The position numbers were made by a program, and so were the translations under genes. The notes beneath the pieces were generated by a model. The model was not told the origin of the DNA and made no database searches. It was given only the letters and a program-made list of their open reading frames with translations. 64,000 bases of DNA from Vulcanimicrobiota bacterium (lineage in GTDB: Bacteria; Vulcanimicrobiota; Xenobia; Xenobiales; JADMJV01): contig JBFWNU010000001.1 in assembly GCA_050250895.1 (NCBI GenBank), forward strand, positions 2,278,210-2,342,209, given 5' to 3'. This document shows, piece by piece, positions 1 through 64,000 of this stretch; within the stretch, counting starts at the first letter, position 1; the number at the start of each line of letters is the position of its first letter.

Positions 1-140
1 CCTACACCGGTGTTTACGTTGCCCACTCGGTTCCGGATGCTTACACGATTTGGTGCGCTACCACGAACCACCAGGGTGCCAGTATCACCACCGCCAACTA
101 TCCGCAGTACACCGCCGTTCAGGGTCTCATCGAGCGCCCT
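1..140 (+). CDS. 3' end of an upstream CDS (partial; product unknown, possibly a pilin-like protein)
   Basis: Open frame from the window edge ending at TAA 138-140 (…VYVAHSVPDAYTIWCATTNHQGASITTANYPQYTAVQGLIERP*). A hairpin plus T-run follows directly. The location upstream of pilD is suggestive only. Confidence 0.3.
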
Positions 141-159
141 TAATCGGTCCCACTGCTAA

Positions 160-195
160 AAGAGAGGAAGCTTCGGCTTCCTCTTTTTTATTTTA
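160..195 (+). terminator. Rho-independent terminator
   Basis: Perfect hairpin agaggaagc-ttcg-gcttcctct followed by TTTTTTATTTT. Confidence 0.6.
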
Positions 196-234
196 TGAAC
201 GGAATTTTTCTTGGCTGGCTAGAATTAGACTGAG

Positions 235-1086
235 GTGGTCGACCTGGAGCTTCTCGAAATCTATACCGTGGCGAACCCTCTGAGTATCTGTCTGGCCTTT
301 GTGTTTTGCTCGTTGGCTGGCAGCTTTCTCAATGTGGTGATCTATCGCACGCCTCTGGAACGGTCGGTCGTGTTGCCCCCGTCGGCCTGTACCACCTGCG
401 GGGTTCCTCTGCGCTGGTGGCAGAACATCCCTATCCTGTCCTACTTGAGCCTGGGGGGGCGCTGCCATTTCTGCTCGAGCAGTTACTCGTCACGATACGC
501 CTGGCTCGAATTGTTCGTCGCCAGTGTAGGAGCCGGGATGTTCTGGTTCTATGGCGGGCTGGCCTGGCAGTTTATCTACCACTTCACCTTCTTTTGTCTT
601 TGTACCGCCGTTTTCTTTACCGATCTCGATCACTGGATCATTCCTGACGAGGTCAACCTGTTCGGCGTTTTGTTCGGGTGTTCTCTGGCCTATTTCATGC
701 CGGTTCGGGGAGATATGGAATTGTTGGCCTATCCGCTGGCTCCCGGAGTTCAGAATTTGGTCTCGTCCATCCTTGGCGTGGGCTGTGGATTGGCTTTCTT
801 TTGGGCCATTCAGGTGATCGGGCTTATGTTGGCCAAGCAAGAGGCCATGGGAGGAGGGGATGTCAAATTCGCCGCTCTCATCGGGGCCTTTCTGGGCTGG
901 CGCATGGGATTCGTGGCCTTCATGGGCAGCTTTTTGCTGGGCGCGTTTGTGGCCGTGCCGATGATGCTATTCGGGGGGCGCGGCAAAGATCCGATCCCCT
1001 TTGGCACCTTCATGGCCCTGTCGGCAGTGCCCTGTGCCCTGTGGGGGGACCGACTGCTTGCCGAGTGGCTGATGACCTACTACTAA
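235..1086 (+). CDS. pilD: Prepilin peptidase / N-methyltransferase (peptidase A24)
   Basis: N-terminal 4-Cys zinc motif (CTTCG…CHFC), polytopic membrane protein, A24 family-like signature; 283 aa. Confidence 0.85.
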   Translation: MVDLELLEIYTVANPLSICLAFVFCSLAGSFLNVVIYRTPLERSVVLPPSACTTCGVPLRWWQNIPILSYLSLGGRCHFCSSSYSSRYAWLELFVASVGAGMFWFYGGLAWQFIYHFTFFCLCTAVFFTDLDHWIIPDEVNLFGVLFGCSLAYFMPVRGDMELLAYPLAPGVQNLVSSILGVGCGLAFFWAIQVIGLMLAKQEAMGGGDVKFAALIGAFLGWRMGFVAFMGSFLLGAFVAVPMMLFGGRGKDPIPFGTFMALSAVPCALWGDRLLAEWLMTYY

Positions 1087-1516
1087 ACCCCCAAAGGGTG
1101 GCGCCGTCGACCGTCCTCCAGCCGACCCTTTTTTAGGCTCGTTTTGTCTTGACGTGAGATGCATTCCATGGTTTGCTAGGTGCTACCGATTGCCGCCGGT
1201 CGATTCGACATGGGGGGGCGAAAGCAAAGTTCGCAAGTGAGGAGGGTACAACCCCGTCCTGGCCAAAGTCGGTCCTGCGTGACCGCTCTGTTCGATTCCC
1301 TGTCCGGGTCTGGTTGTCTCGGGCGGGCTGAGAACCCTGTGTTTAAGGGCTTTCCTGGTTGTCTTCCTTAAAGAGGAGTTTGCGGTAAGCCATCGAAAAC
1401 ACGTTGTTGGTTGAGAACTTTTTAATTTTTTTCGCCGAGAAATGAAAGTGTGTCATTGGCACTCTGGTAAATTTGGCGGAGATTTAATCTCCCGAACGGG
1501 AGGGGGTGAATGGTAG

Positions 1517-2617
1517 ATGGATTTTTTTAGGAAGCTATTCTCTAAGGCGCCTGAGTTGGGCGCTATCGACATTGGCAGCAACATGATCAAGGTTGCCATC
1601 GTCAACGAGAAGAAGGGCGCCCCACCCGAGCTTTATCGCTATGCCCAATGCGCCACGCCGCCAATGACCATCAAAGATGGCTCCATTGTCGACGCTCAGC
1701 TGCTGGGTGAAACGATAGCAGGCCTGCTCGCTTCGAGCGACATCCAGGTCGGCAAGTTGGTGTCGGCTGTGGCCGGTCAGCAGGTCGTGATTCGTCCGAT
1801 CCAGATGACCAAGATGAAGCAGTCCGAGGTCAACCAGGCTATCAAGTTCGAGGCCGAGCGCTATCTACCATACTCGGTGACTGATGCCTCGGTGTCGGGA
1901 ATGATTATCAACGAGCATGTCGACGAGCGCAGTATGGAAGTGCTGTTGATCGCCGTACCCAACGAGATCGTCGCCAACGCGCGCGAGGTGGTCAAGATGG
2001 CCGAAGTCGAGCCCGGCCCCATCGATCTCGAACCCCTGGCCCTGTTCCGTTCACTCAAGCATTGTGTGAGCGACGAGCAGATGGCGGGGACGCTGGCCTT
2101 GATTAATCTCGGCGCGAGCTTCAGTAGTATCAATATTTTCCGCCAACGGGTCCTGCGCCATAACCGGACGATTTCCATCGCGGGCAACTCGTTCACCAAG
2201 GCGATCGGACAATCTCTCAATCTTTCTTTCGAAGAAGCCGAAAAGATCAAGAAAGAGAAGGGTGTCATCCGGGTCGAGAACAACGCCGACCCGGTGCCGC
2301 CCACGACGATGAGAATTTTCAATCTCATCGTTCCCGTCTTGACCGAGCTGGTGACCGAAATCCAGCGCTCGTTCGACTACTACCGTTCGCGCTACAAGGA
2401 CGGAGCGGTCGACCTGGTGATTCTCTCGGGCGGCACCGCAAAATTCAAGAATATTGACCAGTTTCTGGCCAACGAACTCGGCGTCAAAGCCGAGATCGCC
2501 AATCCCTTTCGAGGGATTAATGCCCAGAAAGTGCCTGGTCTCTCTCAGGCCGACCTGGCTGATATCGCGCCCAATGCTATGGTTGCTCTGGGCTTGGCCC
2601 TGAGGGAGGCTCAGTGA
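1517..2617 (+). CDS. pilM: Type IV pilus assembly ATPase-fold protein PilM
   Basis: Actin-like fold motifs (IDIGSNMIKVA…, LSGGTAKF), 366 aa; GGGAGGGGG RBS 8 nt upstream of the ATG. Confidence 0.85.
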   Translation: MDFFRKLFSKAPELGAIDIGSNMIKVAIVNEKKGAPPELYRYAQCATPPMTIKDGSIVDAQLLGETIAGLLASSDIQVGKLVSAVAGQQVVIRPIQMTKMKQSEVNQAIKFEAERYLPYSVTDASVSGMIINEHVDERSMEVLLIAVPNEIVANAREVVKMAEVEPGPIDLEPLALFRSLKHCVSDEQMAGTLALINLGASFSSINIFRQRVLRHNRTISIAGNSFTKAIGQSLNLSFEEAEKIKKEKGVIRVENNADPVPPTTMRIFNLIVPVLTELVTEIQRSFDYYRSRYKDGAVDLVILSGGTAKFKNIDQFLANELGVKAEIANPFRGINAQKVPGLSQADLADIAPNAMVALGLALREAQ

Positions 2618-2936
2618 AGAAGAACCTGCAAATTCGTGGTGAGACCACCTATAAAGAAGGTGGGGAGGAATTCACCCGTTTCACTAGAAAGTGCAGTCTT
2701 CTTGATCTTGAATTAGATTGTCGAATTGGAAATACCGAAGGAATCGCTCTGCAGCGAGGGCAGGTCCGGATCGGAGGGTGGTGATGGTGACATCGTGATA
2801 AACACTCTCCGGGGCGGATGTCTCTCAGGCTTAGGGTCTGGCAGTCTCTCCTCGAAGTTATCGCGGTTCGACCGCGAGACGCAATTCATTATCGGTATTA
2901 GACTACGAAAATTGACTAGGGAGGTGGGTTTGACTT

Positions 2937-5006
2937 ATGCCATCGGTGACGCATAGAGGCATAAAGTTTCTGCTAGCGTGTATGCTTGCCGTTGGTTTCG
3001 CCTGTTCCACCGTCTCCGCTGCAAGCGCCGCCACTGTTACGGACGTCAAAGTCAGTAACGGTGCCAACGGCACGCTGCAAGTGGAAGTCGGTGCCAACGG
3101 CGCGGTGAAACACCGTGCCAAAACACTGTCGAAACCGCAGAAACTAATCGTAGTTGATGTGTTCCCTGCCGTGCTCGGCCAGAACGTGAGAACGTCCTTT
3201 GACGTGAACCAGGGTCTGGTGGAGAAGGTTCGGGTAAAACAATACAACGACAACACTGTAAGAGTGTATGTCGACGTTATCACCCTTCCTGAGTTCAAGG
3301 TGATGACCGCAGACGGTTCGAAAGGCCTGACCTTGGCCGTGTCGACCGCTCAGATGGCCGAGGGGAAAGCGACGAGCGCCCCGTCCACGAGCGAAGAAGA
3401 CACCGAGGTTGCTACTCAACCGACTGCGCCGGCAACCCAACCCCGGGTTGCTCAGTCTTCCCCTCGTCCTCGGACGGCTCCCCGACAGGTGTCGAACAAC
3501 GGCATCAACATGTCGGGAGCCGGTGACGCTCCGGTGTCGGCTTTGCGGCCGCGTCGGGCACCCAAAAAGGCCCCCGCTCCGAAGCAGCGTCTGGTGACGC
3601 TCGACTTCGTGAACGCTGACCTGGTCTACGTGATCAAGGTGTTGGCCAAAGAGATGAACCGTAACGTTTTCGTCGGCCCTACGGTCGACGGCTCCGTGAC
3701 GGTGACTCTCAAGAACGTCCCTGTCGAGGGCGCTCTGGCTCTGATCCTGAAAATGCAGGAGAATGAGTACGACTATAAGGTGTTGAAAAACACCATTGTA
3801 GTGGCCGCCCCCGAGAAGCTGTCGGAGATTCCCGACGACATCCTCGATGACTCCAAGGTCAAAGAGCCGCTTCTGCCGGAATTTACGATTCGTCAGGAGA
3901 TCCTGCTCGAGAAAGCTCCCGCTGCTAAGGTGATGGAGTTCCTCGAAGGGCAGTATGATCGGGTGAAGTTCACTGCTCACCCGACCATGAACGGGTTCTA
4001 TGTCGTGGGATCCCGGGAAGACGTTCTCCAGATCAAGCGCGAAGTGCCGAATCTGGACCGTGTTCCCGAGCCTCCGCCGCCACCGCTCCGTGAGTTCCTC
4101 ACGGTGAAGTATGGCGACATCAACGAGGTTCGTACCCTTCTTTCGACGCTGGTTCCCGACGTTCAGTACAATGTGGACACTCGTCTGAACCTGATCATCG
4201 CCGAGGGTTCCCCGGGCGCTATCGACCAGGTGAAAGAGCTGTTGGCTGAAATCGACCGTCCCCTCGACCAGGTCATGATCGACGTCAAAGTCGTCGACAT
4301 CACCGAGAACGGCCGTAAACAGCTGGGCGTTTCCTGGGGTGCTTCCGGCGCTCCGGGTACCGTCATCACTACCTTCACTGAAGGTGTTACCGGCCAGCGC
4401 CTCGAGCGCAACAACAACGCAGGTGGTGCGATTTTGAACCCGGGTGCTCTCACCCAGATTCAGAGTTTCGCCGCCATCGGGATCTCCGAGTTCGCTCGCA
4501 GTCCGCTCATCCTGGAAGCCTCGATTCAGTTCCTGGTGACCCAGGGCGAAGCCAAGGTTCTTGCCTCGCCTCGCGTGGCAACCCGTTCGGGCCGCGACGC
4601 TCTCATCCACATCGGCGACAAGTTCCCGATCGTCTACTTCGACCCCCGCGCTGGACAGTTCCAGGTGCAGTATGTTGACATCGGCATCAAGCTGGATGTC
4701 AAACCCGAGATCAAGGCCGACGGCTTCGTGCTGGTCGACCTGCGTCCCGAGGTCAGCACTCTGGTCGAGTTGGTCAACAACCAGTATCCTCGCACCGCGG
4801 TTCGTACCGTCAACACGTCAATGCGTGTTAAAGATGGTGATACTATCATCATCGGCGGTCTGATCCAGGAGCAGGATCTACAGTCGGTCACCAAAGTGCC
4901 GCTGTTGGGCGACCTGCCGATTATCGGCACGTTGTTCCGTCAGACTTCGGTCACCAAGACCCGCAACGAGGTCGTGATGATGCTCACTCCTAGCGTGATG
5001 CGCTAG
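2937..5006 (+). CDS. pilQ: Type IV pilus secretin PilQ with N-terminal AMIN domain and a Pro/Ala-rich linker
   Basis: Signal peptide, AMIN-like N-domain, and secretin C-domain motifs (LVTQGEAKVLASPRVATRSG…, VPLLGDLPIIGTLF…MMLTP); 689 aa. Confidence 0.9.
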   Translation: MPSVTHRGIKFLLACMLAVGFACSTVSAASAATVTDVKVSNGANGTLQVEVGANGAVKHRAKTLSKPQKLIVVDVFPAVLGQNVRTSFDVNQGLVEKVRVKQYNDNTVRVYVDVITLPEFKVMTADGSKGLTLAVSTAQMAEGKATSAPSTSEEDTEVATQPTAPATQPRVAQSSPRPRTAPRQVSNNGINMSGAGDAPVSALRPRRAPKKAPAPKQRLVTLDFVNADLVYVIKVLAKEMNRNVFVGPTVDGSVTVTLKNVPVEGALALILKMQENEYDYKVLKNTIVVAAPEKLSEIPDDILDDSKVKEPLLPEFTIRQEILLEKAPAAKVMEFLEGQYDRVKFTAHPTMNGFYVVGSREDVLQIKREVPNLDRVPEPPPPPLREFLTVKYGDINEVRTLLSTLVPDVQYNVDTRLNLIIAEGSPGAIDQVKELLAEIDRPLDQVMIDVKVVDITENGRKQLGVSWGASGAPGTVITTFTEGVTGQRLERNNNAGGAILNPGALTQIQSFAAIGISEFARSPLILEASIQFLVTQGEAKVLASPRVATRSGRDALIHIGDKFPIVYFDPRAGQFQVQYVDIGIKLDVKPEIKADGFVLVDLRPEVSTLVELVNNQYPRTAVRTVNTSMRVKDGDTIIIGGLIQEQDLQSVTKVPLLGDLPIIGTLFRQTSVTKTRNEVVMMLTPSVMR

Positions 5007-5026
5007 TAGAACATCGTCGCCAACGA

Positions 5027-5066
5027 AGAGCGCCGTCCCCAGGGGCGGCGCTCTTTCTTTGTTTCC
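5027..5066 (+). terminator. Probable rho-independent terminator after pilQ
   Basis: GC-rich imperfect hairpin gagcgccgtcccc-a-ggggcggcgctc followed by TTTCTTTGTTT. Confidence 0.45.
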
Positions 5067-5404
5067 GGGATGGCCTTCTCGGGGCAGGCTAGAATGCTCT
5101 TCATTATACCATCCGCTGGTTTGGCTTGCAGGATCGCTTGACTTGGGAACCGAACCAAGTTCAACGACTTGAAGTTTAGTTCACGCGCGCCTGGAAAGCG
5201 ACCGTGAGTAGAACGGGCCACGACAATAGAGATAGGTCCGTGTGGCTGCTCTAGAATCAGCGTCGCGAACTGAAGAGCTACACAGTACGGGTTGGTACAA
5301 CTTGATCTCATTCGAAGGTAGGGCCTTTCACGGTCCAGCTATCCTAGTATTGTCCGACAACATTGTTCAGGGCTCCGTTATGTCCCATGGAAGGAGGTCC
5401 CACA

Positions 5405-8400
5405 ATGGCTGACGCTGTTGCTCTTCTTTCCGATGCCCAACGTTCGTACACCACCGGTGACTGGGACCAGGCGATCGACGCCTACAAGAAGGCCCTCGAG
5501 GCCGACCCGAACAATCGCGAAGCTTGCGAAAAGATGGCCAAGGTCTACGCCATTCGCGGGATGTACAAGTCGGTCATCTCCACCTATTATCAGCTGATTG
5601 ACATTCTCGAGTCGAGTGACGACCTCAATGGTGCTCTCGAGGTGGCCGATTGGGTGATGGCGCTCAAGCCCGACTCGGCTGAGGCCAGGGCCAAGCGCAT
5701 CCTGGTCTTCCAGAAGAAGGGCGACACCGAAGAGGTGGTTCGCCAGTCGCGCGGCCTGGCCAGGTTGTACATCGAACTCGGCGAGGGCGACAAATCGATC
5801 CAGCTGTTGCAGCAAGCCCAGAAGGCGGACCCTGATAATCTCGACATTGGGCTCGAACTGGCCGAGATGTATGTCAGCCATGGCCATATTCAGGACGGTG
5901 CAAATCAGTACCGCAAGGTAGCCAACGCTTTCCAGGACCAGGGCAACCTCGAGCGGGCCGCCGAGGCCTATAAGCGCATGAAGGTGATCGTGTCCGACGA
6001 CCCCGGCGTGCTGCTCACTCTGGGGCGGCTGTATGTCGACCTGCGCCGCTACAACGAGGCTGAGCAAGAGTTCCGCTCCATCTTAAGACACAATCTCAGC
6101 CACGAAGAGGCTTTGCTTGAACTGGGCCGCGTCTGTCAGCTAAAGGGTCAGTTCCGCGACGCCATTCTTGCCTTCAACAAGATCCTTTCCATCAACCCCG
6201 ACGTGGTCATGGCCAAAGAGAAGTTGGGTGAGCTCTACAAAGCTCAGGGCCTGGTGCCGGAGGCCATCAAGAATTTCCTGGCCGCGGCTCAGGCTTATCT
6301 CGAGATCGACGAGAAGGACAAAGCCATCCATCTCTATCAGATCGTTCTTGGTCTCGACACCAGCAACGCCACGGCTTGTCGCGAGTTGACCAACCTGGGT
6401 GCGCCACTCATCGGTATCGAACCCGAGCCAGAGCCCGAACCCGAGCCGGTGCCCGAACCGGTGGCGCAAGCCGAGCCAGAACCAGAGTTCGAGCCCGAAC
6501 CAGAGTTCGAGCCGGAGCCCGAGCCTGAAGTGGCGGTTATGCAACCTCCGCCGGCGCCCGCTCCGGCTGCTGGCGGCGGTCGTGCTAACGGTTTCGCCTC
6601 TTCCGAGCCAGCTATGGCTGGACCGCCGCGCGCACCCCGGGCAGGCTTGACTCCTCCTGATTCTCCCCGACCGGGGCTGACCACTCCCGAGTCGCCCCGA
6701 CCGGGCCTGACTGCTCCGGACGCGGCCGATTCGCCGAAGCGCGGACTGGTTCGTCGAGGCGGCGATGCTAGTGGCGGCTTGCGCCCAGGTCTGCGTGGCC
6801 CGGGCGGCCCCGGAGGTCCTGGTGGCAAACCTACGCTTGGACTGCGCGACCACTCCGGCCCTTTGCGCAAGGGACTCGAGCGCGAGGGTGGCGTGGGCGA
6901 CAAGCCTATGCTGATGCGCAAGCCCATGCTGGAGCGACGCTCGCCGGCTGACGAGAAGCCGACCTTGAGTCGGAACGAAGCCCCCCGGCCAACACCCGAG
7001 CCGATCAGCGCCCGCGAACCCGAACCTACCGAGTTCGAGCCGTTGGAGCCGCTGGAGCCGCTGGAGCCTTTGGAAGCGGTCGAACCGCCGGCCATCTCAC
7101 CCCCACCCGCCCTGCCTCCGCTCGAGCCCGAGCCTGAGCCCGAGCCAGAATTCGACGAGCCGATGGCCGAGGTCGAGCACGCTGAAGAAGCCGACTTCGA
7201 TGGCGAAGAAGACGAGAGTGGCGAAGAACGCGGTGGTCTCGGACAGAGCTTGCTCGGTTCACGCCAGGAGCGGCCATCTCTGCGAGGTGGCGGACTGCTA
7301 GGCGCCGGGCCGCGGCTGGGCATCAAGCCAGGTCCCTCCCTGGGAAAACCCAAGTTGGGTGGTCTCGGCGGTTTGCGCTCGACCAAACCCGAAGGGCGCC
7401 CTGGCGGTCTTTTGCGTCCCGGTCAGCCGACCGGTCGGATCGAGGATGACGAGCAAGGTGCCGAAGAATCGGCCTCTTTCGACAACCCCGAAGAAGTAAA
7501 CGGCCTCTTCTCGCAAATGCGTGACAGGGCGAAGCCTGCCGAGGCTCCTACGCCCAGTTCCGAATTGATGTCTCCCGAGGGAGGGCTTTTCGACGGCGAG
7601 AGATCTGAATCGGACAGTCTCTTTGGCGAGCCCGCTCCCGCCGGCGGACTGTTTGATTCACCGGCCCCCTCTCCGGCCCAGGATCTATTTGGCGAGCCAG
7701 AACCCGCTGGCGGGGGTCTCTTCGATTCACCCGCGCAGACCGACAAAGACGACCTGTTCGGCTCGTCCCCGGCTTCTTCTGGCGGCTTGTTCGACTCGCC
7801 GGCTGAGCCCGCAGGCGGGCTTTTCGATACCAGCCCAGCCTCTCGAGCCGCTGACAGCTTGTTCGGCGAGCCTCCGGCCCCCTCGGCCCCATCCAACGAC
7901 CTGTTCAGTGAGCCGGCGCCCGCGGCGACTGCCTCGAATGAAGACCTGTTCTCGTCGCCTCCGGCCTCCGAGCCGGCCGGCCTTTTCGAATCACCCGAAC
8001 CGGCTCCGGCCGATTCGCTCTTTAGCTCGGCTCCCCGCAATGAAGAGCCGCCGAGTCTTTTCGACTCTCGCCCGGTCGACGAGTCCTCGTTGGAACCCCC
8101 CTCGGCCGAGCCGGTAGCTCAAGACGGTTCCGATCCGTTCGGTTCCAGCCACGACCTCTTCGATCAACCGCCGCCAGCCGACGCCGACGGACTGTTCGGT
8201 GGCCAGGCCACCCAATCAGACCTCTTTGACCAGCCAGCGCCGGTTGCCGACGACCTTTTCTCGGCTCCCGCAGAGGCACCGGCGGCGGATCTGTTCTCGT
8301 CCGCCCCGGCCCCAGCCAGCGACCTGTTCAGCCAGCCGGCGGCTCCGGTCGAAGAGCCTGCGGCGCCCTCAAATGACCCGTTCCATCAGTCGGCCGCTCC

Positions 8401-11400
8401 AGCCAGCGACCTGTTCAGCCAGCCCGCAGCCCCGGCCGGGGACCTGTTCAGCCAGCCCGCGGCTCCGGCCGGCGACCTGTTCAGCCAGCCCGCCGCTCCG
8501 GCCGCCGACCTGTTCAGCCAGCCCGCGGCTCCGGCCGGCGACCTGTTCAGCCAGCCCGCCGCTCCCTCGAGCGACCCTTTCTCTCAGCCCGCCGCCAGCG
8601 ATGACCCGTTCAGTCCGGCACCTGCGTCGGCTGAGTCCGCCGAAGCGCCGGCCAGCGACCTGTTCAGTCAGAGCCCGGCCCCGGCTGGAGATCTGTTCAG
8701 TCAGACCCCTGCGCCGGCGGCCGGTGACCTCTTCGGGCAGTCTTCGGCTCCGGCGGCCGACCTGTTCAGCCAGACCCCGGCAGGTGACCTGTTCAGCCAG
8801 GCACCGGCCAACGAGCCTTTCAGCCCGGCCCCCGAGCCCGACCCGGCTCCGGCCGCAGACCTGTTCAGCCAGGCCCCGGCCGGCGACCTGTTTTCGGCTG
8901 CTCCCGTCGAGGCGCCCTCCTCGGGTCTGTTCGAACAGCCCGCCGGCGGTGACCTGTTCTCGGCTGCGCCTGCGCCGGCCCCAGTCGAGCAACCGGTGGC
9001 CAGCGAGCCCGCCCCCGCCGGGGGATTGTTTGACGAGCCTGCCCCCGAGGCCCGGTCCGAGCTGTTCAGCCCTGCTCCCGAGACCGCTCCGGCCAGCGAG
9101 GCGGCGGAAGAACTCTTCTCGCCGACCACGCCCGAAGCCCCGGCCGAAGCCGCTGCGGGCGGTTTGTTCGACGAGCCCGCCCCGGCTGCGGGTGGCTTGT
9201 TCGACCCTGCTCCCGCCGCTGGACTGTTCAGTGAGGCGACCGGTTCGTCCCAAGATAAGAAGGCGGCCGTGTCGGCGGCCTTCGAGCGCTTCCGCAAAGA
9301 CAAGCCCGGCGGCGGCTCGCAGGAGCCGGTGCCCGGAGAGGAAGAGCCCAGGCTCTCGAGCGAGATCGTGCTGCCCCCGCGTCCGCAGGACTCGCCAGAC
9401 TTCCTGCAGGCTCTTGAAGCGACCCTGCCGCGCCCGGCCTCGGCCGAGCCCGAGCCCGAGGCTGCTCCACCCAGCGTAGAGTTGGATCTCGAGCCCAGCC
9501 ATGAGTCAGCCGAGGTTCCGGTTGCTCCTCCTGCTCACGAGAGTTTCGAGATCGAAGAGCCGGTGGCCACGGCCGAGCCTGAGGTGGTGGTGCCCGAGGT
9601 GGTGCCCGAACCCGTGCCCGAGCCCGAACCCGAGCCCGAAGTGCTGGGACGACCCACCGTCTCGATGTCGATCGAGGAAGAGTCGCCAGACGAACATGTC
9701 TCCCAGGCCGACGACGTTCGCAACTCCCTGGGTGACTCTGATGTGGCGACCTCGATTAGCGTCTATCGTAAGGCTGTGGAAGAATCTCCCGACAACTTGG
9801 TGTTGCGCACCCGGCTCGCCGACATCCACATGCAGTATGGGCTGCTTGAGGACGCCGTCGTCCAGTATCGCCAGATCATCAAGCGAAACCCCGCTTCCAT
9901 CAGCCTTCGCCACCGCCTGATTCAAGCTCACCTTTGGAACGAGAGTCACGATCAGGCGGCTGCGGCCTTGATGGAGTTGGCCGAACTGCACTCCGAGCAG
10001 GGTAACCACCAGGACGCTCTCGACGCGCTCCAGACGGTGCTCAGTCTCGACCCTCATCACTTCGAGGCTCGCAAGCGTCTGGTCGACCGGTTCACGGCTC
10101 TCGATGAGGCCAAACTGGCCGCCCACCACTTGCGTCAATTGGCCGAGGCGGCCCTCACGAAGGGCAACGTGGAAGAAGCCATCAGCGCCTTCAAGCAGTT
10201 GATGGAGATCTCCGACGATCCCAGTTTCCAGGACCGGCTGGCCCAGGTCTACGAGAGCCAGGGAGACAACCAGCAGGCGTTGCTCCACTATCGTCAACTG
10301 GTGGCGCGCTACCAGAGCGAAGAGAAGTGGGAAGAGGCAGCTGCCGCCACCGAGCGTATCGCCGAGCTCGACCCCGAAGCGGTCGAGACCCGCACCGGTC
10401 TCATCGACCTCTACCAAAAGCTGGGTCTGACCGACAAGGTGATCGAGCAACAATTCGAGCTGGCTCGCTATCACCAGGTGCGCGACGAGTTACCTGAGGC
10501 GATTGCGCTCTACGAGCGAGTCGTGGCGGCGCGACCGCAGAAATACGATGCCCGCCGCCTACTGGTCGACGCCTATCTCGATTCCGGCAAGGTGCCGGCG
10601 GCGCTGCAGCAGTCCGAGGCGCTCACGGAGCACTATCTGACCACCAAAGACCACACCACCGCCATCGAACTTTACAGGCGATTGGTGGAGGCCGACTCCG
10701 AGAACGTCGAGCTACGCGAACGCCTGATCAAGTTCTACAACATGGCCGAAGACTCGACCAACGCCATGGAGCAGCTGCTGATCCTGGCTGGTCTGCACCG
10801 CGCCAACGAGCGCTACTCGCAGGCGGTGGATTGTTATCGCAGGGCGCTCGAACTTGACGAGTCGCGAGTTGACTTGCATTACGAACTGGCTCAGATCCAT
10901 GTCGACCACCTCGACGACCTCGAGTCGGCGATGCGGCAGTTCCGCCGGGTCTACGAGCTGGCCCCCACCAACCTCGAGGCCATGGAACGCTACATTCGCA
11001 TGCTGCTCGACGCCGGCAGCGCGGGCGAGGCGGGCGAGGTGCTCAATAAACTGGTCGAATCCAGTGACTCGGGCGACCAGGTTCGCGAAGCGCTTCTCTC
11101 CGAACTCAAAGCCAAGATCGAGCGCGACCCCGCCGACATGTCGGCCCGTTTCAACTATGGTGAGCTGTGCTTCCACCTGGGCGAACTTGACCTGGGTATC
11201 GAGCAGTTCCAGCAGACGCGCCGTGACCCGGCTTTCGAACTCAAGTCGTACAACATGTTAGGTCTATGCTTTGCCGAGAAGACCGGCTTCAATATGCTGG
11301 ACCTGGCCATCAAGCAGTTCCGCAAAGGTCTCGAGACCCGCGGTCACTCCGACCAGGATTATCTCGAACTCAAATACAACCTGGCGATGCTTCAGTATCG

Positions 11401-11533
11401 CAACGGAAGGCTCCAGGAGTCGCTTCAGGAGCTGAAGGATTGCTACGCCGTAGACATCGCCTTTAAGGACGTGCGCGAATGGGTGCGTCGAATCGAGGCG
11501 GAGATTGCGGGAGGGCCCCGCTTCCCGCGATAA
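5405..11533 (+). CDS. Giant TPR-repeat protein (2042 aa) with a ~1000-aa disordered PEPE / ΦLF-repeat core
   Basis: GGAAGGAGG RBS before ATG 5405 (the track ORF starts at 5363). N-terminal TPR of ~330 aa. Central low-complexity region (~nt 6410-9700) holds (EP)n tracts and about 45 DLFS/GLFD repeats. C-terminal TPR solenoid of ~600 aa. The C-terminal module is shared with the next gene. Confidence 0.85.
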   Translation: MADAVALLSDAQRSYTTGDWDQAIDAYKKALEADPNNREACEKMAKVYAIRGMYKSVISTYYQLIDILESSDDLNGALEVADWVMALKPDSAEARAKRILVFQKKGDTEEVVRQSRGLARLYIELGEGDKSIQLLQQAQKADPDNLDIGLELAEMYVSHGHIQDGANQYRKVANAFQDQGNLERAAEAYKRMKVIVSDDPGVLLTLGRLYVDLRRYNEAEQEFRSILRHNLSHEEALLELGRVCQLKGQFRDAILAFNKILSINPDVVMAKEKLGELYKAQGLVPEAIKNFLAAAQAYLEIDEKDKAIHLYQIVLGLDTSNATACRELTNLGAPLIGIEPEPEPEPEPVPEPVAQAEPEPEFEPEPEFEPEPEPEVAVMQPPPAPAPAAGGGRANGFASSEPAMAGPPRAPRAGLTPPDSPRPGLTTPESPRPGLTAPDAADSPKRGLVRRGGDASGGLRPGLRGPGGPGGPGGKPTLGLRDHSGPLRKGLEREGGVGDKPMLMRKPMLERRSPADEKPTLSRNEAPRPTPEPISAREPEPTEFEPLEPLEPLEPLEAVEPPAISPPPALPPLEPEPEPEPEFDEPMAEVEHAEEADFDGEEDESGEERGGLGQSLLGSRQERPSLRGGGLLGAGPRLGIKPGPSLGKPKLGGLGGLRSTKPEGRPGGLLRPGQPTGRIEDDEQGAEESASFDNPEEVNGLFSQMRDRAKPAEAPTPSSELMSPEGGLFDGERSESDSLFGEPAPAGGLFDSPAPSPAQDLFGEPEPAGGGLFDSPAQTDKDDLFGSSPASSGGLFDSPAEPAGGLFDTSPASRAADSLFGEPPAPSAPSNDLFSEPAPAATASNEDLFSSPPASEPAGLFESPEPAPADSLFSSAPRNEEPPSLFDSRPVDESSLEPPSAEPVAQDGSDPFGSSHDLFDQPPPADADGLFGGQATQSDLFDQPAPVADDLFSAPAEAPAADLFSSAPAPASDLFSQPAAPVEEPAAPSNDPFHQSAAPASDLFSQPAAPAGDLFSQPAAPAGDLFSQPAAPAADLFSQPAAPAGDLFSQPAAPSSDPFSQPAASDDPFSPAPASAESAEAPASDLFSQSPAPAGDLFSQTPAPAAGDLFGQSSAPAADLFSQTPAGDLFSQAPANEPFSPAPEPDPAPAADLFSQAPAGDLFSAAPVEAPSSGLFEQPAGGDLFSAAPAPAPVEQPVASEPAPAGGLFDEPAPEARSELFSPAPETAPASEAAEELFSPTTPEAPAEAAAGGLFDEPAPAAGGLFDPAPAAGLFSEATGSSQDKKAAVSAAFERFRKDKPGGGSQEPVPGEEEPRLSSEIVLPPRPQDSPDFLQALEATLPRPASAEPEPEAAPPSVELDLEPSHESAEVPVAPPAHESFEIEEPVATAEPEVVVPEVVPEPVPEPEPEPEVLGRPTVSMSIEEESPDEHVSQADDVRNSLGDSDVATSISVYRKAVEESPDNLVLRTRLADIHMQYGLLEDAVVQYRQIIKRNPASISLRHRLIQAHLWNESHDQAAAALMELAELHSEQGNHQDALDALQTVLSLDPHHFEARKRLVDRFTALDEAKLAAHHLRQLAEAALTKGNVEEAISAFKQLMEISDDPSFQDRLAQVYESQGDNQQALLHYRQLVARYQSEEKWEEAAAATERIAELDPEAVETRTGLIDLYQKLGLTDKVIEQQFELARYHQVRDELPEAIALYERVVAARPQKYDARRLLVDAYLDSGKVPAALQQSEALTEHYLTTKDHTTAIELYRRLVEADSENVELRERLIKFYNMAEDSTNAMEQLLILAGLHRANERYSQAVDCYRRALELDESRVDLHYELAQIHVDHLDDLESAMRQFRRVYELAPTNLEAMERYIRMLLDAGSAGEAGEVLNKLVESSDSGDQVREALLSELKAKIERDPADMSARFNYGELCFHLGELDLGIEQFQQTRRDPAFELKSYNMLGLCFAEKTGFNMLDLAIKQFRKGLETRGHSDQDYLELKYNLAMLQYRNGRLQESLQELKDCYAVDIAFKDVREWVRRIEAEIAGGPRFPR

Positions 11534-11624
11534 GTGGGGCTGGCACGCAGGACTTGTTAACGTCTTCGAACAAGAATGCCCTGACTATTGAACCTGTCGA
11601 ACCGTAGGAGAGCCCTGGCCTCAA

Positions 11625-14600
11625 ATGCCTGACCAGAAGGAAGTCATCCAGCAGTGGATTCAGCACGCCAACACCCTGGCTACCCAGGGTCGGTGGGATG
11701 AAGCCCTCGCAGCTTATAACAAGGTCGTCGAGGTCGACCAGCATAATCTCGATGTGCGTCAGCACATCATTAGCATCTCCTTGAAGAAGGGTAACTACTC
11801 CGAGGTGATCCATCAGCACATGGATTGCGCCGAGATTTACCATCAGCAGGGGGATCGTGACGCTGCCATCGAGCGTTACGAAGAGATTTTGCGCCTTCAA
11901 GAAACGGTCGAAGGCCATGGCTCTAGCTTCGATGGCGGCGGAGACGCCGCCCAGGTGCACCAACTCGTAAGTCAGGTCAAGCCCGAGATCTATCACCAGA
12001 TTGGTGACTATCATCTTGAGCGCGAGAACGTTGACCTCGCTCTGCAATACCTGCGCAAAAGCCAGGAGCTTCAACCCGGCCGTTGGGACACACACATGGC
12101 CCTCGGTCGGGCCTACATGAAGAAGAGCATGGACAAAGAGGCTATCGGCGAGTTCCAGGAGGTGCTGCGACTGGCTCCCGATGAGTCTGCTCTGGCCTAC
12201 GAGAACCTCGGCGAGGTGTTCGTGCGCCAGGGCAGACCGCCTCACAGCACGGTGGTCTGGTTCCAGCACGCGGCCGAGTATTATCTCAAGAAGCAGAAGC
12301 TGGCCGACGCCACCCGCGCCTACGAGCGCATTCTCGAGTTTGATCCTCAGAACAAAGAGATTCTCTACAATCTGGGCGAGCTTTATGCTCAACAGGGTCT
12401 CAAGGAGCAGGCGGTGCGGACTTACCGCACCCTGGCCGAACTCTATGAGAAGGAGGGGCTGCTGGATAAAGTGATCCAGCTCTACGAGACCGTGGTTTCG
12501 TGGGACCCCGACAGTCAGTGGGCTACCGACAAGCTGATCTCTATCTACGAAGGCGTGTTGGGACGAAACTCTAACAACATCTCGGTTCGCGTTCGGCTGA
12601 TCGAACATCTCGCCGCCCAGGGCCGTCGCGGCGAACTGGGTCCCCACTACCTGGCCCTGGCCCAGGGTCATGTCGAGCGCGGCATGCTCGACGAGGCGGT
12701 CAAGGCGTCACGTCAACTACTCGAACTCGAGCCGCAAAACATTCAAGCCCGTGAGATCCTCGGAGACATCTATCTCAAGAAGGATATGCACTCCGAGGCC
12801 CTCGACATCTTCCAGCAGATCGTCAAGATCTACCGGGCCCAGGGCAACGAGCAGGCCGCCCTGCAGTTCCAACAACGATTGGTCGAGGTCTTTCCCCAAG
12901 CTCCCGAGCTACTCTATCAAGTAGCTCTCAGTCTCCGCGACAAGGGCGACCACGAGGGTGCCCTGCGCGAACTCGACCGCATCATCGCCCAGCGCCCCGA
13001 CGATATCAAGGCGTTGGCCTACAAAGCCGAGCTGCTGGGGCGGCTCAATCGTCTCGACGAGTCGATTCAGACCTATGCTCGGGTGCTCCAGATGGATCCC
13101 CAGCGCACCGACGTGCGCAAGCTGATTATCGAGCTTTTGATCAAGACCAATCGTCTCGAAGAGTCGTCGCGCCAGATCGGCGTCCTCTCTCCTGATGACC
13201 CCGACATCCCGGCCTTGCGCAGCCGCATCATCCTACTTTACATCGAGACGCGCCGCCTCGAGCAAGCCGAGCAAGAGCTTGCCTATCTCCCCGAAGAGAA
13301 CGAGCGGCGGCTGGTGTTCCGCAAGGAGCTGGTCAAGCTCTATCTCGACGCCGGCAATCTTGACAAGGCTTTCGAGGGTTTGCCTCAGATCCCGCGCTCC
13401 GACCGTGAGCGCAACAGTCTGGTGACCCGACTGCTCGAGATTCCGCTGGCCAAGGGCGACCTCGAGACAGCCGCCAAGACCATTCATCGGCTACCCGAAG
13501 ACGACCCGCTGCGACTGTCGTTTCAGCGCCGTCTGGTAGCCTCGTATGTCGAGGCCGGCCGGCTCGACGAGGCAGCGGACGAATGCCTGCGCCTGCCGGC
13601 CGACGACGAGGCTCGCTCGGGCTTCGTCAGTCGCCTGATCGGCGGTTTTCTCACCCAGGGCGAACTCGAGAAGGCTTCGCGCGAGATCTATCGCCTCTCC
13701 GAGGGTGACCCGCTGCGCAACTCGTTCATGGGCCAGCTCATCGAGGCTTATCTTTCGGCTGGCGAACTCGAACGGGCCGCCCAAGAGGTGGGCCGGCTTT
13801 CGCGCGAAGACGAGATCCGCCCCCGCTATCATCGACGCATCATTCAGGCCTATCTCAACGCCAGCAAGTTCGAAGAAGCCGAGCGCGACATCCTGGCTCT
13901 CGACGACTCCGACCCCGAGAAACGTTCCTTCCTGAGGCTGCTGATTCAGAAGTACCTGACGCTGGGCCAGCTCGATCGAGTGCGCGAAGTGGTGAATCGC
14001 ATGCCCGACGACATGGACGAGAAGAAGCAGTATCTCGACGGGTTGGTCCACAACTATCTCGACACCGGCGACCTGGCCGGTGCCCGTCATCAAATCTATC
14101 AGATGGCCGAATCCGAGGCCTCTCAGGGCAACCACAAGGAGGCCGAGCGTCTCTATCGCGAGATTCTCGCCTATCAGCCCGCCGACGCCGAGATTCGCTT
14201 GCGGTTGTCCCAAGAGATCGCGGTCCAGGGTCAGACCGAACGCGCCCGCGAGGGTATGCTGGTGCTGGCCGGTCGCTTCCACCGCGAGAACAACGTGACT
14301 TCGGCGGCCGACGTTTATAGCCGCATGCTCGAGGTCGATCCTAACGACCTCAACGCCCGTTACAAACTGGGCACTCTGTGGGCTGAGCAAGGTCAGACGG
14401 CCCAGGCCCTCGAGCAGTTTGGCGCCCTGGCCAAGGTCTATCTCGAACAGAACCTGCCCGAGGTGGCCCAGAAGGTTCTCAACAAGATACTCGAGCTCGA
14501 TCCGAAGGACATGGAGCATCGACGCCAGGCGATAAGGCTCTTGATCCGCAACTTGCGTTTCGAAGAGGCGACCGAGCACTATCGCGCCTTGATGGGCATC

Positions 14601-16001
14601 CATCTTGAACGGGGCGAAGTCGACGAGGCGCTCGAATGCGTCAAGGAGATCGTCAATCTCCAACCGCTCAACCTCGAGCTGCGCCAGTCGCTGGGCGCGA
14701 TGTTCCTGCGCGCTGGCTTCTTGGAGCAGGGTCAAAACCTGCTCGAAGAGTTGGCCCGCGACGCCGAAGACAAAAGGGACAACGAACGTCTGCTACGGGT
14801 GCTGTGGACGCTGGTTCGCTCCTTCGAAGAGAACGAGCAGTGGGAGATCTCGCTCGAATATCGCGAGCGCATCGCCGACCTGTTGCGCTCGCTTGATCAA
14901 TGGCAAGAGGCCCACGAGGAGTATCTCAAGATCATCGAGGGCTACCTCATCCACGAGCAGAAAGAGCCCAGCGAGCCCATTTTCGTCAAGGTTATCGATG
15001 GCTTCTTCCGCAATCGCGTGGTTCCCGAGGGGCTCAGCAAGCTCGACGGCCTGGAAGAGTCGCTATCTGATGCGGGGCATCACAAGATGGCGCTGCTGGT
15101 TCGCGAGCGGACGGCCTCGATCATGGAGCGACTCGACGAGTGGGATCGGGCTATCGAGATGTACGACGGCATCTCCGAGCGCTATCTCGAGTTGGGCGAA
15201 GTCGAGCTGGGTCTCGAGTTCCGCCGCCGCGCCGCCGATCAGGCTCTAAATCACGAGCGCATCGAGCAGGGTGTCGAGCATCTCTTCGTGCTGGCAGGCG
15301 CCACCGTGGAGCACAGGGGACTCGAAGAGGCTCGGCCGGTCCTCGATGAACTGCGCAAGACGGCGCAAGATGATGTCGGCTATCTCGAGCGCCTGGGTGA
15401 TGTCCTGTTCAAACACTCTCTGTTCGAAGAGGCTCGTCCCATCTACGCCGAGGTGCTCGAACGAGAGCCCGGACGCCCCGAGGCACTCTCGCGGGTAGCC
15501 ATCATCTATGCCCGCGAAGGGCGCCTGGAAGAGGCCGCCGATGTGGCCAAGCAGATCTTCTCGAAAGGTCTCGTGTCCAGGATCATCAAAGAATATAAAG
15601 AAGCTACTGGTTTCACCGAGGGCGACGCTGGTTCGCACGTGCGTCTCGGGCAGTTCTATCGACAGATGGGCTTCCTGGAGGAGGCGATTCGTGAGTTCCT
15701 GGTCGCAAGCCAGGATCCCAGCCGACTGTTGGGCGCTTACAATCATTTGGCCCAATGCTTCCGGCAGCAGGGTTATTTGGAACTCGCGGTCAAGCAGTTC
15801 CAGAAGGCGCTCGACCAGCCCGGTTATCGGGACGAAGAGTTGCTTGAGTTGCGCTTCAATCTAGCCTGCGCGCTAGAAGATATGGGGCGACATAAAGCAG
15901 CCCTGGCGGCGTTCCAGGAGTGCTACGTCATCGACATCCGCTATCGAGAAGTGGCACAAAGGATCGAGGCCCTCATGGCGAATATGCACGCAGAGGTATA
16001 G
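11625..16001 (+). CDS. Giant TPR-repeat protein (1458 aa), paralogous C-terminus to the preceding gene
   Basis: Continuous TPR-like helical repeats throughout. Its last ~100 aa align with the last ~100 aa of the 5405-11533 product (LG.CF..G…LA.KQF.K.L…ELLEL.NLA…CY..DI). Confidence 0.85.
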   Translation: MPDQKEVIQQWIQHANTLATQGRWDEALAAYNKVVEVDQHNLDVRQHIISISLKKGNYSEVIHQHMDCAEIYHQQGDRDAAIERYEEILRLQETVEGHGSSFDGGGDAAQVHQLVSQVKPEIYHQIGDYHLERENVDLALQYLRKSQELQPGRWDTHMALGRAYMKKSMDKEAIGEFQEVLRLAPDESALAYENLGEVFVRQGRPPHSTVVWFQHAAEYYLKKQKLADATRAYERILEFDPQNKEILYNLGELYAQQGLKEQAVRTYRTLAELYEKEGLLDKVIQLYETVVSWDPDSQWATDKLISIYEGVLGRNSNNISVRVRLIEHLAAQGRRGELGPHYLALAQGHVERGMLDEAVKASRQLLELEPQNIQAREILGDIYLKKDMHSEALDIFQQIVKIYRAQGNEQAALQFQQRLVEVFPQAPELLYQVALSLRDKGDHEGALRELDRIIAQRPDDIKALAYKAELLGRLNRLDESIQTYARVLQMDPQRTDVRKLIIELLIKTNRLEESSRQIGVLSPDDPDIPALRSRIILLYIETRRLEQAEQELAYLPEENERRLVFRKELVKLYLDAGNLDKAFEGLPQIPRSDRERNSLVTRLLEIPLAKGDLETAAKTIHRLPEDDPLRLSFQRRLVASYVEAGRLDEAADECLRLPADDEARSGFVSRLIGGFLTQGELEKASREIYRLSEGDPLRNSFMGQLIEAYLSAGELERAAQEVGRLSREDEIRPRYHRRIIQAYLNASKFEEAERDILALDDSDPEKRSFLRLLIQKYLTLGQLDRVREVVNRMPDDMDEKKQYLDGLVHNYLDTGDLAGARHQIYQMAESEASQGNHKEAERLYREILAYQPADAEIRLRLSQEIAVQGQTERAREGMLVLAGRFHRENNVTSAADVYSRMLEVDPNDLNARYKLGTLWAEQGQTAQALEQFGALAKVYLEQNLPEVAQKVLNKILELDPKDMEHRRQAIRLLIRNLRFEEATEHYRALMGIHLERGEVDEALECVKEIVNLQPLNLELRQSLGAMFLRAGFLEQGQNLLEELARDAEDKRDNERLLRVLWTLVRSFEENEQWEISLEYRERIADLLRSLDQWQEAHEEYLKIIEGYLIHEQKEPSEPIFVKVIDGFFRNRVVPEGLSKLDGLEESLSDAGHHKMALLVRERTASIMERLDEWDRAIEMYDGISERYLELGEVELGLEFRRRAADQALNHERIEQGVEHLFVLAGATVEHRGLEEARPVLDELRKTAQDDVGYLERLGDVLFKHSLFEEARPIYAEVLEREPGRPEALSRVAIIYAREGRLEEAADVAKQIFSKGLVSRIIKEYKEATGFTEGDAGSHVRLGQFYRQMGFLEEAIREFLVASQDPSRLLGAYNHLAQCFRQQGYLELAVKQFQKALDQPGYRDEELLELRFNLACALEDMGRHKAALAAFQECYVIDIRYREVAQRIEALMANMHAEV

Positions 16002-16015
16002 CGGGAAGGGGTTAC

Positions 16016-17461
16016 GTGAAAGTTTTGTTCACAAGCGAAGCGACGCGGGGGCTTAGACGAATCGGGCTGGCCAGTCTGATAGCCCTCACGTCCATCCAGG
16101 CTGCTTGGGCCGACGAGGGCGGCTTTATGGATGTCCTCAAGCAGCAAGAGAACAACCTTTTCCTTGGCATGATAGGCCTCGGTGTGACCCTGGTGGTCTT
16201 GATCGTGGCCGAAGTCGTTCTCTCCAAGCGCGAGAGCAGTTCTTCACTCGATATCGACCGATTGGCGGCTGCGGCTCAGCGCAAGCAGCAGAGCGCGATG
16301 GCCGCCGCCGCGCAGGCTAACCCCGGGGGAGCCTATGCTCCGCCCCCTCCGCCTCCTCCGCCGCGTCCCGGGGCCCCGCCCCCACCACCTCCGCCGCCGA
16401 GCCCTTCCGCGGCCCCATTACCGCCCCCGCCGCCGCCTCCGTCGTTTGACGAAGACGTCAATCCATTTCAAAAATTGTCCCGCCTGGCCGCCGATGACGA
16501 GATGGCTCCGGTGGGCGCGCCGCCGCCGCCCCCGCCGCCACCTCCTCCGCCGCCTATGAGTTTTCCGTCGGCCGGTCCGGCTTCCGAGGAAATGGCTCCT
16601 CCGCCGCCGCCTCCGCCCCCGCCCCAGTTTGCGCCTCAGGGCAGCGGTGAGATGCCCTCCATGGGCATGCCCACCTCGCCACTCGGAGGAGGAGGATTTA
16701 ACGCACCGCCGCCTCCACCACCTCCGCAGGGCATGCCCACGGCACCCCTCGGAGGCGGTTTCAACGCACCCCTGGGCAGTCCGACCTCTCCCCTGGGAGG
16801 TTTCAATTCGCCGATGGGCACGCCGACGACGGCGCTGGGCAACCTCGGCTCTCCCACCACCTCCCTGGGCAACCTGGGCAACATGGGGACTCCGACCACC
16901 GCCCTGGGAGGCATTCCCGGGATGGGCTCGTCGGGTCCGCCCTCGCTCGAGTCGACCAGTCCTCTGGCCGGGCCCGGCGGAGAAGCCGGGGGTGGTGGCT
17001 GGGCCGACCTGCTCCAGCGCGTCCGGGCCGGAGAACCCGAAGCAGCATCTTTTTCGGGGGGCGGGGCTACACCGCCGCCCTCAACCGAAGACGAACCTCC
17101 TCGGCAGAGTCCGTTCCTGCCCACCGGTGGCTTTAATACCGGTGGTGGTGGCGGTGGGGGGGGCTCGTCTGAAGCTTGGGAAGCCCTTTTGAAGAAGACG
17201 ACCGGGGATGACCCCGGGCGTCCCAAGAAGCCCGGAGGAGGCGACGTCGGTCGCATCCAACTGGGCTCGGGCGAAGGTTTCTCGCTACCCGGCATGGGCG
17301 GCGACAGCGGAGGCAGTCCCCTGGACTTCCTCGGTGGCGGTAGGTCCTCTGAGGAGGGTTTACCCGATGTCGTCAAAAAAGCAAGCCGGACGATCTCTTT
17401 GGACTTGAAGAAGGGAGGGGGACAAACCCCGCCTCCCCCGCTTCCCAAGACTGAGGGATAG
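16016..17461 (+). CDS. Proline-rich single-pass membrane protein with polyproline (FH1-like) tracts and WH2-like motifs
   Basis: GTG 16016 follows a GGGAAGGGG RBS (the track ORF at 15920 overlaps the upstream stop). Signal-peptide-like LASLIALTSIQAAWA|DE. TM helix LFLGMIGLGVTLVVLIVAEVVL. Four runs of 8-12 Pro. Gly/Thr/Pro-rich tail containing ADLLQRVRAG and EALLKKT. Confidence 0.7.
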   Translation: MKVLFTSEATRGLRRIGLASLIALTSIQAAWADEGGFMDVLKQQENNLFLGMIGLGVTLVVLIVAEVVLSKRESSSSLDIDRLAAAAQRKQQSAMAAAAQANPGGAYAPPPPPPPPRPGAPPPPPPPPSPSAAPLPPPPPPPSFDEDVNPFQKLSRLAADDEMAPVGAPPPPPPPPPPPPMSFPSAGPASEEMAPPPPPPPPPQFAPQGSGEMPSMGMPTSPLGGGGFNAPPPPPPPQGMPTAPLGGGFNAPLGSPTSPLGGFNSPMGTPTTALGNLGSPTTSLGNLGNMGTPTTALGGIPGMGSSGPPSLESTSPLAGPGGEAGGGGWADLLQRVRAGEPEAASFSGGGATPPPSTEDEPPRQSPFLPTGGFNTGGGGGGGGSSEAWEALLKKTTGDDPGRPKKPGGGDVGRIQLGSGEGFSLPGMGGDSGGSPLDFLGGGRSSEEGLPDVVKKASRTISLDLKKGGGQTPPPPLPKTEG

Positions 17462-17469
17462 ACTAGCTC

Positions 17470-18384
17470 ATGCCAGCAGTATTAGGAGGCGAGTTGCTTC
17501 TCCCTAAAGGGAATGCCTTAATCGAGGACATCACGCTCCCGGTCCATGATATCGAGACGATGATCACGAATCTCGAGAGTGATCATTTCACTGGCTACGT
17601 TCGTCTGGATATCAGCGGAACCGAGGGGCTGGTATTCTTCTCATCGGGAGAAGTCTTGCGGGCCATCGAGCTTCCCAGCGGAGCGGACCCCATCGTCCGG
17701 TTGCTGCCTCGCGTCATTAATCTGGCCCGGCAACGGATGGAAGTGCCCGCTTCGTCCTACGTAATGAGCCCCCAGATCATCTCGGTGCTGTCGAGCGTTT
17801 TTGCGTTTAAGCCCAAATACAAAGACTACCAAGTCAAGCGTAAAGAGATGAAGAAGGTGCTCAACAGTCTCGAGCAAGATGAGTGCTCGGGCATCCTCAA
17901 GATGGTGGGTCCCGACGGTCGAGTGTGTCTGTTGATGGACCGAGGCAATCTGGTCACCGACCGGTTCGCCACCAACTACGGAGAGGTGGTCTGTGGAGCC
18001 GAATCGGTCAGCAGCGTGCTCGACTATGTGCACAAAAACGGCTCGACCATCCAGGTTTATGCCGAGAAGGCCAACGAGATCGACAACCTGCGCCGGCGGG
18101 CTGAAGACGAACTAGAAAAGATTCGGCAGCTGATCGTCAAAGAGAAGTCGGGCATGTTCCGAGCCAGTGACGTGGTCAAAGTGGCTGAAGACATCATTCG
18201 CGACTGGGGCATCGATATCAAGCAGACCTTCATGGTCGAGATCGAAACCGGCACCGGCGAACTCTTCAACTTCAAGTGCCAGGCCGGACGCAAACTGGGC
18301 GGCTACGCCGAAGTGCATTCAAATATGCTCAAGACCATGTCAGTCAACGAAGGAGACCTCGTCAACGTTCGACCGATCGGTTGA
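17470..18384 (+). CDS. Hypothetical protein, possibly tandem DUF4388/PATAN-like domains
   Basis: 304 aa, starts 9 nt after the previous stop. Two repeated segments (HFTGYVRLDISGTEGLVFFSSGEVL / ECSGILKMVGPDGRVCLLMDRGNLV) recall DUF4388 from memory. The domain call is unverified. Confidence 0.6.
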   Translation: MPAVLGGELLLPKGNALIEDITLPVHDIETMITNLESDHFTGYVRLDISGTEGLVFFSSGEVLRAIELPSGADPIVRLLPRVINLARQRMEVPASSYVMSPQIISVLSSVFAFKPKYKDYQVKRKEMKKVLNSLEQDECSGILKMVGPDGRVCLLMDRGNLVTDRFATNYGEVVCGAESVSSVLDYVHKNGSTIQVYAEKANEIDNLRRRAEDELEKIRQLIVKEKSGMFRASDVVKVAEDIIRDWGIDIKQTFMVEIETGTGELFNFKCQAGRKLGGYAEVHSNMLKTMSVNEGDLVNVRPIG

Positions 18385-18398
18385 CGTCAACACACACC

Positions 18399-18755
18399 AT
18401 GGCCGACCTGATGGATGTTCTACAGAACTTTTGCCGACTTGACCACGTGCAGGGAGCGGCCATTCTCGATGCCAACGGCTTCGTGGTAGAGCAGCATTTT
18501 GTCGGGGATCAGGATAGTGCTCCCGTGGGCGAGATTATCCTGCGCAGCCTTCAGGCGGGGATGCAACTGTCCGAAGAACTCGGCAAGGCACCTCTGACCC
18601 AGCAGTATATCGAATTTGCAGATGTCCAGCTGACAGCCGAAATCTTGACCGCGGGTTTCGTGCTGGTGATCCTGGCTGGAGCTGGGGCGAATCTTGGTAG
18701 GGTGCGTCTCGAGATTCGCAAGAACAAAGGTGCGGTAGAGCGGATGCTGGCCTGA
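18399..18755 (+). CDS. Roadblock/LC7 (MglB-like) domain protein
   Basis: 118 aa from ATG 18399. Roadblock-like core GAAILDANGFVVEQ…QYIEFADVQLTAEILTAGFVLVIL. The longer track ORF start at 18276 (GTG) is an upstream extension. Confidence 0.8.
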   Translation: MADLMDVLQNFCRLDHVQGAAILDANGFVVEQHFVGDQDSAPVGEIILRSLQAGMQLSEELGKAPLTQQYIEFADVQLTAEILTAGFVLVILAGAGANLGRVRLEIRKNKGAVERMLA

Positions 18756-19135
18756 TGAGTGCAAAGAAGATCCTGATCGTTGACGACGAGCCCCATGTGC
18801 TCGAGGTCTTGAGAGTCACTCTCGAGGACTTCGGCTTCAAGATTCTCGAGGCGATGGACGGCGAAGACGCCATCGCCACCGTCCAGGAACAGCGTCCCGA
18901 CCTCGTGGTCCTCGACGTGATGTTGCCTGGACGCGACGGTCAAGAGATTTGTCGCCAGCTCAAGGCTTCCAGCGACACGGCGGCCATTCCGGTGATCATG
19001 CTGACCGCCCGTAGCGGTCCCGAGAACGAGCGCGAAGGGCTCGAGGCAGGGGCGGATGCCTACTTGACCAAGCCGTTTAGCCCACTAACGCTGCTCTCCG
19101 AGGTTCATCGTCAATTGCAGCTTGAAATTGCGTAA
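18755..19135 (+). CDS. Response regulator, receiver (REC) domain only
   Basis: CheY-like motifs ILIVDDEP…LVVLDVMLPGRDG…TKPFSP. The ATG overlaps the upstream TGA (TGATG). Confidence 0.9.
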   Translation: MSAKKILIVDDEPHVLEVLRVTLEDFGFKILEAMDGEDAIATVQEQRPDLVVLDVMLPGRDGQEICRQLKASSDTAAIPVIMLTARSGPENEREGLEAGADAYLTKPFSPLTLLSEVHRQLQLEIA

Positions 19136-19144
19136 TAGGCCCCA

Positions 19145-20722
19145 ATGCGGCCGGACCTCGAAAAGCGACCACGTGAGCAGTTGCTCGCGCTCTATGAGAT
19201 AGGGCGGGCGATCAACTCTACCCTCGAACTCGAAGATGTGCTCGACCGGATCCTCGAGATGACGCTGGGGTTGTTCCATGCCGAGGCCGGCTCGATCATG
19301 CTGCGGCAGGACGATGTGTTGACCATCGCGGTGGCCCGTGGATTGACCGCCACGATCGTGGCCGAGACGCGCGTTCCCATCGGGGAGGGTATTGCCGGCT
19401 GGGTGGCCCAGACAGGCGAAATGATTCGCCTTGATGGCAAGGTCGACGATCCTCGCTTCGTCAGCCTGGTGGAGCGCGAGGACAACATCACGTCGTCGCT
19501 GTGCGCCCCCTTGCTCCATCGTTCTCAGGTGGTCGGAGTCTTGATGCTGCGGCGCGGGGGCGAGACCACCTTCACCCCCGATCAGTTAGATTTTCTGGCC
19601 TCGGTGGCCGATCAGGCGGCCATCGCTCTCGAGAATGCCCGTCTCTACGCCGAAGAGATCAAGCGCTCGAAAGAACTCGAGCTTGAACGGCAGAAGCTCG
19701 AGATGGTGCTGGCTTCGATGGCCGACGGAGTGGTGGTGTGTCACCCCGATGGCGAGATTCGGCGCCACAACCAGATGGCCGGCCAGTTGCTCGGCTGGAG
19801 CCAGGAGGCGGTGGGCCAGAAATTGCCGGAGCTGTGTCCGTCGCTGCCTTTCGAGCACCTGTGGGAGCAAGTCAATCAAGAAGGAACCTACGTCTGTGAC
19901 TTGCGCAGCGCCGACACGACCTTGCGCATCGTGGCGACTGCTTTGCGCTTTCAAGACGAGAGCCCCGAGGGATTGGTGGCTCTGTTTCATGACGAGACCG
20001 AACGGGCTCGGGTCGAGAAGATGAAGTCTGAGTTTCTCTCGATGGTCAGCCACGAACTCAAGACCCCGATCACCACCATCCAGGCCTTCGCCGAGCTGAT
20101 GCTCTATCGGGACTTTCCCGAGGAGCGCAAGCGCAAGTTTCTGCAGATCTGCCTTACCGAGTCGCAACGGTTGCAGAAGTTGATCGAAGAGATTCTCGGC
20201 CTGTCGCGGCTCGAGGCCGGACAGTTTGCTTTCCACAAGGTGCCGTGCCGCCTCGATGAGCTGGCTCGCAGTTTGCTGCCGGGTTTCGTGGAGCGTTCGG
20301 CCAGCCACGATATCCAGCTCAAGGTGCATGGCGACCTGCCCACGCTTGAACTGGATCCGACCTTGATGACCCAGGCCCTGTCCAATCTGGTCTCTAATGC
20401 CATCAAGTATTCACCCGACGGCGGACCCATCACCATCGAGCTAGGGGCTGAGCCGGAACGAATCCTGGTCTGTGTGCGCGACCAGGGGATCGGCATTCCG
20501 GAGGACAAGATACCGTTCGTGTTTGAAAAGTTCTTCCGGGTCGACAACTCGCTCACGCGCAAGACTGGAGGGACTGGCCTCGGCCTAGCGAACTGTAGAT
20601 ATATCGTGGAGGGCCACGGGGGCACTATCTGGGTCGAGAGTCAACCCGACCTCGGAAGCCGATTCAGCTTCACCCTACCCTGCCCCCCTTCCGCCCCAGG
20701 AGGATCGGATGCTCAAGTCTGA
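19145..20722 (+). CDS. GAF-domain sensor histidine kinase
   Basis: N-terminal GAF, HisKA H-box SHELKTPITTI, HATPase G-boxes (GIGIPED…GGTGLGLA). Confidence 0.9.
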   Translation: MRPDLEKRPREQLLALYEIGRAINSTLELEDVLDRILEMTLGLFHAEAGSIMLRQDDVLTIAVARGLTATIVAETRVPIGEGIAGWVAQTGEMIRLDGKVDDPRFVSLVEREDNITSSLCAPLLHRSQVVGVLMLRRGGETTFTPDQLDFLASVADQAAIALENARLYAEEIKRSKELELERQKLEMVLASMADGVVVCHPDGEIRRHNQMAGQLLGWSQEAVGQKLPELCPSLPFEHLWEQVNQEGTYVCDLRSADTTLRIVATALRFQDESPEGLVALFHDETERARVEKMKSEFLSMVSHELKTPITTIQAFAELMLYRDFPEERKRKFLQICLTESQRLQKLIEEILGLSRLEAGQFAFHKVPCRLDELARSLLPGFVERSASHDIQLKVHGDLPTLELDPTLMTQALSNLVSNAIKYSPDGGPITIELGAEPERILVCVRDQGIGIPEDKIPFVFEKFFRVDNSLTRKTGGTGLGLANCRYIVEGHGGTIWVESQPDLGSRFSFTLPCPPSAPGGSDAQV

Positions 20723-22139
20723 ACACAAAACGACCCTGGATCGCAAGATCGAACGTTTTCGAGGTATTCTCAATCGAGCCCCGGAGGATACTCTGACCGC
20801 CCTGGCTCTGGCTGAGGCTAGCTTTCGCAGGGGACTACGCCTGGAAGCGTTGACCGCCTATCAAGAGGTCAGCAAGAAGCACTCGGTGGCCGAGGCTCAT
20901 CTGGCCATCGCCCAGATCTACAGCCGTCAAGGCATGTTGGTCGAGGCGTATGAAGAGATCGCTCGGTTGCTAGAACTCGAACCCGAGAACATCGAGGCGC
21001 GATTGCTGGCCCAAGAACTCGAAGAGGTGCATCCCATTCCCGAGGGCATTCGCCTGAGCATCGGTCGGACTCCGTCGCTCGAGGCTATTCGCGAGACGCG
21101 CTTGCGCGTGAAGATTCAACGCGGCATCTTCACCCGCGAGATTCAAGAGTTGACCCGCAACGCCACCCTCGAACCGGCCGAGCCGATTCATGAATACTAC
21201 CTGCAAGAGGCCAAAAAGCGTCTGGCTCGGCTCGACGAGGTGATGGTTACCCTCGAAGAGATGGAACGTAGCGCCGAGAAGTTCTTGCCGCCCAAACCCG
21301 ACTTGATGACTCCCTTCGAGGCCAAAGAGAGCGAGCCGGTCGCACCTCTCGAGGAGCCCGCTCTGACCGATTACGCGCCCGAACCGGTGGCCTCGACCGA
21401 AACCGTTGCTGACGAGGCGGCCGTCATCCCGATCGATCCGGCACCGCTTGAAGAACTGCCTCTCATCTATGATGACGTCGGGGGCGAGAACATCTTCAGC
21501 ACCGATATTCCACCGGAATACGAAGACCTCAGCGAGATGCTCGATTTCGAAGGTGGGTCCAAGTCGGATTCTTTCGATCTTTCTCACATGTTCGACAGCT
21601 CTGAGGGGGGCGACGAGGTGGTGGTCGAGACCGACGAGCCGGTTGCGACGTTCGAGTCCGAGTTTGAGACCGAGCCCGTTTCGGAACCAGAGCCCGAACC
21701 CGAACCCGAACCCGAACCCGAAGCAGAGTCGGCTCCGGCGTTCATTCCTGACTCAGCCGCCCGGGATCAGTTCTATCTCGACATCAGCTCCAAGCTCGAA
21801 GAGCTGACCTCGACTCTTTCCAAGACCCGCGGAGTCACTTCGATCTTCGTGGTCTCGCGCCGCGGCCGCGTGGTTCAAAGCATCAGCGAAGACGCCATCA
21901 GCGCCGAGCGAGTCGGCGAGACGGTCGTCGAGGGTCTCGATTTCCTCGAGACCTTCGCCCAGGAGCCGGCCTATTGGGTGCTCGAGTGCGACGGCGGCAT
22001 CTTCATCATGCAGATCATCGACGCTCAGCACGTGGTGGTGGCCATCGGGCAAAAGGGCGCGAACTTCGGGGCTCTGCGCTTCACTCTCGACAAGAGCCGA
22101 CCCAAGTTCTCCGAACTTTTGGCCGATCTGCCGGGTTAG
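20709..22139 (+). CDS. TPR protein with acidic PE-repeat linker and C-terminal roadblock/LC7-like domain
   Basis: GGAGGA RBS, overlaps the HK stop. N-terminal TPR, (EP)n linker, C-terminal GVTSIFVVSRRGRVVQSI…YWVLECDGGIFIMQIIDAQHVVVAIG (roadblock-like). Confidence 0.75.
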   Translation: MLKSEHKTTLDRKIERFRGILNRAPEDTLTALALAEASFRRGLRLEALTAYQEVSKKHSVAEAHLAIAQIYSRQGMLVEAYEEIARLLELEPENIEARLLAQELEEVHPIPEGIRLSIGRTPSLEAIRETRLRVKIQRGIFTREIQELTRNATLEPAEPIHEYYLQEAKKRLARLDEVMVTLEEMERSAEKFLPPKPDLMTPFEAKESEPVAPLEEPALTDYAPEPVASTETVADEAAVIPIDPAPLEELPLIYDDVGGENIFSTDIPPEYEDLSEMLDFEGGSKSDSFDLSHMFDSSEGGDEVVVETDEPVATFESEFETEPVSEPEPEPEPEPEPEAESAPAFIPDSAARDQFYLDISSKLEELTSTLSKTRGVTSIFVVSRRGRVVQSISEDAISAERVGETVVEGLDFLETFAQEPAYWVLECDGGIFIMQIIDAQHVVVAIGQKGANFGALRFTLDKSRPKFSELLADLPG

Positions 22140-24500
22140 GTGGCGGGCGACGCGCGCTTAGAGCGAGTCTCGAGCGCGTTTTTTCGTCTGATCGACACCC
22201 TTTGCCTGGGGTTGCTCATGGGGCTGGTCTTCTTTCCGGCCATCCCCGCCCTGATCTACCTGGCTTCCCTGCTCTGGGGCTTTGACGCCCAGACTCTGTT
22301 GACCGGTGAAGTTACGCCGGGCAAAGTGTTTCTCTATATCTGCGCGGGCACCGATAGCGGGGCTCAACTGGCTTCGGGAGGCAGCCTGCTGCGCGGACTG
22401 GGTCTGTTGGCCCTGGCTTTCTGGCTGCTGTTGCCCCGGCAACTGGCCGCTCCGGTGCGACCGCTGGCCCGACTGACTCTGGGACTGGGCCTGGTCGGAG
22501 TGGTGGGGGCATTGAGCTGCGACCATCCTCGAGACGCCCTGGTGGGTTGGATGGATCTTCTCTTGCCCCTGGCTCTGGCCATCATGGCCGCCGACCTGGG
22601 CTGGCGCGAGCGCAACAAGAATAGCCTGTTGGCTGCCTTCGTGGCCAGCCTGGCAGTGGTCTTGCTGGTGGCCTACATCTCCTTTGCGCTGGGCTTTTCT
22701 CCCGACGAGCGCATGCGCGGGTCGTTCTTTCATCCCAACATGCTGGCGGCTTACCTCTTGCTCGGCCTGGGACCGCTGGCCTATATGGTGCTGGCCGAAC
22801 AAGGCCAAGACCGGCCAGGCCAGGCGGCGTTGGCTCCGGTGCTGGCCGCTCTGCTGGGCTCGCTGCTGTTGACGGGCTCGCGGGCCGCCTGGCTGGCGGT
22901 AGCGCTGTTGGCGGGCCCGCTGGGGGCCGGACTGGTCAGCCGCTTCTCGCAACGGCGCCAGCTGTGGATGCTGGGCTTTCCCCTGGCAGGAGGTATCCTC
23001 TGCCTGGGAGCCCTTCTTCACTGGTGGATCGTGCTGGTGCTCGCGGCCGCCCTGCCGCTGGTCTGGTTGAGGCATCTCTCCGAGCCCCGCAAGTTCTTGC
23101 CCAAGCTGATCGTTGTGCTGGTTTTGGCCGGCTGCTTCGGATTGGGCTTGATGACGGTCGATCGCCAGAACAGTCCCACCAACCGAATCGAAGGGGCCAT
23201 CTCTTCCAACTCGTTCAAGGCCAGGCTGCATTTCTGGTCGGCCTCACTAGCGATCGCTCGCAACCATCCCTGGTTGGGGGTCGGCCCCGACGGATTTCAC
23301 CGGCACTACCCGGCGTATCAGACCGACATCCGCTATTTCTCGAAGTTCACCCACTCCTTGCCCATGTCGCTGTTGGCCGAGTGCGGCCTCCTCTTCACGG
23401 TGCCGGCCGTGGCCTGGTTGTGGCTGGCGGGGTCGGTCCTGTGGGCAAGAGCCAGAGAAGGTGACTTTGGGCTGGGCTGGGCGATTTTCTGGTCGGTCGC
23501 CATGTGGCTGGTCCACGCCTGCTTTGACGTCGACCTGCAGTTTCCGGCCCTGGGGTTCACGGCCGGTCTTCTGCTCGGTTTGGCGCTAGCCCAGGAACCG
23601 TCGGCCGAAGAGCCAGCCGAGCAAGAGCCGCGCTCTCAATGGTCGATTCGGCCCGGCTTGCTCAGCCAGTATCCCCTGGCCGTGGTGGCCGTGATGCTGT
23701 GTCTCGTCAATGCCCAGTTGACCTTTGCTGCCCATCATACCCGGCTGGCCGACCTGGCCTCGGGAGTGTCGGAATATAAAGCTGCCGCCGACCTCTATCG
23801 CGAAGCCATGCGTCTGGACCCCTTCGACGGCGAGAACTATCGCAAATTGGCTCTGGTAGCCATGGTCGCCCCCGCCCTCGAGGTGCCTGACGAGACTCTC
23901 GAGCAGCTGAGCCAACAGGCTCTAGCTCTCGACCCCCATCGCCCCGTCTGTCATAATTTACGCGGCCGTGTTTTGGAGCGGCTTGGCCAGGACGGGCGAC
24001 CGGCCTTCCGCCGTGCCCTCGAGCTCGACAGCTTCAACTATCCCTCGTTCTATCGTGACCTGGCCGAGGCCTATCGAGTCCGCGGCCAGCCCCAGGTTGC
24101 CCTCCAGCTCGTCGAGCAGGCCCTGCGCCGGTTCCCCGATGAGGCCCGGACTCAGGTGCAAGACAGCCGGGTGAATACCCTCACCAGCCAGATGGCAGGG
24201 CTCTACGAAGAGCAGGGCTTCCTCTTAATCGAGCAAGAATCGACCCTTCCGGCCTCGCAGCGGGCCTTCGAGCAGGCTCTGGCCCTGGAGGATTCGGCCA
24301 ATCGCCGCTTCGGCCTGGCCGTCAGCCTGATGGGGCAAAAGCAGTTCGCCCGGGCCGCCGAAGAGTTCGAGAAAGTGGTCAAGCTCGACGATTCGTCACG
24401 CCAAACCTGGGAATTTCTCGGCCACTGCTACGCCAAACTCGGCCGCCTCGAAGACCTCAAACGCGTCAACCGCTCCCTGTCGACGCGAAGCGTCGATTAG
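22140..24500 (+). CDS. O-antigen ligase (Wzy_C)-like polytopic membrane protein fused to C-terminal TPR repeats
   Basis: ~12 predicted TM helices with LTGSRAAWLAVALLAG (Wzy_C-like) then a ~250-aa TPR tail. GTG start adjacent to the upstream TAG; start uncertain. Confidence 0.7.
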   Translation: MAGDARLERVSSAFFRLIDTLCLGLLMGLVFFPAIPALIYLASLLWGFDAQTLLTGEVTPGKVFLYICAGTDSGAQLASGGSLLRGLGLLALAFWLLLPRQLAAPVRPLARLTLGLGLVGVVGALSCDHPRDALVGWMDLLLPLALAIMAADLGWRERNKNSLLAAFVASLAVVLLVAYISFALGFSPDERMRGSFFHPNMLAAYLLLGLGPLAYMVLAEQGQDRPGQAALAPVLAALLGSLLLTGSRAAWLAVALLAGPLGAGLVSRFSQRRQLWMLGFPLAGGILCLGALLHWWIVLVLAAALPLVWLRHLSEPRKFLPKLIVVLVLAGCFGLGLMTVDRQNSPTNRIEGAISSNSFKARLHFWSASLAIARNHPWLGVGPDGFHRHYPAYQTDIRYFSKFTHSLPMSLLAECGLLFTVPAVAWLWLAGSVLWARAREGDFGLGWAIFWSVAMWLVHACFDVDLQFPALGFTAGLLLGLALAQEPSAEEPAEQEPRSQWSIRPGLLSQYPLAVVAVMLCLVNAQLTFAAHHTRLADLASGVSEYKAAADLYREAMRLDPFDGENYRKLALVAMVAPALEVPDETLEQLSQQALALDPHRPVCHNLRGRVLERLGQDGRPAFRRALELDSFNYPSFYRDLAEAYRVRGQPQVALQLVEQALRRFPDEARTQVQDSRVNTLTSQMAGLYEEQGFLLIEQESTLPASQRAFEQALALEDSANRRFGLAVSLMGQKQFARAAEEFEKVVKLDDSSRQTWEFLGHCYAKLGRLEDLKRVNRSLSTRSVD

Positions 24501-25498
24501 ACCGGCGTGTAGAGACCGCCCAGGTGGCGCAAGACCAGGCCTTTGAGTTCGAGATGCACCAGGGCCCGGGCCAGGGCCGGAGCGTCAAAGCCCGTCTTGA
24601 CGCTCAGTTCGGCCATACTCGAGCCGCCGGGGTCAAGAGCCTGGTAGACTTGAGCGAGCGGTTCTTCAAGCTGGGGCGGAGCAGCCAGCTGGGTCGCATA
24701 ACCCAACTGATCGATGATGTCGTCCACCCCGCGCACGATGGATGAGCCCTCATAGAGCAGTTTGTGAGTGCCGTCCGAGTTGGGGTTGCCCACGTGACCG
24801 GGGGCCGCCATCACGGTCCGGCCCAGATCCTGGGCCAGGTCGGCTGTGATCAAAGCGCCGCTGCGGAGGCCGGCTTCGACCACGACCACTACCTGGCACA
24901 ACCCGGCTACGATGCGATTGCGGGCCGGAAAGCGCCAGGCGGCGGGGGCGGTTCCGGCCGGGTACTCGCTGAGCAGACAGGCCTGGCGAGCCATCTGGGT
25001 CCGCAGGGCCCGGTTGGTCCGAGGGTAGTCATAGTCGAGGCCGCAGCCAAGCACGGCTACCGGGTGAGCCTCGGAGCGAAAGCTGGTCATGGCGCCCTGG
25101 TGGGCGGCCGAGTCGATGCCCATCGCCAATCCACTCACCACCACCACCCCGCGAGCGGCCAGGTCGGCACCCAGACGGTAGGCCAAAGTCCGTCCATAGG
25201 GAGTGGCCCGGCGAGAGCCCACGATGGCAACCCGGGGATGCTCGGGGCTGGGAAAGGGCAGCCCGGCGCGATAGAGCAGCGCTGGCGGGTCGCACAGATC
25301 CAGTAGCGAGATGGGATACTCCAGGTCCCCGGGAGTCAACGCCGCAAACGGATCGCTCGGGTTGCAGTGCTTCAATTTTAGGCGCTTGACCACGGCTTCG
25401 GGGCTGCCCATCTGTTCGACCAGAGCAGCGATCTGGCGCGGACCCAGTCGAGACAGACCCAGAGTCAGCCAGGCTTGGCGTCGGTTCGGGGCGCTCAT
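24497..25498 (-). CDS. dprA: DNA processing protein DprA (Smf)
   Basis: Rossmann-like DprA core VVVSGLAMGIDSAAHQGA. The start is taken at the internal ATG (MSAPNRR…) with a GAGGAG RBS; the longer track ORF runs to 25573. Confidence 0.8.
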   Translation of the reverse strand: MSAPNRRQAWLTLGLSRLGPRQIAALVEQMGSPEAVVKRLKLKHCNPSDPFAALTPGDLEYPISLLDLCDPPALLYRAGLPFPSPEHPRVAIVGSRRATPYGRTLAYRLGADLAARGVVVVSGLAMGIDSAAHQGAMTSFRSEAHPVAVLGCGLDYDYPRTNRALRTQMARQACLLSEYPAGTAPAAWRFPARNRIVAGLCQVVVVVEAGLRSGALITADLAQDLGRTVMAAPGHVGNPNSDGTHKLLYEGSSIVRGVDDIIDQLGYATQLAAPPQLEEPLAQVYQALDPGGSSMAELSVKTGFDAPALARALVHLELKGLVLRHLGGLYTPV

Positions 25499-25672
25499 CG
25501 ATGCTCCTCGGAGTAGCCAGCCGGCGAGAATTTTTCCATAGTGAGTGAACTCATGATTTGTTGCTCCTCTCACCGTCCAGTATGAAGCCGATTTAAGACC
25601 GTAGCGTGTCGAGCTTGTGAACGGTCGATTGCTAGGATGTTTCTAAATCCTTAACGTCGAATGGGCGGGCCT

Positions 25673-26203
25673 ATGCGATATCGTTCCACTACGATTGTTT
25701 GCGTCAGCCGCAACGGCCAGGTCGCCATGGCTGGCGATGGTCAGGTTTCGGTTGGCCAGACAGTCATGAAACATCACGCCCGCAAAGTCCGGCGCATGGG
25801 CGACGGCAAGGTGCTCGGCGGCTTTGCTGGCTCGGCTGCCGACGGCCTGACTCTGTTCGATCGCTTCGAGACGCGTCTGTCCGAGTACGGCGGACAACTC
25901 AAACGAGCGGCCGTCGAGCTGGCGCGCGAGTGGCGGATGGACAAATTCTTGCGTCGCCTCGAAGCGATGCTGCTGGTGGCCGACCGTGAGACGGTGCTGG
26001 TGCTCTCGGGCAACGGCGACGTGCTCGAGCCCGATCACGGGGTGGCGGCCATCGGTTCGGGCGGCTCTTACGCTATGGCGGCCGCCCGGGCCTTGCTGGC
26101 TCACACCGACATGTCGGCCGAAGAGGTGGCGCGGTGCTCGCTCGAGATCGCTGCCGAGATCTGCGTTTACACCAACAAGGAGATCGTTCTGGAGAGTCTA
26201 TAG
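25673..26203 (+). CDS. hslV: ATP-dependent protease subunit HslV
   Basis: Strong identity to HslV ([21 protein letters not shown]…[14 protein letters not shown]…[16 protein letters not shown]). A 5-residue extension MRYRS precedes Thr. No hslU follows. Confidence 0.9.
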
Positions 26204-26206
26204 CAC

Positions 26207-28003
26207 TTGTCCTCCCAACCGTCGAAGCTCGGACCCGTCCTGGCGGCCATGCTGGCAGGTCTTCCGCTTTTGTGCGGGTTGCTGAGCGGCCGTTCCGAGC
26301 TGCTCGCCCCCTTCTTGGCACTGGCTGCCGTGGCCGCGGCGGCGGGCTGGTGGATCGGTCAGCGCTCGGTGCTGTTGAGCAACTTCGAAGAGCTGCAGGC
26401 TCAGCTCGATAGCGAACGCACCCGGGCCGCCCAGCTTGAACAAGAACAGGCAGCGGCCCGCCAGCTCCATCTGCGCGAGCGCAATGCGCTTCACGATCTG
26501 GGGCTCGACTTTTCGCGCAACGAAGAATCGGAAGACTTCCTGGGCCAGGTGGCCAACCACCTGGTGGAGTTGATGGGCGGCGGCATGCTGACCATCTACC
26601 TCTGCGAAGGCGTCGATCGACTTGAGCGCGCCTGCGTGGCGGGCTTTCAAGCCGAGCAAGCCGGGCAGACCCTGGCCGTGAAGGTTCCGGGTTTTCAAGA
26701 GCTCGCCAACGGCCAGACCGGCTGCCTCGAGTTGACCGAGCAACCGCTTTGCGACCAACCCTTGTTGCGGGGGCGCTTTCCGTCGGAACGGCTGACCCGC
26801 TACCTGGCGCTACCCATGAACAGCGGCGGCGAGTTTGTCGGCCTGATGGAGGTTTGTCCTGAGGGCGAACTTGATCCCGCCGTGCTCGAGTTGATGGTGA
26901 TGCTGGCGGCGGTCGTGGCGGTCGTGGTGCGCAACTTGCGTCTCCACCGCCAACTCAAGGGCGAGCGAGTGTTCTCGTATGTGGTCCTCGAAGAGATGGA
27001 AGACGGAGTCTTCACCCTCGACGCCGAGCTGAAACTGGCCACCTTCAATCGGGCCGCCGAGACCATCACCGGTTGGACCCGGCAGCAGGTCCTGGGGCGT
27101 GCCTGTCACGAGGTCTTCAGCCAGGACAACTACGGCCGCCTGCTCGAGCAGATGGCCACCGGCGAGGTGGCCGTCGTGCCTCAAGAGCTGAAGATGCCGG
27201 TGCGCGACGGGGTCCAGAAATACATCTACTTCCAGCCCTCCCGCCACGAGAGTCCGCGCCCCACCGGGCCCAGCCTGGTGGTGGTGTTTCGCGACATCTC
27301 CAAAGTGCGAGAACTCGAGAATCTACGCAACGACTTTACCACCACTCTGTCGCATGAGCTGAGAACTCCGCTGACCAGCATTAAAGGCTACATTCACACC
27401 CTGATGCACAAGAAAGCCGAGAAGTTCAGCAGCGAGAAACTGCAGAGTGTGCTGGCTATCGTGAACCATCAGGTGGACCGACTCAGTCGCTTGATCGCCG
27501 ACCTGCTCGAGGCTGCTCGCCTGGGCAGCCAGGCGCTCGAGGTGCATCCCCGACCGGTGCGGGTGGCCGGGCTCATCAGTGAGGTGATCGAGGCCTATCG
27601 CGAGAAAGAGCCGGGCTTTCCGGTGAGTCTCGAATGCCCCGATGGGGCTCAGGTACTGTGTGATCCGGACCAGATTCGCTACGTGCTGGAGCATCTGCTT
27701 TCCAACGCCGTGAAATACTCGATTCCGGGCGGTCAAATCCAGATCGTGGCCAGCCCCGAGTCGAGCTTACTGAGGGTGGCCATCCGCGACGAAGGGGTCG
27801 GGATCCCCTTTGACCAACAACAGCGGATCTTCGAGATGTACCATCGGGTGGACACCGAGAACACGCGATCCCACTACGGAGTTGGAATGGGCCTCTATAT
27901 CGCCAAGAAGGTGATAGAGGCCCATGGAGGTGGGATTGAGGTGGAGAGTGCCCCGGGTTACGGGTCGACCTTCTCCTTTACCTTACCGCTCAAACAAAGA
28001 TGA
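26207..28003 (+). CDS. Membrane-anchored GAF/PAS sensor histidine kinase
   Basis: N-terminal TM segments, GAF-like and PAS-like regions, HisKA SHELRTPLTSIKGYI, HATPase GVGMGLYIAKK…GGGIEVES. Confidence 0.85.
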   Translation: MSSQPSKLGPVLAAMLAGLPLLCGLLSGRSELLAPFLALAAVAAAAGWWIGQRSVLLSNFEELQAQLDSERTRAAQLEQEQAAARQLHLRERNALHDLGLDFSRNEESEDFLGQVANHLVELMGGGMLTIYLCEGVDRLERACVAGFQAEQAGQTLAVKVPGFQELANGQTGCLELTEQPLCDQPLLRGRFPSERLTRYLALPMNSGGEFVGLMEVCPEGELDPAVLELMVMLAAVVAVVVRNLRLHRQLKGERVFSYVVLEEMEDGVFTLDAELKLATFNRAAETITGWTRQQVLGRACHEVFSQDNYGRLLEQMATGEVAVVPQELKMPVRDGVQKYIYFQPSRHESPRPTGPSLVVVFRDISKVRELENLRNDFTTTLSHELRTPLTSIKGYIHTLMHKKAEKFSSEKLQSVLAIVNHQVDRLSRLIADLLEAARLGSQALEVHPRPVRVAGLISEVIEAYREKEPGFPVSLECPDGAQVLCDPDQIRYVLEHLLSNAVKYSIPGGQIQIVASPESSLLRVAIRDEGVGIPFDQQQRIFEMYHRVDTENTRSHYGVGMGLYIAKKVIEAHGGGIEVESAPGYGSTFSFTLPLKQR

Positions 28004-28016
28004 TGCGCCGCCGGGG

Positions 28017-28280
28017 CTAGTCGTCTTCCCAGTCTTCCTCATCTTCGAAGTCTTCGTCGTCCCAATCGTCGTCGTCGTCGTCGAAGTCTTCGTCCTCTTC
28101 CTCTTCCCAGTCGAGGTCTTCATCTTCTTGCCAGACGGAATCTTCGGGTTGGGTTAAACTTTCTTCGTCGGGCTCGAAGTCGTCATCGTCCCAATCATCG
28201 ACGTCACCATCTTCTTCTTCTTCGTCTTCGTCTTCTTCTTCGAAATCATCATCGTCGTCATCGGGGACGATTTCTGGCAT
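28017..28280 (-). CDS. Hyper-acidic small protein (88 aa, ~70% Asp/Glu, spaced Trp/Phe)
   Basis: MPEIVPDDDDDDFEEEDEDEEEEDGDVDDWDDDDFEPDEE…DEDFEDEEDWEDD*. Start chosen at the internal Met because the longer ORF to 28871 overlaps mutS. Confidence 0.5.
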   Translation of the reverse strand: MPEIVPDDDDDDFEEEDEDEEEEDGDVDDWDDDDFEPDEESLTQPEDSVWQEDEDLDWEEEEDEDFDDDDDDWDDEDFEDEEDWEDD

Positions 28281-28490
28281 GCTTTCGAATTGCTGGTCCC
28301 AGTCCAACGGCTCTCTCCTTTCGAGGCTCGGATGACCCTGAGATCGTTCAAAGATACCCCGAGCAGTTCCTGCGACCTGGAATCGATCTTGGAAATTCTT
28401 CTCCGCGAACAGGCTTGTGCTAGCGAGGTCCCGGCGGCGAACGCAGCTTCGGCGGGAAGGTCGTAACGGGGGGTCGAACTCGCGGGCCTG

Positions 28491-31079
28491 ATGATTGATT
28501 CCGACAAGCTCACTCCACTCTTTGTCCAGTATTATAGCCTGAAAGAGGCCAATCCCGACTGCGTGATGTTGATGCGGGTGGGCGATTTTTACGAGGCCTA
28601 CGGCGACGATGCCGAATTGCTCGCGCGTGACGCTGAGATCGTCTTGACCTCGAAGGAGGCGGGTGGCGGTCAACGCCTCTCCATGTCGGGCGTGCCCTAT
28701 TTTGCAGTCGATCAGTATCTTCGTGTCATGGTCGAAAAAGGCCACCGGGTGGCCATCGCCGAGCAGATGGAAGACGCTCGCCAGGCCAAGGGACTCGTGC
28801 GTCGCGAGGTGATCCGGGTGGTCACGGCCGGCACCATTCTCGACCCCCAGTTGCTCGACGACAAGCAGCACAACTTCTTGATGTGCCTTTGCCCGACCGG
28901 CGAAGAAGTGGGGCTGGCGGCGGCCGATGTCAGCACCGGCGAGTTCGCCTGCAGCGAGCTCCCGCTGCTAGCCGAGCGCGTGCTCGACGAAGGCTGGCGC
29001 TATCGGCCGGCCGAGGTGGTGCTGGCGGGCAAGCGCGAGGCGCTGAGCGGTTTTGAACGCTTCCCCGAACTGCTCGAGGCGACCCGTGTCGACTCGCCCG
29101 AGAGTTTGAGCTACAAGCAGGCTCAAGAGATCGTGCGCAAGCAGTTTCGGCTGGCCTCGCTGCAGAGTTGTGACCTCGAGGCTCGCAAGGCGGCCGTGTT
29201 GGCCGCTGCTCACCTGCTGCGTTATCTGCAACAGACCCAGCGCAGCAGCGAGATCACGCTGTCACCGCCGCGGGGCTATTCGGTGGCCGACCACATGGTC
29301 ATCGACAACACTTCGCGGCGCAATCTCGAGCTGACCGAGACGCTGCTGGGTCGCGAGCGCAAAGGCAGCCTGTTGTGGGCTACCGACCACACCTGCACCT
29401 CGATGGGGGCGCGCCGGCTGCGCCAGTGGTTGCTGCGCCCGCTACTCGACGTGAAGGCGATCACAGCTCGCCATCAAGCGGTGGGCGCCCTCACCGGCGA
29501 CTACGGGCGCTGCCAGGAGTTGCGCCGCCAACTCGAGCGCATTCTCGATATCGAAAGGCTACTAGCGCGGGTTGTCTATCAAACCGCCAACGCCCGTGAC
29601 CTGCGGGCTCTTCAACAGTCTTTGGCGGCCATGCCAGCCTTGCGCGAGACCGCCTCGGGGCTGGGTGACGCCACCCTGTCACGCCTGGCCGCCGGGCTTG
29701 ACCGCCTCGACGATCTGGCCAGTTTGCTCGACCGGGCGCTGGCCGAAGAACCTCCGGTCTCGCTGCGCGAAGGGGGCTTGATCGCCGAGGGTCACCACGC
29801 CGAACTCGACGAGTTGCGAGGTCTGCGTACCTCGGGTAAGGAGTGGATCGCCTCCTTGCAAGAGCGCGAACGCGAGCAGACCGGCATCCGCTCGCTCAAG
29901 GTGGGTTTCAACCAGGTGTTTGGCTATTATCTCGAGGTCACTCGTTCGAATCTGGGCTCGGTGCCCGACTACTATATTCGCAAGCAGACGCTCTCGAACG
30001 CCGAGCGCTATTTTACTCCCGAACTCAAGGAATACGAGGCCAAAGTGCTGGGCGCCGAGGACCGCATTCGCGAACTGGAATACACCCTCTTTTGCGAGGT
30101 GCGTGACCAGGTCGGTGCCCGGGCTGCTCAGCTTCGTGAATTGGCTGGCGCCGTGTCGGAACTCGACGTGCTGGCCGGGTTCGCCGAAGGAGCGGTGCGC
30201 CACGACTGGATCTGCCCCGAGATGCTCGAAGAGAACCTGCTGGAGGTCGAGGGGGGCCGTCATCCGGTGGTCGAGCGGGCGCTGGACCTGGGCTTTGTGC
30301 CCAACGAGTGCCGCCTCGACAGCGAGGAACGATTGGTGGTCTTGACCGGACCCAACATGAGCGGCAAATCGACCTATCTGCGTCAGAATGCTCTCATCGT
30401 GGTGATGGCTCAGATGGGCAGTTTCGTGCCGGCCCGACGCGCTCGGGTGGGTATCACCGACCGGGTCTTCACCCGGGTGGGCGCGTCCGACGACCTGCAT
30501 CTGGGGCAGTCGACTTTCATGGTCGAGATGAGCGAGGCGGCCAACATTTTGCTGCACGCCACCCCGCGCTCGCTGGTCATTCTCGACGAGATCGGACGCG
30601 GCACCAGCACCTTCGATGGGCTGGCCCTGGCCCGGGCCATCGCCGAGCATCTCTATCATGAGGTCAAGGCGAAGACGCTGTTTGCTACCCATTTTCACGA
30701 GCTGACCCACCTGGCCAAGCGCCTGACCGGCATTCGCAACTATCGGGTGGCGGTGCGCGAGAATCGTGACGATATCGTCTTTCTGCATCGCATCGTGCCG
30801 GGCGGTGCCGATCGCAGCTACGGCATCTATGTGGCCCAGTTGGCGGGCGTGCCCGAGGCGGTGCTCGAACGGGCCAAGGTGCTCCTCAAGGAACTCGAAA
30901 AGGGTAGCAAGAAGGGGCCCGACCAGGCCCGCGACAGCCATCAGTTGTCGTTGTTTGCCGGCGTGGAAAGTCCCGGTTGGACCGAAGAGTTAGCCAATCT
31001 GGACCTGGCTCGTCTGACTCCGGAACAAGCTCTGGCCAAACTGCATCAATGGAAGAACCGCCTGCTCAGCTGTGTCTGA
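28491..31079 (+). CDS. mutS: DNA mismatch repair protein MutS
   Basis: MutS domain I N-terminus (TPLFVQYYSLKEANPDCVMLMRVGDFYE), Walker A GPNMSGKST, C-terminal dimerisation region; 862 aa. Confidence 0.95.
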   Translation: MIDSDKLTPLFVQYYSLKEANPDCVMLMRVGDFYEAYGDDAELLARDAEIVLTSKEAGGGQRLSMSGVPYFAVDQYLRVMVEKGHRVAIAEQMEDARQAKGLVRREVIRVVTAGTILDPQLLDDKQHNFLMCLCPTGEEVGLAAADVSTGEFACSELPLLAERVLDEGWRYRPAEVVLAGKREALSGFERFPELLEATRVDSPESLSYKQAQEIVRKQFRLASLQSCDLEARKAAVLAAAHLLRYLQQTQRSSEITLSPPRGYSVADHMVIDNTSRRNLELTETLLGRERKGSLLWATDHTCTSMGARRLRQWLLRPLLDVKAITARHQAVGALTGDYGRCQELRRQLERILDIERLLARVVYQTANARDLRALQQSLAAMPALRETASGLGDATLSRLAAGLDRLDDLASLLDRALAEEPPVSLREGGLIAEGHHAELDELRGLRTSGKEWIASLQEREREQTGIRSLKVGFNQVFGYYLEVTRSNLGSVPDYYIRKQTLSNAERYFTPELKEYEAKVLGAEDRIRELEYTLFCEVRDQVGARAAQLRELAGAVSELDVLAGFAEGAVRHDWICPEMLEENLLEVEGGRHPVVERALDLGFVPNECRLDSEERLVVLTGPNMSGKSTYLRQNALIVVMAQMGSFVPARRARVGITDRVFTRVGASDDLHLGQSTFMVEMSEAANILLHATPRSLVILDEIGRGTSTFDGLALARAIAEHLYHEVKAKTLFATHFHELTHLAKRLTGIRNYRVAVRENRDDIVFLHRIVPGGADRSYGIYVAQLAGVPEAVLERAKVLLKELEKGSKKGPDQARDSHQLSLFAGVESPGWTEELANLDLARLTPEQALAKLHQWKNRLLSCV

Positions 31080-32575
31080 GCCGGCGCCACGGAGGGATAT
31101 TGGGTTTAGGGCGTGACCGGGTCGACTTGACCCTGATTTGCCTGCGTTTGGCCGTGCTCGTTCTGACGGCGGCCAAGAGTCTGGGGGGTAAAGCCAGCGA
31201 GGACCAGTGGGACCCGCGCGTGGTCGGGGCGGTGGCCGTCATCTATCTCTTGCTCTCGATGTCGGTCGAATTGCTGGTCAACAAGCGTTGGAAAACCAGC
31301 GCTCTGGCCGCCTCGGATCTGGTGGTGGGTTCGTTGCTTTATGCTTTCCATCCCGATGCCACCCTGTCGTTCTTGCCGGCCCTGGGTGTAGTCGAAGCCT
31401 TTCGCACCAACCCGGCCTTCGGCGGGGGGGCGGCCGCCGTGGCGCTGCTCTTGCTAGCTCAGCTCGGCTCGCTCTCGCACGGCGGAACGGATTGGGTGCT
31501 CGGTCACCTGGTGGTGCAGGTCGCCGTGGTTTCGTTTGCCAGCGGGGCGGGCTTTTTGGCCTGGAGTCTTCAGCGCGTGTCCGGACCGGCCGGCACTTTC
31601 GAGCACCTGCTCTCGACCACACTCTTTCCGGCCCGAGCTTCGGTGGAGGAAGTGATCGAGCGAGTGCTCGACCTGATGGATCCGCTCTTCGGAGCCGAGC
31701 GGGCGGTCGTCTATCTGCACCACGAGGACGACGACAAACCGGCCCGGATGCGCGCCGTCGGCAAGCAGAGCGAGGGCTTTGAGGACTTTCAGCTCGACCA
31801 GCGCAGCTCGGTGCTGGTGAGCGTGTTAAACGATCGGGAAGGACGCTTGTTAGGGCCGGTGACCAAAGGCACCGAGCAGGTCATTCCCGAGGGATTGCTC
31901 GGCTCGGGAATGGTGGCGCCGCTGATCGTCGAAGGACGCCCCGTCGGGGCCTGCCTGATTACTCACGCCGCCCCCGAGAAGTATCGAGCATCTGACCTTG
32001 AGCGATTTAAGTTGGTAGCCACCCAGCTGGCCACTAGCCTGGGTCGCATCGAATTGCAGCAACCAGGAGGGGGCTTGGCCAAAAACGACGCCGTTACCGG
32101 ACTTTTCACCCACGCATACTTTCAAGACCATCTGGGCCGGGCTATTTCCAAGGCCAAATATCAGAATGGCACGGTGGCTCTGATGATTCTCAATGTGGAT
32201 TTCTTCAAGCGGGTCAACGACCGCTACGGTCACAGCCAGGGCGACTCCCTGCTGCGCCAGGTGGCCGGGGTAGTGCGCTCGACGGTGCGACCCGAGGACA
32301 CCGTCTGTCGCTTCGGACCCGACACGTTTTCGGTCACCATGCCTGACACCAATCGCGCCAACGGCGCTATCGCCGGCGAGAGACTGCGCCAGGCCATCGA
32401 GCAGAACGAATTCGTGGTCGGCAACGAAATCATCGCCCTCACGATCTCGGCGGGAGTGGCCGCCTTTCCTGAAGACGTCGAGACCAAGAAAGAGTTGATC
32501 GACAAAGCCGAAGAGGCTCGCTTCGAGGCCACTCAGCGGGGCCGCAACAAGGTCTGCTCGGCCGGAGATTCGTGA
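31049..32575 (+). CDS. Membrane GAF-GGDEF protein with degenerate active site (RFGPDTF)
   Basis: Several N-terminal TM helices, GAF-like middle. GGDEF fold motifs (LMILNVDFFKRVND…GHSQGD) but GG(D/E)EF is replaced by GPDTF, with RPED just upstream. Start uncertain (31049-31130). Confidence 0.75.
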   Translation: MEEPPAQLCLSRRHGGILGLGRDRVDLTLICLRLAVLVLTAAKSLGGKASEDQWDPRVVGAVAVIYLLLSMSVELLVNKRWKTSALAASDLVVGSLLYAFHPDATLSFLPALGVVEAFRTNPAFGGGAAAVALLLLAQLGSLSHGGTDWVLGHLVVQVAVVSFASGAGFLAWSLQRVSGPAGTFEHLLSTTLFPARASVEEVIERVLDLMDPLFGAERAVVYLHHEDDDKPARMRAVGKQSEGFEDFQLDQRSSVLVSVLNDREGRLLGPVTKGTEQVIPEGLLGSGMVAPLIVEGRPVGACLITHAAPEKYRASDLERFKLVATQLATSLGRIELQQPGGGLAKNDAVTGLFTHAYFQDHLGRAISKAKYQNGTVALMILNVDFFKRVNDRYGHSQGDSLLRQVAGVVRSTVRPEDTVCRFGPDTFSVTMPDTNRANGAIAGERLRQAIEQNEFVVGNEIIALTISAGVAAFPEDVETKKELIDKAEEARFEATQRGRNKVCSAGDS

Positions 32576-35553
32576 CCAGCAACGTCCAAGAGCGGCGTTC
32601 GGCCGCCGAGCGCGCCTCGATGGCTTCGAGTCTGGCCGAGATCTGCTCGGGCCTCACCGACGAGCAGCTCGAGGCTGTCCGGCATGGTTCGGGGCCGCTT
32701 TTGATCGTGGCCGGTGCGGGCACCGGTAAGACGACCGTGGTCACCCGCCGGATCGCCTATCTGATCGCCTCGGGATTAGCTCAACCTTCGGAAGTGCTGG
32801 CCCTGACCTTCACCGAGAAGGCGGCGGCCGAGATGCAGGAGCGCGTGGATGTGCTGTTGCCCTACGGCTATGCCGACATCCAGATCTCGACCTTTCATTC
32901 CTTTGGCGACCGCCTGTTGCGTCAGAACGCCCTCGAGATAGGCTTGAGCCCCGACTTCAAGGTCCTTTCTGGCCCCGAGCAGGTGCTGTTCTTGCGCGAC
33001 AACCTGTTTCGCTTGCCGCTGGAGCGCTATCGCCCTCCCGGCAATCCCACCGGCCACCTGCAAGCCCTCGTCTCCCATTTCGGCAAGGCCAAGGATGAGG
33101 ACCGGGCCCCGGCCGAGTATGTGCGCTTTGCCGAGGCGCTGGTCGAGGCCGCTGGCGACGAGCCCGAGGCCCGCGACCGGGCCGAGTCGCAACTCGAGTT
33201 GGCCCGCTGCTACCACACCTATCAGAAACTGATGACCGAGCAAGGTTATCTCGACTTTGGCGACCAGGTGTGGCTGGTGCTCGAACTTTTGCGGCAACGC
33301 CCGGCTCTGCTCGAACGACTGCGCCAGCGCTATCGGTTCGTGCTGGTCGACGAGTTTCAAGACACCAACTATGCCCAGTTTGCCCTGGTCAAGATGCTGG
33401 CGGGCGAGGCTCCCAATCTGACCGTGGTGGGCGATGACGACCAGTCGATCTATCAGTTTCGCGGCGCCGCCCTGGGCAACATCCTCGAGTTCACCGAGGT
33501 CTATCCTCAGGCCCACCAGGTAGTGCTGCGCACCAACTTCCGTTCCACCCAAACCGTGCTCGACTCGGCTTACAAGTCGATCGTGCACAACAACCCCGAG
33601 CGCCTCGAGGTGCGCAACGGCATCGACAAGCGTCTGGTGTCGGATCGCAGCCAGAAGAGCACCGAATCCGATTCCGAGATTGAATACACCTCGTTTGACC
33701 TGGTGTCGTCCGAGGCCGAGGCGGTGGCCGAACGCATCGCCGAGCTGGTCGAAAAACAAGGCCACGCCTATTCGGATTGCGCGATTCTGGTGCGGGTCAA
33801 CCGCGAGGCCGACCCTTACCTGCGGGCCCTCAACATGAAGGGCATCCCGTTCCGGTTTACCGGCAATCGCGGCCTCTACTCCCGGCCCGAGATTCGCTTC
33901 GTGACCTCGTTCTTGCGTTCGCTTTGCGACCCCACCGACAGTATCAGCCACTTCCACCTGGCCTCTCACGAGCTATTCGCCTTTCCTCGTTTGTCGCTGG
34001 TGTTGCTCTCGAGTTATGCCAACCGCCGCAACCTGCCCCTGCGCCGGGTCTTCGAACTGCACGGGCTAGCTCTCGAGCCCAGCGACGAAACCCTCGACAT
34101 CGACCTGCCCAGCCGCGAGGCCATCGATGGTTTTCTCAACTGTCTCGAGCAGTATCTCGAGCGCATCGCCGACGAAACTCCGGGTCGCATCCTCTATCGC
34201 TTCGTGACCGAGACGGGCTGGCTAGAACAGCTGACCCGGGGCCAGCAAGAGGGCGAGATCGCCATCCAGAATCTGGCTCGCTTCTTCGAGATTATCAAGA
34301 ACTTCGAGACCCTCTATCCGGGTGCCCAACTGCCCCAGTTCGTGCGCCATCTCGACTTGCTCATCGAAGCCGGCGACTCGCCGGCCGTGGTCGAGGCCGA
34401 TGCCGGCACCGAAGCCGTCGAGGTACTGACGGTCCACAAATCCAAGGGGCTCGAGTTTCCGGCTGTCTTTCTGGTGGGTCTCTCCGAAGGGCGCTTTCCC
34501 ACCCGCGAGCGCGTCGCCGCCCTCGAGTTTCCGGCCGAGTTGATGCGCGACCCCGAGGCGGGCAGCGCCGAGCGCCACGTGCAAGAAGAGCGGCGCCTGT
34601 TCTATGTGGCCGTGACCCGGGCCAAAGAGTGGCTCTGGCTGTCGAGTTCTTTTGATGCCGGCCAGGGCCGCGCTCAAAAGGTCAGCCGCTTCGTGCTCGA
34701 GGCGCTGGATCGTCCCCGGGTGGATCTGGCCGTGGTGCGCACCTCTTCGCTCGAAACCCTCAATCGCTTTGCGCCCCAGCCGGTGGCCGAACAGGGCTGG
34801 GCCAAGATGCACCCGGATCGGATGCTGACGCTATCCTTTCGCAAGATCGATGACTATCTCACCTGCCCCCAGAAGTATAAGTTCGTGCAGGTGCTGCGGG
34901 TGCCCATCTTGCCGCACCACTCGGTGGTCTATGGCAACGCCCTTCACAGCGCGGTTTCGCTCTGCCTCGAGGGCAAGATGAAAGGCGAGATGCCTGCCTT
35001 CGAGGACCTCGAGGCCGAGTTCAAGCGAGCCTGGACAGGTGAGGGTTTTCTCACCCTCGAGCACGAGCAGCAACGCTTCCAGGCCGGCCTGACCGCCCTG
35101 CAGAGTTTCTACGACCACGAGCTAGAGCAAGAGTTGGTGCCGCTGCACGTCGAGAAAGACTTCGCTTTCACGGTGGGCCGCAATAAGGTGATTGGGCGCT
35201 GGGACCGGGTCGACTCGCTGGCCGGCGAAATCATTCTCAGCGACTACAAGTCGGCGGCCGTGGCCAATCAAGAGCAAGCCGACACCCGGGCCCGCGAAAG
35301 CCTGCAACTATCGCTGTACGCCCTGGCCTATCGCCAGCAAGAAGGCGTGCTGCCCCGCGAGGTGCGCCTCATCTTTCTCGAGACCGGCCTGGTGGGCCGC
35401 TCGACCGTCGACAGCGCCCGCCTCAACGATGCCCTCTCGAAAATCCGCCGCGCCGCCGCCGGCATCCGCGCCCGCGACTACACGCCCAAACCGCGGCAAC
35501 GAGTGTGCAGCACCTGCGCCTATCGAGAAATCTGCCCCGCCACCACCAGTTAG
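32572..35553 (+). CDS. UvrD/PcrA-family helicase fused to C-terminal 4-Cys PD-(D/E)XK nuclease (AddA/AdnB-like)
   Basis: GTG start overlaps the upstream TGA (GTGA). Walker A AGAGTGKTT, UvrD motifs. C-terminal ~250 aa with Cys at YLTCPQKY plus CSTCAYREICP (Cas4/AddB-type) and a DYK-like nuclease core. Confidence 0.85.
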   Translation: MTSNVQERRSAAERASMASSLAEICSGLTDEQLEAVRHGSGPLLIVAGAGTGKTTVVTRRIAYLIASGLAQPSEVLALTFTEKAAAEMQERVDVLLPYGYADIQISTFHSFGDRLLRQNALEIGLSPDFKVLSGPEQVLFLRDNLFRLPLERYRPPGNPTGHLQALVSHFGKAKDEDRAPAEYVRFAEALVEAAGDEPEARDRAESQLELARCYHTYQKLMTEQGYLDFGDQVWLVLELLRQRPALLERLRQRYRFVLVDEFQDTNYAQFALVKMLAGEAPNLTVVGDDDQSIYQFRGAALGNILEFTEVYPQAHQVVLRTNFRSTQTVLDSAYKSIVHNNPERLEVRNGIDKRLVSDRSQKSTESDSEIEYTSFDLVSSEAEAVAERIAELVEKQGHAYSDCAILVRVNREADPYLRALNMKGIPFRFTGNRGLYSRPEIRFVTSFLRSLCDPTDSISHFHLASHELFAFPRLSLVLLSSYANRRNLPLRRVFELHGLALEPSDETLDIDLPSREAIDGFLNCLEQYLERIADETPGRILYRFVTETGWLEQLTRGQQEGEIAIQNLARFFEIIKNFETLYPGAQLPQFVRHLDLLIEAGDSPAVVEADAGTEAVEVLTVHKSKGLEFPAVFLVGLSEGRFPTRERVAALEFPAELMRDPEAGSAERHVQEERRLFYVAVTRAKEWLWLSSSFDAGQGRAQKVSRFVLEALDRPRVDLAVVRTSSLETLNRFAPQPVAEQGWAKMHPDRMLTLSFRKIDDYLTCPQKYKFVQVLRVPILPHHSVVYGNALHSAVSLCLEGKMKGEMPAFEDLEAEFKRAWTGEGFLTLEHEQQRFQAGLTALQSFYDHELEQELVPLHVEKDFAFTVGRNKVIGRWDRVDSLAGEIILSDYKSAAVANQEQADTRARESLQLSLYALAYRQQEGVLPREVRLIFLETGLVGRSTVDSARLNDALSKIRRAAAGIRARDYTPKPRQRVCSTCAYREICPATTS

Positions 35554-35772
35554 GGAGCGCGTCGCTTCGCTCCGCGTGAGAAGGAGCGCGTCGCTTCGCT
35601 CGCGGGAAAAGGAGCGGCCCTGGGGGCCGGGAGAAGAAGCGAACTGAGCGACAGCTCAGTTCGAGAGCGGCTGCGCCGACATCTCCGCGCGAAGCGCCCG
35701 GCTCCTTTCCCCGCGTAGCGGCTCCCTGTCGGCCGCAGGCCGAAGTCTCGGCGGCGCAGCCGTCGCTCCCTG

Positions 35773-36771
35773 CTACTCGTCGTCTTTCTTCGTCTTCTCG
35801 CCGAGGTCGAGACCGGGAATCTGGAGCGAGCCTTTCATGACGGCGTCGACCAGCGGAATGCCGCCCAGCAGGGTCAGCAACACGCCGGCGCCCACGGCCA
35901 CGGAATTGCGGACGAAGTCGGTGCGCATGAAGGGGATGTCGTAGAGGGGCGAGCGCTCTTCAGCCCCGACGGCGTGGCCCTGGACGACGATCTTCTCGAT
36001 GATGGTGACGGCGTCGCGCACCAGCAGTTTGACCATGGCCTCGCCGAATTCTTTGGTGGCCCGGGCGGGATCGCCGAGGTAGCCGGCGCCGCCGCCGATG
36101 GTGCGAACCAGGTCGTCGTTGACCTTGCGAAAGTCAGACTCGACCACCGGCTCGAGTTGGCGATAGTTCGAGCGCACCATGTCGGCGGCGATGACCAGCA
36201 TCAGCGAAGTCTCCCAGCGACCGGCGTGCCAATCGTTGCGCAGCAAGTCTTTCTCTTCTTTGGTGAGGGGCTTCGAGAGCATCCGGTCGAGATCGGCCTC
36301 GTAGGCCCCCGAGAAGAACTTCATGGCCAGCGCGCCGGTGGGCGAGACGGTGCGGGCGTCATACTTCTTGTTGATCATCTCGCTGGCTTCTTCCATGGCT
36401 ACGATGTGGCCGGTGCCGCCGTGGACGCTCATAAAGACGATGTTCTTGAAGCCGTGGCGGGCCAGGGCTCCGCAATAGTCGACCAGCAAGTCGCGCAGCA
36501 CCCGCTGGCGGGTGAACATTCCACCGGGAAAGTCAAAGGCGTTCGAGCCCAGCGGCATGGGGGGAGGCAGCAACACGGTCCAATTCGGGTGTTCGAATAC
36601 GAACAACTCGGCCGTTCGGCGAGCCAGGTATTCGGTGCCGTAGAGGTCGAGGCCCACCGGCAGGTGGGGGCCGTGTTGCTCGAGCGGACTGATGGGCAAA
36701 AAGATCAGCGTCTCGTCGCGAGCGAGCTCGTCGAGCTCGTACCAGGTCATTTCGGCCATCTTGCGGATCAT
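35773..36771 (-). CDS. Creatininase-family amidohydrolase (ArfB/MftE-like) with C-terminal hydrophobic tail
   Basis: Family-like motif LPISPLEQHGPHLPVGLD, HGGTGH metal-ligand segment; 332 aa. Confidence 0.75.
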   Translation of the reverse strand: MIRKMAEMTWYELDELARDETLIFLPISPLEQHGPHLPVGLDLYGTEYLARRTAELFVFEHPNWTVLLPPPMPLGSNAFDFPGGMFTRQRVLRDLLVDYCGALARHGFKNIVFMSVHGGTGHIVAMEEASEMINKKYDARTVSPTGALAMKFFSGAYEADLDRMLSKPLTKEEKDLLRNDWHAGRWETSLMLVIAADMVRSNYRQLEPVVESDFRKVNDDLVRTIGGGAGYLGDPARATKEFGEAMVKLLVRDAVTIIEKIVVQGHAVGAEERSPLYDIPFMRTDFVRNSVAVGAGVLLTLLGGIPLVDAVMKGSLQIPGLDLGEKTKKDDE

Positions 36772-36811
36772 GCGAGTCCTCCCAGACCCCCTATTCGAGA
36801 AAACTTCAACG

Positions 36812-37720
36812 TCAGGGCCACAATCCCTGGATTAACGCTGCTCCGGCCGCGGCCAGCAAGCCCAGGCCGGCCGCTTCGCGGGGCGCAACGACCGGCTGCA
36901 GTAGCACCCGGCCGCCCCGACAGCCGACGTAGAACCCTTTGGCGTCGCGCCCCTTGCGCCCCGGGGGCGCCGGGTCGCGGGTCCAGTCGACGGCCCGCCA
37001 GCGAAAGCCGGGGGCCTGCGAGAGCTCGTCGTGCCAGAGGCTGGCTCCTCTCAAGAAGTGATAGACGCGCTCCACCGGCCAGGCGTGCCAGTCGATGAGG
37101 CGCTGGTGGGGATGCACCAGCGGGGCTCTCGAGGGTTCACCGCGTTGGGGTTGGGGTTGCAGCGGATTGGCGAGGCAATCGACCAGCAGTCGACTGCCGA
37201 TATCGAGGACCTGATCGAAGAGTTCGCTGGCCGTCACCCCGAACGGGATGGGGAAGGTCTGTTGGGCCAGAATGGGACCGGTGTCGAGGCCTTCGTCGAG
37301 CAGGTGGACGGTAAAGCCCCCTTCGGGTTCCTGGTGATAGAACTGCCACAGCCAGGGATAGATGCCGCGATAACGTGGCAATAGCGAGGGGTGGAGATTG
37401 AGGGCCGGCCGGGACGAGAAGACCCAGCTCGGCAGGCGAAAGGGAAAGTTGGCCAGGCACAACGCCTCGGGCTTGACCTGTTCGAGCAACTCGCGCAGGC
37501 CGCGCAGGTCGCTCTGCACGGTCAGGTGGCGGGCCTGGTGGTGGCGGCTAAAGCGCGCCAGGTTGCCGCTCTGGGGGTTGCCGGCAAGCCAGCGACGCAG
37601 GCGCGGAGCGGGAGCCACGAAGTAGCCTTCGACCACGGCCGCCAGTTGGTGGGCCTGGGCCAGGGCCTCGAGCGGCCGGGTCGACAGCCGGCCGTTACTG
37701 CCGAAGAAGACCAGCTTCAA
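36812..37720 (-). CDS. Formyltransferase-family protein (Fmt-like)
   Basis: Formyl_trans_N motif NLHPSLLPRYRG and N-terminal Rossmann (KLVFFGS); 302 aa. Confidence 0.7.
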   Translation of the reverse strand: MKLVFFGSNGRLSTRPLEALAQAHQLAAVVEGYFVAPAPRLRRWLAGNPQSGNLARFSRHHQARHLTVQSDLRGLRELLEQVKPEALCLANFPFRLPSWVFSSRPALNLHPSLLPRYRGIYPWLWQFYHQEPEGGFTVHLLDEGLDTGPILAQQTFPIPFGVTASELFDQVLDIGSRLLVDCLANPLQPQPQRGEPSRAPLVHPHQRLIDWHAWPVERVYHFLRGASLWHDELSQAPGFRWRAVDWTRDPAPPGRKGRDAKGFYVGCRGGRVLLQPVVAPREAAGLGLLAAAGAALIQGLWP

Positions 37721-38751
37721 AGTTCGGGTCGGATACCGTATTTGATGGCCCGGCCTTCGCCCAGGTCAGAAAAGATGGCGGCATAGTCAGACATGGGGCG
37801 GATTTCGGTGATCAGATCGTCGACCGGCAGACTGTCATCCATCAGCAGTTGCCGGGCCTGTGAGACAGCCTCGGGAGTGAAGTGAAAAACCCCTTTGACG
37901 GTCAGGCCCCGTTCGATGATCTCTTCGACCGGAAAGTCGACGGTGCTGCCGGCGGCGCACCCACCAAACAGCATGGTGGTGCCTCCGGCCGCAGTGGCGG
38001 CCAACGACTCTTCCCACACCTCGGGGCGGCCGGTACACTCGATGACCACATCGGCCCCTCTGCCATCGGTGAGGCGTTGGATGATGGGCGTCACCGACTG
38101 GTCGTCGGCCACATCGACCACCTGATCGGCCCCCATGGCTTTGGCTGCCTCGAGTCGTCGTTCGCGGCGGCCCAGCATGATCACGCGACTGGCCTGATGA
38201 TAGCGAGCCAGAGCCAGGTGTAACAAGCCGATCGGCCCAGCTCCGATGACCACCACCTGGCGCCCCTTCACTTCCATCTGCTGGTGACCGTAGACCACGC
38301 AGGCCAGGGGTTCCATGATGGCGGCCCGGAAGTAGTCCAGTTCCTCGGGCTTGGGATAGAGATTGGTGGCCACGATGTGGGCCGGTACCCGCACGAATTC
38401 AGAGAAGGCTCCGAGCAGCAGTCCTTCCATGCAGTGGGGACACAGGTTGTGCAACCCCCGCTTGCATTCGAAGCACTTACCGCAAGGGGCCGTGGGCGCC
38501 AGCATCACGGGCAGACCGACCGCCAGTCCTTCGACCCCTTCACCGAGTTCGGTGATGTCTCCCGAGAATTCATGGCCAAAGGCCGTGGGCAGGGGAAACT
38601 TGGGATGCCCGCGGCGGAAGAACTTGAGGTCGGTACCGCAGGTCAGAGCAGCTCGCACCCGCACCACCACCTCACCCGGGCCGGCCTGAGGAACAGGCAC
38701 GTCGCGCAAGGTCAGATCGCCGGGTTGGCGCAGATAGAGCTGCTTCATCAC
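37717..38751 (-). CDS. Zinc-dependent medium-chain alcohol/polyol dehydrogenase
   Basis: GHEFSG catalytic Zn site, structural Zn cluster CGKCFECKRGLHNLC, NAD-binding VIGAGPIGL. The stop overlaps the start of the formyltransferase gene. Confidence 0.85.
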   Translation of the reverse strand: MMKQLYLRQPGDLTLRDVPVPQAGPGEVVVRVRAALTCGTDLKFFRRGHPKFPLPTAFGHEFSGDITELGEGVEGLAVGLPVMLAPTAPCGKCFECKRGLHNLCPHCMEGLLLGAFSEFVRVPAHIVATNLYPKPEELDYFRAAIMEPLACVVYGHQQMEVKGRQVVVIGAGPIGLLHLALARYHQASRVIMLGRRERRLEAAKAMGADQVVDVADDQSVTPIIQRLTDGRGADVVIECTGRPEVWEESLAATAAGGTTMLFGGCAAGSTVDFPVEEIIERGLTVKGVFHFTPEAVSQARQLLMDDSLPVDDLITEIRPMSDYAAIFSDLGEGRAIKYGIRPEL

Positions 38752-38782
38752 GCTTCGCTTCGGCTTGGTTGCGGTCTAACCT

Positions 38783-39676
38783 TCAGCTCCACGGGCCGCT
38801 CTCGAAGCCGCCGATCCGCCAACCTTGCGAGGTTTGCACAAAGCGCCAGCGCCAGGGCTTGCGGGCCCCCCGCGCCGGCTCGACCAGCAGCAGCCCGTCG
38901 GGCTCGCCCTCGAGAGGACGCCGATAGGTCAGGTCCCAGCGATGTTCCTGGTCGCTCAGGTATTTCTCGCCGACCGCCTGAAAATCGGCCAGAGAGAGCT
39001 GCCCCTGCAGCTCGGCTGCCAGCAAATGATAGGCAGAGGTCCATTGGCGCTGGCGCACGGCTCCCAGGAAGCTCCCGGCCACCTGACGGGGAGAGGCTTC
39101 GGCCAGTCTGGGAGCGAGGGTAGGCGTGGCGCGAACGACCGGCCGCCCAGGCCAGAGAAAGCCAACCGCGGCCCAGGCTAGGGCCAGCAGCATGAGGGCT
39201 AGAGCCGGATACAGCAGGCCCGGCGCCGTCGACTCGCTCACCAGGGTAGGACCCGACTGGAGTCGGGGCCCTAACTCGCGGGCCCAGTCGTTGATACACT
39301 GTAGGTTGGCATAGCTAAAAGCGCCAGCGCCGGGCTGCCGCAGAACCAGGTAACCTTGCGCTCGACCTTCGACCAGAACAGGAGCACAGGCGGCCGAGCG
39401 AAACTCGAGGGGGGGAGTGGCCCGACACCCTGGCAAAAACGACTGGCTTGCATCCAGCACCAGGTGAGGCTTGCCCTCGCGCTCCACATGGGCGATGAGG
39501 GCTCGGGTCATTGGCCCCACCGAGGCCGGGCCGTGAGCCCCGCGGACCACCAGTCCACCTGATTCGACCAGCACGATCAGGCCTTGGGCGGACCCAAACT
39601 GACGCCCGATCCTGGCGCGATACTCTGAGATGGCCGAACTCACCGACATACGAGCGGAATATTTCCTTAAAGCCAC
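38783..39676 (-). CDS. Hypothetical membrane protein (N-terminal GAF-like region, one TM, C-terminal extracytoplasmic domain)
   Basis: 297-aa ORF with a hydrophobic helix LLYPALALMLLALAWAAVGFLW. The start may instead be the internal ATG at ~39649. Confidence 0.5.
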   Translation of the reverse strand: MALRKYSARMSVSSAISEYRARIGRQFGSAQGLIVLVESGGLVVRGAHGPASVGPMTRALIAHVEREGKPHLVLDASQSFLPGCRATPPLEFRSAACAPVLVEGRAQGYLVLRQPGAGAFSYANLQCINDWARELGPRLQSGPTLVSESTAPGLLYPALALMLLALAWAAVGFLWPGRPVVRATPTLAPRLAEASPRQVAGSFLGAVRQRQWTSAYHLLAAELQGQLSLADFQAVGEKYLSDQEHRWDLTYRRPLEGEPDGLLLVEPARGARKPWRWRFVQTSQGWRIGGFESGPWS

Positions 39677-39710
39677 GGTAATCTCTTGCAGGCTCTGCTA
39701 TAATCTGGCC

Positions 39711-40142
39711 ATGTCTCGGTCAGAGCGGGGGGTCAGTTTATTGCTCGAGGCCGTCTTTGGCCTGACCCTATTCGCCCTGGCGATGCTGTTCGTCTTTGCT
39801 TTGTTCCCGGCAACCCGGCGCTCGGCCGAGATGGCTCGCGAGCGCGACGTGGCCAACAACCTGGCGCGTGACTACCTCGAACGCGAGCGAGCCTTGCCCT
39901 ATGACGATGTCGGCAACATCACGCCAGCGGCCACCACTCCGCCCGAGCAGATAGCCATTCCCACTACTTTTGACGGGGTCAGCTCGCAAACCAACTACGA
40001 TGTCGAAGTCATCGTCACCGAGCCCGAGGTCGACAAGCGCAAGGTGGTGCGGGTAGTGGTTCGCTGGCTCAGTTCTGGAATCGAACATTCGGTCAGCCTC
40101 GAGACCTACAAAGTGAAGTACCCAGAGTTGGTGACACCGTGA
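39711..40142 (+). CDS. Putative minor pseudopilin (prepilin-like N-terminus)
   Basis: N-terminal RG|VSLLLEAVFGLTLFALAML hydrophobic segment resembling a class III signal. First gene of three overlapping co-oriented genes. Confidence 0.55.
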   Translation: MSRSERGVSLLLEAVFGLTLFALAMLFVFALFPATRRSAEMARERDVANNLARDYLERERALPYDDVGNITPAATTPPEQIAIPTTFDGVSSQTNYDVEVIVTEPEVDKRKVVRVVVRWLSSGIEHSVSLETYKVKYPELVTP

Positions 40143-40753
40143 GGCGTCAAGGCTTTAGTCTGGCCGAGTTGATGGTGGCCATCGCCATCCTGGCTTTCTT
40201 GCTCAGCGGCCTCTACCTGATTCTGGTTGCCGGGGCAGGATATTTTCGCAAGGGCAACGTGGCTGCGACGGTCCATCAGCAAGCCCGCCTGGGCTTGCGA
40301 AAGCTCACCGTCGAGATCGAGAATAGCCAGACCCAGTCGATCTATGCAGCCGACTCGCCGGTCCCGTATCTCATTATGCCTTCGGCCGATGCGCCTCGGC
40401 CCGGTCTGGCCGGACAGTGGACCCTCACCTCGGGGCGTCTGACCTGGCAGAAGTGGGTCTGTTTCTGGCTCGAAAACGGTCAGTTGGTCCGCGCCGAAAC
40501 GGTGTTGCCGCCTTTACCCTCGGCGGACCTGCCCTTGCCCGCCGACCCCGACTATCCAGCCTTTGCCGATTTTTCCGCCGCCCCTCGCGAGGCGTTGGCC
40601 CGCCAGATTTACGACCTCGATTTCACTGTCGACACCGCTCTGGGCGGCGGACCTACGGTAGCCTTGCGGGTGGTGGCCCGACAAGCCACGGCCAGCGACA
40701 AGGCGACTGAGGTAGTTTTGCAGAATAGAGTATATCCTCGCAATACGCGATGA
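40139..40753 (+). CDS. Prepilin-type N-terminal cleavage/methylation domain protein (minor pilin)
   Basis: Canonical QG|FSLAELMVAIAILAFL (Gly-1, Glu+5). Confidence 0.8.
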   Translation: MRRQGFSLAELMVAIAILAFLLSGLYLILVAGAGYFRKGNVAATVHQQARLGLRKLTVEIENSQTQSIYAADSPVPYLIMPSADAPRPGLAGQWTLTSGRLTWQKWVCFWLENGQLVRAETVLPPLPSADLPLPADPDYPAFADFSAAPREALARQIYDLDFTVDTALGGGPTVALRVVARQATASDKATEVVLQNRVYPRNTR

Positions 40754-42114
40754 TGGATGGAGGAAAAGGCATGAACAGGGTGCTTCAACGTGGTGGCGTG
40801 GCCATCGTGACCGTCCTGCTGGTGTTGGCCGTGCTGGCCGTCATGGTCGTCGGCCTGGTCAACCTGAGCTCGAACAGCCTGGTCCAGAGCCGTCACGATA
40901 GTGGCGACCTCACCGCCCAGTATGCCGCCGAAGCGGGTGCCTGGCGGGCGGTTTCAGAGATTTCGGACCACGGCGCCACCGGCGTGTTGTGGACCAACCA
41001 GGCGATGGAGAACGGCGGAGCCAGCTACACCGTCGAGGTGACCCAGGGGCCTGCCAACGTTAACGGCACCGATGTGCCCGACAGCGACCACTACTACGTC
41101 AACTCCGTGGGCCGTGAGACGGGGGTGGCCTCTCCGGCCGAGAAGCGAATCGGGATGTTAGTGAAATCGGGGCCGGCCAGCACCTTTGACACGGCCGTGT
41201 TCGTGCAGACCTCGTTGCAGCTCGATAACGGCTTCACCGAGATGATGCCCGAGACTCCTCCAACCACCCCGCCTCCGACCACCCCCCCTCCCACCACCCC
41301 GCCGCCAACGACGCCCGGATATTCGGGTCCCACCGGTCCCGTGCTCGGTGGCGGCGTCAGCACTACTACGGTCAGCGGCTCCCGGGCCCACATCGGCACC
41401 AACGACACCATCGCGGGTATCGTCTCCCTGGCCAATAACTCCGACATCGACCACGGCCTCGGAGACGTCATCGTCGGCCCGGGTGGAGCGACCACCTCGG
41501 TCAACAATACCAGTTCCAACCCATCGGCCTTCAACAGTGTGGCTCCGCTGACCCAGACCCGGGCTTTTCAGGCAGTGATTTTGCCCTATCCGAGTGCGAG
41601 CGGCTCGCTCGATATCAGCGGCGACCAGACGCTGGCGCCGGACCAGGCCTACGGCGACGTGACCGTGCAAGCCGGAGCCAATCTGCGTTTGGACGCCGCC
41701 CACACCTACCAGTTCAGGAGCCTCACGGTTAACGGCGGCACCATTACCCGCCAGGGTCTCGGCACTCTCGACGGCACGCACGTCTATGTCGAAGATGGCC
41801 TATCCGTGACGGGAACCATCGAGAATCAGTCGGGCCGGTCCGACAAGCTGCGCATCTTCGTCAAAGCCGGCAACGTCCGGCTCGATCACGGCACGGCCCG
41901 CTACGTGCTCTATGCGCCAGAATCTACTGTCGATCTGGTCAATGGCAGCGTGATCGAAGGCGCTCTCATGGCTGGTAGCGCCCACCTGGTGGGAGGGGCG
42001 ACGGCTCGTTCGGGCGTTCGCTACGACCCTGTCTTGACCGGCCAGAGTATCTTCGAGAGCCTGACCTCCGGCGGTCCCACCGCTGTCAGCGTGGTGATGA
42101 CCCAGCGGTTCTAG
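40750..42114 (+). CDS. PilX-like pilus-associated protein with (TPPP)n linker and beta-rich C-terminal domain
   Basis: PilX-N-like start QRGGVAIVTVLLVLAVLAVM, TPPTTPPPTTPPPTTPPPTTP linker, Gly/Thr/Ser-rich repeat-like C-terminus. Confidence 0.55.
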   Translation: MMDGGKGMNRVLQRGGVAIVTVLLVLAVLAVMVVGLVNLSSNSLVQSRHDSGDLTAQYAAEAGAWRAVSEISDHGATGVLWTNQAMENGGASYTVEVTQGPANVNGTDVPDSDHYYVNSVGRETGVASPAEKRIGMLVKSGPASTFDTAVFVQTSLQLDNGFTEMMPETPPTTPPPTTPPPTTPPPTTPGYSGPTGPVLGGGVSTTTVSGSRAHIGTNDTIAGIVSLANNSDIDHGLGDVIVGPGGATTSVNNTSSNPSAFNSVAPLTQTRAFQAVILPYPSASGSLDISGDQTLAPDQAYGDVTVQAGANLRLDAAHTYQFRSLTVNGGTITRQGLGTLDGTHVYVEDGLSVTGTIENQSGRSDKLRIFVKAGNVRLDHGTARYVLYAPESTVDLVNGSVIEGALMAGSAHLVGGATARSGVRYDPVLTGQSIFESLTSGGPTAVSVVMTQRF

Positions 42115-43523
42115 CCCTCGACTGGGATCGAGATATCGCCGATCACCAGCCAATCGCCGTCGTGCTCGACCTGGGGCGGCGCCGGCGTAGGCTCGGTCGG
42201 CTGCAGGACGCGTTCCGTGAGGCGTTGGCTCACCGTCTCGGGGGTCACGTTCAGGCGTAAAACCTGGCGGTTGCTCTTGAGTTCGACCTGACCATTCTCG
42301 ACCCGCTCGAGGTCCCACCAGTCGTGCTCTTTGAACTGCAGCGGCACGACATAGCGCTTATCGCCGCCGGGCGGCACAACCACTAAGCGGTCGTCGGAAT
42401 CGAAAACGTAGAGGTTGCCCTTCTCGTCGGGGGCAAAGTCACGAAAGTCGGTGATGGGCACCACGCCCGTCTCGTTGCCATTGGGGTCGAGTCGGTGCAG
42501 GCCCGAGTCGTCGCCGGCGGCATAGACGACGCTTCCGTCAGGCCCCACCTTGAAAGGTTCGTCGGTCATGCCGCCGGGGGCCAGATCGAGTTCTTTGTGC
42601 CAGATCATCTGGCCCTCGGCCGTGAAACAGTAGTGGTGGTCGTCGTGGCGACCTTTGGCATAGATGCGGCCGTCGCGCCCGAGCCAGGGAGTGGCCAGGC
42701 CCCGTTCCGAGTCGGTGTCGAGCTTCCAACTCTTGCCGGTAGCCAGGTCGACCCCGGTCAACGAGCCCTGATCGCTGCCGTAGATGAGCTTGTCATCGAC
42801 CCGGACGGGAAAGGTCGAGAAGTTGGGCATCTTATGCCGTTTCTTCTGCCCGGTGGCGCTGATCCGTTCGAAATGGTCGTCGCCGAAGTTGTTCGAGAAG
42901 TCGTTGTTGGCGAAAACCTGGTCACCGTTGGGATAGACCACATGGAAGTAGCTGGAAGGATAGATCGAGAGGTCCTTCTGCCAGTTGACCTGGCCGGTCT
43001 GGGCATCGAGAGCGGTCACGGTCTTCTCGGCCTTGAGAAAGACCTGGTCGCCAAAAGGTCGGACGGAGTCGAGCTTGGGGTGCGGATATTCCTTCGGCTC
43101 GTGGGTCCACACGGTTTGGCCCTGGGCGTCGAGGGTGACCATCAGCGGGGCGGTATAGTGGCTCTCGGGCTCGAGCAGCAGATAAGTGTGGCCGTTGGAG
43201 GATACGGTCAGCGAGCGGACTCCGAATCCGCCGGGGGCGTCGTAGCGCCAGATTTGCTTGCCATCGGGGCCAAGGGCGACGGCATAGCCACCCGGGTCTT
43301 GGTCGCGATCGCGCGAGGTGTCGAAGCTCGAGGCCGACAAATAGGTTCGCCCATCGGGGGTGTGGACCACCTGATCGAGACTGTGACTGTCGTCGACCTC
43401 GTAATGAGCCAGGGTGACTTCGGCTACGTCGATGGGCTCTTTGAGTCCGTCTCCGAGCAAAGCCCCCAGGTCGGGGGTGGCGGCCCGACGGGTGGTGGCG
43501 TGCAAACCGATTTGGCTGATCAT
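42111..43523 (-). CDS. PQQ-like beta-propeller repeat protein
   Basis: Repeated W/Y-containing blades (DGKQIWRYDAPGG…, GQTVWTHEP…, GQVNWQKDL…, GQMIWHKEL…). Start set at the internal Met to avoid overlap with the downstream gene (the track ORF extends to 43658). Confidence 0.65.
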   Translation of the reverse strand: MISQIGLHATTRRAATPDLGALLGDGLKEPIDVAEVTLAHYEVDDSHSLDQVVHTPDGRTYLSASSFDTSRDRDQDPGGYAVALGPDGKQIWRYDAPGGFGVRSLTVSSNGHTYLLLEPESHYTAPLMVTLDAQGQTVWTHEPKEYPHPKLDSVRPFGDQVFLKAEKTVTALDAQTGQVNWQKDLSIYPSSYFHVVYPNGDQVFANNDFSNNFGDDHFERISATGQKKRHKMPNFSTFPVRVDDKLIYGSDQGSLTGVDLATGKSWKLDTDSERGLATPWLGRDGRIYAKGRHDDHHYCFTAEGQMIWHKELDLAPGGMTDEPFKVGPDGSVVYAAGDDSGLHRLDPNGNETGVVPITDFRDFAPDEKGNLYVFDSDDRLVVVPPGGDKRYVVPLQFKEHDWWDLERVENGQVELKSNRQVLRLNVTPETVSQRLTERVLQPTEPTPAPPQVEHDGDWLVIGDISIPVEG

Positions 43524-43576
43524 GCGCGCCCAGCATACGCCCGCCGGTTTGCCGATGTTTGGCCCGGCTGTAAATT

Positions 43577-44059
43577 TTAGGCCAGGTCGATGACTTCGAC
43601 CTCTTTTTTGGCCAGGTCGACCACCGCCGCCGTCGGCCGGCGGGTCAGCCAGCCGCACACTTCGCCGGGGTTGACGATCAAGGTCGCTCCCGGGCGGATG
43701 TCGAGCCGGTGGGTGTGGCCATATACTACCAGGTCAAAGTAGCCGCCGGCCAGGGCCTCGAGAGCCACCGGTTCATGCTCGAGCAAAATTTTGTGGCCGT
43801 CGAGTTCGAGCTCGTTGGGTCGCTCGGCCAGGGTCCCCATCTCGCCCCAGCGAGCCTTGAGCCCGAGGCGCTCGCCATCGTTGTTGCCGAAGACCCCGTG
43901 CACCGGGACTTTCAGCTTGGCCAGCACCGGAATGGTGAAAGGGGCGACAAAGTCGCCCGCATGCAAGACCGCCTGAACGCCACGGCGGTCGAGAGACTCG
44001 ACCGCCGCTTGAAGATGGTCCAGGTGGTCGTGGCTATCGGCCAGGACCCCTATCAACAT
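43577..44059 (-). CDS. Metallophosphoesterase (YfcE/MJ0936 family)
   Basis: Motifs GVLADSHD, HAGDF, GNNDGE, GHTH; 160 aa. Confidence 0.85.
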   Translation of the reverse strand: MLIGVLADSHDHLDHLQAAVESLDRRGVQAVLHAGDFVAPFTIPVLAKLKVPVHGVFGNNDGERLGLKARWGEMGTLAERPNELELDGHKILLEHEPVALEALAGGYFDLVVYGHTHRLDIRPGATLIVNPGEVCGWLTRRPTAAVVDLAKKEVEVIDLA

Positions 44060-44061
44060 CG

Positions 44062-44592
44062 CTAGGGAGCCATCGTTTCCAGGTAACGGCTGCCAGCCAG
44101 AGCTTCGCGAACGAAGTCAGGCAATTGCGAGGCCGAACGGAACTCGGGGCCGGTGAAATAGACCTTCTTGGCGCCGCCGTTCTGGGGGTCGGCCTCGAGG
44201 GTCAGCTGGGTGTCGAAATGTTTGTTGGGCTTCTTGAGCTTCTCGACGGTGTATTTGCTGTTGCCTTTACGACCATCATGAGGGAAGTGGAAGCGGATGT
44301 CTTTGGCGCTGGCCTTGAATTCGAAGATCTCGAGAGTGATCTTGAAGGCCGAGGCAGCGTCGACGTTGAGGCCCACGTTGTCCGAAGTGAACATGTAGGC
44401 CTTCCAGGTCTCGTGACTCATCTCGGGATACTTGTCGATCCAGATCGAGTCGTAGAGGTCCTTGTTGGTGGGGGTGACATCACTCTGGCTGGAGCCAAGC
44501 TGAGTCACGCCGTAACCCACGATCAGGCACGAGGTGACCACCAGGGCCGCAAACCAACGCGGGATGAGGCGGGCGATTGATCGGTTTTGCAT
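44062..44592 (-). CDS. Hypothetical signal-anchored secreted protein
   Basis: ATG with AAGGAG RBS, N-terminal hydrophobic anchor LIPRWFAALVVTSCLIVGYG; 176 aa; slightly lower GC. Confidence 0.5.
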   Translation of the reverse strand: MQNRSIARLIPRWFAALVVTSCLIVGYGVTQLGSSQSDVTPTNKDLYDSIWIDKYPEMSHETWKAYMFTSDNVGLNVDAASAFKITLEIFEFKASAKDIRFHFPHDGRKGNSKYTVEKLKKPNKHFDTQLTLEADPQNGGAKKVYFTGPEFRSASQLPDFVREALAGSRYLETMAP

Positions 44593-44697
44593 ACTATCAA
44601 CTCCTTGAGTTCCTTTGTTGCGCCACGGCCTTCGACCCCATCGCGAGAATCTCCCGCCGGAAGGAACCCTTGCTGAGCGAGGCCAAGGACCACGACG

Positions 44698-45585
44698 ATG
44701 TCGGGTCTGCCGCACGGCTACGTGCTTAAAGGGCGCTACAAGATACTATCCACTTTAGGGCAAGGAAGTTTCTCTTCGGTCTATCTGGCCAGCGATTCTC
44801 AGTGGAAAGGCAATCTGGTCGCCCTCAAGGCCATCAGCACCGAGCACTTCTCCGAGCAAGAGTACATGCAGCTCAATGCCCACTTCTTGCAAGAGGCGGC
44901 CTTTCTCATGACCCTCAAGCACCCGGGCCTGCCACGGGTGGTCGAGTTCTTCGCCGAGGGGGCCAGTTATTTTCTGGCCCTGCAGTGGATCGGCGGCAAG
45001 AATCTGGAGGAGGTGCTGGTCGAGCGGGGGCGGCTCGAATTCGAAGAGGTTCTGGGTTGGGGGATCGAGCTGTGCGCCATCCTCGACTATCTCCACTCGC
45101 GCGAGCCCTATCCCGTCTTGCTGGGTGACCTCAAGCCCTCGAACATCATTTTGCGCTATGACAACCACGTCTCGGTGGTCGACTTCGGGGTGGCTCGGCA
45201 GGTCATCCCCGAGCAACATCGCGACTTCTCGCTGGTCAGCCCGGGCTTTTCGCCGCCCGAGCAGTATCAGAGCTTCAACGTAGGCACTTCAGGAGATGTC
45301 TATTCTCTGGGAGCCACCCTTTACTGGTTGCTCACCGGTGTCGATCTGGCCCGCCTTCGCTTTGCCATCCCGCCTCTGCGCCAGCATCGCTCCGACGCGT
45401 CCGAGGACCTCGAACGCGTGCTGGCCCGGTGCCTCGAGTTCGAGGCTCGCCGCCGCTACCCCGAGATTCGCCACGTCGACGAGGAGTTGAAACGGATTCT
45501 TCAGCAACTGAATGCCGACGCCGGCGAGTTCAGTGCTGGGGACATTTTGTCGGCCCTGTACAAGAGCAAGAAAAAGGAACTCTGA
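44698..45585 (+). CDS. Ser/Thr protein kinase (non-RD type)
   Basis: Gly loop LGQGSFSSVY, VALK lysine, catalytic LGDLKPSNI (HRD replaced by LGD), DFG, APE-like SPPE. Confidence 0.9.
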   Translation: MSGLPHGYVLKGRYKILSTLGQGSFSSVYLASDSQWKGNLVALKAISTEHFSEQEYMQLNAHFLQEAAFLMTLKHPGLPRVVEFFAEGASYFLALQWIGGKNLEEVLVERGRLEFEEVLGWGIELCAILDYLHSREPYPVLLGDLKPSNIILRYDNHVSVVDFGVARQVIPEQHRDFSLVSPGFSPPEQYQSFNVGTSGDVYSLGATLYWLLTGVDLARLRFAIPPLRQHRSDASEDLERVLARCLEFEARRRYPEIRHVDEELKRILQQLNADAGEFSAGDILSALYKSKKKEL

Positions 45586-45680
45586 GAAGGAAATAGGGGT
45601 TAAGCGCGAAGCACTCCCCGTCTGAGCCGGTCGCCTGGGGGTAAGACGACCGGGGAGAACCACGAAGGAGTATCAACAAC

Positions 45681-46229
45681 GTGAGTTTGAACAGGGGATT
45701 GAGTGCCGCGCTCTTGGCTGGAATGCTGTTTCTAGCTGGTTGCGCGCCCGCAGCGCCCGTGCACCCCAGTGCCGACAAAGGCGGGCCCGACACGCCTCTG
45801 CCGAAGAAGACCCCGGTCGAGGTGGCCTCTTCGGACCAGGGTGATTCGAACGGCGGCCCCGCTGCCACCGGCCCCATGGCCGAAGATCTGGCCAACGCCG
45901 ATGGCATGGCTGGCTTCGAAGAGGTGATGAAGATGACCGCGCCGTCTGCCAGCAACCTGGATACGGGGAAGAATCTCTTTGCTCAGAACTGTGCGACCTG
46001 CCACGGCGCCTCGGGTAAAGGAGACGGTAAGGCCGGCGCAGCGCTCGACCCACCGCCCCGCAACCTGACTGTCCCCGGCGAATACAAGTACGGCCACATG
46101 GAGCTGGCCACTTTTCGGACTATCAAGTACGGCGTCGAGGGCTCTGGCATGACCGGTTGGGACGGTCGCATGACCGACGACGAGACGTGGGCGGTTGTCC
46201 ACTACGTCATGAGCCTCCAGAAAGGATAA
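45681..46229 (+). CDS. Lipoprotein c-type cytochrome (class I)
   Basis: GTG with GAAGGAG RBS, lipobox LAGC, CATCH heme site, GMTGW Met-ligand region. Confidence 0.85.
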   Translation: MSLNRGLSAALLAGMLFLAGCAPAAPVHPSADKGGPDTPLPKKTPVEVASSDQGDSNGGPAATGPMAEDLANADGMAGFEEVMKMTAPSASNLDTGKNLFAQNCATCHGASGKGDGKAGAALDPPPRNLTVPGEYKYGHMELATFRTIKYGVEGSGMTGWDGRMTDDETWAVVHYVMSLQKG

Positions 46230-46241
46230 GGAAGATACACA

Positions 46242-46808
46242 ATGCGAAATCATCGCGTTACCACCTGGCTCGGTTTGCTCGTGGCCTCTCAGTTGTTTCT
46301 GACCGGCTGCCCGTCTACCCCGCCCAGCGAAACACCCACTACTCCAGCCCCGGCTACCACTGCAGCCCCGGCTGAAACCCCTCCCGCGGAAGGAGCCAAG
46401 ACCCTGCCCGAGGCACAGGTCGTGGCTGCCGACATGGAGAAGGCCAAAGAAGACTTCTCTGCTGCCGAAGGCACCACCGGTGCCGAGGAAGTGGCGGCCT
46501 TGACCGAGATTCCGGCCGCTTCGGCCGAGACCGTGGCCAAAGGCAAAGAGCTCTTCCAGACCAACTGCACCACCTGCCACGGCGACGACGCGGCGGGTAA
46601 CGGCCCGGCCGGCGCTGCGCTTGACCCGCCGCCCCGCAACCTGACCTTGCCCGGCGAGTACAAGTACGGCCATCTCGATTTGGCTGTGTACCGTACCGTC
46701 AAGTACGGTTCTGATGGCACCGGAATGGTCGGCTGGGACGGCCGCATGTCCGAAGACGAAATGTGGGCCGTGGTCCACTACGTCCGGGGGATTCAGAAAG
46801 AGGGCTAA
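46242..46808 (+). CDS. Lipoprotein c-type cytochrome (class I), tandem paralog
   Basis: Lipobox LTGC, CTTCH, GMVGW. Same domain layout as the preceding gene, with a Pro/Thr/Ala-rich linker. Confidence 0.85.
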   Translation: MRNHRVTTWLGLLVASQLFLTGCPSTPPSETPTTPAPATTAAPAETPPAEGAKTLPEAQVVAADMEKAKEDFSAAEGTTGAEEVAALTEIPAASAETVAKGKELFQTNCTTCHGDDAAGNGPAGAALDPPPRNLTLPGEYKYGHLDLAVYRTVKYGSDGTGMVGWDGRMSEDEMWAVVHYVRGIQKEG

Positions 46809-46816
46809 GCTCCGCC

Positions 46817-49741
46817 TTGCAAAAGCTGCTTGAACTGCGGCAAAGCCTGGCTCACGACTTGGAGAAGGCGGTCGAGGGAGAAATCCGACTCGACCCCTTC
46901 TCCAAAACGTTGTACGCCACTGACGCCAGCATTTATCAGATCGAGCCTCTGGGGGTGGTCGTGCCGCGCCGCCCCGAAGACCTGCTGGCCATCGTCGAGG
47001 TGGCCCGCCGTCACCAGGTGCCCCTGATGGGCCGAGGCGGCGGCACTTCGTTGGCCGGCCAGACGGTCACGGCCGGGCTGTGTGTGGACTTCTCGAAGTA
47101 TCTTGGCCGCACCGAGCAGTTCAACCCTGAGCAACGTTGGGTCGAGGTGCAGCCGGGCAAGGTGCTGGCCGACCTCAATCGCGAGGTCGGCGTCCACGGC
47201 TTGATGTTTGCGCCCGACCCGGCCACTTCAGAACACGCCTGTGTGGGCGGAGTGGTGGCCAACAATTCCTCGGGCATGCGCTCGATCGTCTACGGCAAGA
47301 CCGTCAACCACGTGCTGGGTCTGACCGTCCTGACCTCTGACGGCCAGACGCTGCAACTGGGCGAACTCGATCGCGAGGGACTCGAGGGCAAGCTGGCTCA
47401 ATCCGATCGCGAGGGCGAACTTTACCGAGCCCTGGTCAGCCTGGTCAAGAACAACGCCGAGTTGCTGGTCGAGCGCTATCCCAAGATTTTGCGACGGGTG
47501 TCGGGCTACAACCTCGACGAGTTATTGCGCGGGCTCAGGGCCATTGGCTATGAAGTGCCCGAGTGGACCGGCCTGCAGGCCCCGGCCGCGCGGGTTCCTC
47601 AGGGATTCTCACTGGCTCCGCTGGTGGTGGGTTCTGAAGGTAGTCTGGCTCTGATCACGCGGGCTCGGCTCCATCTAGTCGAAGTGCCTGAAGCGCGCGG
47701 CCTGCTGGTGAGTCATTATTCGGGCCTGCGCGAGGCGCTCGAGGGCAACGCCGCCGTGCTCGAACTCGAGCCCTCGGCCAGCGAACTGCTCGACGAGATG
47801 GTGCTGGGGTTGGCCCGCCAACAGCTCGAGATCGGGCGGCTCATGGATTTTCTCCAAGGCGACCCAAAAGCGGTGGTGGTGGCCGAGTTCTCCGGCACCC
47901 CTCAACAGGTCAAGAAGGCCCTCCAGCGGGCGGCCGCTCACCTCAAGAAGAAGAAGCTGGGTTATGCCCATCTCGAAGTGGCCGACCCGGCCGGCATGGA
48001 CCGAGTCTGGCGGGTGCGCAAAGCCGGCCTTCCGCTCTTGCTGGGCCTCAAGGGCGATCGCAAGCCCATCGCTTTTATCGAAGACACCGCCGTGGCCCCC
48101 GAACGCCTGGTCGAGTATGTGGACCGCTTCGACGAGATCGTACGCTCCGAGGATACGACCGCCGCCTACTATGCCCACGCCAGCGTGGGTTGCCTGCATA
48201 TCCGACCGCTGCTCGATCTTAAAGACCAGGGCGACCTCGATCGCATGCAGCGGCTGTCCGAGCGGATTTCGGACCTGGTGGTCGAGTTCGGCGGCTCGAT
48301 GTCGGGCGAGCATGGCGACGGTCTGGCTCGAGGATTGTGGAATCGCAAGCAGTTCGGAGATACCGTCTATGAGTTGTTTCGCGAGGTCAAGCGGATCTTC
48401 GACCCCGAGAACATGATGAATCCGGGCAAAGTGGTGGACTCGCCGGCTATGACCGGCAACCTGCGATTGGGCACCAGCGTGCCTCGGCGCGTGGACCGAG
48501 CCCACCTCGACTGGAGCCGTGAAGGTGGCCTGTTGGAGGCGGTCGAGCTGTGCAACGGCTCGGGGGTCTGTCGCAAGACCAACCGCGGCACCATGTGCCC
48601 GTCTTATCAGGTGACCCGCGAAGAAGAGCACTCGACCCGAGGTCGCTCCAACCTGTTGCGGGCCGCCCTCAGCGGCCGGCTGCCCCAGGAAGCACGCACC
48701 AGCAAGCGCATGTATGAAGCGTTCGACCTGTGCCTCGAGTGCAAGGGGTGCAAAGCCGAGTGCCCTTCGGGAGTAGACGTGGCCAAGATGAAGTTCGAGT
48801 TTCTGGCCGGCTATTACCAGGCTAACGGGGTGCCCCTGCGCTCGCGCATGTTCGCCCACGGAAGGCTGCTCAACCAGCTGGGTTGCGCGGTGGCGCCGCT
48901 GGCGAACTGGGTGGCCGAGAGCGCGCTGTGGCCACCCCTGGCTCACGCTCTGGGCATCGCCACTCAGCGCCGCTTGCCGCGCTTTGCCCCGCGCACGTTC
49001 TTTCACTGGTGGAAGCAGCGCGTCCCTCGCCAGGGCCGGCCGGTGGCCTTGTTCGTCGACAGCTTTGCCGCTTATAACGAGCCCCATCTGGCCCGGGCGG
49101 CCGTACTGGTGCTCGAGCGCCTGGGCTATGCGGTCGAGTTGGCCGAGCCGGTCTGTTGCGGTCGCACCTTCATCTCGAAGGGTTTGGTCGAGCCAGCTCG
49201 TCGGCTGGCCCAGCGCAACTTCGCCTCGCTGCGGTCGCTGTGGCAGCGAGGTGTGCCGGTCGTGGGTATCGAGCCGTCTTGCATCCTAGCCCCTCGCGAC
49301 GACTACGCAGACTTGATCGGGGCCCAGGACCTCAAACCGGTGGGGGCCAACTGCTTCACCCTGGAGGAGTTTCTGGCCGATCACCAGCTCGAGGTCGACT
49401 TCACTACCAACATGCTCTTGCACGGCCATTGCCATCAGAAAGCTCTGGTGGGAACGGGCCCGAGCCTGTCGCTGTTGGGGCGCCTGGGCCAGGTCCGGGA
49501 GATCGATTCGGGCTGCTGCGGCATGGCCGGCTCCTTTGGCTATGAGGCCGAGCACTACGAGATTTCCCGGGCCATCGGTGAGCGCCGGCTGTTGCCGGCC
49601 GTGCGCGAGCATACCGCCGGCGGAGGCGTGGTGGTGGCGGCCGGCACCTCGTGTCGCCAGCAGATTCGGCACTTCACGGGCCAGCGAGCGCTGCATCCCA
49701 TCGAGGTGGTGGCCCGCGCCCTGGGGGTCAGCGATGAGTAA
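46817..49741 (+). CDS. FAD-linked oxidase fused to 4Fe-4S/CCG domains (YdiJ/GlcD-GlcF-like)
   Basis: FAD_binding_4 ([11 protein letters not shown]), FAD-oxidase_C, ferredoxin-type [12 protein letters not shown], two CCG-type Cys clusters (VCCGRTF…, [12 protein letters not shown]). The start (TTG ~46817) is uncertain because the track ORF overlaps the upstream stop. Confidence 0.85.
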
Positions 49742-50813
49742 CGTTTTCGGACGGCTGTTTCGAATTTCCACCTGGGGAGAGTCCCACGGCGGTGGCGTGG
49801 GGGTGGTCATCGACGGCTGCCCGCCCCGCATCCCCATCGAACTCGAGGCCATCCAGGCCGAACTCGACCGTCGCCGTCCCGGCCAGAGCCACGTCACCAC
49901 CCCCCGCGACGAGAGCGACACGGTCGAGATTCTCTCAGGACTCTTCGAAGGCCAGACGCTGGGCTCGCCCATCTCGATGATGGTGCGCAACAAGGACGCC
50001 CGGCCCCAGGCTTACGACCACCTCAAGGAGGTCTACCGACCCTCCCACGCCGACTACACCTACGAGGCCAAGTACGGCATCCGCAACTGGATGGGCGGGG
50101 GACGTTCGAGCGCCCGCGAGACGGTCGGCCGGGTGGCCGCCGGAGCCGTGGCCCGGCGTTATCTCGAAGTGGCCTACGGCATCGAAGTGCTGGCCTGGGT
50201 GAAGAGCGTCCACGACATCGACTCTGAGGTGTCCCATGAGGGGCTCACCCGCGAGGCGATCGAGGCCAACATCGTGCGCTGCCCCGACGCCCAGGCGGCG
50301 ACCCGGATGATCGAGCGGATCGAGGCCCTCAAAGAAGACGGGAACTCGGCCGGGGGAGTGATCGAAGTGATCGCCCGCAACCTGCCCCCCGGATTGGGGG
50401 ATCCTGTTTTCGGGCGCCTCGAGGCCGAGTTGGCTCGAGCCTTCATGAGCATCCCCGCCACCAAAGGGGTCGAGATCGGTTCAGGCTTTGCCGGCACGCG
50501 CCTGACCGGCATCGAGCACAACGACCCGTTCTATATGAAAGACGGCCGGCCGCGCACTCGCTCCAATCGGTCAGGCGGAGTCCAGGGTGGCATTTCCAAC
50601 GGCGAAGATGTGGTCATGCGGGTGGCTTTCAAGCCCACCTCGACCGTGAGCAAGGAGCAGGACACCGTCGACCGCCAGGGGCGCGAGGTGAAACTCTCGG
50701 CCCAGGGGCGCCACGACCCCTGCGTGTTACCCAGGGCCGTGCCGATTGTCGAGGCTATGGCCTGCCTGGTGTTGGCCGATCTGAGCCTGATCCACCGCGG
50801 CCAGAACGGCTAG
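49734..50813 (+). CDS. aroC: Chorismate synthase
   Basis: [31 protein letters not shown]… is a canonical AroC N-terminus; 359 aa from ATG 49734. The track ORF start at 49536 is an upstream artefact. Confidence 0.95.
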
Positions 50814-50815
50814 GC

Positions 50816-53074
50816 GTGGCGCTCACTTCCGAGCAGGCCCTGACCGAGTTTGTCGCCGTGGCCGGCCCCCGGTTGGCGGGCTTCGAGGTGTTATCGGGCG
50901 ACTCGCTGCGAGGGTTTCGAGGCGAGCGCGAGGGGGTCTATCTGTGGGTCATGGTGCGTCATTTTCGCCGGGGGCGACGCTTCGCCATTAAAGTGGGCGC
51001 CTCTTATTTCGGCCAGCTCGAAGTGGCCTGGCTTGACTCGGCTTTGACCCGCTATCGCGCCTACCGGCTCGCTTACACCTCGAAGTCCCAGGCTAAAAGG
51101 GGACTGCGCCGCGACGTGTTGTGGAACTCGATGAAGATGGACCTTTCGCGGTTGGCCAGGGGGTTGAGCGAAGAGGTGGGCGAGGTGGTGGCGGCCGTCG
51201 AGCAGGGCTCGGACCCGACCGGCTTTCCTGCTCTCGAGGCCGCCCTGCGCGCTTACCTGGCTCAGCCAGAGCGACCCCGGGCCGCCCACCAGGAGATGAC
51301 CGGCTACCTGGCCGGGCTCCGTCTCGAGGGTAGCCGCGACTCCGAGGGCGAGTTCAGTCTCGAGGCCGGCCGGGCCCGCGAGAAGCTGCAGGCCTTTGCC
51401 CTCGAAAAGCAAGAGGACATCCTGGTCCACTTGCTGGCAGCCACCGTGGCCCTGGGAGCAAGCAAAGTCTCGGTCCGCCTCGACGCCGATGATCTGGAGG
51501 TGGAGTTTAATGGAGCCGAACTCTCGGCCTCCGACCTCCAGAGTCTGTTTACTCACTTGCTCATAGGAGAGGGCTTTGACTGGAGGCGGCATCTGGCCCT
51601 GGCTCTGAGCGCGGCTGCCGGCCTCGAGACCCGTTTAATCCACCTCGAGAGCGCCAACCGCCGGCTGGTGGTCGAGGTCGACGGCGAAGAGCTGGTCGAC
51701 AGCCCCGCCCGCCAGGGTAACCGCGTCCACATTCGGCGCGCCCCTGGCCTGGCCGTGTTGAAACGTTTCTTTTCGGCTCTATTCTCGCCCCGGCTGGAAA
51801 TCGAGCATGTGCGCCGGCGCTGTCCCCACTTTCCGCTTCCGCTGTCGATCAACGAGCGCGACGAGAGCAGGCCGCTGGCACCGGTTCGTTACAGCACCTC
51901 CATCGAGCTCTTTCATGAACAGGCAAAGCTCTGGCTCGGTTCAACCGGCAAATACCACCGTCGCCAGGCCTCGCAAGGCTGCTATTCGGCCCTGGTGGGC
52001 CTCGGCAGTCTGGTCCAACCGGGACTCTGGGTCCAGCGCCACGGTGTCTGGCTGACCCGACCGAATCTTGATTGGGAACTTGTCACCGAAATGGTGGTCG
52101 AGGCCCCCAGCCTGACCACCGACCTTTCTTATTCGGGCGTGACCGACTCGCCCCAGTGGCGCGAGCTGGTCGAAGAACTGCGTCAGGTCGAGCAGCAGGT
52201 GCTAGAAGAAACGGCCGCGACCTATCTCGAGCGACCCCAAAACGAGCAAAAAGAGTTGGGGCCGCTGTTGCTCAAGCTGGCCAGAACCCGTCTTCCGTCG
52301 GCTTTGAAGCTACCCCTGGTGCCGGTGGTGGGCGGCATGGTCACCCTCGACTTCCTGGACCAGCAGTATCAGGACCGGGGCCGGCTGCTCAAGACCGCCC
52401 GCGAGTGGACCCACCCGCCCCTCGACGGGCAGACGGTCGTTTCCATGTTGGGCCACCACGGGCGTATTCTCCAAGAGCGGTACGCTCTCTGGGATTTCGG
52501 TGACACCCTATTGCATCAGGCCGAGGTTTACCACCAGAGGTTGGCGGAGTGGTTGGCCCTGCCGGTCCGCGAGTTGGCTCTTCAGGGTTCGTTTGCCCAT
52601 ACTTTCGAAGCTTCTCAACCTCGTCTCAAGCTCGGTCTGACCGCTCGCCTCGACGAGCCCCAGCTGCAGTGGTGGTCGCAGGGGCGTCCGGTTCTCTATC
52701 AACGGTCCGTTGCTTTGCCGGCCGGCTGCCAGGCCGTGCTCGAGAACGACGAGCTCAGGACCAACTACGACTGGACTAGCCTGCACGAGGACGAGAGCTA
52801 TCGTGCCTGCCTGGCGGCTTTGGAGAAGGCCCTCGACCAATTGTATCGCGGGTTGGGTGATGAACCACTCGAGCGGGCTCATCGCTTGAGCTATCTTCTC
52901 TTTTGTCTCAAGCGCCGGGCCGTGCCGGGGTGGTTGCGTCAGGTCGGCGTGGTCGAAGTCGACCAGGAACTGCTCAGCTACCAGGCTCTGCGCCAAAAGC
53001 CGGGTCTACTCCAACGGGCCGAGACCAACCGCCTTGACCGAGGCCTGGTGGCTAGCCTGGAGCAATACCTGTAG
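50816..53074 (+). CDS. Hypothetical protein (752 aa)
   Basis: GTG start 2 nt after the aroC stop. Long uninterrupted frame with typical high-GC codon bias. No domain recognised by eye. Confidence 0.65.
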   Translation: MALTSEQALTEFVAVAGPRLAGFEVLSGDSLRGFRGEREGVYLWVMVRHFRRGRRFAIKVGASYFGQLEVAWLDSALTRYRAYRLAYTSKSQAKRGLRRDVLWNSMKMDLSRLARGLSEEVGEVVAAVEQGSDPTGFPALEAALRAYLAQPERPRAAHQEMTGYLAGLRLEGSRDSEGEFSLEAGRAREKLQAFALEKQEDILVHLLAATVALGASKVSVRLDADDLEVEFNGAELSASDLQSLFTHLLIGEGFDWRRHLALALSAAAGLETRLIHLESANRRLVVEVDGEELVDSPARQGNRVHIRRAPGLAVLKRFFSALFSPRLEIEHVRRRCPHFPLPLSINERDESRPLAPVRYSTSIELFHEQAKLWLGSTGKYHRRQASQGCYSALVGLGSLVQPGLWVQRHGVWLTRPNLDWELVTEMVVEAPSLTTDLSYSGVTDSPQWRELVEELRQVEQQVLEETAATYLERPQNEQKELGPLLLKLARTRLPSALKLPLVPVVGGMVTLDFLDQQYQDRGRLLKTAREWTHPPLDGQTVVSMLGHHGRILQERYALWDFGDTLLHQAEVYHQRLAEWLALPVRELALQGSFAHTFEASQPRLKLGLTARLDEPQLQWWSQGRPVLYQRSVALPAGCQAVLENDELRTNYDWTSLHEDESYRACLAALEKALDQLYRGLGDEPLERAHRLSYLLFCLKRRAVPGWLRQVGVVEVDQELLSYQALRQKPGLLQRAETNRLDRGLVASLEQYL

Positions 53075-53172
53075 GCGTTCGAGAGGGGAGGAGCTTGAGC
53101 CGGGTTTGAGGAAGGCGTGCCTCCCGACAGAGGCCGGAACGGCTTGGTAGAGGGCCCCCACTTCAAGGAGGA

Positions 53173-54255
53173 ATGATGTTATATCAGAAGGGCGGAGCGG
53201 TTTTCGCCGAGATTCAGGATCAGCCGAGACTGTGGAAAGAGGTCTTGCAAAGCCTCCACAATCGTCGTCAAGAGCTGCAGACCTGGCTCAAGTCCGAGAA
53301 TTTCGGTCAGGTGCTCTTCATCGGCACCGGAGATGCCTACGGGGTGGCCCTCTCTGCCGCTCACATCCTGCAACTGGTGTCGGGCCTCAATACGGTGGCT
53401 CTACCCGCCAGCGAGATCCTTTATCTGCGCCGCCCACCCTATGACAGCCGCATCAAGACCCTGGTGGTGGCCCTTTCCACTAACGGAGAGTGCGAAGACA
53501 CTCACTGGGCTCTCGAGAAGCTGCGCAAGTTGCACACCACCTGCCGGGCGCTTTTCATTGGCGGGGCGGTGGGTAAACTCGGCAACCCGCTTACCGAGCA
53601 GCAGATCTTGATCAACGATTGCCTCGAAGAAGGTCCGGTGGCCACCCGCTGTCCCTCCTCGATGCTGCTGGCTTGCATGATCATCACCGCCTGGATTTCG
53701 GACAAAGAAGTCTTCATGAACGAGCTGGTGAAACTGCCCGACGCCATCGACTTCAAATCGCTGCAAGACCAGCTTCAGAAGGCCGCCACCATCAAGCCGC
53801 TGCCGATGCACGTGACCTTCCTGGGTTCAGGCCCCTATCTCGGGGCGGCCGTGCACGGGTCGCTCAAAGTGCGCGAGATGGCTGCCATCGGAGCCGAATA
53901 TCAGAACCCGCTCGAGTATCGCCACGGCAGCCACTGTTGGCTGACGAACCAGACGATGGTCGTGACCCTGGTTTCGGACACCTTTCGCGACGCCGAGCTG
54001 CGTACCACCTTCCAATTGGCCTCGACCCGCGCCCCTCGGCTGCTGGTCTCGGAGCAGTTGGACATGCAGGCCCAGATGCGCGTCGATCAGGCCGTGCAGT
54101 TGGCTAGCGGGGTGAGCGAGATCTCGCGGATCTTGTTGATGTTTCCGGTGGTTCAGCTGTTAGCTTTCTATATGGCTATCAGTAAAGGCAAGAATCCCGA
54201 TAAGCCCAAGCACCTCGAGGCGGCCATCGAGATCAAAGAGAGGCCCGGCGTCTAG
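53173..54255 (+). CDS. SIS-domain sugar isomerase/deaminase-like protein (tandem SIS)
   Basis: AAGGAGG RBS, SIS motif FIGTGDAYGVALSAAHILQ and a second SIS-like half; 360 aa. Confidence 0.75.
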   Translation: MMLYQKGGAVFAEIQDQPRLWKEVLQSLHNRRQELQTWLKSENFGQVLFIGTGDAYGVALSAAHILQLVSGLNTVALPASEILYLRRPPYDSRIKTLVVALSTNGECEDTHWALEKLRKLHTTCRALFIGGAVGKLGNPLTEQQILINDCLEEGPVATRCPSSMLLACMIITAWISDKEVFMNELVKLPDAIDFKSLQDQLQKAATIKPLPMHVTFLGSGPYLGAAVHGSLKVREMAAIGAEYQNPLEYRHGSHCWLTNQTMVVTLVSDTFRDAELRTTFQLASTRAPRLLVSEQLDMQAQMRVDQAVQLASGVSEISRILLMFPVVQLLAFYMAISKGKNPDKPKHLEAAIEIKERPGV

Positions 54256-54256
54256 C

Positions 54257-54673
54257 GTGTTCGACCGTCTTCTCTGGTGGCAGTTGCTGCTGGTGCTGTC
54301 ACCCATCGTGTTGACGATGTACGTCGTTCGCCATCGCGAGAACGTAGAGCAGGGTGTGGATTTTCGCTCACTGACCAATCAGCAGAAGAGCTGGTTGTTC
54401 ATGACCATGCTTCCTCCGGGCACGATGGCCTCCTTGTTGGCTTTGCTCAAGCCCGAGGTCCGTGAAGAGATGCTGGCCGAAGCCACGAAAATCCGTGGCA
54501 ATCGTCGCACCGCGGCGGTGCCGGTGGCCCGAGAATTTTTGCAGTCCGTGGGCGAAACCCGCAAGCTCAAAAGCAACGAGCCCTCGGAAATGATGGACTG
54601 GGTGAGCTTCGAATACGACGACAACCCAGCCAAGCTTTTGGCCAGCATCAACAAGTGCTGGCCTCAATCGTGA
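54257..54673 (+). CDS. Hypothetical small membrane-associated protein
   Basis: GTG 2 nt after the upstream stop, N-terminal hydrophobic helix; 138 aa. Confidence 0.45.
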   Translation: MFDRLLWWQLLLVLSPIVLTMYVVRHRENVEQGVDFRSLTNQQKSWLFMTMLPPGTMASLLALLKPEVREEMLAEATKIRGNRRTAAVPVAREFLQSVGETRKLKSNEPSEMMDWVSFEYDDNPAKLLASINKCWPQS

Positions 54674-55767
54674 GCCCTTCGCCCGAGAACGCGCTTTATT
54701 TCGAACTGCACCGTCAGCTAGAGGCCGGACGACCGGTGATTCTGGCCACCATCGTGCGCAGCTGGGGCTCCACCCCGCGCGAGGTCGGGGCTCGCATGTT
54801 GATCCTCGAGGACGGCTCCATCCGAGGCACGGTGGGTGGCGGCTGCGGCGAGGCCGAGGTGTGGCAGGCAGCCATGGAGCTTTTCGAGGAAGGCGGCGCC
54901 AAACTGGTGCAGGTCGACCTGACCGACTCGCCCGAATCCGATAGCGGAAAGGTCTGCGGTGGCCGCCAGGAGGTGCTGGTGGAGCATTGGGACGCCAGCC
55001 GCGCCGAGTTGGCCGCGGCCATCAGCCGGGCCCTGCAAGGGAAAGAGTCGCGCTGGCTGGCTACGGTGTTGGGGCGCCCCGGCCCGCCCCTGTGGAAAAC
55101 GGGGGTCGAGCCCGAGCCCACCGCCCTGCCTGTGGCCACACGCTGGCTCGAGCAGTTCAACGACCCCGGCCTCGATTGGCAAGACCAGACCTATCAGACG
55201 GTCACGTTCGAGGGCGAGCAGCTGGAGTGTTTCGTCGAGCGCCTGGCGCCACCACCCCGGCTCGTCATCGCGGGGGCCGGTCACATCGCTCGCCCCCTGT
55301 GCCGGATGGGAGCGCTGTGCGGGCTGGCGGTGGTGGTGGTGGACGATCGGCCCGACTATGCCGAGCCTAAGTTTTTTCCCGAAGCAGCCGATATCATCTG
55401 TTGTCCCTTCGAAGACTTTTTTCGTCGCTCATTCGGAACCGACGATTACATCGTGCTGGTGACCCGCGGGCACCGCCACGACGAGGATTGCTTGCGCTGC
55501 CTGGTAGGCGCCCAGCTCGGTTACCTGGGGATGATTGGGAGTAAAAGGAGGATTCGAGCTGTTTTTGACGATCTTACGTCTGAAGGTGTGAGTGCGGATT
55601 GGCTGGGCCAAGTTTATGCCCCCATCGGACTCGACATCGGGGCGCGGACACCTGAGGAGATCGCGGTCTGTATACTGGCCGAAATCATCCAGGTTCGGCG
55701 CCGAGGAGAAGCGTCTGTGCTCTCTCTTTCGACAGGAAACCGAACACGTGTTTGCGAACGAAATTGA
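54655..55767 (+). CDS. XdhC/CoxI-family molybdo-enzyme maturation factor
   Basis: XdhC_CoxI N-domain (PVILATIVRSWGSTPREVGARMLI) and Rossmann XdhC_C (LVIAGAGHIARPL…VVVDDRPDY). An alternative GTG at 54670 overlaps the upstream TGA. Confidence 0.8.
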   Translation: MLASIVSPSPENALYFELHRQLEAGRPVILATIVRSWGSTPREVGARMLILEDGSIRGTVGGGCGEAEVWQAAMELFEEGGAKLVQVDLTDSPESDSGKVCGGRQEVLVEHWDASRAELAAAISRALQGKESRWLATVLGRPGPPLWKTGVEPEPTALPVATRWLEQFNDPGLDWQDQTYQTVTFEGEQLECFVERLAPPPRLVIAGAGHIARPLCRMGALCGLAVVVVDDRPDYAEPKFFPEAADIICCPFEDFFRRSFGTDDYIVLVTRGHRHDEDCLRCLVGAQLGYLGMIGSKRRIRAVFDDLTSEGVSADWLGQVYAPIGLDIGARTPEEIAVCILAEIIQVRRRGEASVLSLSTGNRTRVCERN

Positions 55768-55843
55768 CAGCTACAGGGGCCCGAAGTATAATCGGCTCTA
55801 TTCTTCTCCACCACTGGGGGATTCTGGGATTCTAGGGAGGACT

Positions 55844-56635
55844 ATGAAGCGTTTACTAGCTTTTTCGATCATTTTGTTTTTGGCGGCCCTACCGGCTGCT
55901 GCCCAGGACCTTCTCGATGGTGGGTTCGACGTTCCCGGCGAAGGCATTCAGGCTGAACTCGTGCCCGAACTGCAGCCGGAAGTTCCGACTGTGCGGCTGT
56001 CCAACGACGAGGTTCGCAAAATGGGACTGATGCTGCCCGAGAATCGCCAGGTCGCGAAAGAAGCCGACACCCAGTATGCGGGCGATCTGCCCCCCATCTA
56101 CGTCAGCGTGCGCACCCGGGTCTACGAGAAAGTGGCCGTGGCTGCTCCTGAAGCCGCCCAGCGCCGTCGTCGCTCGCTGGCCTCACGCGGCGCTCACGCC
56201 GCTCCCACCGGCGGAGTGACCTACAAGACCGTCGCTCGTAGCGTCGACGGGCGCCTCGACATCACTCCCATCATCAATCGTTATGCCAAGAAATACGATC
56301 TGGATCCGTGGCTCATCCGCGGCGTCATCGAGGTCGAGTCTGCCTTCCGCCCCTACGCCCAGTCGGGCGCTGGCGCCGGTGGCCTGATGCAGCTGATGCC
56401 CGGTACGGCCGGCTACCTCGGTTGCCGCGACCGCTTCGACCCCGAGCAGAACATCGAAGCGGGAGCACGCTACCTGCGCATGATGCTCGACCGGTTCGGT
56501 AAGGTCGAGCTGGCCATCGCCGCTTACAACGCCGGCCCCGGTAACGTCGAGCGTTACGGCGGCATTCCGCCCTTCGCCGAAACCCAGCGTTACGTCGTGA
56601 AGGTCAAGCGCGCCTGGCAGGGCCGCGGCGAGTAG
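55844..56635 (+). CDS. Lytic transglycosylase (SLT domain) with signal peptide
   Basis: GGGAGG RBS, signal MKRLLAFSIILFLAALPAAAQ, SLT catalytic core EVESAFRPYAQS…GLMQLMPGTA…AAYNAGPGNV. Confidence 0.85.
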   Translation: MKRLLAFSIILFLAALPAAAQDLLDGGFDVPGEGIQAELVPELQPEVPTVRLSNDEVRKMGLMLPENRQVAKEADTQYAGDLPPIYVSVRTRVYEKVAVAAPEAAQRRRRSLASRGAHAAPTGGVTYKTVARSVDGRLDITPIINRYAKKYDLDPWLIRGVIEVESAFRPYAQSGAGAGGLMQLMPGTAGYLGCRDRFDPEQNIEAGARYLRMMLDRFGKVELAIAAYNAGPGNVERYGGIPPFAETQRYVVKVKRAWQGRGE

Positions 56636-56754
56636 ACTCCGGCTACAGATGGATGGAAGAGGCTCTCCTTGAAGAGGGCCTCTTTCGTTGGTTGGAGAAA
56701 GCATGCTCGGATCGAGGCGACCTGCCTCACCCCCACAGAACAAGGAGGCAACTC

Positions 56755-57324
56755 TTGCAAGTCACCGTCAAAGGTAAGCATTTCGATGTCACCGAGGCTC
56801 TCAAAGTCTACGCCAACGAAAAAGTCACGAAGATCTCCCGTTATTTCGATCACGTAATCTCCGCAGACGTCACCCTCTCCACCGAGCGCAATTGGCACAT
56901 CGCCGAAGTTACTGTTTTCGGACAGGGCTTTGATATGCGAGGCGAAGAGCGCACCAAGGACATGTACAATTCCATCGACCGCGTCATCGACAAGCTCGAG
57001 CGTCAGATCAAAAAGCAAAAGGGCAAGGTGGTGGCCCGCCGCCCCTCGCGCAGTGGAGCAACTGCCGCGCCCGAGGTCGAGGCCGCCCCGACCGCGACCA
57101 AGAAGAAGTCCGAAGCCGAAGTTGATCGCTACGCTCCTCGGGTCGACCATGTCAATAGCTACCTGGCCGAACCCATGACTATCGAAGAAGCCATCAAAGA
57201 TATGGAAGCTCACGGACACGAGTTCCTGCCCTTCCTCAACGTCGAGTCCGACCGCATCAACGTCGTCTACAAGCGCGAGCGCGGCTACGGCCTCATCGAC
57301 CCCCGTATCGAAGACGTCGAATAG
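56755..57324 (+). CDS. hpf: Ribosome hibernation-promoting factor, long form
   Basis: TTG start 7 nt after AAGGAGG. MQVTVKGKHFDVTEALKVYANEKVTKISRYF matches the HPF/RaiA N-domain; C-terminal dimerisation extension present. Confidence 0.85.
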   Translation: MQVTVKGKHFDVTEALKVYANEKVTKISRYFDHVISADVTLSTERNWHIAEVTVFGQGFDMRGEERTKDMYNSIDRVIDKLERQIKKQKGKVVARRPSRSGATAAPEVEAAPTATKKKSEAEVDRYAPRVDHVNSYLAEPMTIEEAIKDMEAHGHEFLPFLNVESDRINVVYKRERGYGLIDPRIEDVE

Positions 57325-57339
57325 CTTCGTTACGGTCTT

Positions 57340-57385
57340 CTCTAGCGAACAGCTCCGCCCTGGCGCGGAGCTGTTTCGTTCTAAG
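57340..57385 (+). terminator. Probable rho-independent terminator after hpf
   Basis: Hairpin aacagctccgc-cctg-gcgcggagctgtt followed by TCGTTCT. Confidence 0.45.
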
Positions 57386-57441
57386 AGGGAGGGGCCGCTC
57401 GGGCCAGGCGAGAATCGTTACGCCAACGAAGGTTCGGCATT

Positions 57442-57648
57442 TTGGCTTCGGTTATCTGTAAATTCTGCAAAGGCTCAGGGCAAGTAGATTGCCCGGGCAG
57501 CAAAACTCTTTCGGCTCTGACGGAGTTTTATGACACAGGAAAGACGACCTGTACTGGTTCCGACTGTACTGTCTGTCAAGGGGAGGGCCGGATCCGATGC
57601 CCCGCCTGTTTGGGCGGTGGTCTAGTCGAGATGCCAATTTTCGCTTGA
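57442..57648 (+). CDS. Small DnaJ-type (CxxCxGxG) zinc-finger protein
   Basis: 68 aa with CKFCKGSGQVDCPG and CTVCQGEGRIRCPAC, i.e. two CxxCxGxG-like repeats. Confidence 0.5.
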   Translation: MASVICKFCKGSGQVDCPGSKTLSALTEFYDTGKTTCTGSDCTVCQGEGRIRCPACLGGGLVEMPIFA

Positions 57649-57662
57649 ACGGTGAGGTAGAA

Positions 57663-59228
57663 ATGAACAAGGCGACACGCTACAGTTTGCTCGTAATGCT
57701 GGCCCTGGCGGTGCTGGTGTTCGGGTGTGCTCGCACCCAGGCCGAGCAGCCTGTCGAGGTAGCCAAAGTCGATATCCCCCTGAGTGAGGTGGTTCGCGAC
57801 AGCGAGGCGCCTCAAAGCATCACTTACGACGCACCCGAGGATGTCGATTTCACGGTGCCCCAGGCGGCCGAGGCGCTGCCCGGCAAGGTGGTGCCGTCCG
57901 AGCCAGAGATGCCCATCGAGGCGGGCAAGCCGGTGGCCCAGGCCAAAGAGCCTGAAACCAAAGAGATCCCCAAACGCGACTACTCCGAGCTGCTCAAGGA
58001 TCCCAAAGAGCTCGGCTTTTCTCCCAGCGAGAACCTGTTCCGCCACGTCTATTACCAGATTAAGCAGTCTTTTGTAGAGGATGTCTCCGAAGAGCGACTC
58101 TTCCAGGGCGTCAAGGACGAAGTCAAAAACCTGCTCGAGCAGGCGAAGGTGCCGACCACCGATCTCGACAAGCTCAGTCAGGGCCGCAAGGTGTTGCCTC
58201 AACTCGTCGACCTTTACGGTGACCGAGTCGACAAGGACCTGTTGGTTTTCTCGGCCATCCTGGGTATGCTCGACGGCCTCGACGATAACTATTCGCTACT
58301 GTTGACTCCTGAGGATTACAGCAAGCTGCAAGAGCAGATGCAGGCCCGCGAGTTCGGCGGCATCGGTATCTATATCGAACTCGACAAGGACGACGGCAAC
58401 CGTCTGACCGTGTTCGAGCCGATCGAAGGGACCCCGGCCTATACGGCTGGTCTCGAGGCCGGCGACAAGATTCTGGCCATCGACGACAAGGACACCAAGG
58501 GCATCACCCTCGATGCGGCCCAGTCCGCCATTCGTGGCCCTGTCGGCACCGATGTGGTGCTGACCGTGAATCGACCGGGCTTTCCCCAGCCCAAGAAGTT
58601 CCCCATCACGCGCGGCAACATTCACGTCGTGTCGGTGACCCACAAGATGCTGCCCGGGAAGATCGGCTATGTCCGCCTGCGGATGTTCGGTTCACAGACG
58701 GCCACCGAGCTGGAAGATTCCCTGCGCAAACTCAAAGCTCAGGGGATGACCAGCCTGATCATGGACCTGCGCAACAACGGCGGCGGCTACATCGATGCCT
58801 CGGTCAGCGTGGTAGGGCAGTTCCTCAAGCAAGACGACGGCCTGGTGGTCTATACCATCGACCGCAACAAGCGGCGACGCGACTACCGCGCCTCGCGGGC
58901 CGGCCACTTCAGCGTGCCGATGGTGGTGCTGATCAACAAGTTCTCGGCCAGCGCCTCGGAGATCACCGCCGGAGCCTTGCGTGACCACAAGGTGGCCAAA
59001 TTGGTCGGGGAGCACTCCTTCGGCAAGGGGTCGGTGCAGCAGCTCTATCCCTTCTCGGACGGAGCTGCCCTCAAGCTGACCATCGCCAAATTCTACACCC
59101 CGGCCGGCACGGTCATCAACAAGGTCGGCATCGAGCCCGACACCAAGCTGGAGATGGAGCCTCGCTTCGTCGGTCGCGGCGAGAAAGACACCCAGCTCAA
59201 GAAGGCGATCGAGTTACTGAAGGGCTAA
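57663..59228 (+). CDS. ctp: C-terminal processing peptidase (S41, Ctp) lipoprotein with PDZ domain
   Basis: Lipobox LVFGCA, PDZ (GLEAGDKILAIDDKDT), S41 core (LIMDLRNNGGGY…, LINKFSASASE). Start at the internal ATG with a GGTGAGG RBS. Confidence 0.9.
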   Translation: MNKATRYSLLVMLALAVLVFGCARTQAEQPVEVAKVDIPLSEVVRDSEAPQSITYDAPEDVDFTVPQAAEALPGKVVPSEPEMPIEAGKPVAQAKEPETKEIPKRDYSELLKDPKELGFSPSENLFRHVYYQIKQSFVEDVSEERLFQGVKDEVKNLLEQAKVPTTDLDKLSQGRKVLPQLVDLYGDRVDKDLLVFSAILGMLDGLDDNYSLLLTPEDYSKLQEQMQAREFGGIGIYIELDKDDGNRLTVFEPIEGTPAYTAGLEAGDKILAIDDKDTKGITLDAAQSAIRGPVGTDVVLTVNRPGFPQPKKFPITRGNIHVVSVTHKMLPGKIGYVRLRMFGSQTATELEDSLRKLKAQGMTSLIMDLRNNGGGYIDASVSVVGQFLKQDDGLVVYTIDRNKRRRDYRASRAGHFSVPMVVLINKFSASASEITAGALRDHKVAKLVGEHSFGKGSVQQLYPFSDGAALKLTIAKFYTPAGTVINKVGIEPDTKLEMEPRFVGRGEKDTQLKKAIELLKG

Positions 59229-60239
59229 CACGTCAGCCATCGCCCGGGCGCTGCGGCCGTCTCCGTAAAGGGGCGGCCGCTCGTCTTTTCTAGGCGGATC
59301 GGCAAGCCCGGCGGCGATGGCCCCCGGATCGGCGTCGACCAGGCGATTCCAGCCGGCTTCGATGGTCTCGTTCCACTCGGTGGTGGGGCGCAGGGTCAAG
59401 CAGGGAGTGCCCACATAGTAGGCCTCTTTCTGCAGGCCGCCACTATCGGTGAGGGCCAGTTGGGCCCCGCGCAGTAACCCCAACATCTCGCCATAGCCGC
59501 AGGGAGGCTGCAGCTTAATCTGGCCACCTGCCTCGAGGCCTGCCTCGCGCATGGCCTTTTCGGTGCGGGGGTGGCAGGGAAACTTGATCGGCATGGGGGC
59601 CTGGGCCAGAGTCTCGAGAATGGCCTTCAATCGCTCTGGATGGTCAGTATTGATGTCGCGGTGCAGCGTCAACACCGCATAGTCACCCCGGCCCTGGTCG
59701 GGCAGGCGCTCGAGCACGGTGCGAGCCACGTCGAGCATCACGTCGCCGACCACGTGGACCCCCTCGGTAATGCCCTCGCGGGCCAGGTTCTGGCGAGCAC
59801 CCTCAGAGGGGGCGAAGAGCAAGCTAGAGAGGTGGTCGGTGAGCACCCGGTTGGTCTCTTCGGGCAGGGGGCTGAAGCTGCGCAAACCGGCCTCGACATG
59901 AACCACGGGAATGCCCATCTTGCTGGCTGCCAGGGCTCCGGCCAGGGTCGAGTTGGTGTCGCCCAGCACCACCATCTGGTCGGGCGCGGTGGCCTCTAGA
60001 ATCGGGTCCAGCGCACACAGCATGCGGCCCGTTTGCACCCCGTGGCTGGCCGAGCCCACCCCCAGATGGAAATCTGGTTCGGGCAGGGCGAACTCCTGGA
60101 AGAAGTCCGAACTCATAGCGGCATCGTAGTGCTGGCCGGTGTGGACCACCTGCACCTCGAATCGGTCCTTGAACTCGGGCAATAGACCGGCCAGCTTGAT
60201 GAATTGGGGGCGGGCGCCCACCACGATGAGCAGTCTCAC
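59214..60239 (-). CDS. wecB: UDP-N-acetylglucosamine 2-epimerase (non-hydrolysing)
   Basis: VRLLIVVGARPQFIKL… matches the WecB N-terminus, with HVEAGLRS catalytic segment. GTG start overlapping the upstream TGA (GTGA). The track ORF extension to 60584 is rejected. Confidence 0.9.
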   Translation of the reverse strand: MRLLIVVGARPQFIKLAGLLPEFKDRFEVQVVHTGQHYDAAMSSDFFQEFALPEPDFHLGVGSASHGVQTGRMLCALDPILEATAPDQMVVLGDTNSTLAGALAASKMGIPVVHVEAGLRSFSPLPEETNRVLTDHLSSLLFAPSEGARQNLAREGITEGVHVVGDVMLDVARTVLERLPDQGRGDYAVLTLHRDINTDHPERLKAILETLAQAPMPIKFPCHPRTEKAMREAGLEAGGQIKLQPPCGYGEMLGLLRGAQLALTDSGGLQKEAYYVGTPCLTLRPTTEWNETIEAGWNRLVDADPGAIAAGLADPPRKDERPPLYGDGRSARAMADVLALQ

Positions 60240-60829
60240 AGCTCGGGGCTCACCAGGGTCACATAGTCCTTGCCGATCAGGCGAAAGCGCTCGTCGATGG
60301 TCCAACCCTCGCTCTCGTAGAGGCCGATGACGTTGAGGTTGCGGGCCAGGGTTTTGGTGCGCAGTCGACGCTGCCCCTGGCGCCGGACGATCTCGCTGGC
60401 CGCCTGTACCAGCAGACGCCCCATCCCCTGGCCTCGGTGCTCGGCCTCGACCGCGATCAGCACGATCTCGGCCGCCACCGGATGGGGCCGGGCCAACAGC
60501 GAAGCGTAGGCCACCTCGACACAGCGCCACAGGTTGAGCGGGTTGCGCAAACACGAGCGCAGGGCGTAATAGGCCAGCTTCCACACGTTCTTACGCACGA
60601 TCTGGCGGGTGAAGCCGGGGCTATCCCAGGCCACGGTGGCAAAGGCCACCGGTCCCTCCATGATGAGGGTCAGACCGTTCTCTAGACTGCCCAGGGCGGC
60701 CGGCCAATACACCTGCTCGAGAAAATCTCGACCCAATCGAGGCAAGAAGTCGTCGGGCAGGGCTCGGTGATGGATTCTGGCCAACTCCGCGGCGTGGGTC
60801 GGGTTGGCAAAGAAGACGGCCGGGTTCAC
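60236..60829 (-). CDS. GNAT-family N-acetyltransferase
   Basis: Acetyl-CoA motif AVEAEHRGQGMGRLLVQAA. GTG start chosen at 60829 to avoid overlap with the divergent GT gene; the track ORF runs to 60970. Confidence 0.7.
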   Translation of the reverse strand: MNPAVFFANPTHAAELARIHHRALPDDFLPRLGRDFLEQVYWPAALGSLENGLTLIMEGPVAFATVAWDSPGFTRQIVRKNVWKLAYYALRSCLRNPLNLWRCVEVAYASLLARPHPVAAEIVLIAVEAEHRGQGMGRLLVQAASEIVRRQGQRRLRTKTLARNLNVIGLYESEGWTIDERFRLIGKDYVTLVSPEL

Positions 60830-60887
60830 CCTGCCTGCTTCGTGGTCGGGCGGAGGGATCTCCTGGGATTTACCGGAATGGCCACCG

Positions 60888-61754
60888 ATGCCGAAGCTGT
60901 GGATCTTTCTGCCGGCCTTCAACGAGGAGCAGGCCCTGCCCAATCTCTTGCCCCGCATCGACGAGACCATGCGCGAGCACGGCTATGATTACGAGATGGT
61001 GGTGGTCGACGACGGCAGCAACGACAACACCCCGGCCATCCTGGCCGAGTTCGAGGGCAAGCTGCCGCTGCAGGTGGTGCGCCACGTGCTCAATCGCGGC
61101 CTGGGCGAGACCGAGCGCGACGGATTCGAGCATGTGGCCATGCAGTGCCACCCCGACGACATCGTGGTGCGGGTCGAAGGCGACGACACCCACGGCCCCC
61201 AGTACATCCTCGACCTCTTGGCCAAGCTCGAGCAGGGCTATGACGTGGTCAACACCTCGCGCTTTCAGCCCGGCGGCGGCCAGCGCGGGGTCAGCGCCTA
61301 TCGCGGCTTCATCAGCCGGGCGGCCAACATGTTCATGGGCTTCGTGTTTCGCATCCCCGGCACCCGTGACTACAGCTGTGGCTTTCGCGCCTACCGCGGC
61401 AAAGTGCTAAAAGACGCCGTGCGGGTCTTCGGCAACAACTTCATCCAGCTGCGCGGGCTGGGCTTCACCTCGACCTTGGAGACCATCGTCAAGTTGCACC
61501 TGCTCGGCTGCCGCTTCGCCGAGGTGCCTTTCATGCTGCGCTACGACCTCAAACTGGGCCCCAGCAAGATGGTCTCGAGCGTGACCACCGTCGGCTATCT
61601 CTTGATGGGCCTGCTCTACTGGTGGCCGTTTGGCGGCTGGCTCGACCAATACCGCGGCCTGGCCGAGGCTTATCGTGAAGACCCCGAAGCGGCCGTACGG
61701 CGCTTCGAGGGGCGGGCGCTGCCGGCGCCTACGGCGGGTAAGCTGGCGCCTTAG
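60888..61754 (+). CDS. Family-2 glycosyltransferase (polyprenyl-phosphate sugar transferase-like)
   Basis: IFLPAFNEE…VVVDDGSNDNT…  DxD-type GT2 motifs. Internal ATG 60888 (the track ORF starts at 60804). Confidence 0.85.
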   Translation: MPKLWIFLPAFNEEQALPNLLPRIDETMREHGYDYEMVVVDDGSNDNTPAILAEFEGKLPLQVVRHVLNRGLGETERDGFEHVAMQCHPDDIVVRVEGDDTHGPQYILDLLAKLEQGYDVVNTSRFQPGGGQRGVSAYRGFISRAANMFMGFVFRIPGTRDYSCGFRAYRGKVLKDAVRVFGNNFIQLRGLGFTSTLETIVKLHLLGCRFAEVPFMLRYDLKLGPSKMVSSVTTVGYLLMGLLYWWPFGGWLDQYRGLAEAYREDPEAAVRRFEGRALPAPTAGKLAP

Positions 61755-63530
61755 TCCTGGCTTGGTGGGCGCTTTTAGGTCACCGCGGAGATCCGCGGGG
61801 CGCGCGGAGTTGGGTGCATTTGAGTCGGATGGAGCACGCTCTGGCGTTGAGGCCCGGAGAGGGCTGTGCGGGGTGGGGCCTGGGCGGGAGGTCGCGGTTG
61901 TGCGCCGTACACTCGCCGAACCGGGTCGTGCGGCGCACACTTGCGCCGCACATCGACGAAACCCGGCTGTACGGCGCACATTCGGCGGGTCCAGCGTTCG
62001 GCGAGCCGAGGTTTAGTCGAGGTTGCCCGCCGAGAGACGCTTCAGGAACCCTTTTGGCTTCGGGATTTCGCCCACTCCGGGTGGGGCCAAGGCTGGCCGG
62101 GCGGTCGGGGCTGGCGATCGCCCACTCCGGCCGGGGCTGGCGATCGCCCACTCCGGCTGGGGGATTTCGCCCACTCCGGGTGGGGCCAGGATGGCTGGGC
62201 GGCCCGGGCTGGCGATCGCCCACTCCGGCTGGGGGATTTCGCCCACTCCGGGTGGGGCCAGGATGGCTGGGCGGCCCGGGCTGGCGATCGCCCACTCCAG
62301 CTGGGGGATTTCGCCCACTCCGGGTGGGGCCAAGGCTGGCCGGGCGGCCGGGGCTGGCGATCGCCCACTCCGGCTGGGGGATTTCGCCCACTCCGGGTGG
62401 GGCCAAGGCTGGCCGGACGGCCGAGAGCTGGCCGCTGCCCACCCCGCCGCGCCTACGGCGGGTAAGCTGGCGCCCTAGCCCTGGCTTGGTGGGCGCTTTT
62501 TAGGTCACCGCGGAGATACGCGGGGCGCGCGGAGTTGGGTGCATTTGAGTCGGATGGAGCACGCTCTGGCGTTGAGGCCCGGAGAGGGCTGTGCGGGTGG
62601 GGGCCTGGGCGGGCGGTCGCGGTTGTGCGCCGTACACTCGCCGAACCGGGTCGTGCGGCGCACACTTGCGCCGCACATCGACGAAACCCGGCTGTACGGC
62701 GCACATTCGGCGGGTCCAGCGTTCGGCGAGCCGAGGTTTAGTCGAGGTTGCCCGCCGAGCTTCAGGAACTCTTCTGCCTTCGGGATTTCGCCCACTCCGG
62801 GTGGGGCCAAGGCTGGGCGGACGGCTGGGGCTGGCGCTCGCCCCCTCCGGCTGGGGGATTTCGCCCACTCCGGGTGGGGCCAAGGCTGGGCGGACGGCTG
62901 GGGCTGGCGATCGCCCACTCCAGCTGGGGGATTTCGCCCACTCCGGGTGGGGCCAAGGCTGGCCGGGCGGCCGGGGCTGGCGATCGCCCACTCCGGCTGG
63001 GGGATTTCGCGCACTCCGGGTGGGGCCAGGATGGCTGGGCGGCCCGGGCTGGCGATCGCCCACTCCGGCTGGGGGATTTCGCCCACTCCGGGTGGGGCCA
63101 AGGCTGGGCGGGCGGTCGGGGCTGGCGATCGCCCACTCCGGCTGGGGGACCACTCCGGGTGGGGCCAAGGCTGGGCGGACGGCTGAGAGCTGGCCGCTGC
63201 CCACCCCGCCGCGCCTACGGCGGGTAAGCTGGCGCCCTAGTCCTGGCTTGGTGGGCGCTTTTTAGGTCACCGCGGAGATACGCGGGGCGCGCGGAGTTGG
63301 GTGCATTTGAGTCGGATGGAGCACGCTCTGGCGTTGAGGCCCGGAGAGGGCTGTGCGGGGTGGGGCCTGGGCGGGCGGTCGCGGTTGTGCGCCGTACACT
63401 CGCCGAACCGGGTCGTGCGGCGCACACTTGCGCCGCACATCGACGAAACCCGGCTGTACGGCGCACATTCGGCGGGTCCAGCGTTCGGCGAGCCGAGGTT
63501 TAGTCGAGGTTGCCCGCCGAGAGACGCTCC
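61727..63530. repeat. Tandem triplication (~723 + ~762 + ~320 bp partial) containing nested inverted repeats and arrays of a 72-bp mini-repeat with GCGATCGC cores
   Basis: The last ~27 nt of the GT gene (gcgcctacggcgggtaagctggcgccYtag) recur at ~61727, ~62450 and ~63212. Each copy carries a hairpin-rich ~300-bp unique part and about 5 tandem 72-bp units (gggatttcgcccactccgggtggggcc…ggctggcgatcgcccactccggctgg). Confidence 0.85.
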
Positions 63531-64000
63531 AGGAACTCTTCTGGCGAGTTGACTTCGGCCGCGGCGACGATGGCCGAAGAGAGCTGGGTGTCGTCTTTTA
63601 GCGCCTCGATGGCTTTTCGAAGGTCGGGTGGAGTTGGTCCAAATCGCTTCTCGAGAATCTTGAAGACTGATTCGCGCATTGCCTGACGGCCCTGTTCGAG
63701 CCCCTCTTCCCGACCTTGCTCCAGACCGAGTTCGCGACCTTGCTCCAGACCGAGTTCGCGACCCTGCTCCAGGCCAAGTTCACGACCTTGCTCGAGGCCC
63801 TGTTCAAGCCCTCGCTCGAACCAGCTGTTGGTGACTTTCATGACTGCCTCCCTTTCTTGAGGAGCGATACTCTCTATTTCGGCGGAGAATTCTTGTTCTT
63901 CCTGCGGATTGAGTCGTAGGTATTGTTCTACGAAGTGGGCTACGTAGAAAGAGCGAGCTTTGTCGAGATTGAGGTTGGCTAGGAGCCTCAGACAGGCCAG
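63500..64000 (-). CDS. Rpn-family / DUF4351-like protein, C-terminal part (5' end outside the window)
   Basis: The minus-strand frame is open from the window edge to a stop at ~63500 (…LLANLNLDKARSFYVAHFVEQYLRLNPQEEQEFSAEIESIAPQEREAVMKVTNSWFERGLEQGLEQGRELGLEQGRELG…). The listed 113-aa ORF is only its tail from an internal Met. Confidence 0.55.
   Translation of the reverse strand: MACLRLLANLNLDKARSFYVAHFVEQYLRLNPQEEQEFSAEIESIAPQEREAVMKVTNSWFERGLEQGLEQGRELGLEQGRELGLEQGRELGLEQGREEGLEQGRQAMRESVFKILEKRFGPTPPDLRKAIEALKDDTQLSSAIVAAAEVNSPEEFLERLSAGNLD

Follow-up and report, generated by a model that had tools for sequence, protein, structure and literature searches.

The window analysed here is a 64-kb stretch of DNA (64,000 nucleotides) from a Vulcanimicrobiota bacterium. 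Its first 16 kb carry, all on the + strand, pilD, pilM, a 319-bp gap, pilQ, a terminator-like hairpin and two giant TPR genes. The Logan contig L001 extends the window upstream. The features of this region are as follows.

235..1086, + strand: pilD, prepilin peptidase (PF06750, 3.9e-27; PF01478, 8.8e-15)
1517..2617, + strand: pilM, cytoplasmic actin-like type IVa pilus (T4aP) protein, 366 aa (PF11104 PilM_2, 1.8e-46 over residues 17-364)
2614..2784, + strand: 56-aa ORF overlapping the pilM stop, called as a gene on L001 and L002
2773..2787, + strand: conserved motif GGAGGGTGGTGATGG, purine-rich, about 150-190 nt 5' of pilQ
2861..2877, + strand: small hairpin TCGCGGTTCGACCGCGA upstream of pilQ, with the equivalent GCGGCTTGGCCGC in L008 and L010
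2919..2928, + strand: pilQ Shine-Dalgarno sequence GGGAGGTGGG, invariant in all loci with a short pilM-pilQ gap and nearly so in relatives with a long one
2937..5006, + strand: pilQ, outer-membrane secretin, 689 aa, with AMIN, a long linker, N0/STN, N1 and the secretin domain
5025..5056, + strand: terminator-like hairpin 3' of pilQ, a 14-bp stem followed by a T run
5405..11533, + strand: gene of the first giant TPR protein, about 2040 aa, with many TPR families (start according to the L001 gene call)
11625..16001, + strand: gene of the second giant TPR protein, 1458 aa, with TPR families and same-position orthologues in relatives

The window PilM matched the PDB structures of Myxococcus xanthus PilM (3JC8, 2e-47) and Thermus thermophilus PilM (2YCH, 8.5e-41). 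The PilQ domains scored 7e-43 (PF00263), 3e-12 (PF03958), 1.4e-10 (PF11741) and 6e-06 (PF07660), and PF21305 was also matched. On L001, pilD is preceded by a gene cut at the contig end, pilT (T2SSE), pilC (T2SSF), a sigma-70 family gene and a pilin gene (N_methyl). The cut gene occupies the position of pilB in relatives, and close relatives carry a full pilB (MshEN + T2SSE). The motor and platform genes of a type IVa pilus (PilB, PilT, PilC, pilin and PilD) were thus found together with PilM and PilQ, and the cluster is the canonical type IVa pilus set pilB-pilT-pilC-sigma-pilA-pilD-pilM-pilQ of a Xenobia-type Eremiobacterota genome. The sigma-70 family gene (L001:3059-3856; 250-265 aa, regions 2-4) also lies between pilC and the pilin gene in L008, L011, L100 and many other Xenobia-type genomes; it is missing from L006.

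The original prediction had pilM adjoining pilQ, with about 320 non-coding bp between them. This held: from the pilM stop (2617) to the pilQ start (2937) there are 319 bp (2618-2936), non-coding and with zero N. The contiguous order pilMNOPQ is not present, and nothing of pilN, pilO or pilP is coded between pilM and pilQ. A scan of 1100-5500 found no terminator-like site between the two genes.

Distribution of the short junction

We compared 80 loci of species-representative genomes, together with contigs fetched by exact protein look-up. The junction was identical in two Logan assemblies and the NCBI genome, and a short pilM-pilQ gap of 227-324 bp was present in at least seven further independent assemblies or species (at least nine assemblies in total). 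The short-gap loci comprise the window, L008/L013 (PilM 88% identical), L010 (75%), and L011/L012, L016, L039, L093 and L100/L101 (61-66%). A comparison of gene order with relatives had been proposed with the original prediction; it showed that the short junction is clade-wide, and that every other Xenobia-type locus compared keeps a gap of 1.5-2.6 kb. These long gaps contain pilN (PF05137; N-terminus MTIKVDLLPTEKK), pilO and usually the gene of a PilP-like lipoprotein. The PilM proteins of the long-gap relatives are 48-66% identical to that of the window, to which the sister P0006 adds a value of 70%. The closest comparison is with the Xenobia/Eremiobacterota loci L014, L015, L006 and L020-L024 (PilM 57-66% identical), which have orthologous flanks (pilB, pilT, pilC, sigma, pilA, pilD and the TPR genes) and keep a 2.4 kb block of pilN, pilO and the PilP-like lipoprotein gene.

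The original prediction had also kept in view a sequencing or assembly gap at this position, for instance a collapsed or mis-joined contig that dropped pilNOP. The independent assemblies rule this out for practical purposes: the same junction stands in both Logan assemblies and the NCBI genome, the gap contains no N, and short homologous junctions recur in no fewer than seven other assemblies, which come from different studies and species.

In neighbour-joining (NJ) trees, the short-gap loci were monophyletic, with bootstrap values of 99.5% for PilM and 92.5% for PilQ, and were nested among relatives with the order pilM-pilN-pilO(-pilP-like)-pilQ. This monophyly points to a single event. The short-gap loci form one clade of Xenobia-type Eremiobacterota (Vulcanimicrobiota), the relatives being labelled Candidatus Xenobia or Eremiobacterota. 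Two subclades were distinguished: S1 (the window, L008, L010, P0003 and P0004), within which PilM is at least 75% identical, and S2, which holds all other short-gap loci. GC content did not separate them.

The nearest relatives of the clade (L003, L094/P0006 and L107) have the order pilM-pilN-pilO-pilQ and no lipoprotein gene. In more distant relatives (L014, L015, L006 and L020-L027), the product of the third long-gap gene is a lipoprotein (about 200-270 aa) that includes a long linker of low complexity. It is PilP-like by position and lipobox only; PF04351 was not matched, and one of the four proteins scanned had a weak T2SSC match (E 0.004). A PilP-like gene was found neither in the window nor in the pilN-pilO loci described below nor in the sister lineages, so that PilP (PF04351) is the member of the alignment subcomplex for which no counterpart was found there. 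Since the lipoprotein is missing from the lineages nearest to the short-gap clade, the PilP-like gene seems to have been lost in an ancestor shared with these sisters, before pilN and pilO moved. On the gene orders compared, the most parsimonious history would run from pilMNOPQ through pilMNOQ to pilM-pilQ.

The spacer and the giant TPR proteins

The spacer had no Pfam match, no Rfam match and no conserved ORF; Rfam found no RNA family in 1100-5500, and a promoter scan found no promoter-like site in the gap. Its identity to the spacer of the relative with 88%-identical PilM is only 60%. The right-hand half of the spacer aligned with the pilP/pilO-pilQ spacer of relatives that retain pilNOP, including a GGAAGGTGGTGAT-like motif and the invariant pilQ ribosome-binding site. 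A GGAGGAAT remnant in the spacer may be the old pilN ribosome-binding site. The match to the long-gap pilQ leader and this remnant fit a clean removal of the coding block, and from these alignments the spacer is best read as the scar of the departure of pilN and pilO, joined to the ancestral pilQ leader.

The purine-rich motif (GGA(A/G)GGTGGTGAT) is not confined to short-gap loci: it also stands about 150-200 nt before pilQ in the pilNOP-bearing L014, L015, L020 and L022. RNAalifold paired a GGAGG near this motif with a downstream CUCC, with some compensatory changes; the region may be a weak candidate for a leader element of pilQ. The small hairpin shows a T-A to C-G compensatory change in its L008 and L010 form and was not kept in S2.

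Two ORFs touch the spacer. The 76-aa ORF at 2726-2956 was rejected as a gene, as it had no Pfam family and was not conserved; the original prediction had seen no PilN-like features in it, and a search for the PilN-like N-terminal motif agreed, giving only antisense chance matches in the six frames of the window and the short-gap loci. The 56-aa ORF is probably not a gene, despite its annotation by gene callers. It had no Pfam match, no membrane segment and no PilN-like N-terminal motif. Its C-terminal half alone resembles a 49-aa ORF of L008; L010 and L011 lack the ORF altogether.

Could something at this locus stand in for PilN? A substitute encoded in the spacer, whether as a small protein from the 56-aa ORF or as a structured RNA, is very improbable. 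The gene calls speak for it, as do a fold somewhat better than that of shuffled controls (z = -2.4) and one weak conserved stem with some compensatory changes; against it, the ORF is not conserved past the closest relative, and the RNA consensus fold is weak at -5 kcal/mol, its covariation term being unfavourable. Moreover, the conserved pieces of the spacer also lie upstream of pilQ in relatives that have pilNOP, which fits a pilQ leader. The giant TPR proteins had been put forward in the original prediction as a different link between PilM and the secretin, and two very large genes directly after pilQ, conserved in this position across Xenobia-type genomes (also in L005, L006, L014, L015 and L100), speak for this. 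However, pilNOP-bearing and short-gap relatives alike have orthologues of the first TPR protein after pilQ. Those of L014 and L015, where pilN, pilO and the PilP-like gene persist, are 73% identical over the N-terminal 330 residues, and others stand after pilQ in the pilNOP-bearing L005, L006, L017-L027 and further loci; most of the pilNOP-bearing Xenobia-type loci have one. The presence of the TPR proteins therefore does not track the loss of pilNOP. By eye, their N-termini show no evident signal peptide or membrane segment; the proteins are thus probably cytoplasmic and could not bridge the periplasm. A replacement of PilNOP by the TPR proteins was accordingly judged to have very little chance of being correct, and the proposal is not supported. 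Instead, the pilQ locus has the two proteins as conserved partners throughout the class.

The centre of the first TPR gene is a G+C-rich low-complexity region (about 8-10 kb, GC 0.65-0.69) that matches the Nucleoporin_FG model. Past the TPR genes, three more genes occupy positions 15920-18755 of the window. The product of the first (513 aa) contains a membrane helix and extended poly-proline tracts, that of the second (304 aa) weakly matches DUF4388, and the third encodes a Roadblock/LC7 (MglB-like) protein. Judging by these domains, the trio could be a polarity or motility regulatory module tied to the pilus cluster.

The relocated pilN-pilO pair

The scaffold_75 of TARA_SAMEA2623601 (169,483 bp, S2) carries the complete cluster pilB-pilT-pilC-sigma-pilA-pilD-pilM-[227 bp]-pilQ-TPR-TPR at 63.4-84.5 kb, with pilM-[227 bp]-pilQ at about 73.4-76.8 kb. 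The same scaffold carries pilN (246 aa, PF05137 5.9e-09) and pilO (219 aa, PF04350 7.7e-06) at 38.9-40.3 kb, 33 kb away from pilM-pilQ on the opposite strand and immediately upstream of rpsO. The layout pilN-pilO-rpsO recurs on at least nine other contigs, drawn from ENA, Logan, NCBI and JGI (L096-L099, L102, L104, L106, L108 and L115). A second case of linkage is supported by PilM P0022 and PilO P0283, whose contigs have the same length (154,330 bp). The original prediction had offered as one option that PilNOP is encoded elsewhere; for PilN and PilO this is supported in S2, on the same scaffold as pilM. The result comes close to what the original prediction had named as its own refutation, pilNOP elsewhere in an otherwise canonical arrangement, but pilP is not part of the pair.

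The relocated pair ends in its own terminator, a G+C-rich hairpin followed by a T-run. This terminator and a rpsO leader of about 150 nt separate it from rpsO, the gene of ribosomal protein S15 (L095:9238-11127, L098:33-1890 and others). In the short-gap clade, pilN-pilO stood directly upstream of rpsO in all loci found. The flanks of the pair showed no similarity to the old spacers. A PilP-HMM match near the pair was discarded, as it covers only the lipoprotein signal and a low-complexity linker.

The N-terminus of the relocated PilN (MTIKVDLLPTEKK, MTIKVDLLP) is identical to that of PilNs encoded beside pilM; we take it to be the conserved N-terminal motif by which PilN binds PilM. In the PilO tree, the relocated PilOs are sister to those of the nearest pilM-pilN-pilO-pilQ lineage. 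This tree mirrors the PilM tree, so the relocated PilOs appear to be vertical descendants of genes that once stood between pilM and pilQ.

From these comparisons, we propose the following history. An ancestral pilM-pilN-pilO-pilQ block would have been split in the common ancestor of one clade. The pilN-pilO pair would have moved to become a separate two-gene unit just upstream of rpsO, and the copy in the interior of pilM-pilQ would have been lost, leaving a spacer of 227-324 bp with the old pilQ leader and its ribosome-binding site. Judged by its homologues in Thermus, Pseudomonas and Myxococcus, the machine should operate as a standard T4aP. PilM would lie at the cytoplasmic face, held by the N-terminus of PilN (MTIKVDLLP...); PilN-PilO dimers would span the inner membrane and reach the PilQ secretin, the presumed outer-membrane channel; and PilB and PilT would drive extension and retraction via PilC. 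Its sole peculiarities are transcriptional, in that pilN-pilO form a separate unit, together with the lack of a recognisable PilP-like gene.

Compared with the pilMNOPQ systems of Pseudomonas aeruginosa, M. xanthus and Neisseria, the clade has the same kind of PilM, a PilQ with AMIN, N0, N1 and secretin domains, a PilN with an N-terminal peptide of the known PilM-binding type, and a PilO. It differs in that pilN-pilO are a separate unit by rpsO and in that no pilP was recognisable. Cyanobacteria have pilMNOQ without pilP, and T. thermophilus has pilMNOWQ. The short-gap clade resembles these systems in the lack of a recognisable PilP, as do its nearest sisters L003, L094 and L107 with pilM-pilN-pilO-pilQ; however, the four genes are contiguous in cyanobacteria and T. 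thermophilus, whereas here the middle pair has moved. The gene order is thus a new variant of a pilus system that is itself well known, in an uncultured phylum. In an entire clade of uncultured Xenobia, an operon that is very stable elsewhere has been split, with pilN-pilO now before rpsO, and the clade and its sisters appear to have no PilP equivalent. The absence of pilNOP between pilM and pilQ should not be taken for their absence from the machine, and pilus detectors based on operons will under-call these genomes.

PilN and PilO in the window's own genome

HMMs were built from the PilN, PilO and PilP-like proteins of relatives and run filter-free on the six-frame translation of the whole window. 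The original prediction had proposed a profile search of the whole genome; this one covered the 64-kb window, and it found no PilN, PilO or PilP (best E 0.3-10), with the control loci positive under the same HMMs (PilN 5e-74, PilO 7e-78). A tblastn search of the window with the clade's own relocated PilN and PilO gave no match, and Pfam scans that covered most window ORFs of 150 aa or more identified no PilN, PilO or PilP. The earlier statement that pilNOP is missing was therefore correct for the locus, for the 64 kb and, within the loci examined, for a PilP-like gene, but not for S2, where pilN-pilO sit elsewhere.

On scaffold_75, 33 kb separate pilM from the pair upstream of it; the window begins only 1.5 kb upstream of its own pilM. 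Given relatives that share the junction and carry pilN-pilO about 33 kb away, the window most likely represents an ordinary split operon, not a pilus machine without an alignment complex. The deletion is common to S1 and S2, and the S2 pair appears to be vertically descended; the relocated copy should thus predate the split between the subclades, and the lineage of the window should have inherited pilN-pilO. From these relatives, we estimate a probability of about 0.8 that the relocated pair exists in the window's own genome, beyond the 64 kb.

The PilM sequence is consistent with this reading. Strong purifying selection was indicated by a dN/dS of 0.04 for the window PilM against that of L008 (88% identical); pilQ gave 0.11 against the 88%-identical relative. 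Of 118 positions with at least 90% conservation among 111 PilMs from outside the short-gap clade, the window PilM retains 95%, with means of 97% for the outside PilMs and 86% for S2. By both measures, the window PilM appears to behave like a PilM that binds PilN. PilM residues 250-270, the one region relaxed in the short-gap clade, were considered as a sign of PilN loss; as the relaxation is confined to the subclade shown to contain PilN, it has nothing to do with the loss.

The competing explanation is that S1 truly lost pilN-pilO after the ancestral split, leaving a PilM that works without PilN, has an unrecognisable membrane partner or serves another role. We consider this unlikely, though clearly more probable than a substitute encoded in the spacer or by the TPR genes. 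In its favour, neither the 64 kb nor the 10-kb flanks of L008 and L010 contained anything PilN- or PilO-like, and no database match was tied to the window's genome or to S1 among the 109 PilN and 120/156 PilO matches listed, in searches that were insensitive. A scan of JGI metagenomes yielded extra pilN-pilO-rpsO contigs, none of them from S1. However, the insensitivity of the PilN and PilO database searches is demonstrable. None of the 109 matches of the PilN-alignment search came from short-gap genomes, and the relocated PilNs, which exist, were missed as well; we therefore did not count this search as a negative result. Perhaps Pro/Ala-rich low-complexity tails filled its candidate list. 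A true loss is further opposed by the window PilM, which is as conserved as those from outside the short-gap clade and subject to strong purifying selection, by the intact remainder of the cluster (pilB, pilT, pilC, pilA, pilD and pilQ) and by the pilN-pilO pair of the sister subclade S2. To our knowledge, PilM is tethered to the membrane via PilN in every experimentally studied T4aP system (Thermus, Pseudomonas and Myxococcus). If S1 truly had no PilN, PilO and PilP, its PilM and PilQ would run without the known inner-membrane alignment proteins, and the tethering of PilM and the alignment of the secretin would be done by something not yet recognised. If the window's genome proved to be without pilN and pilO, it would be a useful natural test of PilM without PilN.

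Further observations concern pilus-related genes outside the cluster. In L010, whose PilM is 75% identical to that of the window, pilB, pilT, pilC, sigma and pilA are not upstream of pilD-pilM; their place is taken by TsaE, TsaB and TsaD genes and a TPR gene coding for 2358 aa. The pilus cluster is thus further fragmented within the window's own subclade. A second pilus-related cluster lies at 39630-42114 of the window. It consists of a 170-aa ORF and the genes of two proteins, one of 204 aa whose N-terminus carries a methylation motif (PF07963) and one of 454 aa with DUF7305; they resemble minor pilins or tip proteins. The window also carries dprA (24497-25573, - strand; PF02481 3e-65), some 20 kb downstream of the pilus genes, which hints at natural competence.

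Follow-up and report, generated by a model that had tools for sequence, protein, structure and literature searches.

A gene of an uncultured Eremiobacterota bacterium encodes a 2042-residue protein in which two TPR solenoids flank a long, acidic and disordered linker bearing 46 evenly spaced Phe motifs. Arrays of this kind are retained among its relatives with a changing aromatic "sticker" (LF, DPF, W, FG or Y), and for this reason the protein has the look of a new multivalent scaffold with a link to type IV pilus genes rather than of a nucleoporin relative. The gene was examined within a window of 64,000 nucleotides, the whole stretch of DNA that was analysed; coordinates are those of the window, and every feature described is on its forward (+) strand.

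The gene and its product

The open reading frame spans 5363-11533, and the best start is the ATG at 5405, 7 nt past a GGAGG sequence; translation of 5405-11533 gives the 2042 residues. In order, these comprise an N-terminal TPR solenoid of 19 helices, a linker of about 1090 residues and a C-terminal TPR solenoid of 34 helices. The N-terminal solenoid (5405-6415; residues 1-337), delimited by Pfam TPR families, AlphaFold and alignment A3, has the conserved RELTNLGAPLIG at its end and is modelled with pLDDT above 90 over residues 1-330. The C-terminal solenoid (9671-11530), also modelled above 90, has invariant columns in alignment A1 and closes in a conserved module (…IEQFQQTRRD…YNMLGLCF…QFRKGLE…YLELKYNLA…CYAVDIAFKDV…); Foldseek matches it to generic long TPR superhelices. 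The modelled portions of the linker reach a pLDDT of only 30-53, as compared to the values above 90 in the solenoids that flank it. The open reading frame, Pfam and AlphaFold together confirm the architecture described in an earlier, sequence-only reading of this DNA: a 2042-residue TPR protein, encoded beside pilQ, with a disordered Phe-motif region between two TPR solenoids.

The protein has no signal peptide, and a hydropathy scan found no transmembrane segment (maximum KD19 1.0). It is predicted to be cytoplasmic and may serve there as a hub.

The linker and its Phe motifs

The linker carries a net charge of -137 and is richest in P, A, E, S and G. TRF bears out the claim of Glu-Pro tracts between the solenoids and places three: (Glu-Pro)n at 6418-6529 (period 6/18, visible also in translation), (Leu-Glu-Pro)n / (Glu-Pro)n at 7031-7146 and (Val/Glu-Pro)n at 9586-9640. 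Motif counts and positions define a basic, Gly/Leu-rich cluster (6629-6976) with repeated [KR]xGL and [KR]PxL (RPGL, KRGL, KPTL, DKPML), which is present in 14 of the 14 full-length orthologs checked and in short-form relatives as well. A second basic cluster (7232-7429), containing PRLGIKPGPSLGKPKLGGLGGLRSTKPEGRPGGLLRPGQP, is a conserved island in the linker alignment with ortholog L002, where the short motif IVLPPRPQDSPDFLQALEATLPRP (9365-9436) is also nearly identical. The latter forms a short helix in the AlphaFold model (fragment residues 58-65), and P0006 and L009 carry the related xEFMxxLELT(L/M)P(R/K).

The array itself (7505-9229), recognised by counts, spacing, codons and Pfam, is acidic (net charge -83) and consists of 46 [D/G/S]-[L/P]-F-[S/D/G] motifs with Pro/Ala/Ser spacers. 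Between residues 701 and 1280, [LP]F occurs 46 times (as LF in 41 cases and as PF in 5; there are four DPF units in the protein), which accounts for all 46 Phe of this region, as against a mean of 11.5 and a maximum of 23 motifs in shuffled sequences. The distance from one Phe to the next averages 12.7 residues, with a coefficient of variation of 0.33 compared to 0.93 in shuffles, and none of 10,000 shuffles was as regular. The motif Leu is encoded by five synonymous codons, a diversity that indicates selection on the LF motif at the level of the peptide, and the Ser codons are drawn from both codon families. The youngest part of the array is a run of 33-bp tandem units (PAAPAGDLFSQ) at 8393-8565, which TRF counts as 5.2 copies with 90% matches.

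These results agree with the sequence-only reading as to the motifs (about 45 Leu-Phe with Pro/Ala/Ser spacers) and the period and place of the tandem units, of which it had counted six. It had put the motif core at about 1000 residues; the array proper covers about 580. The description of the motifs as FG-type repeats fails: the residue after the Phe is Ser in 25 of 46 copies, Asp in 11 and Gly in just 7, and since Phe-Gly is so infrequent, the motifs are not FG repeats.

Arrays across the family

The survey covered 14 full-length genomic orthologs and 46 representative proteins. Among the relatives found, those of full length come exclusively from Eremiobacterota-type MAGs, and intact full-length orthologs (1700-2300 residues) occur in 13 loci. 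The linker of the closest relative is about 50% identical, versus 86-90% for the TPR domains, and still keeps 34 LF motifs. Acidic aromatic arrays are found in most members with long linkers, and their sticker type is clade-specific on the tree of the C-terminal TPR domain: D/G/S-LF (26-41 copies), DPF (84-92+ copies), QSW (27 copies) together with QDFGASSFG, i.e., W plus true FG repeats, and Tyr (46-55 copies). EEY is a further type among the relatives, and spacer chemistry and charge also differ between the clades.

Linkers range from 139 to about 1330 residues. Some 10-15 representatives have short linkers (139-360 residues) and no array, and in some long-linker relatives the array is replaced by charged helical AEAKAAEEARLA repeats or by Pro/Val repeats, and acidic-Φ-[FY] motifs number just 3-10; such counts, above those of shuffles, are seen in the array-poor P0151, P0161, P0172, P0184, P0189 and P0196. 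From these two kinds of relatives it follows that the array represents a short, family-wide motif expanded in copy number. As to whether orthologs conserve the repeat region, the array is not junk within its clade, where LF is kept with synonymous codons, and dense aromatic arrays persist in related lineages; array-less relatives do exist, and the family and its core function can therefore do without the array.

A proposed function

I tentatively propose that the protein is a cytoplasmic scaffold, restricted to Eremiobacterota (its Xenobia and Bruticola lineages) and tied to the machinery of type IV pili or cell polarity, in which the array provides multivalent weak binding. The two rigid TPR superhelices would act as docking platforms, joined by the long disordered linker and held apart by its Glu-Pro rods. 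Two kinds of short motif on the linker would then be available for binding, the basic cluster ([KR]xGL / KPxL) and the acidic array of stickers, here 46 copies of D/G-L-F-S/D, an expanded number of the family-wide acidic - hydrophobic - Phe/Tyr - small/acidic motif. Many weak contacts would sum to avidity. The array would most likely bind in the grooves of TPR domains, those of the protein itself or of an adjacent 1458-residue paralog, with partner proteins or the basic cluster as alternatives, and the outcome might be a dynamic mesh or condensate-like layer of high avidity, gathering partners near the pilus base or the cell pole. Several observations count against the proposal. The charge of the array disfavours simple self-cohesion, the AlphaFold models show no docking of linker motifs on either TPR domain, and a crude charge count finds no basic face on those domains. 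Also counted against it are the array-less short-linker relatives and, from the neighbourhood described below, the hairpin past pilQ, the DPF clade, the sub-cutoff PATAN and roadblock matches and the lack of sticker co-variation.

The array might instead be dedicated to recruitment, each D-[L/P]-F being a specific motif for one folded, non-TPR client (PilM, PilB, the PATAN-like or the roadblock protein), a "flypaper" comparable to the Eps15 DPF array for the AP-2 appendage, with no mesh. The sharp definition of the motif, its apparent selection as peptide, the clade with 84-92+ DPF units, the few acidic-Φ-[FY] copies that persist in some array-poor relatives and the conserved candidate clients encoded adjacent are all in keeping with this idea. 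I nonetheless regard it as unlikely: no such client was found, a valency of 46 to >100 is far above what stoichiometric recruitment needs, and, because sticker identity (LF, PF, W, FG, Y), spacers and charge change between clades, generic aromatic contacts are easier to reconcile with the family than one fixed pocket.

Rather improbable is a linker that serves as an entropic spacer or bristle, setting only distance and excluded volume, with the aromatic motif a by-product of tandem duplication. Variable linker length and content, the presence of Glu-Pro rods and the origin of the newest array units in recent DNA duplications accord with such a role. However, a pure spacer would not be expected to hold hydrophobic aromatics, and here every array Phe sits in a regularly spaced motif, synonymous codon diversity points to the peptide as the object of selection, and at least four clades each maintain dense aromatic arrays.

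Gene neighbourhood

The gene was rightly placed beside that of a type IV pilus secretin. The next gene upstream is pilQ (2937-5006; Pfam AMIN, Secretin_N and Secretin; 217 bits against TIGR02515, under the cutoff of 284), separated from it by a strong terminator-like hairpin (5025-5056) with a 14-bp stem and a T-run. Further upstream is pilM (1517-2617; Pfam PilM_2, E = 1.8e-46). Downstream lies the gene for a second giant, all-TPR protein of 1458 residues (11625-16001), a paralog with the C-terminal end module in common, which follows in nearly all loci. No terminator was found between the two genes, which are probably co-transcribed.

Beyond these are genes for a membrane-anchored protein (15920-17461; start codon uncertain), whose translation shows poly-Pro tracts and PLGGGFNAP repeats and which is conserved in 7 loci; a 305-residue protein (17467-18384) conserved in >20 loci, with a weak PATAN/DUF4388 match (Pfam 20.4 bits, cutoff 25); and a protein with TPRs, an acidic EP linker and a roadblock/LC7-like C-terminal domain (20709-22139; Robl_LC7 15.9 bits, weak). 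In this window neither the PATAN nor the roadblock match reaches its Pfam cutoff; the syntenic counterpart of the latter gene in L038 encodes a clean Robl_LC7 protein. In most loci the genes of the paralog and of these three further proteins lie downstream. No co-variation of sticker type was seen in the linkers of neighbouring proteins.

Adjacency to pilQ could be a historical accident and the protein a general cytoplasmic TPR scaffold unrelated to pili. The hairpin past pilQ would suit this, as would the DPF clade, which has lost the pilQ neighbourhood, locus L001, which has no pil genes upstream, and the short form L037 and a distant Acidobacterial homolog, both set among housekeeping genes. 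Such an accident is nevertheless quite improbable, considering that pilM(NOP)Q immediately precedes the gene in 11 of 15 loci and does so in the LF, the W/FG and the Tyr clades alike, despite only 44-62% identity of their C-terminal TPR domains, that a Wzy_C-TPR protein is encoded nearby, and that the downstream roadblock and PATAN-like genes belong to classes tied elsewhere to pilus polarity (PMC11580455).

Resemblance to FG-nucleoporins

The Pfam model Nucleoporin_FG matches the array with 48-55 bits (cutoff 32.2) at residues 775-848 counted from 5363, or about 761-834 from the ATG at 5405. A word-prefiltered search of 5.8 billion proteins, in which 8,000 candidates were scored and the array's own orthologs were not retrieved, matched the array only to eukaryotic Nup58-like GLFG nucleoporins. 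The Pfam match is peculiar to this sequence, since the model found none in the linkers of four orthologs, one of them with genuine FG repeats. Of the FG-nucleoporin architecture claimed earlier, the TPR/array/TPR layout and the above-cutoff match stand; the acidic D-L-F-S/D motif, the unmatched ortholog linkers and the absence of a nucleoporin domain from the protein speak against it. The likeness is at most convergent and functional, not one of homology or membership. That the array forms a true selective phase, a sieve-like hydrogel gating macromolecules with TPR solenoids akin to transport receptors, is very improbable: the Pfam score, the search result, the even spacing and the FG repeats of one clade favour it, but Phe-Gly is rare in this array, its strong negative charge opposes cohesion, ortholog linkers go unmatched, and a cytoplasmic protein without membrane anchor has no known channel or compartment boundary to gate.

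Comparison with known systems

With FG-nucleoporins of the GLFG type (e.g., Nup58/Nup49-like; PF13634) the protein has in common long disorder, dozens of evenly spaced Phe motifs and spacers rich in Pro, Ala, Gly and Ser. It differs in being bacterial, in having no nucleoporin anchor domain, in its mostly D-L-F-S/D motif (FG in 7 of 46), in an acidity foreign to cohesive GLFG domains, and in having orthologs with DPF, W or Y as stickers, to which the Nucleoporin_FG model gives no match.

The aromatic-sticker logic recalls PEX5 (WxxxF/Y motifs) and the PEX13 YG phase, and PEX5 also combines TPRs with a disordered multi-motif arm, though the sequences are unrelated. The motifs of PEX5 number about 6-8, it has one TPR domain, and its known role is in cargo import. 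Eps15-type DPF arrays are approached by the ortholog clade with 84-92+ Asp-Pro-Phe units (4 here), whose flanks, unlike those of Eps15, are Ala-rich; the AP-2 appendage, the partner of the Eps15 arrays, is not known from bacteria.

The polar landmark protein FimV/HubP likewise has a large acidic repeat region, TPR-like elements and a link to PilQ and type IV pili, and the JGI annotation of distant Acidobacterial homologs is "FimV". The present protein has neither LysM domain nor transmembrane segment, and its FimV_Cterm score (25.3 bits) is below the cutoff of 30.65; membership in PilW was also rejected, the curated cutoff not being reached. PodJ is a polar scaffold that forms condensates, and PodJ/PopZ resemble the protein in being partly disordered scaffolds to which a role in organising the pole and in the biogenesis of pili is ascribed (PMC8980812). 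Their domains differ (coiled coil, transmembrane, periplasmic TPR), and they are not known to carry aromatic arrays.

SgmX of Myxococcus, a TPR protein that activates type IV pili and recruits the pilus motor, is similar as a cytoplasmic multi-TPR protein in a pilus and polarity context with neighbours of the roadblock and PATAN classes; it has 14 TPRs, and an aromatic-array linker is not described (PMC11580455). The present protein scores 47-49 bits with the NCBIfam SgmX model, whose cutoff is 1800. Cyanobacterial PATAN proteins bind the pilus motor (bioRxiv 10.1101/2021.06.11.447907).

Kinesin light chain offers a parallel for the pairing of TPR solenoids with short, acid-flanked aromatic motifs in disorder: its TPR grooves take Trp-acidic and Tyr-acidic motifs, and the present family shows QSWDQ, EEYAEE and DDLF-type motifs (PMC6214655). 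In kinesin, motif and TPR are on separate proteins and the motif is present in 1-2 copies, whereas here dozens to >100 copies accompany two TPR domains on the same polypeptide.

Anatomy of the putative scaffold protein and its array

The open reading frame considered here spans positions 5363 to 11533 of the forward strand, and translation from the ATG at 5405, preceded 7 nt upstream by GGAGG, gives the protein of 2042 amino acids that I will refer to as the scaffold protein. AlphaFold models, built from shallow alignments, place 19 helices in amino acids 1 to 330 (N-TPR) and 34 in approximately 1437 to 2042 (C-TPR), both with pLDDT above 90, and the parts of the intervening linker that were modelled (345 to 700 and approximately 1276 to 1420) have pLDDT values of 30 to 53. 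By Pfam and AlphaFold the two solenoids are the sole folded parts of the protein, and Foldseek with the C-TPR model, like a sequence search against solved structures, returned only generic long TPR superhelices (OGT, Ctr9, Ski3, IFT-A). Pro makes up 19%, Ala 15% and Glu 12% of the linker, which is about 1090 amino acids long, carries a net charge of -137 and has three (Glu-Pro)n-type tracts recognized by Tandem Repeats Finder. The scaffold protein has no transmembrane segment (hydropathy maximum 1.0 over any 19-aa window) and no signal peptide, its N-terminus entering TPR directly.

Within the linker lies an array (amino acids 701 to 1280, nt 7505 to 9229) that contains 46 Phe, 41 of them directly after Leu and the other 5 after Pro, with the consensus (A/P)(D/G/S)-[L/P]-F-(S/D/G). 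Among the 46 copies Phe is followed 25 times by Ser, 11 times by Asp, 7 times by Gly, twice by Glu and once by His. Shuffling the segment produces a mean of 11.5 and a maximum of 23 [LP]F pairs, as compared to the 46 observed. The distance from Phe to Phe averages 12.7 with a coefficient of variation of 0.33, as compared to 0.93 in shuffles, and none of 10,000 shuffles was equally regular. The youngest part of the array, at 8393 to 8565, consists of 5.2 copies of a 33-bp unit (Tandem Repeats Finder). Over the whole array, however, the Leu of the motif is encoded in five ways (CTG 22, CTC 8, CTT 5, TTG 5, CTA 1), both Phe codons are used, and the following Ser draws on both the AGY and TCN families, therefore the peptide has been maintained while the DNA has drifted. 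The motif is under selection at the level of peptide and is more than a young DNA repeat.

What the sequence-only reading described is borne out: the length of 2042 amino acids, two TPR solenoids around a disordered linker, (EP)n tracts and 33-bp tandem units near 8400 to 8600. Its estimate of about 45 motif copies was also close. Two points need correction: the repeat core of about 1000 amino acids shrinks to an array of some 580, and repeats of FG type are confined to the few copies with Gly after Phe.

Comparison with the closest relative, L002, shows TPR domains that are 86 to 90% identical and linkers with approximately 50% identity over aligned columns and 262 gap columns. Despite this divergence L002 keeps 34 LF motifs. 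The islands of conservation in this linker alignment are two basic Gly/Leu clusters, within amino acids 409 to 675, with [KR]xGL and KPxL motifs, the sequence IVLPPRPQDSxDFLQALEATLPR, and the junction VLGRPTVSMSIEE.

A family with changing aromatic motifs

The scaffold protein belongs to a family of giant, putatively scaffolding bacterial proteins that is real and previously undescribed. A search with the C-TPR gave 14 strong matches, the taxonomically named ones all from Eremiobacterota MAGs, followed by a steep drop in score to generic TPR proteins. A scan that took a single genome from each species brought up 33 loci; locus labels are mostly Vulcanimicrobiota/Eremiobacterota, Candidatus Xenobia or Candidatus Bruticola, with some MAG records named otherwise. 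Both TPR domains are present in 14 loci, as a single intact ORF of 1700 to 2300 amino acids in all but one. The linkers of these 14 are all acidic (net charge -95 to -232), and all contain a basic cluster 30 to 180 residues past the N-TPR. Alignments display the hallmarks of the family: an N-TPR ending in RELTNLGAPL, the basic [KR]xGL/KPxL cluster, the acidic linker, and a C-TPR ending in IEQFQQTRRD…CY.VDI.(Y/F)(R/K)DV. When a profile was run against 1.84 billion representative proteins, at least 46 proved to have both TPR domains, with linkers of 139 to 1044 amino acids.

The aromatic residue or residues of the motif (the sticker) differ amongst the loci. The D/G/S-LF sticker is found in 26 to 41 copies in the window, L002, L009, L011 to L014, L026, L027 and L029. 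Asp-Pro-Phe with Ala-rich spacers takes its place, in 84 to 92 or more copies, in L001, L006 to L008, L010 and L028. In L003 and L015, QQSWDQPAP, with as many as 27 Trp, precedes PPAQDFGASSFGSA, which is a true FG repeat, and L004 and L005 are partial members of this W/FG clade with an F array only. The gut Bruticola clade, to which L021 and L025 belong, has Tyr arrays (GGYDYQ, GGQYGAYPEAE; 46 to 55 Tyr), and L031 has EEYAEEP. Each sticker type falls in its own clade when the C-TPR sequences are placed on a neighbour-joining tree. LF occupies two branches of the tree, which makes it the probable ancestral state for the Phe clades.

Two of these linkers have peculiarities of their own. An N-gap inside the DPF array of L001, at about 7700 to 7850, shifts the frame, and the public gene call has therefore split the protein, with about 700 amino acids of array read in the wrong frame (PTRLQRR… repeats). 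The linker of L021, from the gut Bruticola clade, carries among its Tyr arrays five hydrophobic Gly/Ala/Val segments, SGVGLAKVAVGAVAIGAVAAASSxVADNF, that are absent from the window's protein and may be membrane-active or amyloid-like.

Other members have no such array. Some 10 to 15 representatives are short forms (about 1060 to 1250 amino acids) in which the basic cluster is present and the acidic linker is short. Where aromatic arrays would stand, the linkers of P0161 and P0172 have long runs of charged helical AEAKAAEEARLA / EAARREAEEQARR repeats, which resemble charged single alpha-helix rods, and that of P0151 has Pro/Val/Glu repeats. Several array-poor members with long linkers nonetheless contain 3 to 10 motifs of the form acidic-Φ-[FY]-small (EADLFAGP, DDTLYGSD, DDELYSGP, TSLFDWE), and in six members the count exceeds shuffle expectation. 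In light of the short forms, the other linker material and the persistence of the motif, the best view of the window's array is that a short linear motif recurring across the family has here been multiplied to an extreme copy number. Within the clade the orthologs do not show the hypervariable junk that would have refuted the sequence-only reading. Arrays differ by clade and array-less short forms exist; the array is neither junk nor the indispensable core of the family.

Resemblance to nucleoporins and to known pilus proteins

The likeness to FG-nucleoporins that was originally claimed holds at the level of sequence and for the window's protein alone. Pfam Nucleoporin_FG (PF13634) scores 48.3 bits on the whole protein and 54.7 bits on the linker, above the cutoff of 32.2, and when 8,000 candidates taken by a word prefilter from a 5.8-billion-protein database were scored, the array matched nothing but eukaryotic GLFG nucleoporins. 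The linkers of four orthologs (L028, L003, L021, L009) have no PF13634 match, and the window's match therefore reflects low complexity specific to its sequence, a practical warning that this model can exceed its cutoff on bacterial low-complexity sequence. A repeat core of FG, GLFG or FxFG is lacking, with FG in 7 of 46 motifs, and so is the anchor domain of a nuclear-pore protein in a eukaryote: the folded parts are TPR only, and the neighbours pilD, pilM, pilQ, dprA and mutS form a bacterial genomic context. The four ortholog linkers fail PF13634, FG is rare, and the charge of the array is unsuited to a cohesive GLFG domain; the resemblance is convergent, without homology.

Known pilus and TPR families fit no better. 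FimV/HubP is rejected by the lack of a transmembrane segment, by an N-terminus straight into TPR and by the lack of LysM, which was absent amongst the families listed (best 25 of 31, Pfam, whole protein) and from the linker alone; the FimV C-terminal domain TIGR03504 scores 25.3 bits (cutoff 30.65), and that match sits in the N-terminal TPR. The SgmX model (NCBIfam NF052243), with its cutoff of 1800 bits, gives no more than 49.1 and 47.7. In tests with TIGR02521 and NF033762, the pilotin PilW scores 56 bits against 154 and Tgl 35 to 41 bits against 225, and GltE falls far under its NCBIfam cutoff. The size of 2042 amino acids and the lack of a signal peptide also set the protein apart from the small TPR lipoprotein pilotins (PilF/PilW/Tgl), and a periplasmic or secretin-pilotin role is rejected on the same lack of signal peptide and transmembrane segment, the ortholog N-termini examined likewise beginning straight in TPR. 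Distant Acidobacterial homologs of about 1060 amino acids, labelled FimV by JGI, have the same C-terminal end module as the scaffold protein and its TPR paralog; they share that module only, with ordinary acidic linkers and housekeeping neighbours, and were set aside.

Gene neighbourhood

Upstream of the scaffold gene lie pilD, pilM and pilQ, the last encoding a secretin with an AMIN domain and directly adjoining, as the sequence-only reading had it. The pair pilM-pilQ is directly upstream in the window and in ten other loci, across the LF, W/FG and Tyr clades. In the window only 320 nt (2617 to 2937) separate pilM from pilQ, without pilN, pilO or pilP; the operon of L003 is complete (pilM-pilN-pilO-pilP-pilQ), with PilN-like (N-terminal KVDLLP), PilO-like and PilP-like lipoprotein genes at the same position (311 to 2471 of that locus). 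A terminator-like hairpin of 14 bp follows pilQ, and none was found between the scaffold gene and the next.

That next gene, in nearly all loci, encodes a second giant all-TPR protein (the TPR paralog; 1458 amino acids in the window, 11625 to 16001, forward strand), whose window copy ends in the scaffold protein's module of about 100 amino acids (…YNHLAQCF…QFQKALD…LELRFNLA…CYVIDIRYREV…). After it comes a membrane-anchored protein (15920 to 17461) with at least five poly-Pro tracts and PLGGGFNAP / TALGNLG repeats, without match in Pfam or NCBIfam, which adjoins the paralog also in L003, L004, L007, L010, L011, L012 and L028. Then follow a protein of about 300 amino acids with a weak PATAN/DUF4388 match (17467 to 18384, forward) and one (20709 to 22139, forward) in which TPR and an acidic linker with (EP)6 precede a roadblock/LC7-like domain at the C-terminus, weakly matched in Pfam; short-form L038 has a separate roadblock gene with a clean Pfam match. 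A Wzy_C (O-antigen ligase-like) plus TPR membrane protein occupies 22140 to 24500, and pilin O-glycosylases are among the Wzy_C enzymes. On the opposite strand, at 24497 to 25642, dprA points to competence.

Possible function

Regulators of pilus polarity in Myxococcus and cyanobacteria include roadblock (MglB-type), PATAN and TPR proteins (PMC11580455; bioRxiv 10.1101/2021.06.11.447907), and the one cultured member of the Eremiobacterota moves phototactically by type IV pili (PMC9758169). The material observed here comprises two rigid TPR platforms, Glu-Pro tracts, a conserved basic cluster, a selected, regular array of acidic aromatic character, clade-specific stickers and a conserved neighbourhood of pilus/polarity type. 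I tentatively favor, at somewhat less than even confidence, a cytoplasmic scaffold linked to pili or polarity whose array would make multivalent weak contacts. The most economical partner of the array would be a TPR groove, whether in this protein or in the paralog next to it. TPR domains, as in kinesin light chain, are known to bind aromatics that have acidic residues beside them (PMC6214655), and the family motifs DDLF, QSWDQ and EEYAEE are of this kind. With the "receptor" and dozens of "ligands" on one chain, such a protein should in principle assemble into a network or a condensate-like layer; the basic cluster, for its part, might offset the charge of the array or serve as a site for some other partner. 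AlphaFold single-chain models, in which linker segments have pLDDT 30 to 53, showed no docking of linker motifs onto TPR domains, and charge asymmetry of alternate TPR helices, a crude proxy for a basic groove, gave no signal. The linkers of the neighbouring TPR-roadblock proteins have neither matching arrays nor co-variation with sticker type, those of the DPF clade offering only a few LWDD/LWED Trp-acidic motifs.

That the array instead recruits specific clients is unlikely, though it is the strongest of the rivals: sticker identity changes from clade to clade, which is easier to square with generic aromatic contacts than with a single fixed pocket. I give rather less credence to the linker as a mere entropic spacer; helical or Pro/Val/Glu repeats do fill it in some members, and the window's array has a regular spacing and a maintained peptide. 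A scaffold without relation to pili is a little more doubtful still: neither the DPF clade nor the short form L037 has pilM-pilQ upstream, and the pair stands next to the gene in three other clades. A true FG-like selective phase, notwithstanding the Pfam match, is very improbable, the net charge of -83 over 580 amino acids arguing against cohesion.

There is also a bolder reading, to which I give about as little credence as to the spacer: an independently evolved aromatic-sticker phase, with TPR solenoids as "receptors" and LF/DPF/W/FG/Y arrays of 46 to more than 100 copies forming a condensate, selective for its clients, on the cytoplasmic side of the type IV pilus machine or at the cell pole. 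Nuclear pores (FG) and peroxisomes (YG) provide known aromatic-sticker phases. If the family had evolved another, its sticker swaps between clades would be a natural experiment in condensate "grammar".

Literature searches on FG-like repeats in bacteria, on pilus scaffolds of Eremiobacterota and on pilus-associated condensates found no match. The scaffold protein is a first candidate for organising type IV pilus function in this phylum. The comparative pattern of the family is unusual and directly testable with recombinant fragments. Constant folded domains and neighbourhood with a changing sticker (LF, DPF, W, FG, Y) in zero to more than 100 copies make up a natural comparative series, well suited to testing what effect sticker identity and valency have on the way a disordered scaffold behaves. 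Disordered regions occur in other known bacterial scaffolds (FimV/HubP, PodJ, PopZ, the partners of SgmX); amongst those in the literature searched, a sharply defined aromatic array of such valency between two TPR solenoids is peculiar to this family.

Follow-up and report, generated by a model that had tools for sequence, protein, structure and literature searches.

Results

Organization of the locus

Eight genes (g1–g8), all on the + strand, span positions 5405–22139 of the window, i.e., the whole 64-kb stretch of DNA analysed here, and are separated, in order, by 91, 14, 8, 14, −1, 9, and −14 bp, which agrees with the co-oriented block with short gaps described in a preceding, sequence-only reading of this DNA. 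The next gene, g9 (22140–24500, + strand), abuts g8 with a gap of 0 bp and is syntenic in relatives; for these reasons, we include it in the block, which then extends over 5405–24500 (~19.1 kb). Hydropathy analysis detected neither a hydrophobic segment nor a signal peptide in the products of g1, g2, and g4–g8.

Upstream of the block, on the same strand, lie genes for an A24 prepilin peptidase (235–1086; Pfam A24_N_bact, 94.6 bits, and Peptidase_A24, 55.5 bits), PilM, with the actin-like pilus assembly ATPase fold (1517–2617; PilM_2, 159 bits), and the secretin PilQ (2937–5006; AMIN, STN, Secretin_N, and Secretin domains in Pfam). The leader between pilQ and g1 (5007–5404, + strand) is 398 bp long when measured to the ATG at 5405, which is preceded by a GGAAGGAGG ribosome-binding site, and 356 bp when measured to an upstream TTG. 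Its GC content, 53.8% vs 62.5% for the window, is low, as had been noticed before. At the start of the leader, a hairpin at 5025–5056 (14-bp stem, 9 of the 14 pairs being G-C) with a T-run is the best terminator-like site in our terminator scan. The block does lie directly downstream of pilMQ, as stated previously, but the terminator 3′ of pilQ argues for a block transcript separate from that of pilMQ.

The block proteins

The product of g1 (5405–11533, + strand) is a cytoplasmic protein of 2042 aa with matches to Pfam TPR families, in which TPR domains at the N-terminus (aa 1–340) and the C-terminus (aa 1441–2042) flank a disordered region of 1100 aa (aa 341–1440). Identity among orthologues is 47–76% in the N-terminal domain and 52–63% in the C-terminal domain, with a diverged C-terminal domain in locus L027 (35%). 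The disordered region contains 46 acidic (D/G)(L/P)F motifs, compared with 5.6 ± 2.2 in shuffled sequences. In the motif array proper (7505–9304, + strand; aa 701–1300), 45 of the 46 (D/G/S/E)(L/P)F motifs follow each other at a spacing of ~11 aa, with acidic, Pro/Ala/Ser-rich spacers; the array has a net charge of −80 over 600 aa, 18% charged residues (16% D/E), and 8 F per 100 aa. The FG-like repeats reported earlier are reflected in a Pfam Nucleoporin_FG match of 48.8 bits, above the cutoff of 32.2. Nevertheless, the actual motif is (D/G)(L/P)F, only 7 of the 48 F are part of FG dipeptides, and the above-cutoff match reflects composition.

Within the array, recent repetition at the DNA level is limited to a 33-bp unit present in 5.2 copies, and most copies have diverged at this level. 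Arrays of orthologues consist of DLF, DPF, or PFG motifs, such that the D-(L/P)-F core persists and the spacers change: one group has 24–37 DLF-type motifs per protein (17–19 strict D[LP]F where counted), the deepest group has 30–70 of the DPF type, and another group has PFG. The excess over expectation, the divergence of the copies at the DNA level, and the persistence of the core all indicate that the motif arrays are under selection. In one lineage (L007, L009, L010, and L109), however, the array is nearly lost, with 4 copies left, and hence is not indispensable.

The second gene, g2 (11625–16001, + strand), encodes a cytoplasmic protein of 1458 aa that is a TPR solenoid throughout, according to Pfam; a paralogous relationship links its last ~550 aa with the C-terminus of g1 (26% identity, E 8e-28). 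No other gene in the block is as conserved, with ~48 orthologue clusters at 49–99% identity and a fixed length of 1442–1484 aa; compared with g4 (identity 37–57%), g2 (57–70%) is unusually constrained, which we count toward a receptor role. The TPR solenoids of the sequence-only reading are thereby confirmed.

The product of g3 (16016–17461, + strand; 481 aa), characterized by hydropathy and motif scans, has a signal-peptide-like N-terminus, one transmembrane helix (aa 45–72) with a positive cytoplasmic side, and a disordered, Pro/Gly-rich cytoplasmic tail of ~390 aa; no match was found in Pfam or NCBIfam. The polyproline noted previously is present as six runs of 7–12 P each. The tail also carries the motifs GGWADLLQRVRAGE and AWEALLKKT, with only two of the W-x-x-L-L-basic type in this protein, and a conserved C-terminus, RTISLDLKKGG..PPPPLPKTEG. 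These motifs are conserved in orthologues, including the distant one in L001, and one lineage is without polyproline runs but retains the W/F-x-x-L-L motifs.

Two tandem DUF4388/PATAN-like alpha/beta domains (aa 15–110 and 114–200), a helix (201–216), and a C-terminal double-psi beta-barrel of the Cdc48-N type (219–303) make up the product of g4 (17470–18384, + strand). For the window protein itself, the match behind the PATAN assignment is weak (20.4 bits vs a cutoff of 25); among the g4 family members, 35 of 43 match PATAN/DUF4388 at E<0.01 (best 2.4e-7), and remote relatives retrieved with the family profile exceed the cutoff. The roadblock assignment of g4 was rejected in favour of this architecture. 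By contrast, g5 (18399–18755, + strand) is a single-domain Roadblock/LC7 protein of the MglB type (Pfam Robl_LC7, 38.4 bits, cutoff 23), with weak matches among PDB sequences to a Robl_LC7 protein, CvnB5, and MglB (E about 0.5), and a second Roadblock domain forms the C-terminus (~345–476) of g8 (20709–22139, + strand), where it aligns with the g5 family in hhalign (98.3%, E 1.9e-14, 110 columns). The remainder of g8 comprises an N-terminal TPR/helical region (aa 1–190; weak Pfam TPR_2 match) and an acidic disordered region (about aa 191–335, net charge −38). The roadblock domains proposed earlier thus exist in g5 and g8.

Roadblock proteins normally partner a small GTPase. No MglA-type small GTPase was found by tblastn with an MglA query or by a P-loop scan of the 64-kb window and the loci of relatives then compared; MutS is the sole P-loop ORF in that scan.

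The two-component pair recognized before is fully supported by Pfam and by classical signatures (HisKA and HATPase_c; the acidic pocket, T, and K of a receiver). The product of g6 (18755–19135, + strand) is a single-domain response-regulator receiver (Response_reg, 108 bits) with an intact DD...D...T...K set that includes D54, and g7 (19145–20722, + strand) encodes a soluble GAF-PAS-HisKA-HATPase histidine kinase with a SHELKTP H-box and no transmembrane segment. Finally, g9 encodes a polytopic Wzy_C protein, O-antigen-ligase-like, with about 12 hydrophobic segments and a C-terminal TPR (Wzy_C, 49.1 bits, and TPR matches in Pfam); it is syntenic in most loci.

Conservation of the block and its neighbourhood

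In Xenobia, an uncultured lineage, the order g1-g2-g3-g4-g5-g6-(g7)-g8-g9 is kept, within contig limits, in all 18 of the 18 species loci of the genome collection and in further loci, including metagenomic ones (L003, L025–L027, and L108–L111). It holds down to 37% (g4) and 49% (g2) identity, and g3, g4, g5, and g8 are common to all variants, even to the reduced loci L001 and L027. The block is uninterrupted in the window, as previously described, but several relatives carry inserts of 1–4.7 kb between g4 and g5, which encode glycosyltransferase-type membrane proteins as well as an epimerase, an acetyltransferase, and a GT2.

Genes of the type IV pilus or of the T2SS type adjoin the block in 9 of the 10 loci with a visible flank, in line with the pilus association suggested earlier. 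An A24 peptidase-PilM-PilQ or PilNOP-PilQ array lies directly 5′ of g1, with pilQ as the immediate neighbour, in the window, L022, L024, L025, L026, L109, and L111, the A24 gene being syntenic in L022, L025, L026, and L111. PilC-like T2SSF genes are found upstream of the block in L110, a prepilin-type gene adjoins the reduced block of L001, and a Wzy_C-TPR gene is located inside the pilus cluster itself in L022. Counting against a pilus role, IS and Fic genes rather than pilus genes lie upstream in L027. Another conserved neighbour is dprA.

Discussion

Here, we examined a block of nine genes in which the gene order, the adjacency to pilus genes in most loci, and the short-motif arrays are all conserved. 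The single functional system envisaged in the sequence-only reading agrees with these data: the genes stay together across relatives instead of being scattered, indicating that g1–g9 form a single conserved unit of function that is restricted to the class Xenobia (phylum Vulcanimicrobiota/Eremiobacterota). Most of the eukaryote-like labels fail: TPR and the Roadblock domains of g5 and g8 stand, and the FG, WH2, and g4 roadblock assignments do not.

Judging from domain content and model scores, the block belongs to none of the known families tested, even though it shares traits with several. With the FimV/HubP proteins of Pseudomonas and Vibrio, which organize polar machines, type IV pili among them (PMC12918733), it has in common membrane anchoring, a very large, acidic, repeat-rich cytoplasmic region, and TPR. 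In the block, however, these features are split among the g3 anchor, the g1 acidic array and TPR, the g2 TPR, and the g8 acidic region; the block also contains far more TPR, and its repeats differ in chemistry. The LysM domain of FimV/HubP, periplasmic and peptidoglycan-binding, has no Pfam match in any block protein, and the FimV C-terminal TPR motif (TIGR03504) reaches 25.5 bits, below the cutoff of 30.65, in the N-terminal domain of g1. The Myxococcus MglA/MglB/MglC/RomR module with SgmX and FrzS likewise combines Roadblock, receiver, Pro-rich disorder, and a large pilus-controlling TPR protein (PMC9481161, PMC11580455). Unlike that module, the block has no nearby GTPase gene and contains other domain fusions, with a kinase, the motif array, and a PATAN-like/barrel protein as additional parts; the SgmX model (NF052243, cutoff 1800) scores 142.9 bits with g2 and 39.7–48.9 bits with g1.

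The DUF4388/PATAN-like domain is a likely output domain, as in the cyanobacterial PatA-type (PATAN-CheY) regulators, the PATAN domains of which bind PilB1 and PilC in Synechocystis (bioRxiv 10.1101/2021.06.11.447907), but g4 has two such domains plus a double-psi beta-barrel, and the receiver is encoded by a separate gene, g6. Actinobacterial conservons (CvnA-D) also encode a histidine kinase together with an MglB-type Roadblock protein (PMC13343842). They consist of kinase, Roadblock, DUF742, and small GTPase, whereas the block lacks DUF742 and the GTPase, and its kinase is of the soluble GAF-PAS type, paired with a normal receiver. Beyond bacteria, acidic-aromatic motif arrays in disordered regions coexist with helical-repeat proteins in the DPF/DLF/NPF arrays of eukaryotic endocytosis and in the case of kinesin light chain TPR. 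The likeness to such motif-plus-solenoid networks is an analogy only, with no sequence homology to eukaryotic proteins, and the receptor of the bacterial motifs is only proposed.

We tentatively propose, at somewhat less than even confidence, that the block encodes a cytoplasmic scaffold-and-switch module that is tethered to the membrane and works with the type IVa pilus machine. Under this scenario, g3 would be the inner-membrane anchor, the Pro-rich cytoplasmic tail of which displays the conserved amphipathic motifs and the C-terminal peptide. The grooves of TPR domains recognize short peptides, either acidic-aromatic or C-terminal ones, as in the pairs kinesin light chain/W-acidic, Hop/EEVD, and PEX5/PTS1. 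By the same principle, the TPR of g1, g2, and g8 could serve as receptors for short acidic-aromatic motifs, the ligands including the W/F-x-x-L-L and NPF motifs that g3 carries as well as the 46 (D/G)(L/P)F motifs in the disordered part of g1; numerous on both sides, ligands and receptors would build up a multivalent network or hub beneath the membrane. Together with g4, the Roadblock domains of g5 and the g8 C-terminus, which probably heterodimerize, would act as adaptor or switch subunits between the hub and the motor or platform of the pilus, and the g7 kinase with the g6 receiver would adjust the state of assembly to an intracellular signal. The g9 product would be a co-localized glycan transferase; its substrate may be pilin, which would make it a pilin O-glycosylase, or a surface polymer. 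The output of the system would be the placement, number, or activity of pili. By analogy, the combination of an acidic disordered region with TPR, Roadblock, and PATAN-like domains and a single-domain receiver makes a polarity or landmark role plausible.

The constancy of g9 and the glycosyltransferase inserts suit an envelope-glycan role equally well. Indeed, one could regard the block as an envelope-glycan or pilin-glycosylation complex in which g9 is the effector, the other proteins regulate or scaffold the transfer, and the adjacency to pil genes is secondary. We consider this unlikely, if far from negligible: g9 comes after g8 in nearly every locus, even in the reduced L001 and L108, the latter with extra Wzy_C fragments downstream, and the g4–g5 inserts of relatives encode the glycosyltransferase-type and other proteins listed above, but L013 lacks g9, with g8 running directly into dprA, and no g9 match was found in L027, a locus that ends about 430 bp past g8. 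Moreover, flippase, polymerase-partner, and chain-length genes are absent from the window block, the cytoplasmic proteins account for >85% of the coding capacity and are better conserved than g9 (26–38% identity), and WaaL, Wzy, and PglL are all candidate subtypes of g9. Equally doubtful in our estimation is a GTPase-driven polarity module with the GTPase encoded elsewhere, in which g5 and the g8 C-terminus would be an MglB/MglC-like GAP or platform for an MglA-type GTPase, g6 and g3 would together play the part of RomR, and g1 and g2 would be SgmX-like effectors activating pili at one pole. Two Roadblock domains, a single-domain receiver, a Pro-rich disordered protein, and giant TPR proteins next to pilus genes are what such a module would contain; Myxococcus MglB, MglC, RomR, and SgmX form a network of this kind (PMC9481161, PMC11580455), and in Bdellovibrio, MglA acts together with a TPR protein at the pole that bears the pili (PMC3983030). 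Arguments to the contrary are the lack of an MglA match, or of any P-loop ORF besides MutS, in the 64-kb window and the compared loci, the SgmX score far below the cutoff, the location of the receiver and the Pro-rich region on separate proteins, and the weak similarity of g5 to MglB.

The selective barrier suggested previously would make the g1 array a nuclear-pore-like phase, a cohesive FG-type mesh gating, e.g., DNA or pilin at the pilus base. The Nucleoporin_FG match, an F density like that of FG domains (PMC4283134), and the conserved neighbourhood of dprA are compatible with such a phase, but the charge of the repeat array leaves this idea unsupported: in cohesive Nup98 FG domains, ~2.5% of the residues are charged, and FG regions of high charge lack cohesion (PMC4283134), whereas the array is strongly acidic and 18% charged. 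Given also the few FG dipeptides, the lack of a membrane or pore anchor in g1 itself, and the near absence of the array in a lineage that retains the rest of the block, we regard a barrier as very improbable. Still less credible, to the point of being nearly dismissible, is a eukaryote-directed function, with g3 as an actin effector (its polyproline for profilin, its WH2-like motifs for actin itself) and the rest of the block encoding eukaryote-like effectors. Apart from the six polyproline runs, the case for it comes from ADLLQRVRAG, which we take to resemble the WASP WH2 helix, and ALLKKT, which contains LKKT. A WH2 unit, however, packs an amphipathic helix and then LKKT/V into ~20 aa, whereas in g3 the helix-like motif (aa 329) is a separate one, ~60 aa away from LLKKT (aa 388), and the W/F-x-x-L-L motifs are retained where the polyproline runs are missing. 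Furthermore, g3 has no Pfam WH2 match at E<0.01 and is an inner-membrane protein, with a cytoplasmic tail, in a housekeeping-type operon shared with cytoplasmic regulators, so that the WH2-like label is unsupported.

Returning to the scaffold-and-switch module, the presence of giant putative TPR receptors (g1, g2, and g8) alongside dozens of D(L/P)F, NPF, and W/F-x-x-L-L motifs raises the prospect of a new kind of structure in bacterial cells, namely a multivalent condensate or mesh that is tethered to the membrane where the pilus machine faces the cytoplasm, although we deem this quite unlikely. If it does exist, such a structure would be convergent with the eukaryotic endocytic and cargo-adaptor networks and would be switched by a kinase/receiver pair together with GTPase-independent Roadblock and PATAN-like adaptors.

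Results

Layout and immediate flanks of the block

The block downstream of pilMQ is a real, strongly conserved, lineage-specific operon, linked genetically to the type IV pilus cluster. In the window, genes for an A24 prepilin peptidase (235-1086, +), PilM (1517-2617, +) and the PilQ secretin (2937-5006, +), all assigned with Pfam, are followed by nine genes, likewise on the + strand: g1 (5405-11533), g2 (11625-16001), g3 (16016-17461), g4 (17470-18384), g5 (18399-18755), g6 (18755-19135), g7 (19145-20722), g8 (20709-22139) and g9 (22140-24500), with successive intergenic distances of 91, 14, 8, 14, -1, 9, -14 and 0 bp. The sequence-only reading had correctly joined g1 to g8 and left out g9, which abuts g8 and is syntenic in relatives; therefore, the unit measures ~19.1 kb. 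The 398-bp spacer between pilQ and g1 has a GC content of 53.8% (window, 62.5%). At its start stands a hairpin of 14 pairs with a T-run behind it (5025-5056), the best terminator-like structure of the region, and at its end, before g1, the ribosome-binding site GGAAGGAGG. The block is probably expressed from its own promoter rather than by read-through from pilMQ. Scans of the whole window for tRNAs and Rfam families gave no match.

On the opposite strand, dprA (24497-25573, -), encoding the DNA-processing protein of natural transformation, is convergent with the block and shares 4 bp with the end of g9. It occupies the same position in many relatives (loci L003, L013, L015, L016, L018-L020, L110 and L111, from a genome collection or metagenome assemblies), with hslV next, and it may tie the block and pili to DNA uptake. 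Other signalling genes lie nearby, namely, a PAS histidine kinase and a GAF-GGDEF diguanylate cyclase adjoining mutS (26207-28003 and 30977-32575).

Conservation and distribution

A genome scan with an alignment of 8 g4 sequences, counting one genome per species, recovered g4 relatives in 18 species, all of this lineage, and the gene order around g4 was the same in 18 of 18, as far as the contigs extend. The scattering of these genes in close relatives that would have counted against a single functional system is thus not seen. The full layout, from the A24 peptidase, PilM and PilQ through g1-g2-g3-g4-g5-g6-g7-g8-g9 to dprA, recurs in L025, L026 and the marine locus L111. The kinase is missing from the block in L018-L020 and L110, the kinase and the receiver are both missing in L027 and L108, and L001 retains a reduced form, g3-g4-g5-pseudo-receiver-g8-g9; g3, g4, g5 and g8 are common to all variants. 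At the g6 position, L001 (11227-11595) encodes a 122-aa protein without a Pfam match that looks like a degenerate receiver, with substitutions in the acidic pocket and at the phospho-acceptor Asp. Between g4 and g5, several relatives have 1-4.7 kb of inserted DNA (L004, 10415-11632; L006, 10900-15600; L007, 10969-13074), which encodes a polytopic glycosyltransferase-like protein, a GT2, an NAD-epimerase, an acetyltransferase or unknown minus-strand proteins; therefore, the block, previously described as uninterrupted, is conserved but not free of interruptions in every relative. These inserts were also considered as the site of a missing GTPase and rejected, their genes being either of glycan synthesis or unknown.

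The closest database proteins are named Candidatus Xenobia, Eremiobacterota or Vulcanimicrobiota. Some MAGs with the block are filed under Burkholderiales, Selenomonadaceae, Chloroflexi or Armatimonadetes; among these labels, the first three apply to L008, L011, L013, L014 and L022, which contain the Xenobia block at 46-57% identity, and the odd labels are probably taxonomic mislabels or reflect mis-binned contigs. Other phyla have distant giant TPR proteins (P0261, P0262 and P0264), but these are encoded in unrelated contexts and lack a disordered array; therefore, the block was not found outside Xenobia. A protein fragment deposited under the alga Phaeothamnion confervicola (P0044) shares 76% identity with the g1 N-terminus; it most likely comes from a Xenobia bacterium present in the culture of the alga, which offers a possible route to living material. 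Among the papers found in the literature library, none describes the block. Marine relatives of the order have been described as large-genome, possibly predatory bacteria (PMC9259500).

Association with pilus genes

Among ten distinct loci with a visible block flank, pilQ lies directly upstream of g1 in seven (the window, L022, L024, L025, L026, L109 and L111), and pilM or pilNOP precedes it in each, as does the prepilin peptidase gene where the contig extends far enough (the window, L022, L025, L026 and L111). The remaining loci comprise L110, with two PilC-like T2SSF gene sets upstream, L001, where a prepilin-type gene adjoins the reduced block, and L027, in which an IS transposase and a Fic gene replace the pilus genes. 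In L022, a Wzy_C-TPR gene is embedded in the pilus cluster itself.

The pilus genes vary in composition. In the window, pilM is followed directly by pilQ, with about 320 bp between them (2618-2936), and no pilN/O/P homologues were detectable anywhere in the 64 kb; L025, L026 and L111 share this layout, and L022, L024 and L109 retain pilN/O/P before pilQ. The two sets of L110 (88-9648, -), divergent upstream of g2, are tandem copies of one five-gene set (T2SSF/PilC-like, ~590-aa, 127-aa and ~210-aa proteins and a Ser/Thr kinase, the second copy of which runs off the locus end), with g1 absent between the sets and g2. In the window, 16 kb downstream of the block (40139-42114), a 204-aa prepilin-type (N_methyl) protein and the DUF7305 protein that follows it are probably minor pilins.

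The motif array of g1

The array of g1 is the most unusual feature of the block. The 2042-aa protein, which has no hydrophobic segment, consists of two TPR regions (aa 1-340 and 1441-2042) flanking a blocky disordered region of 1100 aa, in which acidic PE repeats and basic G/R/P/L-rich stretches precede an acidic Pro/Ala/Ser-rich array (aa 701-1300) with a (D/G/S/E)(L/P)F motif about every 11 residues. The 46 motif copies compare with 5.6 +/- 2.2 in composition-preserving shuffles (maximum of 13 among 2000). A recent 33-bp DNA tandem repeat accounts for only five copies; the others have diverged in DNA with the core kept. Counted with the same pattern (strict D(L/P)F, where counted, gives about half), orthologues close to the window type have 24-37 DLF-type motifs and the deepest group 30-70 near-perfect DPF motifs of the AQDPFGAP type; one other group has PFG/FG-rich repeats, and one lineage has only four EE(D/E)LFAGP copies. 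Maintenance of the core amid turnover of spacers and copy number is a signature of selection on a short linear motif, not on a fold. In the array-poor lineage, the g1 C-terminus, g2, g5 and g6 resemble the window less than g4 and g7 predict, an anecdotal comparison that hints at co-evolution of these parts.

The disordered region (window 6500-9500) is 66-73% GC, and its other frames contain long spurious ORFs on either strand (8199-9479, +, and 8369-9502, -, among them), which automatic gene callers could mis-annotate. In L023 (196-6313), g1 is split into ORFs of 407 and 1629 aa, which a frameshift or misassembly of the repeat could explain, and L024 (3291-5577) has a pair of tandem g1-N-like TPR genes downstream of pilQ. 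A metagenome scan with the g1 N-terminus yielded 3 true orthologues and 77 generic TPR loci.

Proteins encoded by g2 to g9

The g2 protein (1458 aa) is TPR along its whole length, and its last ~550 residues are collinear with the C-terminal domain of g1 (26% identity, E 8e-28). Its orthologues form about 48 clusters at 49-99% identity, nearly invariant in length (1442-1484 aa); outside Xenobia, no comparable protein was found, the best matches being ordinary TPR giants in unrelated contexts. The g3 protein combines a signal-peptide-like start and one transmembrane helix with a ~390-aa Pro/Gly-rich tail. Prolines form six runs of 7-12 in the tail, which also has two W-x-x-L-L-basic motifs and ends in a distinctive C-terminus. 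The acidic-aromatic motifs of g3, akin to those of the array (NPF; EDPW/EDPF-x-x-L-L; GGWADLLQRV; AWEALLK(K/R)T), and the conserved C-terminus are present in all lineages, including the distant L001.

The AlphaFold2 model of g4 is confident (pLDDT 91, pTM 0.83) and contains two mutually related alpha/beta domains (hhalign 95%). A roadblock-like identity for these domains was considered and rejected, the hhalign probability against the g5 and g8 families being below 1%; g4 is not a roadblock protein. Instead, they are probably related to Pfam DUF4388/PatA_N, which 35 of the 43 family members match, with a best E of 2.4e-7; the window g4 itself scores 20.4 bits, under the cutoff of 25. Fold searches matched the C-terminal barrel only, leaving the PATAN-like part without a solved-structure match. 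Full-length g4 accounts for 43 clusters in a set of 5.8 billion proteins and for about 37 representatives in one of 1.84 billion, and its tandem N-terminal module has 398 matches at E<=1e-3, of which the ~360 beyond full-length g4 share the module only and vary in their C-termini. One remote relative of the module, P0105, has a further match to the archaeal family DUF2226, a hint that the module extends into archaea.

The g5 protein is a Roadblock/LC7 domain (Pfam, 38.4 bits), g6 a receiver-only response regulator with its phospho-acceptor set intact, and g7 a soluble GAF-PAS-HisKA-HATPase kinase. In g8, a TPR/helical region (aa 1-190) is followed by 145 aa of acidic disordered sequence with a net charge of -38 and then by a true Roadblock domain, which aligns with the g5 family (hhalign 98.3%, E 1.9e-14). 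The g9 product is a Wzy_C membrane protein with ~12 helices and a TPR tail, for which a PDB sequence search did not discriminate among WaaL, Wzy and PglL. No NCBIfam model was reached by g1-g5, g8 or g9; the similarity seen was generic (TPR, receiver and kinase) and stayed under the cutoffs.

Discussion

We tentatively propose, at somewhat less than even likelihood, that the block encodes a membrane-tethered multivalent hub coupled to the pilus machine and tuned by the two-component pair; the cytoplasmic or membrane placement of g1-g9 is itself a sequence prediction. TPR grooves read such motifs or peptides in kinesin light chain, Hop and PEX5, and the TPR solenoids of the block would likewise read the acidic-aromatic motifs and the C-terminal peptide of g3. 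With g3 as membrane anchor, a multivalent hub would form beneath the inner membrane; g4 and a putative g5/g8 Roadblock pair would connect it with the platform or motor of the pilus, tuning would fall to g7 and g6, and g9 would be a co-located glycan transferase. Placing g9 at the centre instead would turn the block into an envelope-glycan complex, which we regard as unlikely. We are similarly doubtful of a polarity module built on a GTPase encoded elsewhere: neither tblastn nor a P-loop scan found an MglA-type GTPase in the 64-kb window or in any of the fetched loci.

The selective barrier suggested earlier, a nuclear-pore-like phase formed by the array, appears highly improbable. FG dipeptides contain just 7 of the 48 F residues of the array, which is strongly acidic and 18% charged, against about 2.5% charged residues in cohesive FG domains (PMC4283134); moreover, g1 has no pore anchor, and one lineage dispenses with the array. 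An actin-directed effector is hardly credible. The eukaryote-like labels attached to the block are mostly superficial; the acidic-aromatic motif array beside giant TPR proteins is genuinely unusual for bacteria.

The nearest functional analogues are the FimV/HubP landmarks, which combine acidic repeats and TPR and organise pili (PMC12918733), the Myxococcus MglB/MglC/RomR/SgmX network (PMC9481161, PMC11580455), PatA-type regulators, in which PATAN is the output domain of cyanobacterial proteins binding the pilus motor (10.1101/2021.06.11.447907), and actinobacterial conservons (PMC13343842). Compared with each of these in turn, the block lacks LysM, with a FimV motif match under cutoff; it and the surveyed loci lack the GTPase, with an SgmX match far under cutoff; its receiver is not fused; and it has no DUF742 protein. 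Given that at least one defining feature of each analogue is missing, the block belongs to none of them. By analogy, it may work like FimV/HubP or the Mgl/SgmX network, and we infer that it is a variant of pilus-associated scaffold and polarity modules.

If this reading holds, a poorly known, possibly predatory class would organise its pilus machine by a scaffold principle documented mainly in eukaryotes, helical-repeat receptors reading long disordered arrays of short motifs, adding a solution to the bacterial placement and regulation of envelope machines. The DLF, DPF, PFG and near-loss forms would provide a natural variant series for testing array function, and functions would be assigned to families without any, namely, g3, g4, g8 and the tandem PATAN-like module (about 400 cluster representatives). 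Should the reading be wrong, the block would still stand as a robust, lineage-defining gene cluster of Xenobia.

Follow-up and report, generated by a model that had tools for sequence, protein, structure and literature searches.

The question raised by this locus is whether a bacterial protein that joins long proline runs to short, leucine-rich amphipathic helices, the layout of WASP, VASP and the bacterial actin nucleators, has anything to do with actin, and if not, what such a protein might do. The gene lies in a window of 64,000 nucleotides (the whole stretch of DNA that was analysed) from a Vulcanimicrobiota bacterium, and its product contains 20% proline and 16.6% glycine. An earlier note on this DNA had set out the actin reading, with partner recruitment in a bacterial polarity system as its alternative. 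We consider that the protein is probably the inner-membrane-anchored, disordered scaffold of an Eremiobacterota-specific regulatory module encoded next to type IV pilus genes. The gene and the features of its N-terminal part are as follows.

16016–17461, plus strand: target gene, 481 aa, GTG start, stop codon at 17459–17461; product Pro/Gly-rich, membrane-anchored and predicted to be disordered
16016–16111, plus strand: signal-peptide-like N-terminus, aa 1–32, with a K/R-rich n-region, a hydrophobic core and a putative cleavage site between AWA and DE
16160–16225, plus strand: transmembrane (TM) helix, aa ~49–70, hydropathy up to 2.5, followed by SKRE; a stop-transfer anchor
16244–16288, plus strand: juxtamembrane helix SLDIDRLAAAAQRKQ, aa 77–91, in which the columns L78, I80, L83 and A84–A88 are nearly invariant

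This is a real and conserved gene. The GTG at 16016 is the plausible start because it follows an upstream stop codon at 16001 by 15 nt, has the Shine-Dalgarno-like stretch GGAAGGGG immediately 5' of it and is the point from which homologues align at the same N-terminus. A minus-strand ORF at 16636–17448 was dismissed as a shadow ORF of the P/G-rich plus-strand frame, because conservation tracks the protein of that strand. An identical 13,184-bp contig is present in Logan assemblies, where it is recorded in two samples. The N-terminus proceeds from MKVLFTSEATRGLRR through a hydrophobic stretch to AWA and then DEGG, and the putative A-x-A cleavage site, judged by eye, is kept in homologues. The signal segment and one TM helix described earlier are thus both present, as a signal-like segment and a single strong TM, with signal cleavage remaining putative; the juxtamembrane SLDIDRLAAAAQRKQ forms part of a helix predicted by AlphaFold at residues 45–98.

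Searches recovered 55 homologues of the target, and the family amounts to 34 clusters in a set of 1.84 billion proteins and to 14 loci in 185,579 GTDB species. Labelled sources are mostly Eremiobacterota/Vulcanimicrobiota/Xenobia, no homologue was found outside Eremiobacterota, and a pattern scan did not detect the family in the cultured Vulcanimicrobium alpinus. The metagenome-assembled genomes that carry it come from varied, mostly environmental sources, and some members stem from samples of faecal or skin-associated origin. The target matched no Pfam or NCBIfam domain, and a PDB profile search with it returned proline-rich low-complexity matches only (an RPW8-domain protein and Cox6b, for example), which were treated as compositional; by these sequence searches the family is tiny, uncharacterised and without a known domain. 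The phylum has barely been cultured, and its sole cultured member moves by type IV pili (PMC9758169).

The tail of ~410 residues is predicted to be disordered. AlphaFold gives the target a mean pLDDT of 55 and no globular domain, and the predicted helices are confined to the signal segment, the TM and a set of conserved motifs, with the rest predicted disordered. These motifs are embedded among variable repeats and set apart by proline runs of varying number, in the following order.

16340–16726, plus strand: polyproline region, aa 109–237, with six runs of 8, 8, 7, 12, 9 and 7 prolines
16460–16492, plus strand: NPF-helix motif NPFQKLSRLAA, aa 149–159, F151 invariant, AlphaFold helix 150–158
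16727–16990, plus strand: G/T/P-rich repeats GGFN and TPTTALGNLG, variable; a target-specific insertion in alignment A1
16994–17053, plus strand: W-motif 1 GGWADLLQRVRAGEPEAASF, aa 327–346, short amphipathic helix predicted by AlphaFold at 329–337
17069–17095, plus strand: TPPPSTEDE motif, aa 352–360, with P355, T357 and E358 at least 90% conserved
17165–17203, plus strand: W-motif 2 SSEAWEALLKKTT, aa 384–396, short helix predicted by AlphaFold at 386–396
17360–17458, plus strand: C-terminal peptide LPDVVKKASRTISLDLKKGGGQTPPPPLPKTEG, conserved and running to the exact C-terminus

The core of the family consists of two to four copies of W-x-x-L-L-x-[KR]-[VT] together with the fixed C-terminal peptide. 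In W-motif 1, around GGWADLLQRVRAG (aa 326–338, with W329 at nt 17000), the columns G327, W329, L332, L333, R335, V336 and R337 are invariant among 56 sequences, and residues 331–340 have a mean pLDDT of 74. In W-motif 2, which contains AWEALLKKT (aa 387–395, with W388 at nt 17177), A387, W388, E389, L391 and L392 are invariant, as are P450, R458, I460, L462, D463, P473 and P477 in the C-terminal peptide. The protein ends in P[KR]TEG in 44 of 55 homologues and in NPFQKPPQ in the remaining 11, and the NPF-helix recurs in homologues as [NS]PFx[RK]LSxL. Both W-motifs are present in essentially all homologues, with exactly two in 62 of 65 members; distant members retain three or four while their polyproline decays. 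Invariant columns are limited to the motifs, so that the target has the features of the scaffold class, i.e. an anchor, long disorder and conserved islands that are predicted to form helices. The possibility that the protein is a plain proline-rich spacer is contradicted by these conserved linear motifs, which make it more than that.

The proline runs are real, although they were first described as four runs of 8–12 residues and are in fact six of 7–12, with an extra PPPP close to the C-terminus. A run of 12 prolines arose in none of 100,000 shuffles of the tail, and just 1% of these shuffles had at least one run of at least seven. The proline codons of the target are CCG (41), CCC (29), CCT (18) and CCA (8), so the statement that only the first three are used does not hold. 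The accompanying argument against a simple slip does hold: mixed codons, together with the weak and imperfect periodicity of 3, 9 and 15 nt that TRF finds in the polyproline DNA, indicate that this is not a simple slippage array. An origin by slippage or assembly artefact was rejected on the mixed codons, the weak tandem-repeat scores and the identical contig in two samples. As to the conservation of the proline runs and the LKKT-bearing motif in orthologues, both W-motifs are strongly kept, so that loss of the motif in orthologues, which the earlier note named as a refutation of its reading, was not observed. The polyproline varies: 53 of 55 homologues keep its first site, run numbers differ, and the distant members P0109 and P0118 have nearly lost the region. 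Elsewhere in homologues, SFQLPG/SFKLPG repeats occur.

On which side of the membrane this tail lies can be predicted from charge bias. Counts from 63 members give 49 K/R and 88 D/E for the loop that precedes the TM, and 244 K/R and 198 D/E for the first 20 residues beyond it, which suggests that the tail faces the cytoplasm. None of the neighbouring proteins looks secreted; the domain classes of the syntenic partners are cytoplasmic, and all of these partners lack a signal peptide. The neighbouring genes are listed here in order.

235–5006, plus strand: type IV pilus genes, comprising the prepilin peptidase PilD (235–1086), PilM (1517–2617) and the AMIN-secretin PilQ (2937–5006)
5363–11533, plus strand: giant 1, ~2050 aa, with terminal TPR blocks around a disordered centre of ~1100 aa
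11625–16001, plus strand: TPR giant 2, 1458 aa with TPR along its whole length, immediately 5' of the target
17470–18384, plus strand: partner gene, 8 nt after the target, with a PATAN/PatA_N-like N-terminal part and a C-terminal Cdc48-N/VAT-N-type double-psi beta-barrel
18399–18755, plus strand: Roadblock/LC7 (MglB-like) protein, PF03259, E=1e-9, synteny conserved
18755–19135, plus strand: single-domain response regulator, PF00072, E=2.8e-31
19145–20722, plus strand: GAF-PAS histidine kinase
20709–22139, plus strand: P476, 476 aa, with a TPR-like N-terminus, an acidic EPEP disordered region and a Roadblock-like C-terminus; syntenic

Gene order is conserved in 18 related loci. The target is always just 5' of the PATAN-like/barrel, Roadblock and response regulator genes, and in most loci the kinase follows too, while TPR giant 2, with 62–75% identity across loci, stands immediately 5' of the target in 17 of the 18. 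The gap between target and partner is 7–10 nt in the window and at loci L001 and L003. The partner matches PatA_N (PF14332) weakly, at 20.4 bits and E=5e-4 against a Pfam gathering cut-off of 25, and a precomputed match to the same model exists in several partner homologues, being faint in L003. For the 304-aa neighbour, the exact-sequence lookup came back empty because the gene call starts eight residues later; a GTDB scan with the single protein as query was also empty, and the partner alignment A3 was too divergent to yield scanning patterns. The juxtamembrane RLAAAAQR was considered as a VCP-interacting-motif-like ligand of the partner barrel, but the spacing in this resemblance is imperfect and we make no claim for it. 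P476 and the neighbouring Roadblock protein share 27% identity by BLASTP (E=0.002). The disordered centre of giant 1 contains 41 [DEG]LF/DPF motifs, and this protein has 19–93 [DEG]LF motifs in most lineages and a Pfam Nucleoporin_FG match above the curated cut-off. L003 has a PilT/B-like ATPase upstream. No PilN, PilO or PilP ORF lies between PilM and PilQ, no MglA-like GTPase was found among the window ORFs scanned with Pfam (a scan that was non-exhaustive for the smaller ORFs), and PilM was not seen in the 10-kb flanks of the other loci, where pilus genes are invisible because the giants fill these flanks.

Read together with this neighbourhood, the conserved helices and the C-terminal peptide would be short linear motifs that dock at least one of the co-encoded cytoplasmic proteins and so recruit these partners to the base of the pilus. 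Gene order and the general properties of the domain classes point to the PATAN-like/barrel protein as the best candidate, its gene being apparently translationally coupled to the target and its barrel of a type that binds adaptor peptides, as is known of the Cdc48-N-type barrel. The TPR giants may be further docking partners, because peptides and C-termini are classic ligands of TPR domains. The polyproline could provide stiff PPII spacers, or extra low-affinity ligands, holding the docking sites away from the membrane. By likeness to the PATAN, Roadblock/MglB and SgmX-type TPR proteins of cyanobacteria and Myxococcus, the module may connect two-component signalling with the assembly of pili or with polarity, with adjacency in this window and the same analogy suggesting the pilus link. 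Recruitment of partners for bacterial polarity, as in the alternative of the earlier note, or for motility agrees well with a PATAN-like/Roadblock/response-regulator/kinase/TPR cluster beside pilus genes. [quoted passage not shown] MglB/Roadblock genes are frequent neighbours of PATAN genes (PMC4316618), and in Myxococcus the TPR protein SgmX recruits PilB (PMC11580455). If the docking model is right, the family would anchor at the membrane a pilus-control module specific to this phylum, and would be a possible answer to how PATAN-type regulators reach the inner membrane.

The reading with which we began, that of a secreted or surface effector whose FH1-like polyproline recruits profilin-actin and whose WH2-like helices bind actin monomers, is largely refuted already, and we regard it as hardly credible. 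The resemblance on which it draws is genuine in part: the proline runs are extreme, both W-motifs are conserved, the letters LLKKT exist, some members come from faecal or skin-associated samples, and hhalign pairs ADLLQRVRAG with the WH2 helix half ALLDQIRQG. That pairing, however, spans 10 residues at a probability of 1.7% and covers the helix half only, with the LKKV half unaligned. The amphipathic helix of WH2, which uses two conserved Leu/Ile residues and binds the hydrophobic cleft of actin (PMC10907219), has its counterpart in the AlphaFold helices WADLLQRVR (329–337) and EAWEALLKKTT (386–396); amphipathic LL-helices are common to many unrelated helical motifs. The proposed WH2/WASP/VASP or bacterial-nucleator layout failed each of the profile, spacing, topology and secretion-gene tests that were run. 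Pfam WH2 (PF02205) left the target unmatched at E<=0.1 and all 16 members searched (the target and 15 homologues) unmatched at E<=10, at which HMMER filters may hide very weak matches, and the PDB profile search at E<=10 gave no WH2-containing or actin-binder chain. A regular expression for the helix-linker-L[KR]x[VT] layout, which matched three of four control WH2 sequences, matched none of 65 members. W-motif 1 is followed by AGEPEAASF and not by an LKKV/LRRV-type motif, and in W-motif 2 the letters LKKT overlap the helix itself, with no preceding helix and linker. Polyproline tracks like those of formin FH1 are present, but the target contains no FH2 or other domain. The predicted topology also puts the tail in the cytoplasm, after a stop-transfer TM; the operon around the gene is fixed and consists of cytoplasmic regulators, and the polyproline is unconserved in distant members. 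The secretion-system genes and eukaryote-associated lifestyle that would accompany an effector were likewise missing, there being no T3SS, T4SS or T6SS genes among the scanned window ORFs, only those of the type IV pilus, and the family occurring only in a phylum whose bacteria are mainly environmental and free-living.

A bacterial counterpart of WH2 helix-in-cleft binding can be imagined, in which the W-x-x-LL helices bind an actin-fold ATPase, i.e. the upstream PilM, MreB or FtsA, and the target is a membrane tether that stands in for the missing PilN N-terminus or acts as a ZipA/RodZ analogue. Here PilM lies upstream with the secretin directly after it and no PilN/O/P ORFs, the Vulcanimicrobium genome paper lists only pilMDTC, and the target has a membrane anchor and conserved amphipathic helices that are predicted to face the cytoplasm and that resemble the helix half of the cleft-binding WH2 helices (PMC10907219). 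This tether is nevertheless improbable in our estimation, being pure analogy: the target has no similarity to the PilN N-terminal motif, its tightest genomic partner is the PATAN-like gene and not PilM, and PilM is unseen in the 10-kb flanks of other loci. An extended form, in which PilM-binding helices would join with the [DEG]LF giant and the TPR proteins in a multivalent pilus-base assembly with a eukaryote-like motif grammar, is just as improbable; the grammar in question comprises polyproline, NPF, DLF and W-acidic motifs. Were the PilM reading true, the target would tether the pilus motor to the membrane in a new way. The same absence of PilN/O/P between PilM and PilQ, and the presence of a secretin in the cluster, might instead suggest a periplasmic tail, either a rigid proline spacer like that of TonB-type proteins, which pair an N-terminal TM with a proline-rich rod, or a replacement for the PilN/O/P alignment complex reaching from the inner membrane towards the secretin. 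We give this placement only a slim chance, since a signal-like segment plus a TM, counted from the cytoplasmic n-region, crosses the membrane an even number of times, and cleavage of the signal would leave an N-out/C-in protein. In the 63 members, moreover, K/R are enriched after the TM and not in the loop, no folded C-terminal domain for outer-membrane contact and no TonB_C match is present, and the syntenic partners all lack signal peptides and are of cytoplasmic domain classes. Less easily set aside, though still unlikely as the main explanation, is action through bulk properties, as an entropic bristle or spacer or as a multivalent condensate seed with the [DEG]LF-repeat giant and the TPR proteins. 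The target is mostly disordered with variable repeats (GGFN, SFQLPG), giant 1 has its many [DEG]LF motifs in most lineages and its Nucleoporin_FG match, and P476 likewise has a disordered acidic region; the invariant, position-specific motifs and the fixed C-terminus speak for specific recognition, and bulk action and docking are not mutually exclusive.

Returning to the membrane-anchored docking scaffold, several known systems offer points of comparison. ZipA, the divisome tether of Escherichia coli, has the same bitopic N-out/C-in anchor and a long, flexible, proline-rich cytoplasmic linker leading from the membrane to a cytoplasmic machine, but it lacks a signal peptide and carries a folded FtsZ-binding domain at its end, whereas the target has linear motifs only and no sequence similarity to it. 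FimV/HubP/TspA and TonB are also single-pass proteins with long, low-complexity acidic or proline-rich regions that organise pilus or envelope machines; FimV differs in its periplasmic LysM domain and cytoplasmic TPR-like motif, neither of which is found in the target, and TonB in its periplasmic proline rod and folded end domain, both likewise missing from the target. WASP, VASP, formin FH1, VopL/VopF, TARP, BimA and Sca2 share the sequence of polyproline followed by short amphipathic LL-helices in a disordered chain. The target differs from all of these in having no WH2 profile match and no LKKV after the helix, and in that its tail is predicted to lie in the cytoplasm, on the bacterium's own inner membrane and within a regulator operon, its polyproline is dispensable in distant members and the window holds no effector secretion system. 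It is a cautionary example: that a bacterial protein combines polyproline with an LL-helix is no evidence of actin mimicry.

In cyanobacterial phototaxis the PatA-type PATAN regulators depend on an additional factor for their place at the inner membrane, and here a PATAN-like gene begins 8 nt after that of a membrane-anchored protein, although this partner lacks a receiver domain and has a Cdc48-N-type barrel; by analogy, the target may supply such an anchor. The RomR/MglA/MglB/SgmX/FrzS network of Myxococcus xanthus (PMC11580455; PMC9481161) likewise combines a proline-rich disordered scaffold with Roadblock and receiver-domain proteins and a large TPR protein that governs type IV pilus formation. 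Unlike the membrane-anchored target, RomR is a soluble protein with a receiver domain; the window ORFs scanned include no MglA GTPase, and the TPR proteins here are larger than SgmX and non-orthologous to it (142.9 bits with the NCBIfam SgmX model against a cut-off of 1800). The locus as a whole brings together polyproline, W-LL helices, an NPF motif, tens of DLF motifs and giant TPR proteins, and in this it resembles the multivalent, motif-based assemblies that are usually discussed for eukaryotes and is unusual among bacteria.

The open reading frame at 16016-17461 (+) is intact and encodes a protein of 481 aa with 20% proline and 16.6% glycine. The longest reading frame opens at a GTG at 15920 and would overlap the preceding gene, whose end is at 16001; the start at 16016 is a GTG preceded by GGAAGGGG, a Shine-Dalgarno-like stretch, and the N-termini of homologues line up with the N-terminus read from it. 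The signal peptide and single transmembrane (TM) helix described in the earlier note were both recovered, as a signal-peptide-like segment with a K/R-rich start, a hydrophobic core and AWA followed by DEGG, and as one strong hydrophobic helix at aa ~49-70. In the public annotation of the identical Logan contig L005, the gene is called at 7592-8926 (16127-17461 in the window) and begins at Met38, giving 444 aa; because this start omits the signal-peptide-like segment, the membrane topology would escape automated annotation. An antisense frame at 16636-17448 (-), of 270 aa, P/G-rich and with a P8 run at ~17163, was rejected as a compositional shadow of this frame and not a gene.

Over 63 family members, K/R residues are scarce in the short loop that links the signal-like segment to the TM (49 K/R versus 88 D/E) and abundant in the 20 residues following the TM (244 versus 198), which by the positive-inside rule would place the loop in the periplasm and the ~410-aa tail in the cytoplasm, irrespective of signal-segment cleavage. 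The AlphaFold2 model, made with the family alignment, has a mean pLDDT of 55 and no globular domain, and its predicted helices are limited to the signal segment, the TM and juxtamembrane region (45-98) and three tail motifs:

aa 150-158, NPFQKLSRL helix
aa 329-337, WADLLQRVR helix (mean pLDDT of 74 for residues 331-340)
aa 386-396, EAWEALLKKTT helix

Conservation was read from two alignments, of 16 and 56 sequences, in which the invariant columns are concentrated in a few short islands:

juxtamembrane helix, SLDI[DA][RK]LAAAA.[KR]K
first polyproline site, FAPPPPPPPP
NPF/SPF-helix, with F151 invariant
GGWADLLQRVRAGEPEAASF
PPPSTE[DE]
SSEAWEALLK[KR]T
C-terminal block, LPDF[VI]KKxxRTISLD..KGGGQxPPPPxPKTEG

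The C-terminal block finishes exactly at the protein end in 44 of 55 homologues, and the remaining 11, mostly short forms (308-344 aa), terminate in NPFQKPPQ. The sequence between islands is free to vary, with GGFN and TPTTALGNLG repeats in the target and SFQLPG/SFKLPG repeats in others.

The polyproline runs are real, but six reach at least 7 residues (8, 8, 7, 12, 9 and 7, within aa 109-237), not the four previously claimed. When the tail was shuffled 100,000 times a run of 12 never arose, and a single run of at least 7 appeared in just 1% of shuffles. The proline codons are indeed mixed (CCG 41, CCC 29, CCT 18), but CCA, said to be missing, is used 8 times. Tandem Repeats Finder detected only weak and imperfect periodicities. 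The 13,184-bp Logan contig, on record from two samples, matches the locus throughout at 100% identity, so the runs are no one-off assembly artefact. At least one run of seven or more is kept in 53/55 homologues, and runs of at least 5 number 0 to 5 per homologue, the target standing at the extreme with its six longer runs. In the two most distant members, P0109 and P0118, the longest runs are of five residues or fewer, yet [DE]-[DP]-[WF]-x-x-L-L-x-K-[TV] occurs three or four times, which identifies the W-LL helix, and not polyproline, as the family-defining element.

A word-indexed search returned 55 homologues, a full HMMER search of 1.84 billion cluster representatives only 34 clusters matching the family profile at E<=1e-3, and a pattern scan of 185,579 GTDB species genomes 14 loci. 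The source names of the protein-database homologues are all Eremiobacterota or Vulcanimicrobiota. Among the 14 GTDB records, nine have labels of Eremiobacterota type (Vulcanimicrobiota, Xenobia, Eremiobacteraeota or, in the contig name, EREM). The same gene cluster is present in the remaining five, whose labels (Burkholderiales in three, otherwise Selenomonadaceae or just "bacterium") are probably submitter errors. Four MAG contigs among the GTDB loci (L011, L013, L017 and L018; 'uncultured Burkholderiales', 'Selenomonadaceae') hold a complete Eremiobacterota-type cluster with gene order unchanged, and the submitter taxonomy of these MAGs is probably wrong. Pfam and NCBIfam models gave zero matches to the target. 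The family is real, tiny and uncharacterised, without homology to any described family and confined to one phylum.

The gene lies in a cluster with the following order:

PilD prepilin peptidase, first in the window
PilM, second, after PilD
AMIN-secretin PilQ, third, directly after PilM
5363-11533 (+), giant 1, ~2050 aa: TPR, ~1100 disordered residues, TPR
TPR giant 2, 1458 aa, between giant 1 and the target
PATAN-like partner with a Cdc48-N-type barrel, 304 aa, 8 nt downstream of the target
Roadblock/LC7, response regulator and GAF-PAS histidine kinase, in that order after the partner
20709-22139 (+), 476-aa protein: TPR-like helical N-terminus, acidic EPEPEP disordered stretch, Roadblock-like C-terminus
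Wzy_C-TPR protein, then DprA on the opposite strand, after the 476-aa protein

From giant 1 to DprA this order is essentially fixed across 18 related loci; in 17 of them TPR giant 2 (62-75% identical) is the target's immediate upstream neighbour, and the partner gene lies immediately 3' in every locus reaching that far. The partner fold is confident (pLDDT 91.4, pTM 0.83), and matches to PatA_N (PATAN) in the N-terminal part of the partner are weak or precomputed. The ~1100-aa centre of giant 1, whose annotated TTG start is probably too early, contains acidic EPEP runs and PRPGLT-type repeats, together with 41 [DEG]LF/DPF motifs, of which many form DLFSQPAAPAG tandems; part is called Nucleoporin_FG by Pfam (48.3 bits against a 32.2-bit cut-off), most other loci have 19-93 such motifs in their giant 1 orthologues, and eukaryotic endocytic adaptors have similar arrays of DLF/DPF/NPF motifs. 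The C-terminal ~120 aa of the 476-aa protein are weakly similar to the neighbouring Roadblock (27% identity, E=0.002), which would make it the second Roadblock-like protein of the cluster, and its EPEPEP stretch gives a weak Trypan_PARP match in Pfam. No PilN, PilO or PilP frames were found in the 320-bp gap between PilM and the secretin (1517-5006 (+)), and only pilM, pilD, pilT and pilC (pilMDTC) are listed in the Vulcanimicrobium genome paper (PMC9758169); in this phylum the pilus machine may lack an alignment subcomplex or have one too divergent to recognise.

The headline idea of the earlier note, an actin effector of formin/WASP type, fails the tests applied here. WH2 is a motif of 15-20 aa, a helix using two Leu/Ile and then usually LKKV/LRRV (PMC10907219). 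The two proposed WH2-like motifs are present, W-motif 1 as GGWADLLQRVRAG at aa 326-338 and W-motif 2 as AWEALLKKT at aa 387-395, and both are conserved in the family, so the lack of conservation that the earlier note named as a refutation was not observed; conservation shows that they matter and does not establish actin binding. Even with the threshold relaxed to E<=10, the Pfam WH2 model gave no match in 16 members, the family profile found no WH2 or actin-binding chains in the PDB, and a helix-linker-L[KR]x[VT] layout occurred in 0/65 members versus three of four control WH2 sequences. With hhalign, a small WH2 alignment, taken as a lead only, paired just ADLLQRVRAG with ALLDQIRQG at 1.7% probability, leaving the LKKV half unaligned; the LKKT letters of W-motif 2 overlap the helix itself. 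Elsewhere in the window, most of the frames scanned encode housekeeping or signalling proteins, with no T3SS, T4SS or T6SS genes or small GTPase among them. The sole cultured member of the phylum is a free-living diderm showing phototactic movement on type IV pili (PMC9758169), and Xenobia MAGs resemble trace-gas scavengers, some coming from skin or faecal samples (PMC11484240). Together with the predicted cytoplasmic tail and an operon of cytoplasmic regulators, these results make an actin-effector role very unlikely.

We favour, with moderate confidence, a membrane tether whose linear motifs would dock co-encoded cytoplasmic proteins; any particular docking partner is proposed far more tentatively. 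Cdc48-N-type barrels bind adaptor peptides, and the partner gene seems translationally coupled to the target, making the partner one candidate receptor. The TPR giants are another, since short peptides and free C-termini are classic ligands of TPR domains (as with Hsp70/90 EEVD and kinesin light chain W-acidic motifs) and the target offers both, in its W-acidic helices and its fixed C-terminal peptide. The polyproline would form stiff PPII spacers, the 51 prolines of the six runs spanning ~16 nm fully extended (~3.1 Å per residue), and might double as low-affinity ligands. Action through bulk properties, or in a condensate with giant 1 and its [DEG]LF repeats, would be compatible with docking and seems rather doubtful. 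It is unlikely that the protein stands in for the missing PilN by tethering PilM, an actin-fold protein, through its W-helices, and a periplasmic TonB-like spacer, disfavoured by the charge bias around the TM, quite unlikely.

For the tether, a role in a pilus module may be suggested by analogy. Both PilC and PilB1, the pilus extension ATPase, are binding partners of PATAN domains, which are positioned at the inner membrane by some further factor (bioRxiv 10.1101/2021.06.11.447907), PATAN genes are often neighboured by Roadblock/MglB genes (PMC4316618), and in Myxococcus PilB is recruited by the TPR protein SgmX (PMC11580455). Single-pass membrane proteins that serve motility or polarity modules through a disordered cytoplasmic tether with binding motifs are already a known kind, as in ZipA, RomR and FimV-type hubs; the family itself is new. 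The locus is coherent, its linear-motif architecture is unusual, and it offers a testable account of how PATAN regulators may be kept at the membrane.

A second pilin-like gene pair lies at 40139-42114 (+); its first product, of 204 aa, has an N-terminal methylation motif, its second is a DUF7305 protein of 454 aa, and these may be minor pilins. At 22140-25573, the Wzy_C (O-antigen ligase-like) and TPR protein, of 786 aa, lies beside a convergent DprA; the pair is syntenic with the module and could be connected with pilin glycosylation and/or natural competence. In the clade with a short, polyproline-poor target form (L003, L006, L007 and L008), ~1.3-5.6 kb of extra DNA separates the PATAN-like gene from Roadblock; that of L003 holds one 368-aa frame, and in this locus the TPR giant is encoded downstream, on the other strand, with a PilT/B-like ATPase upstream.
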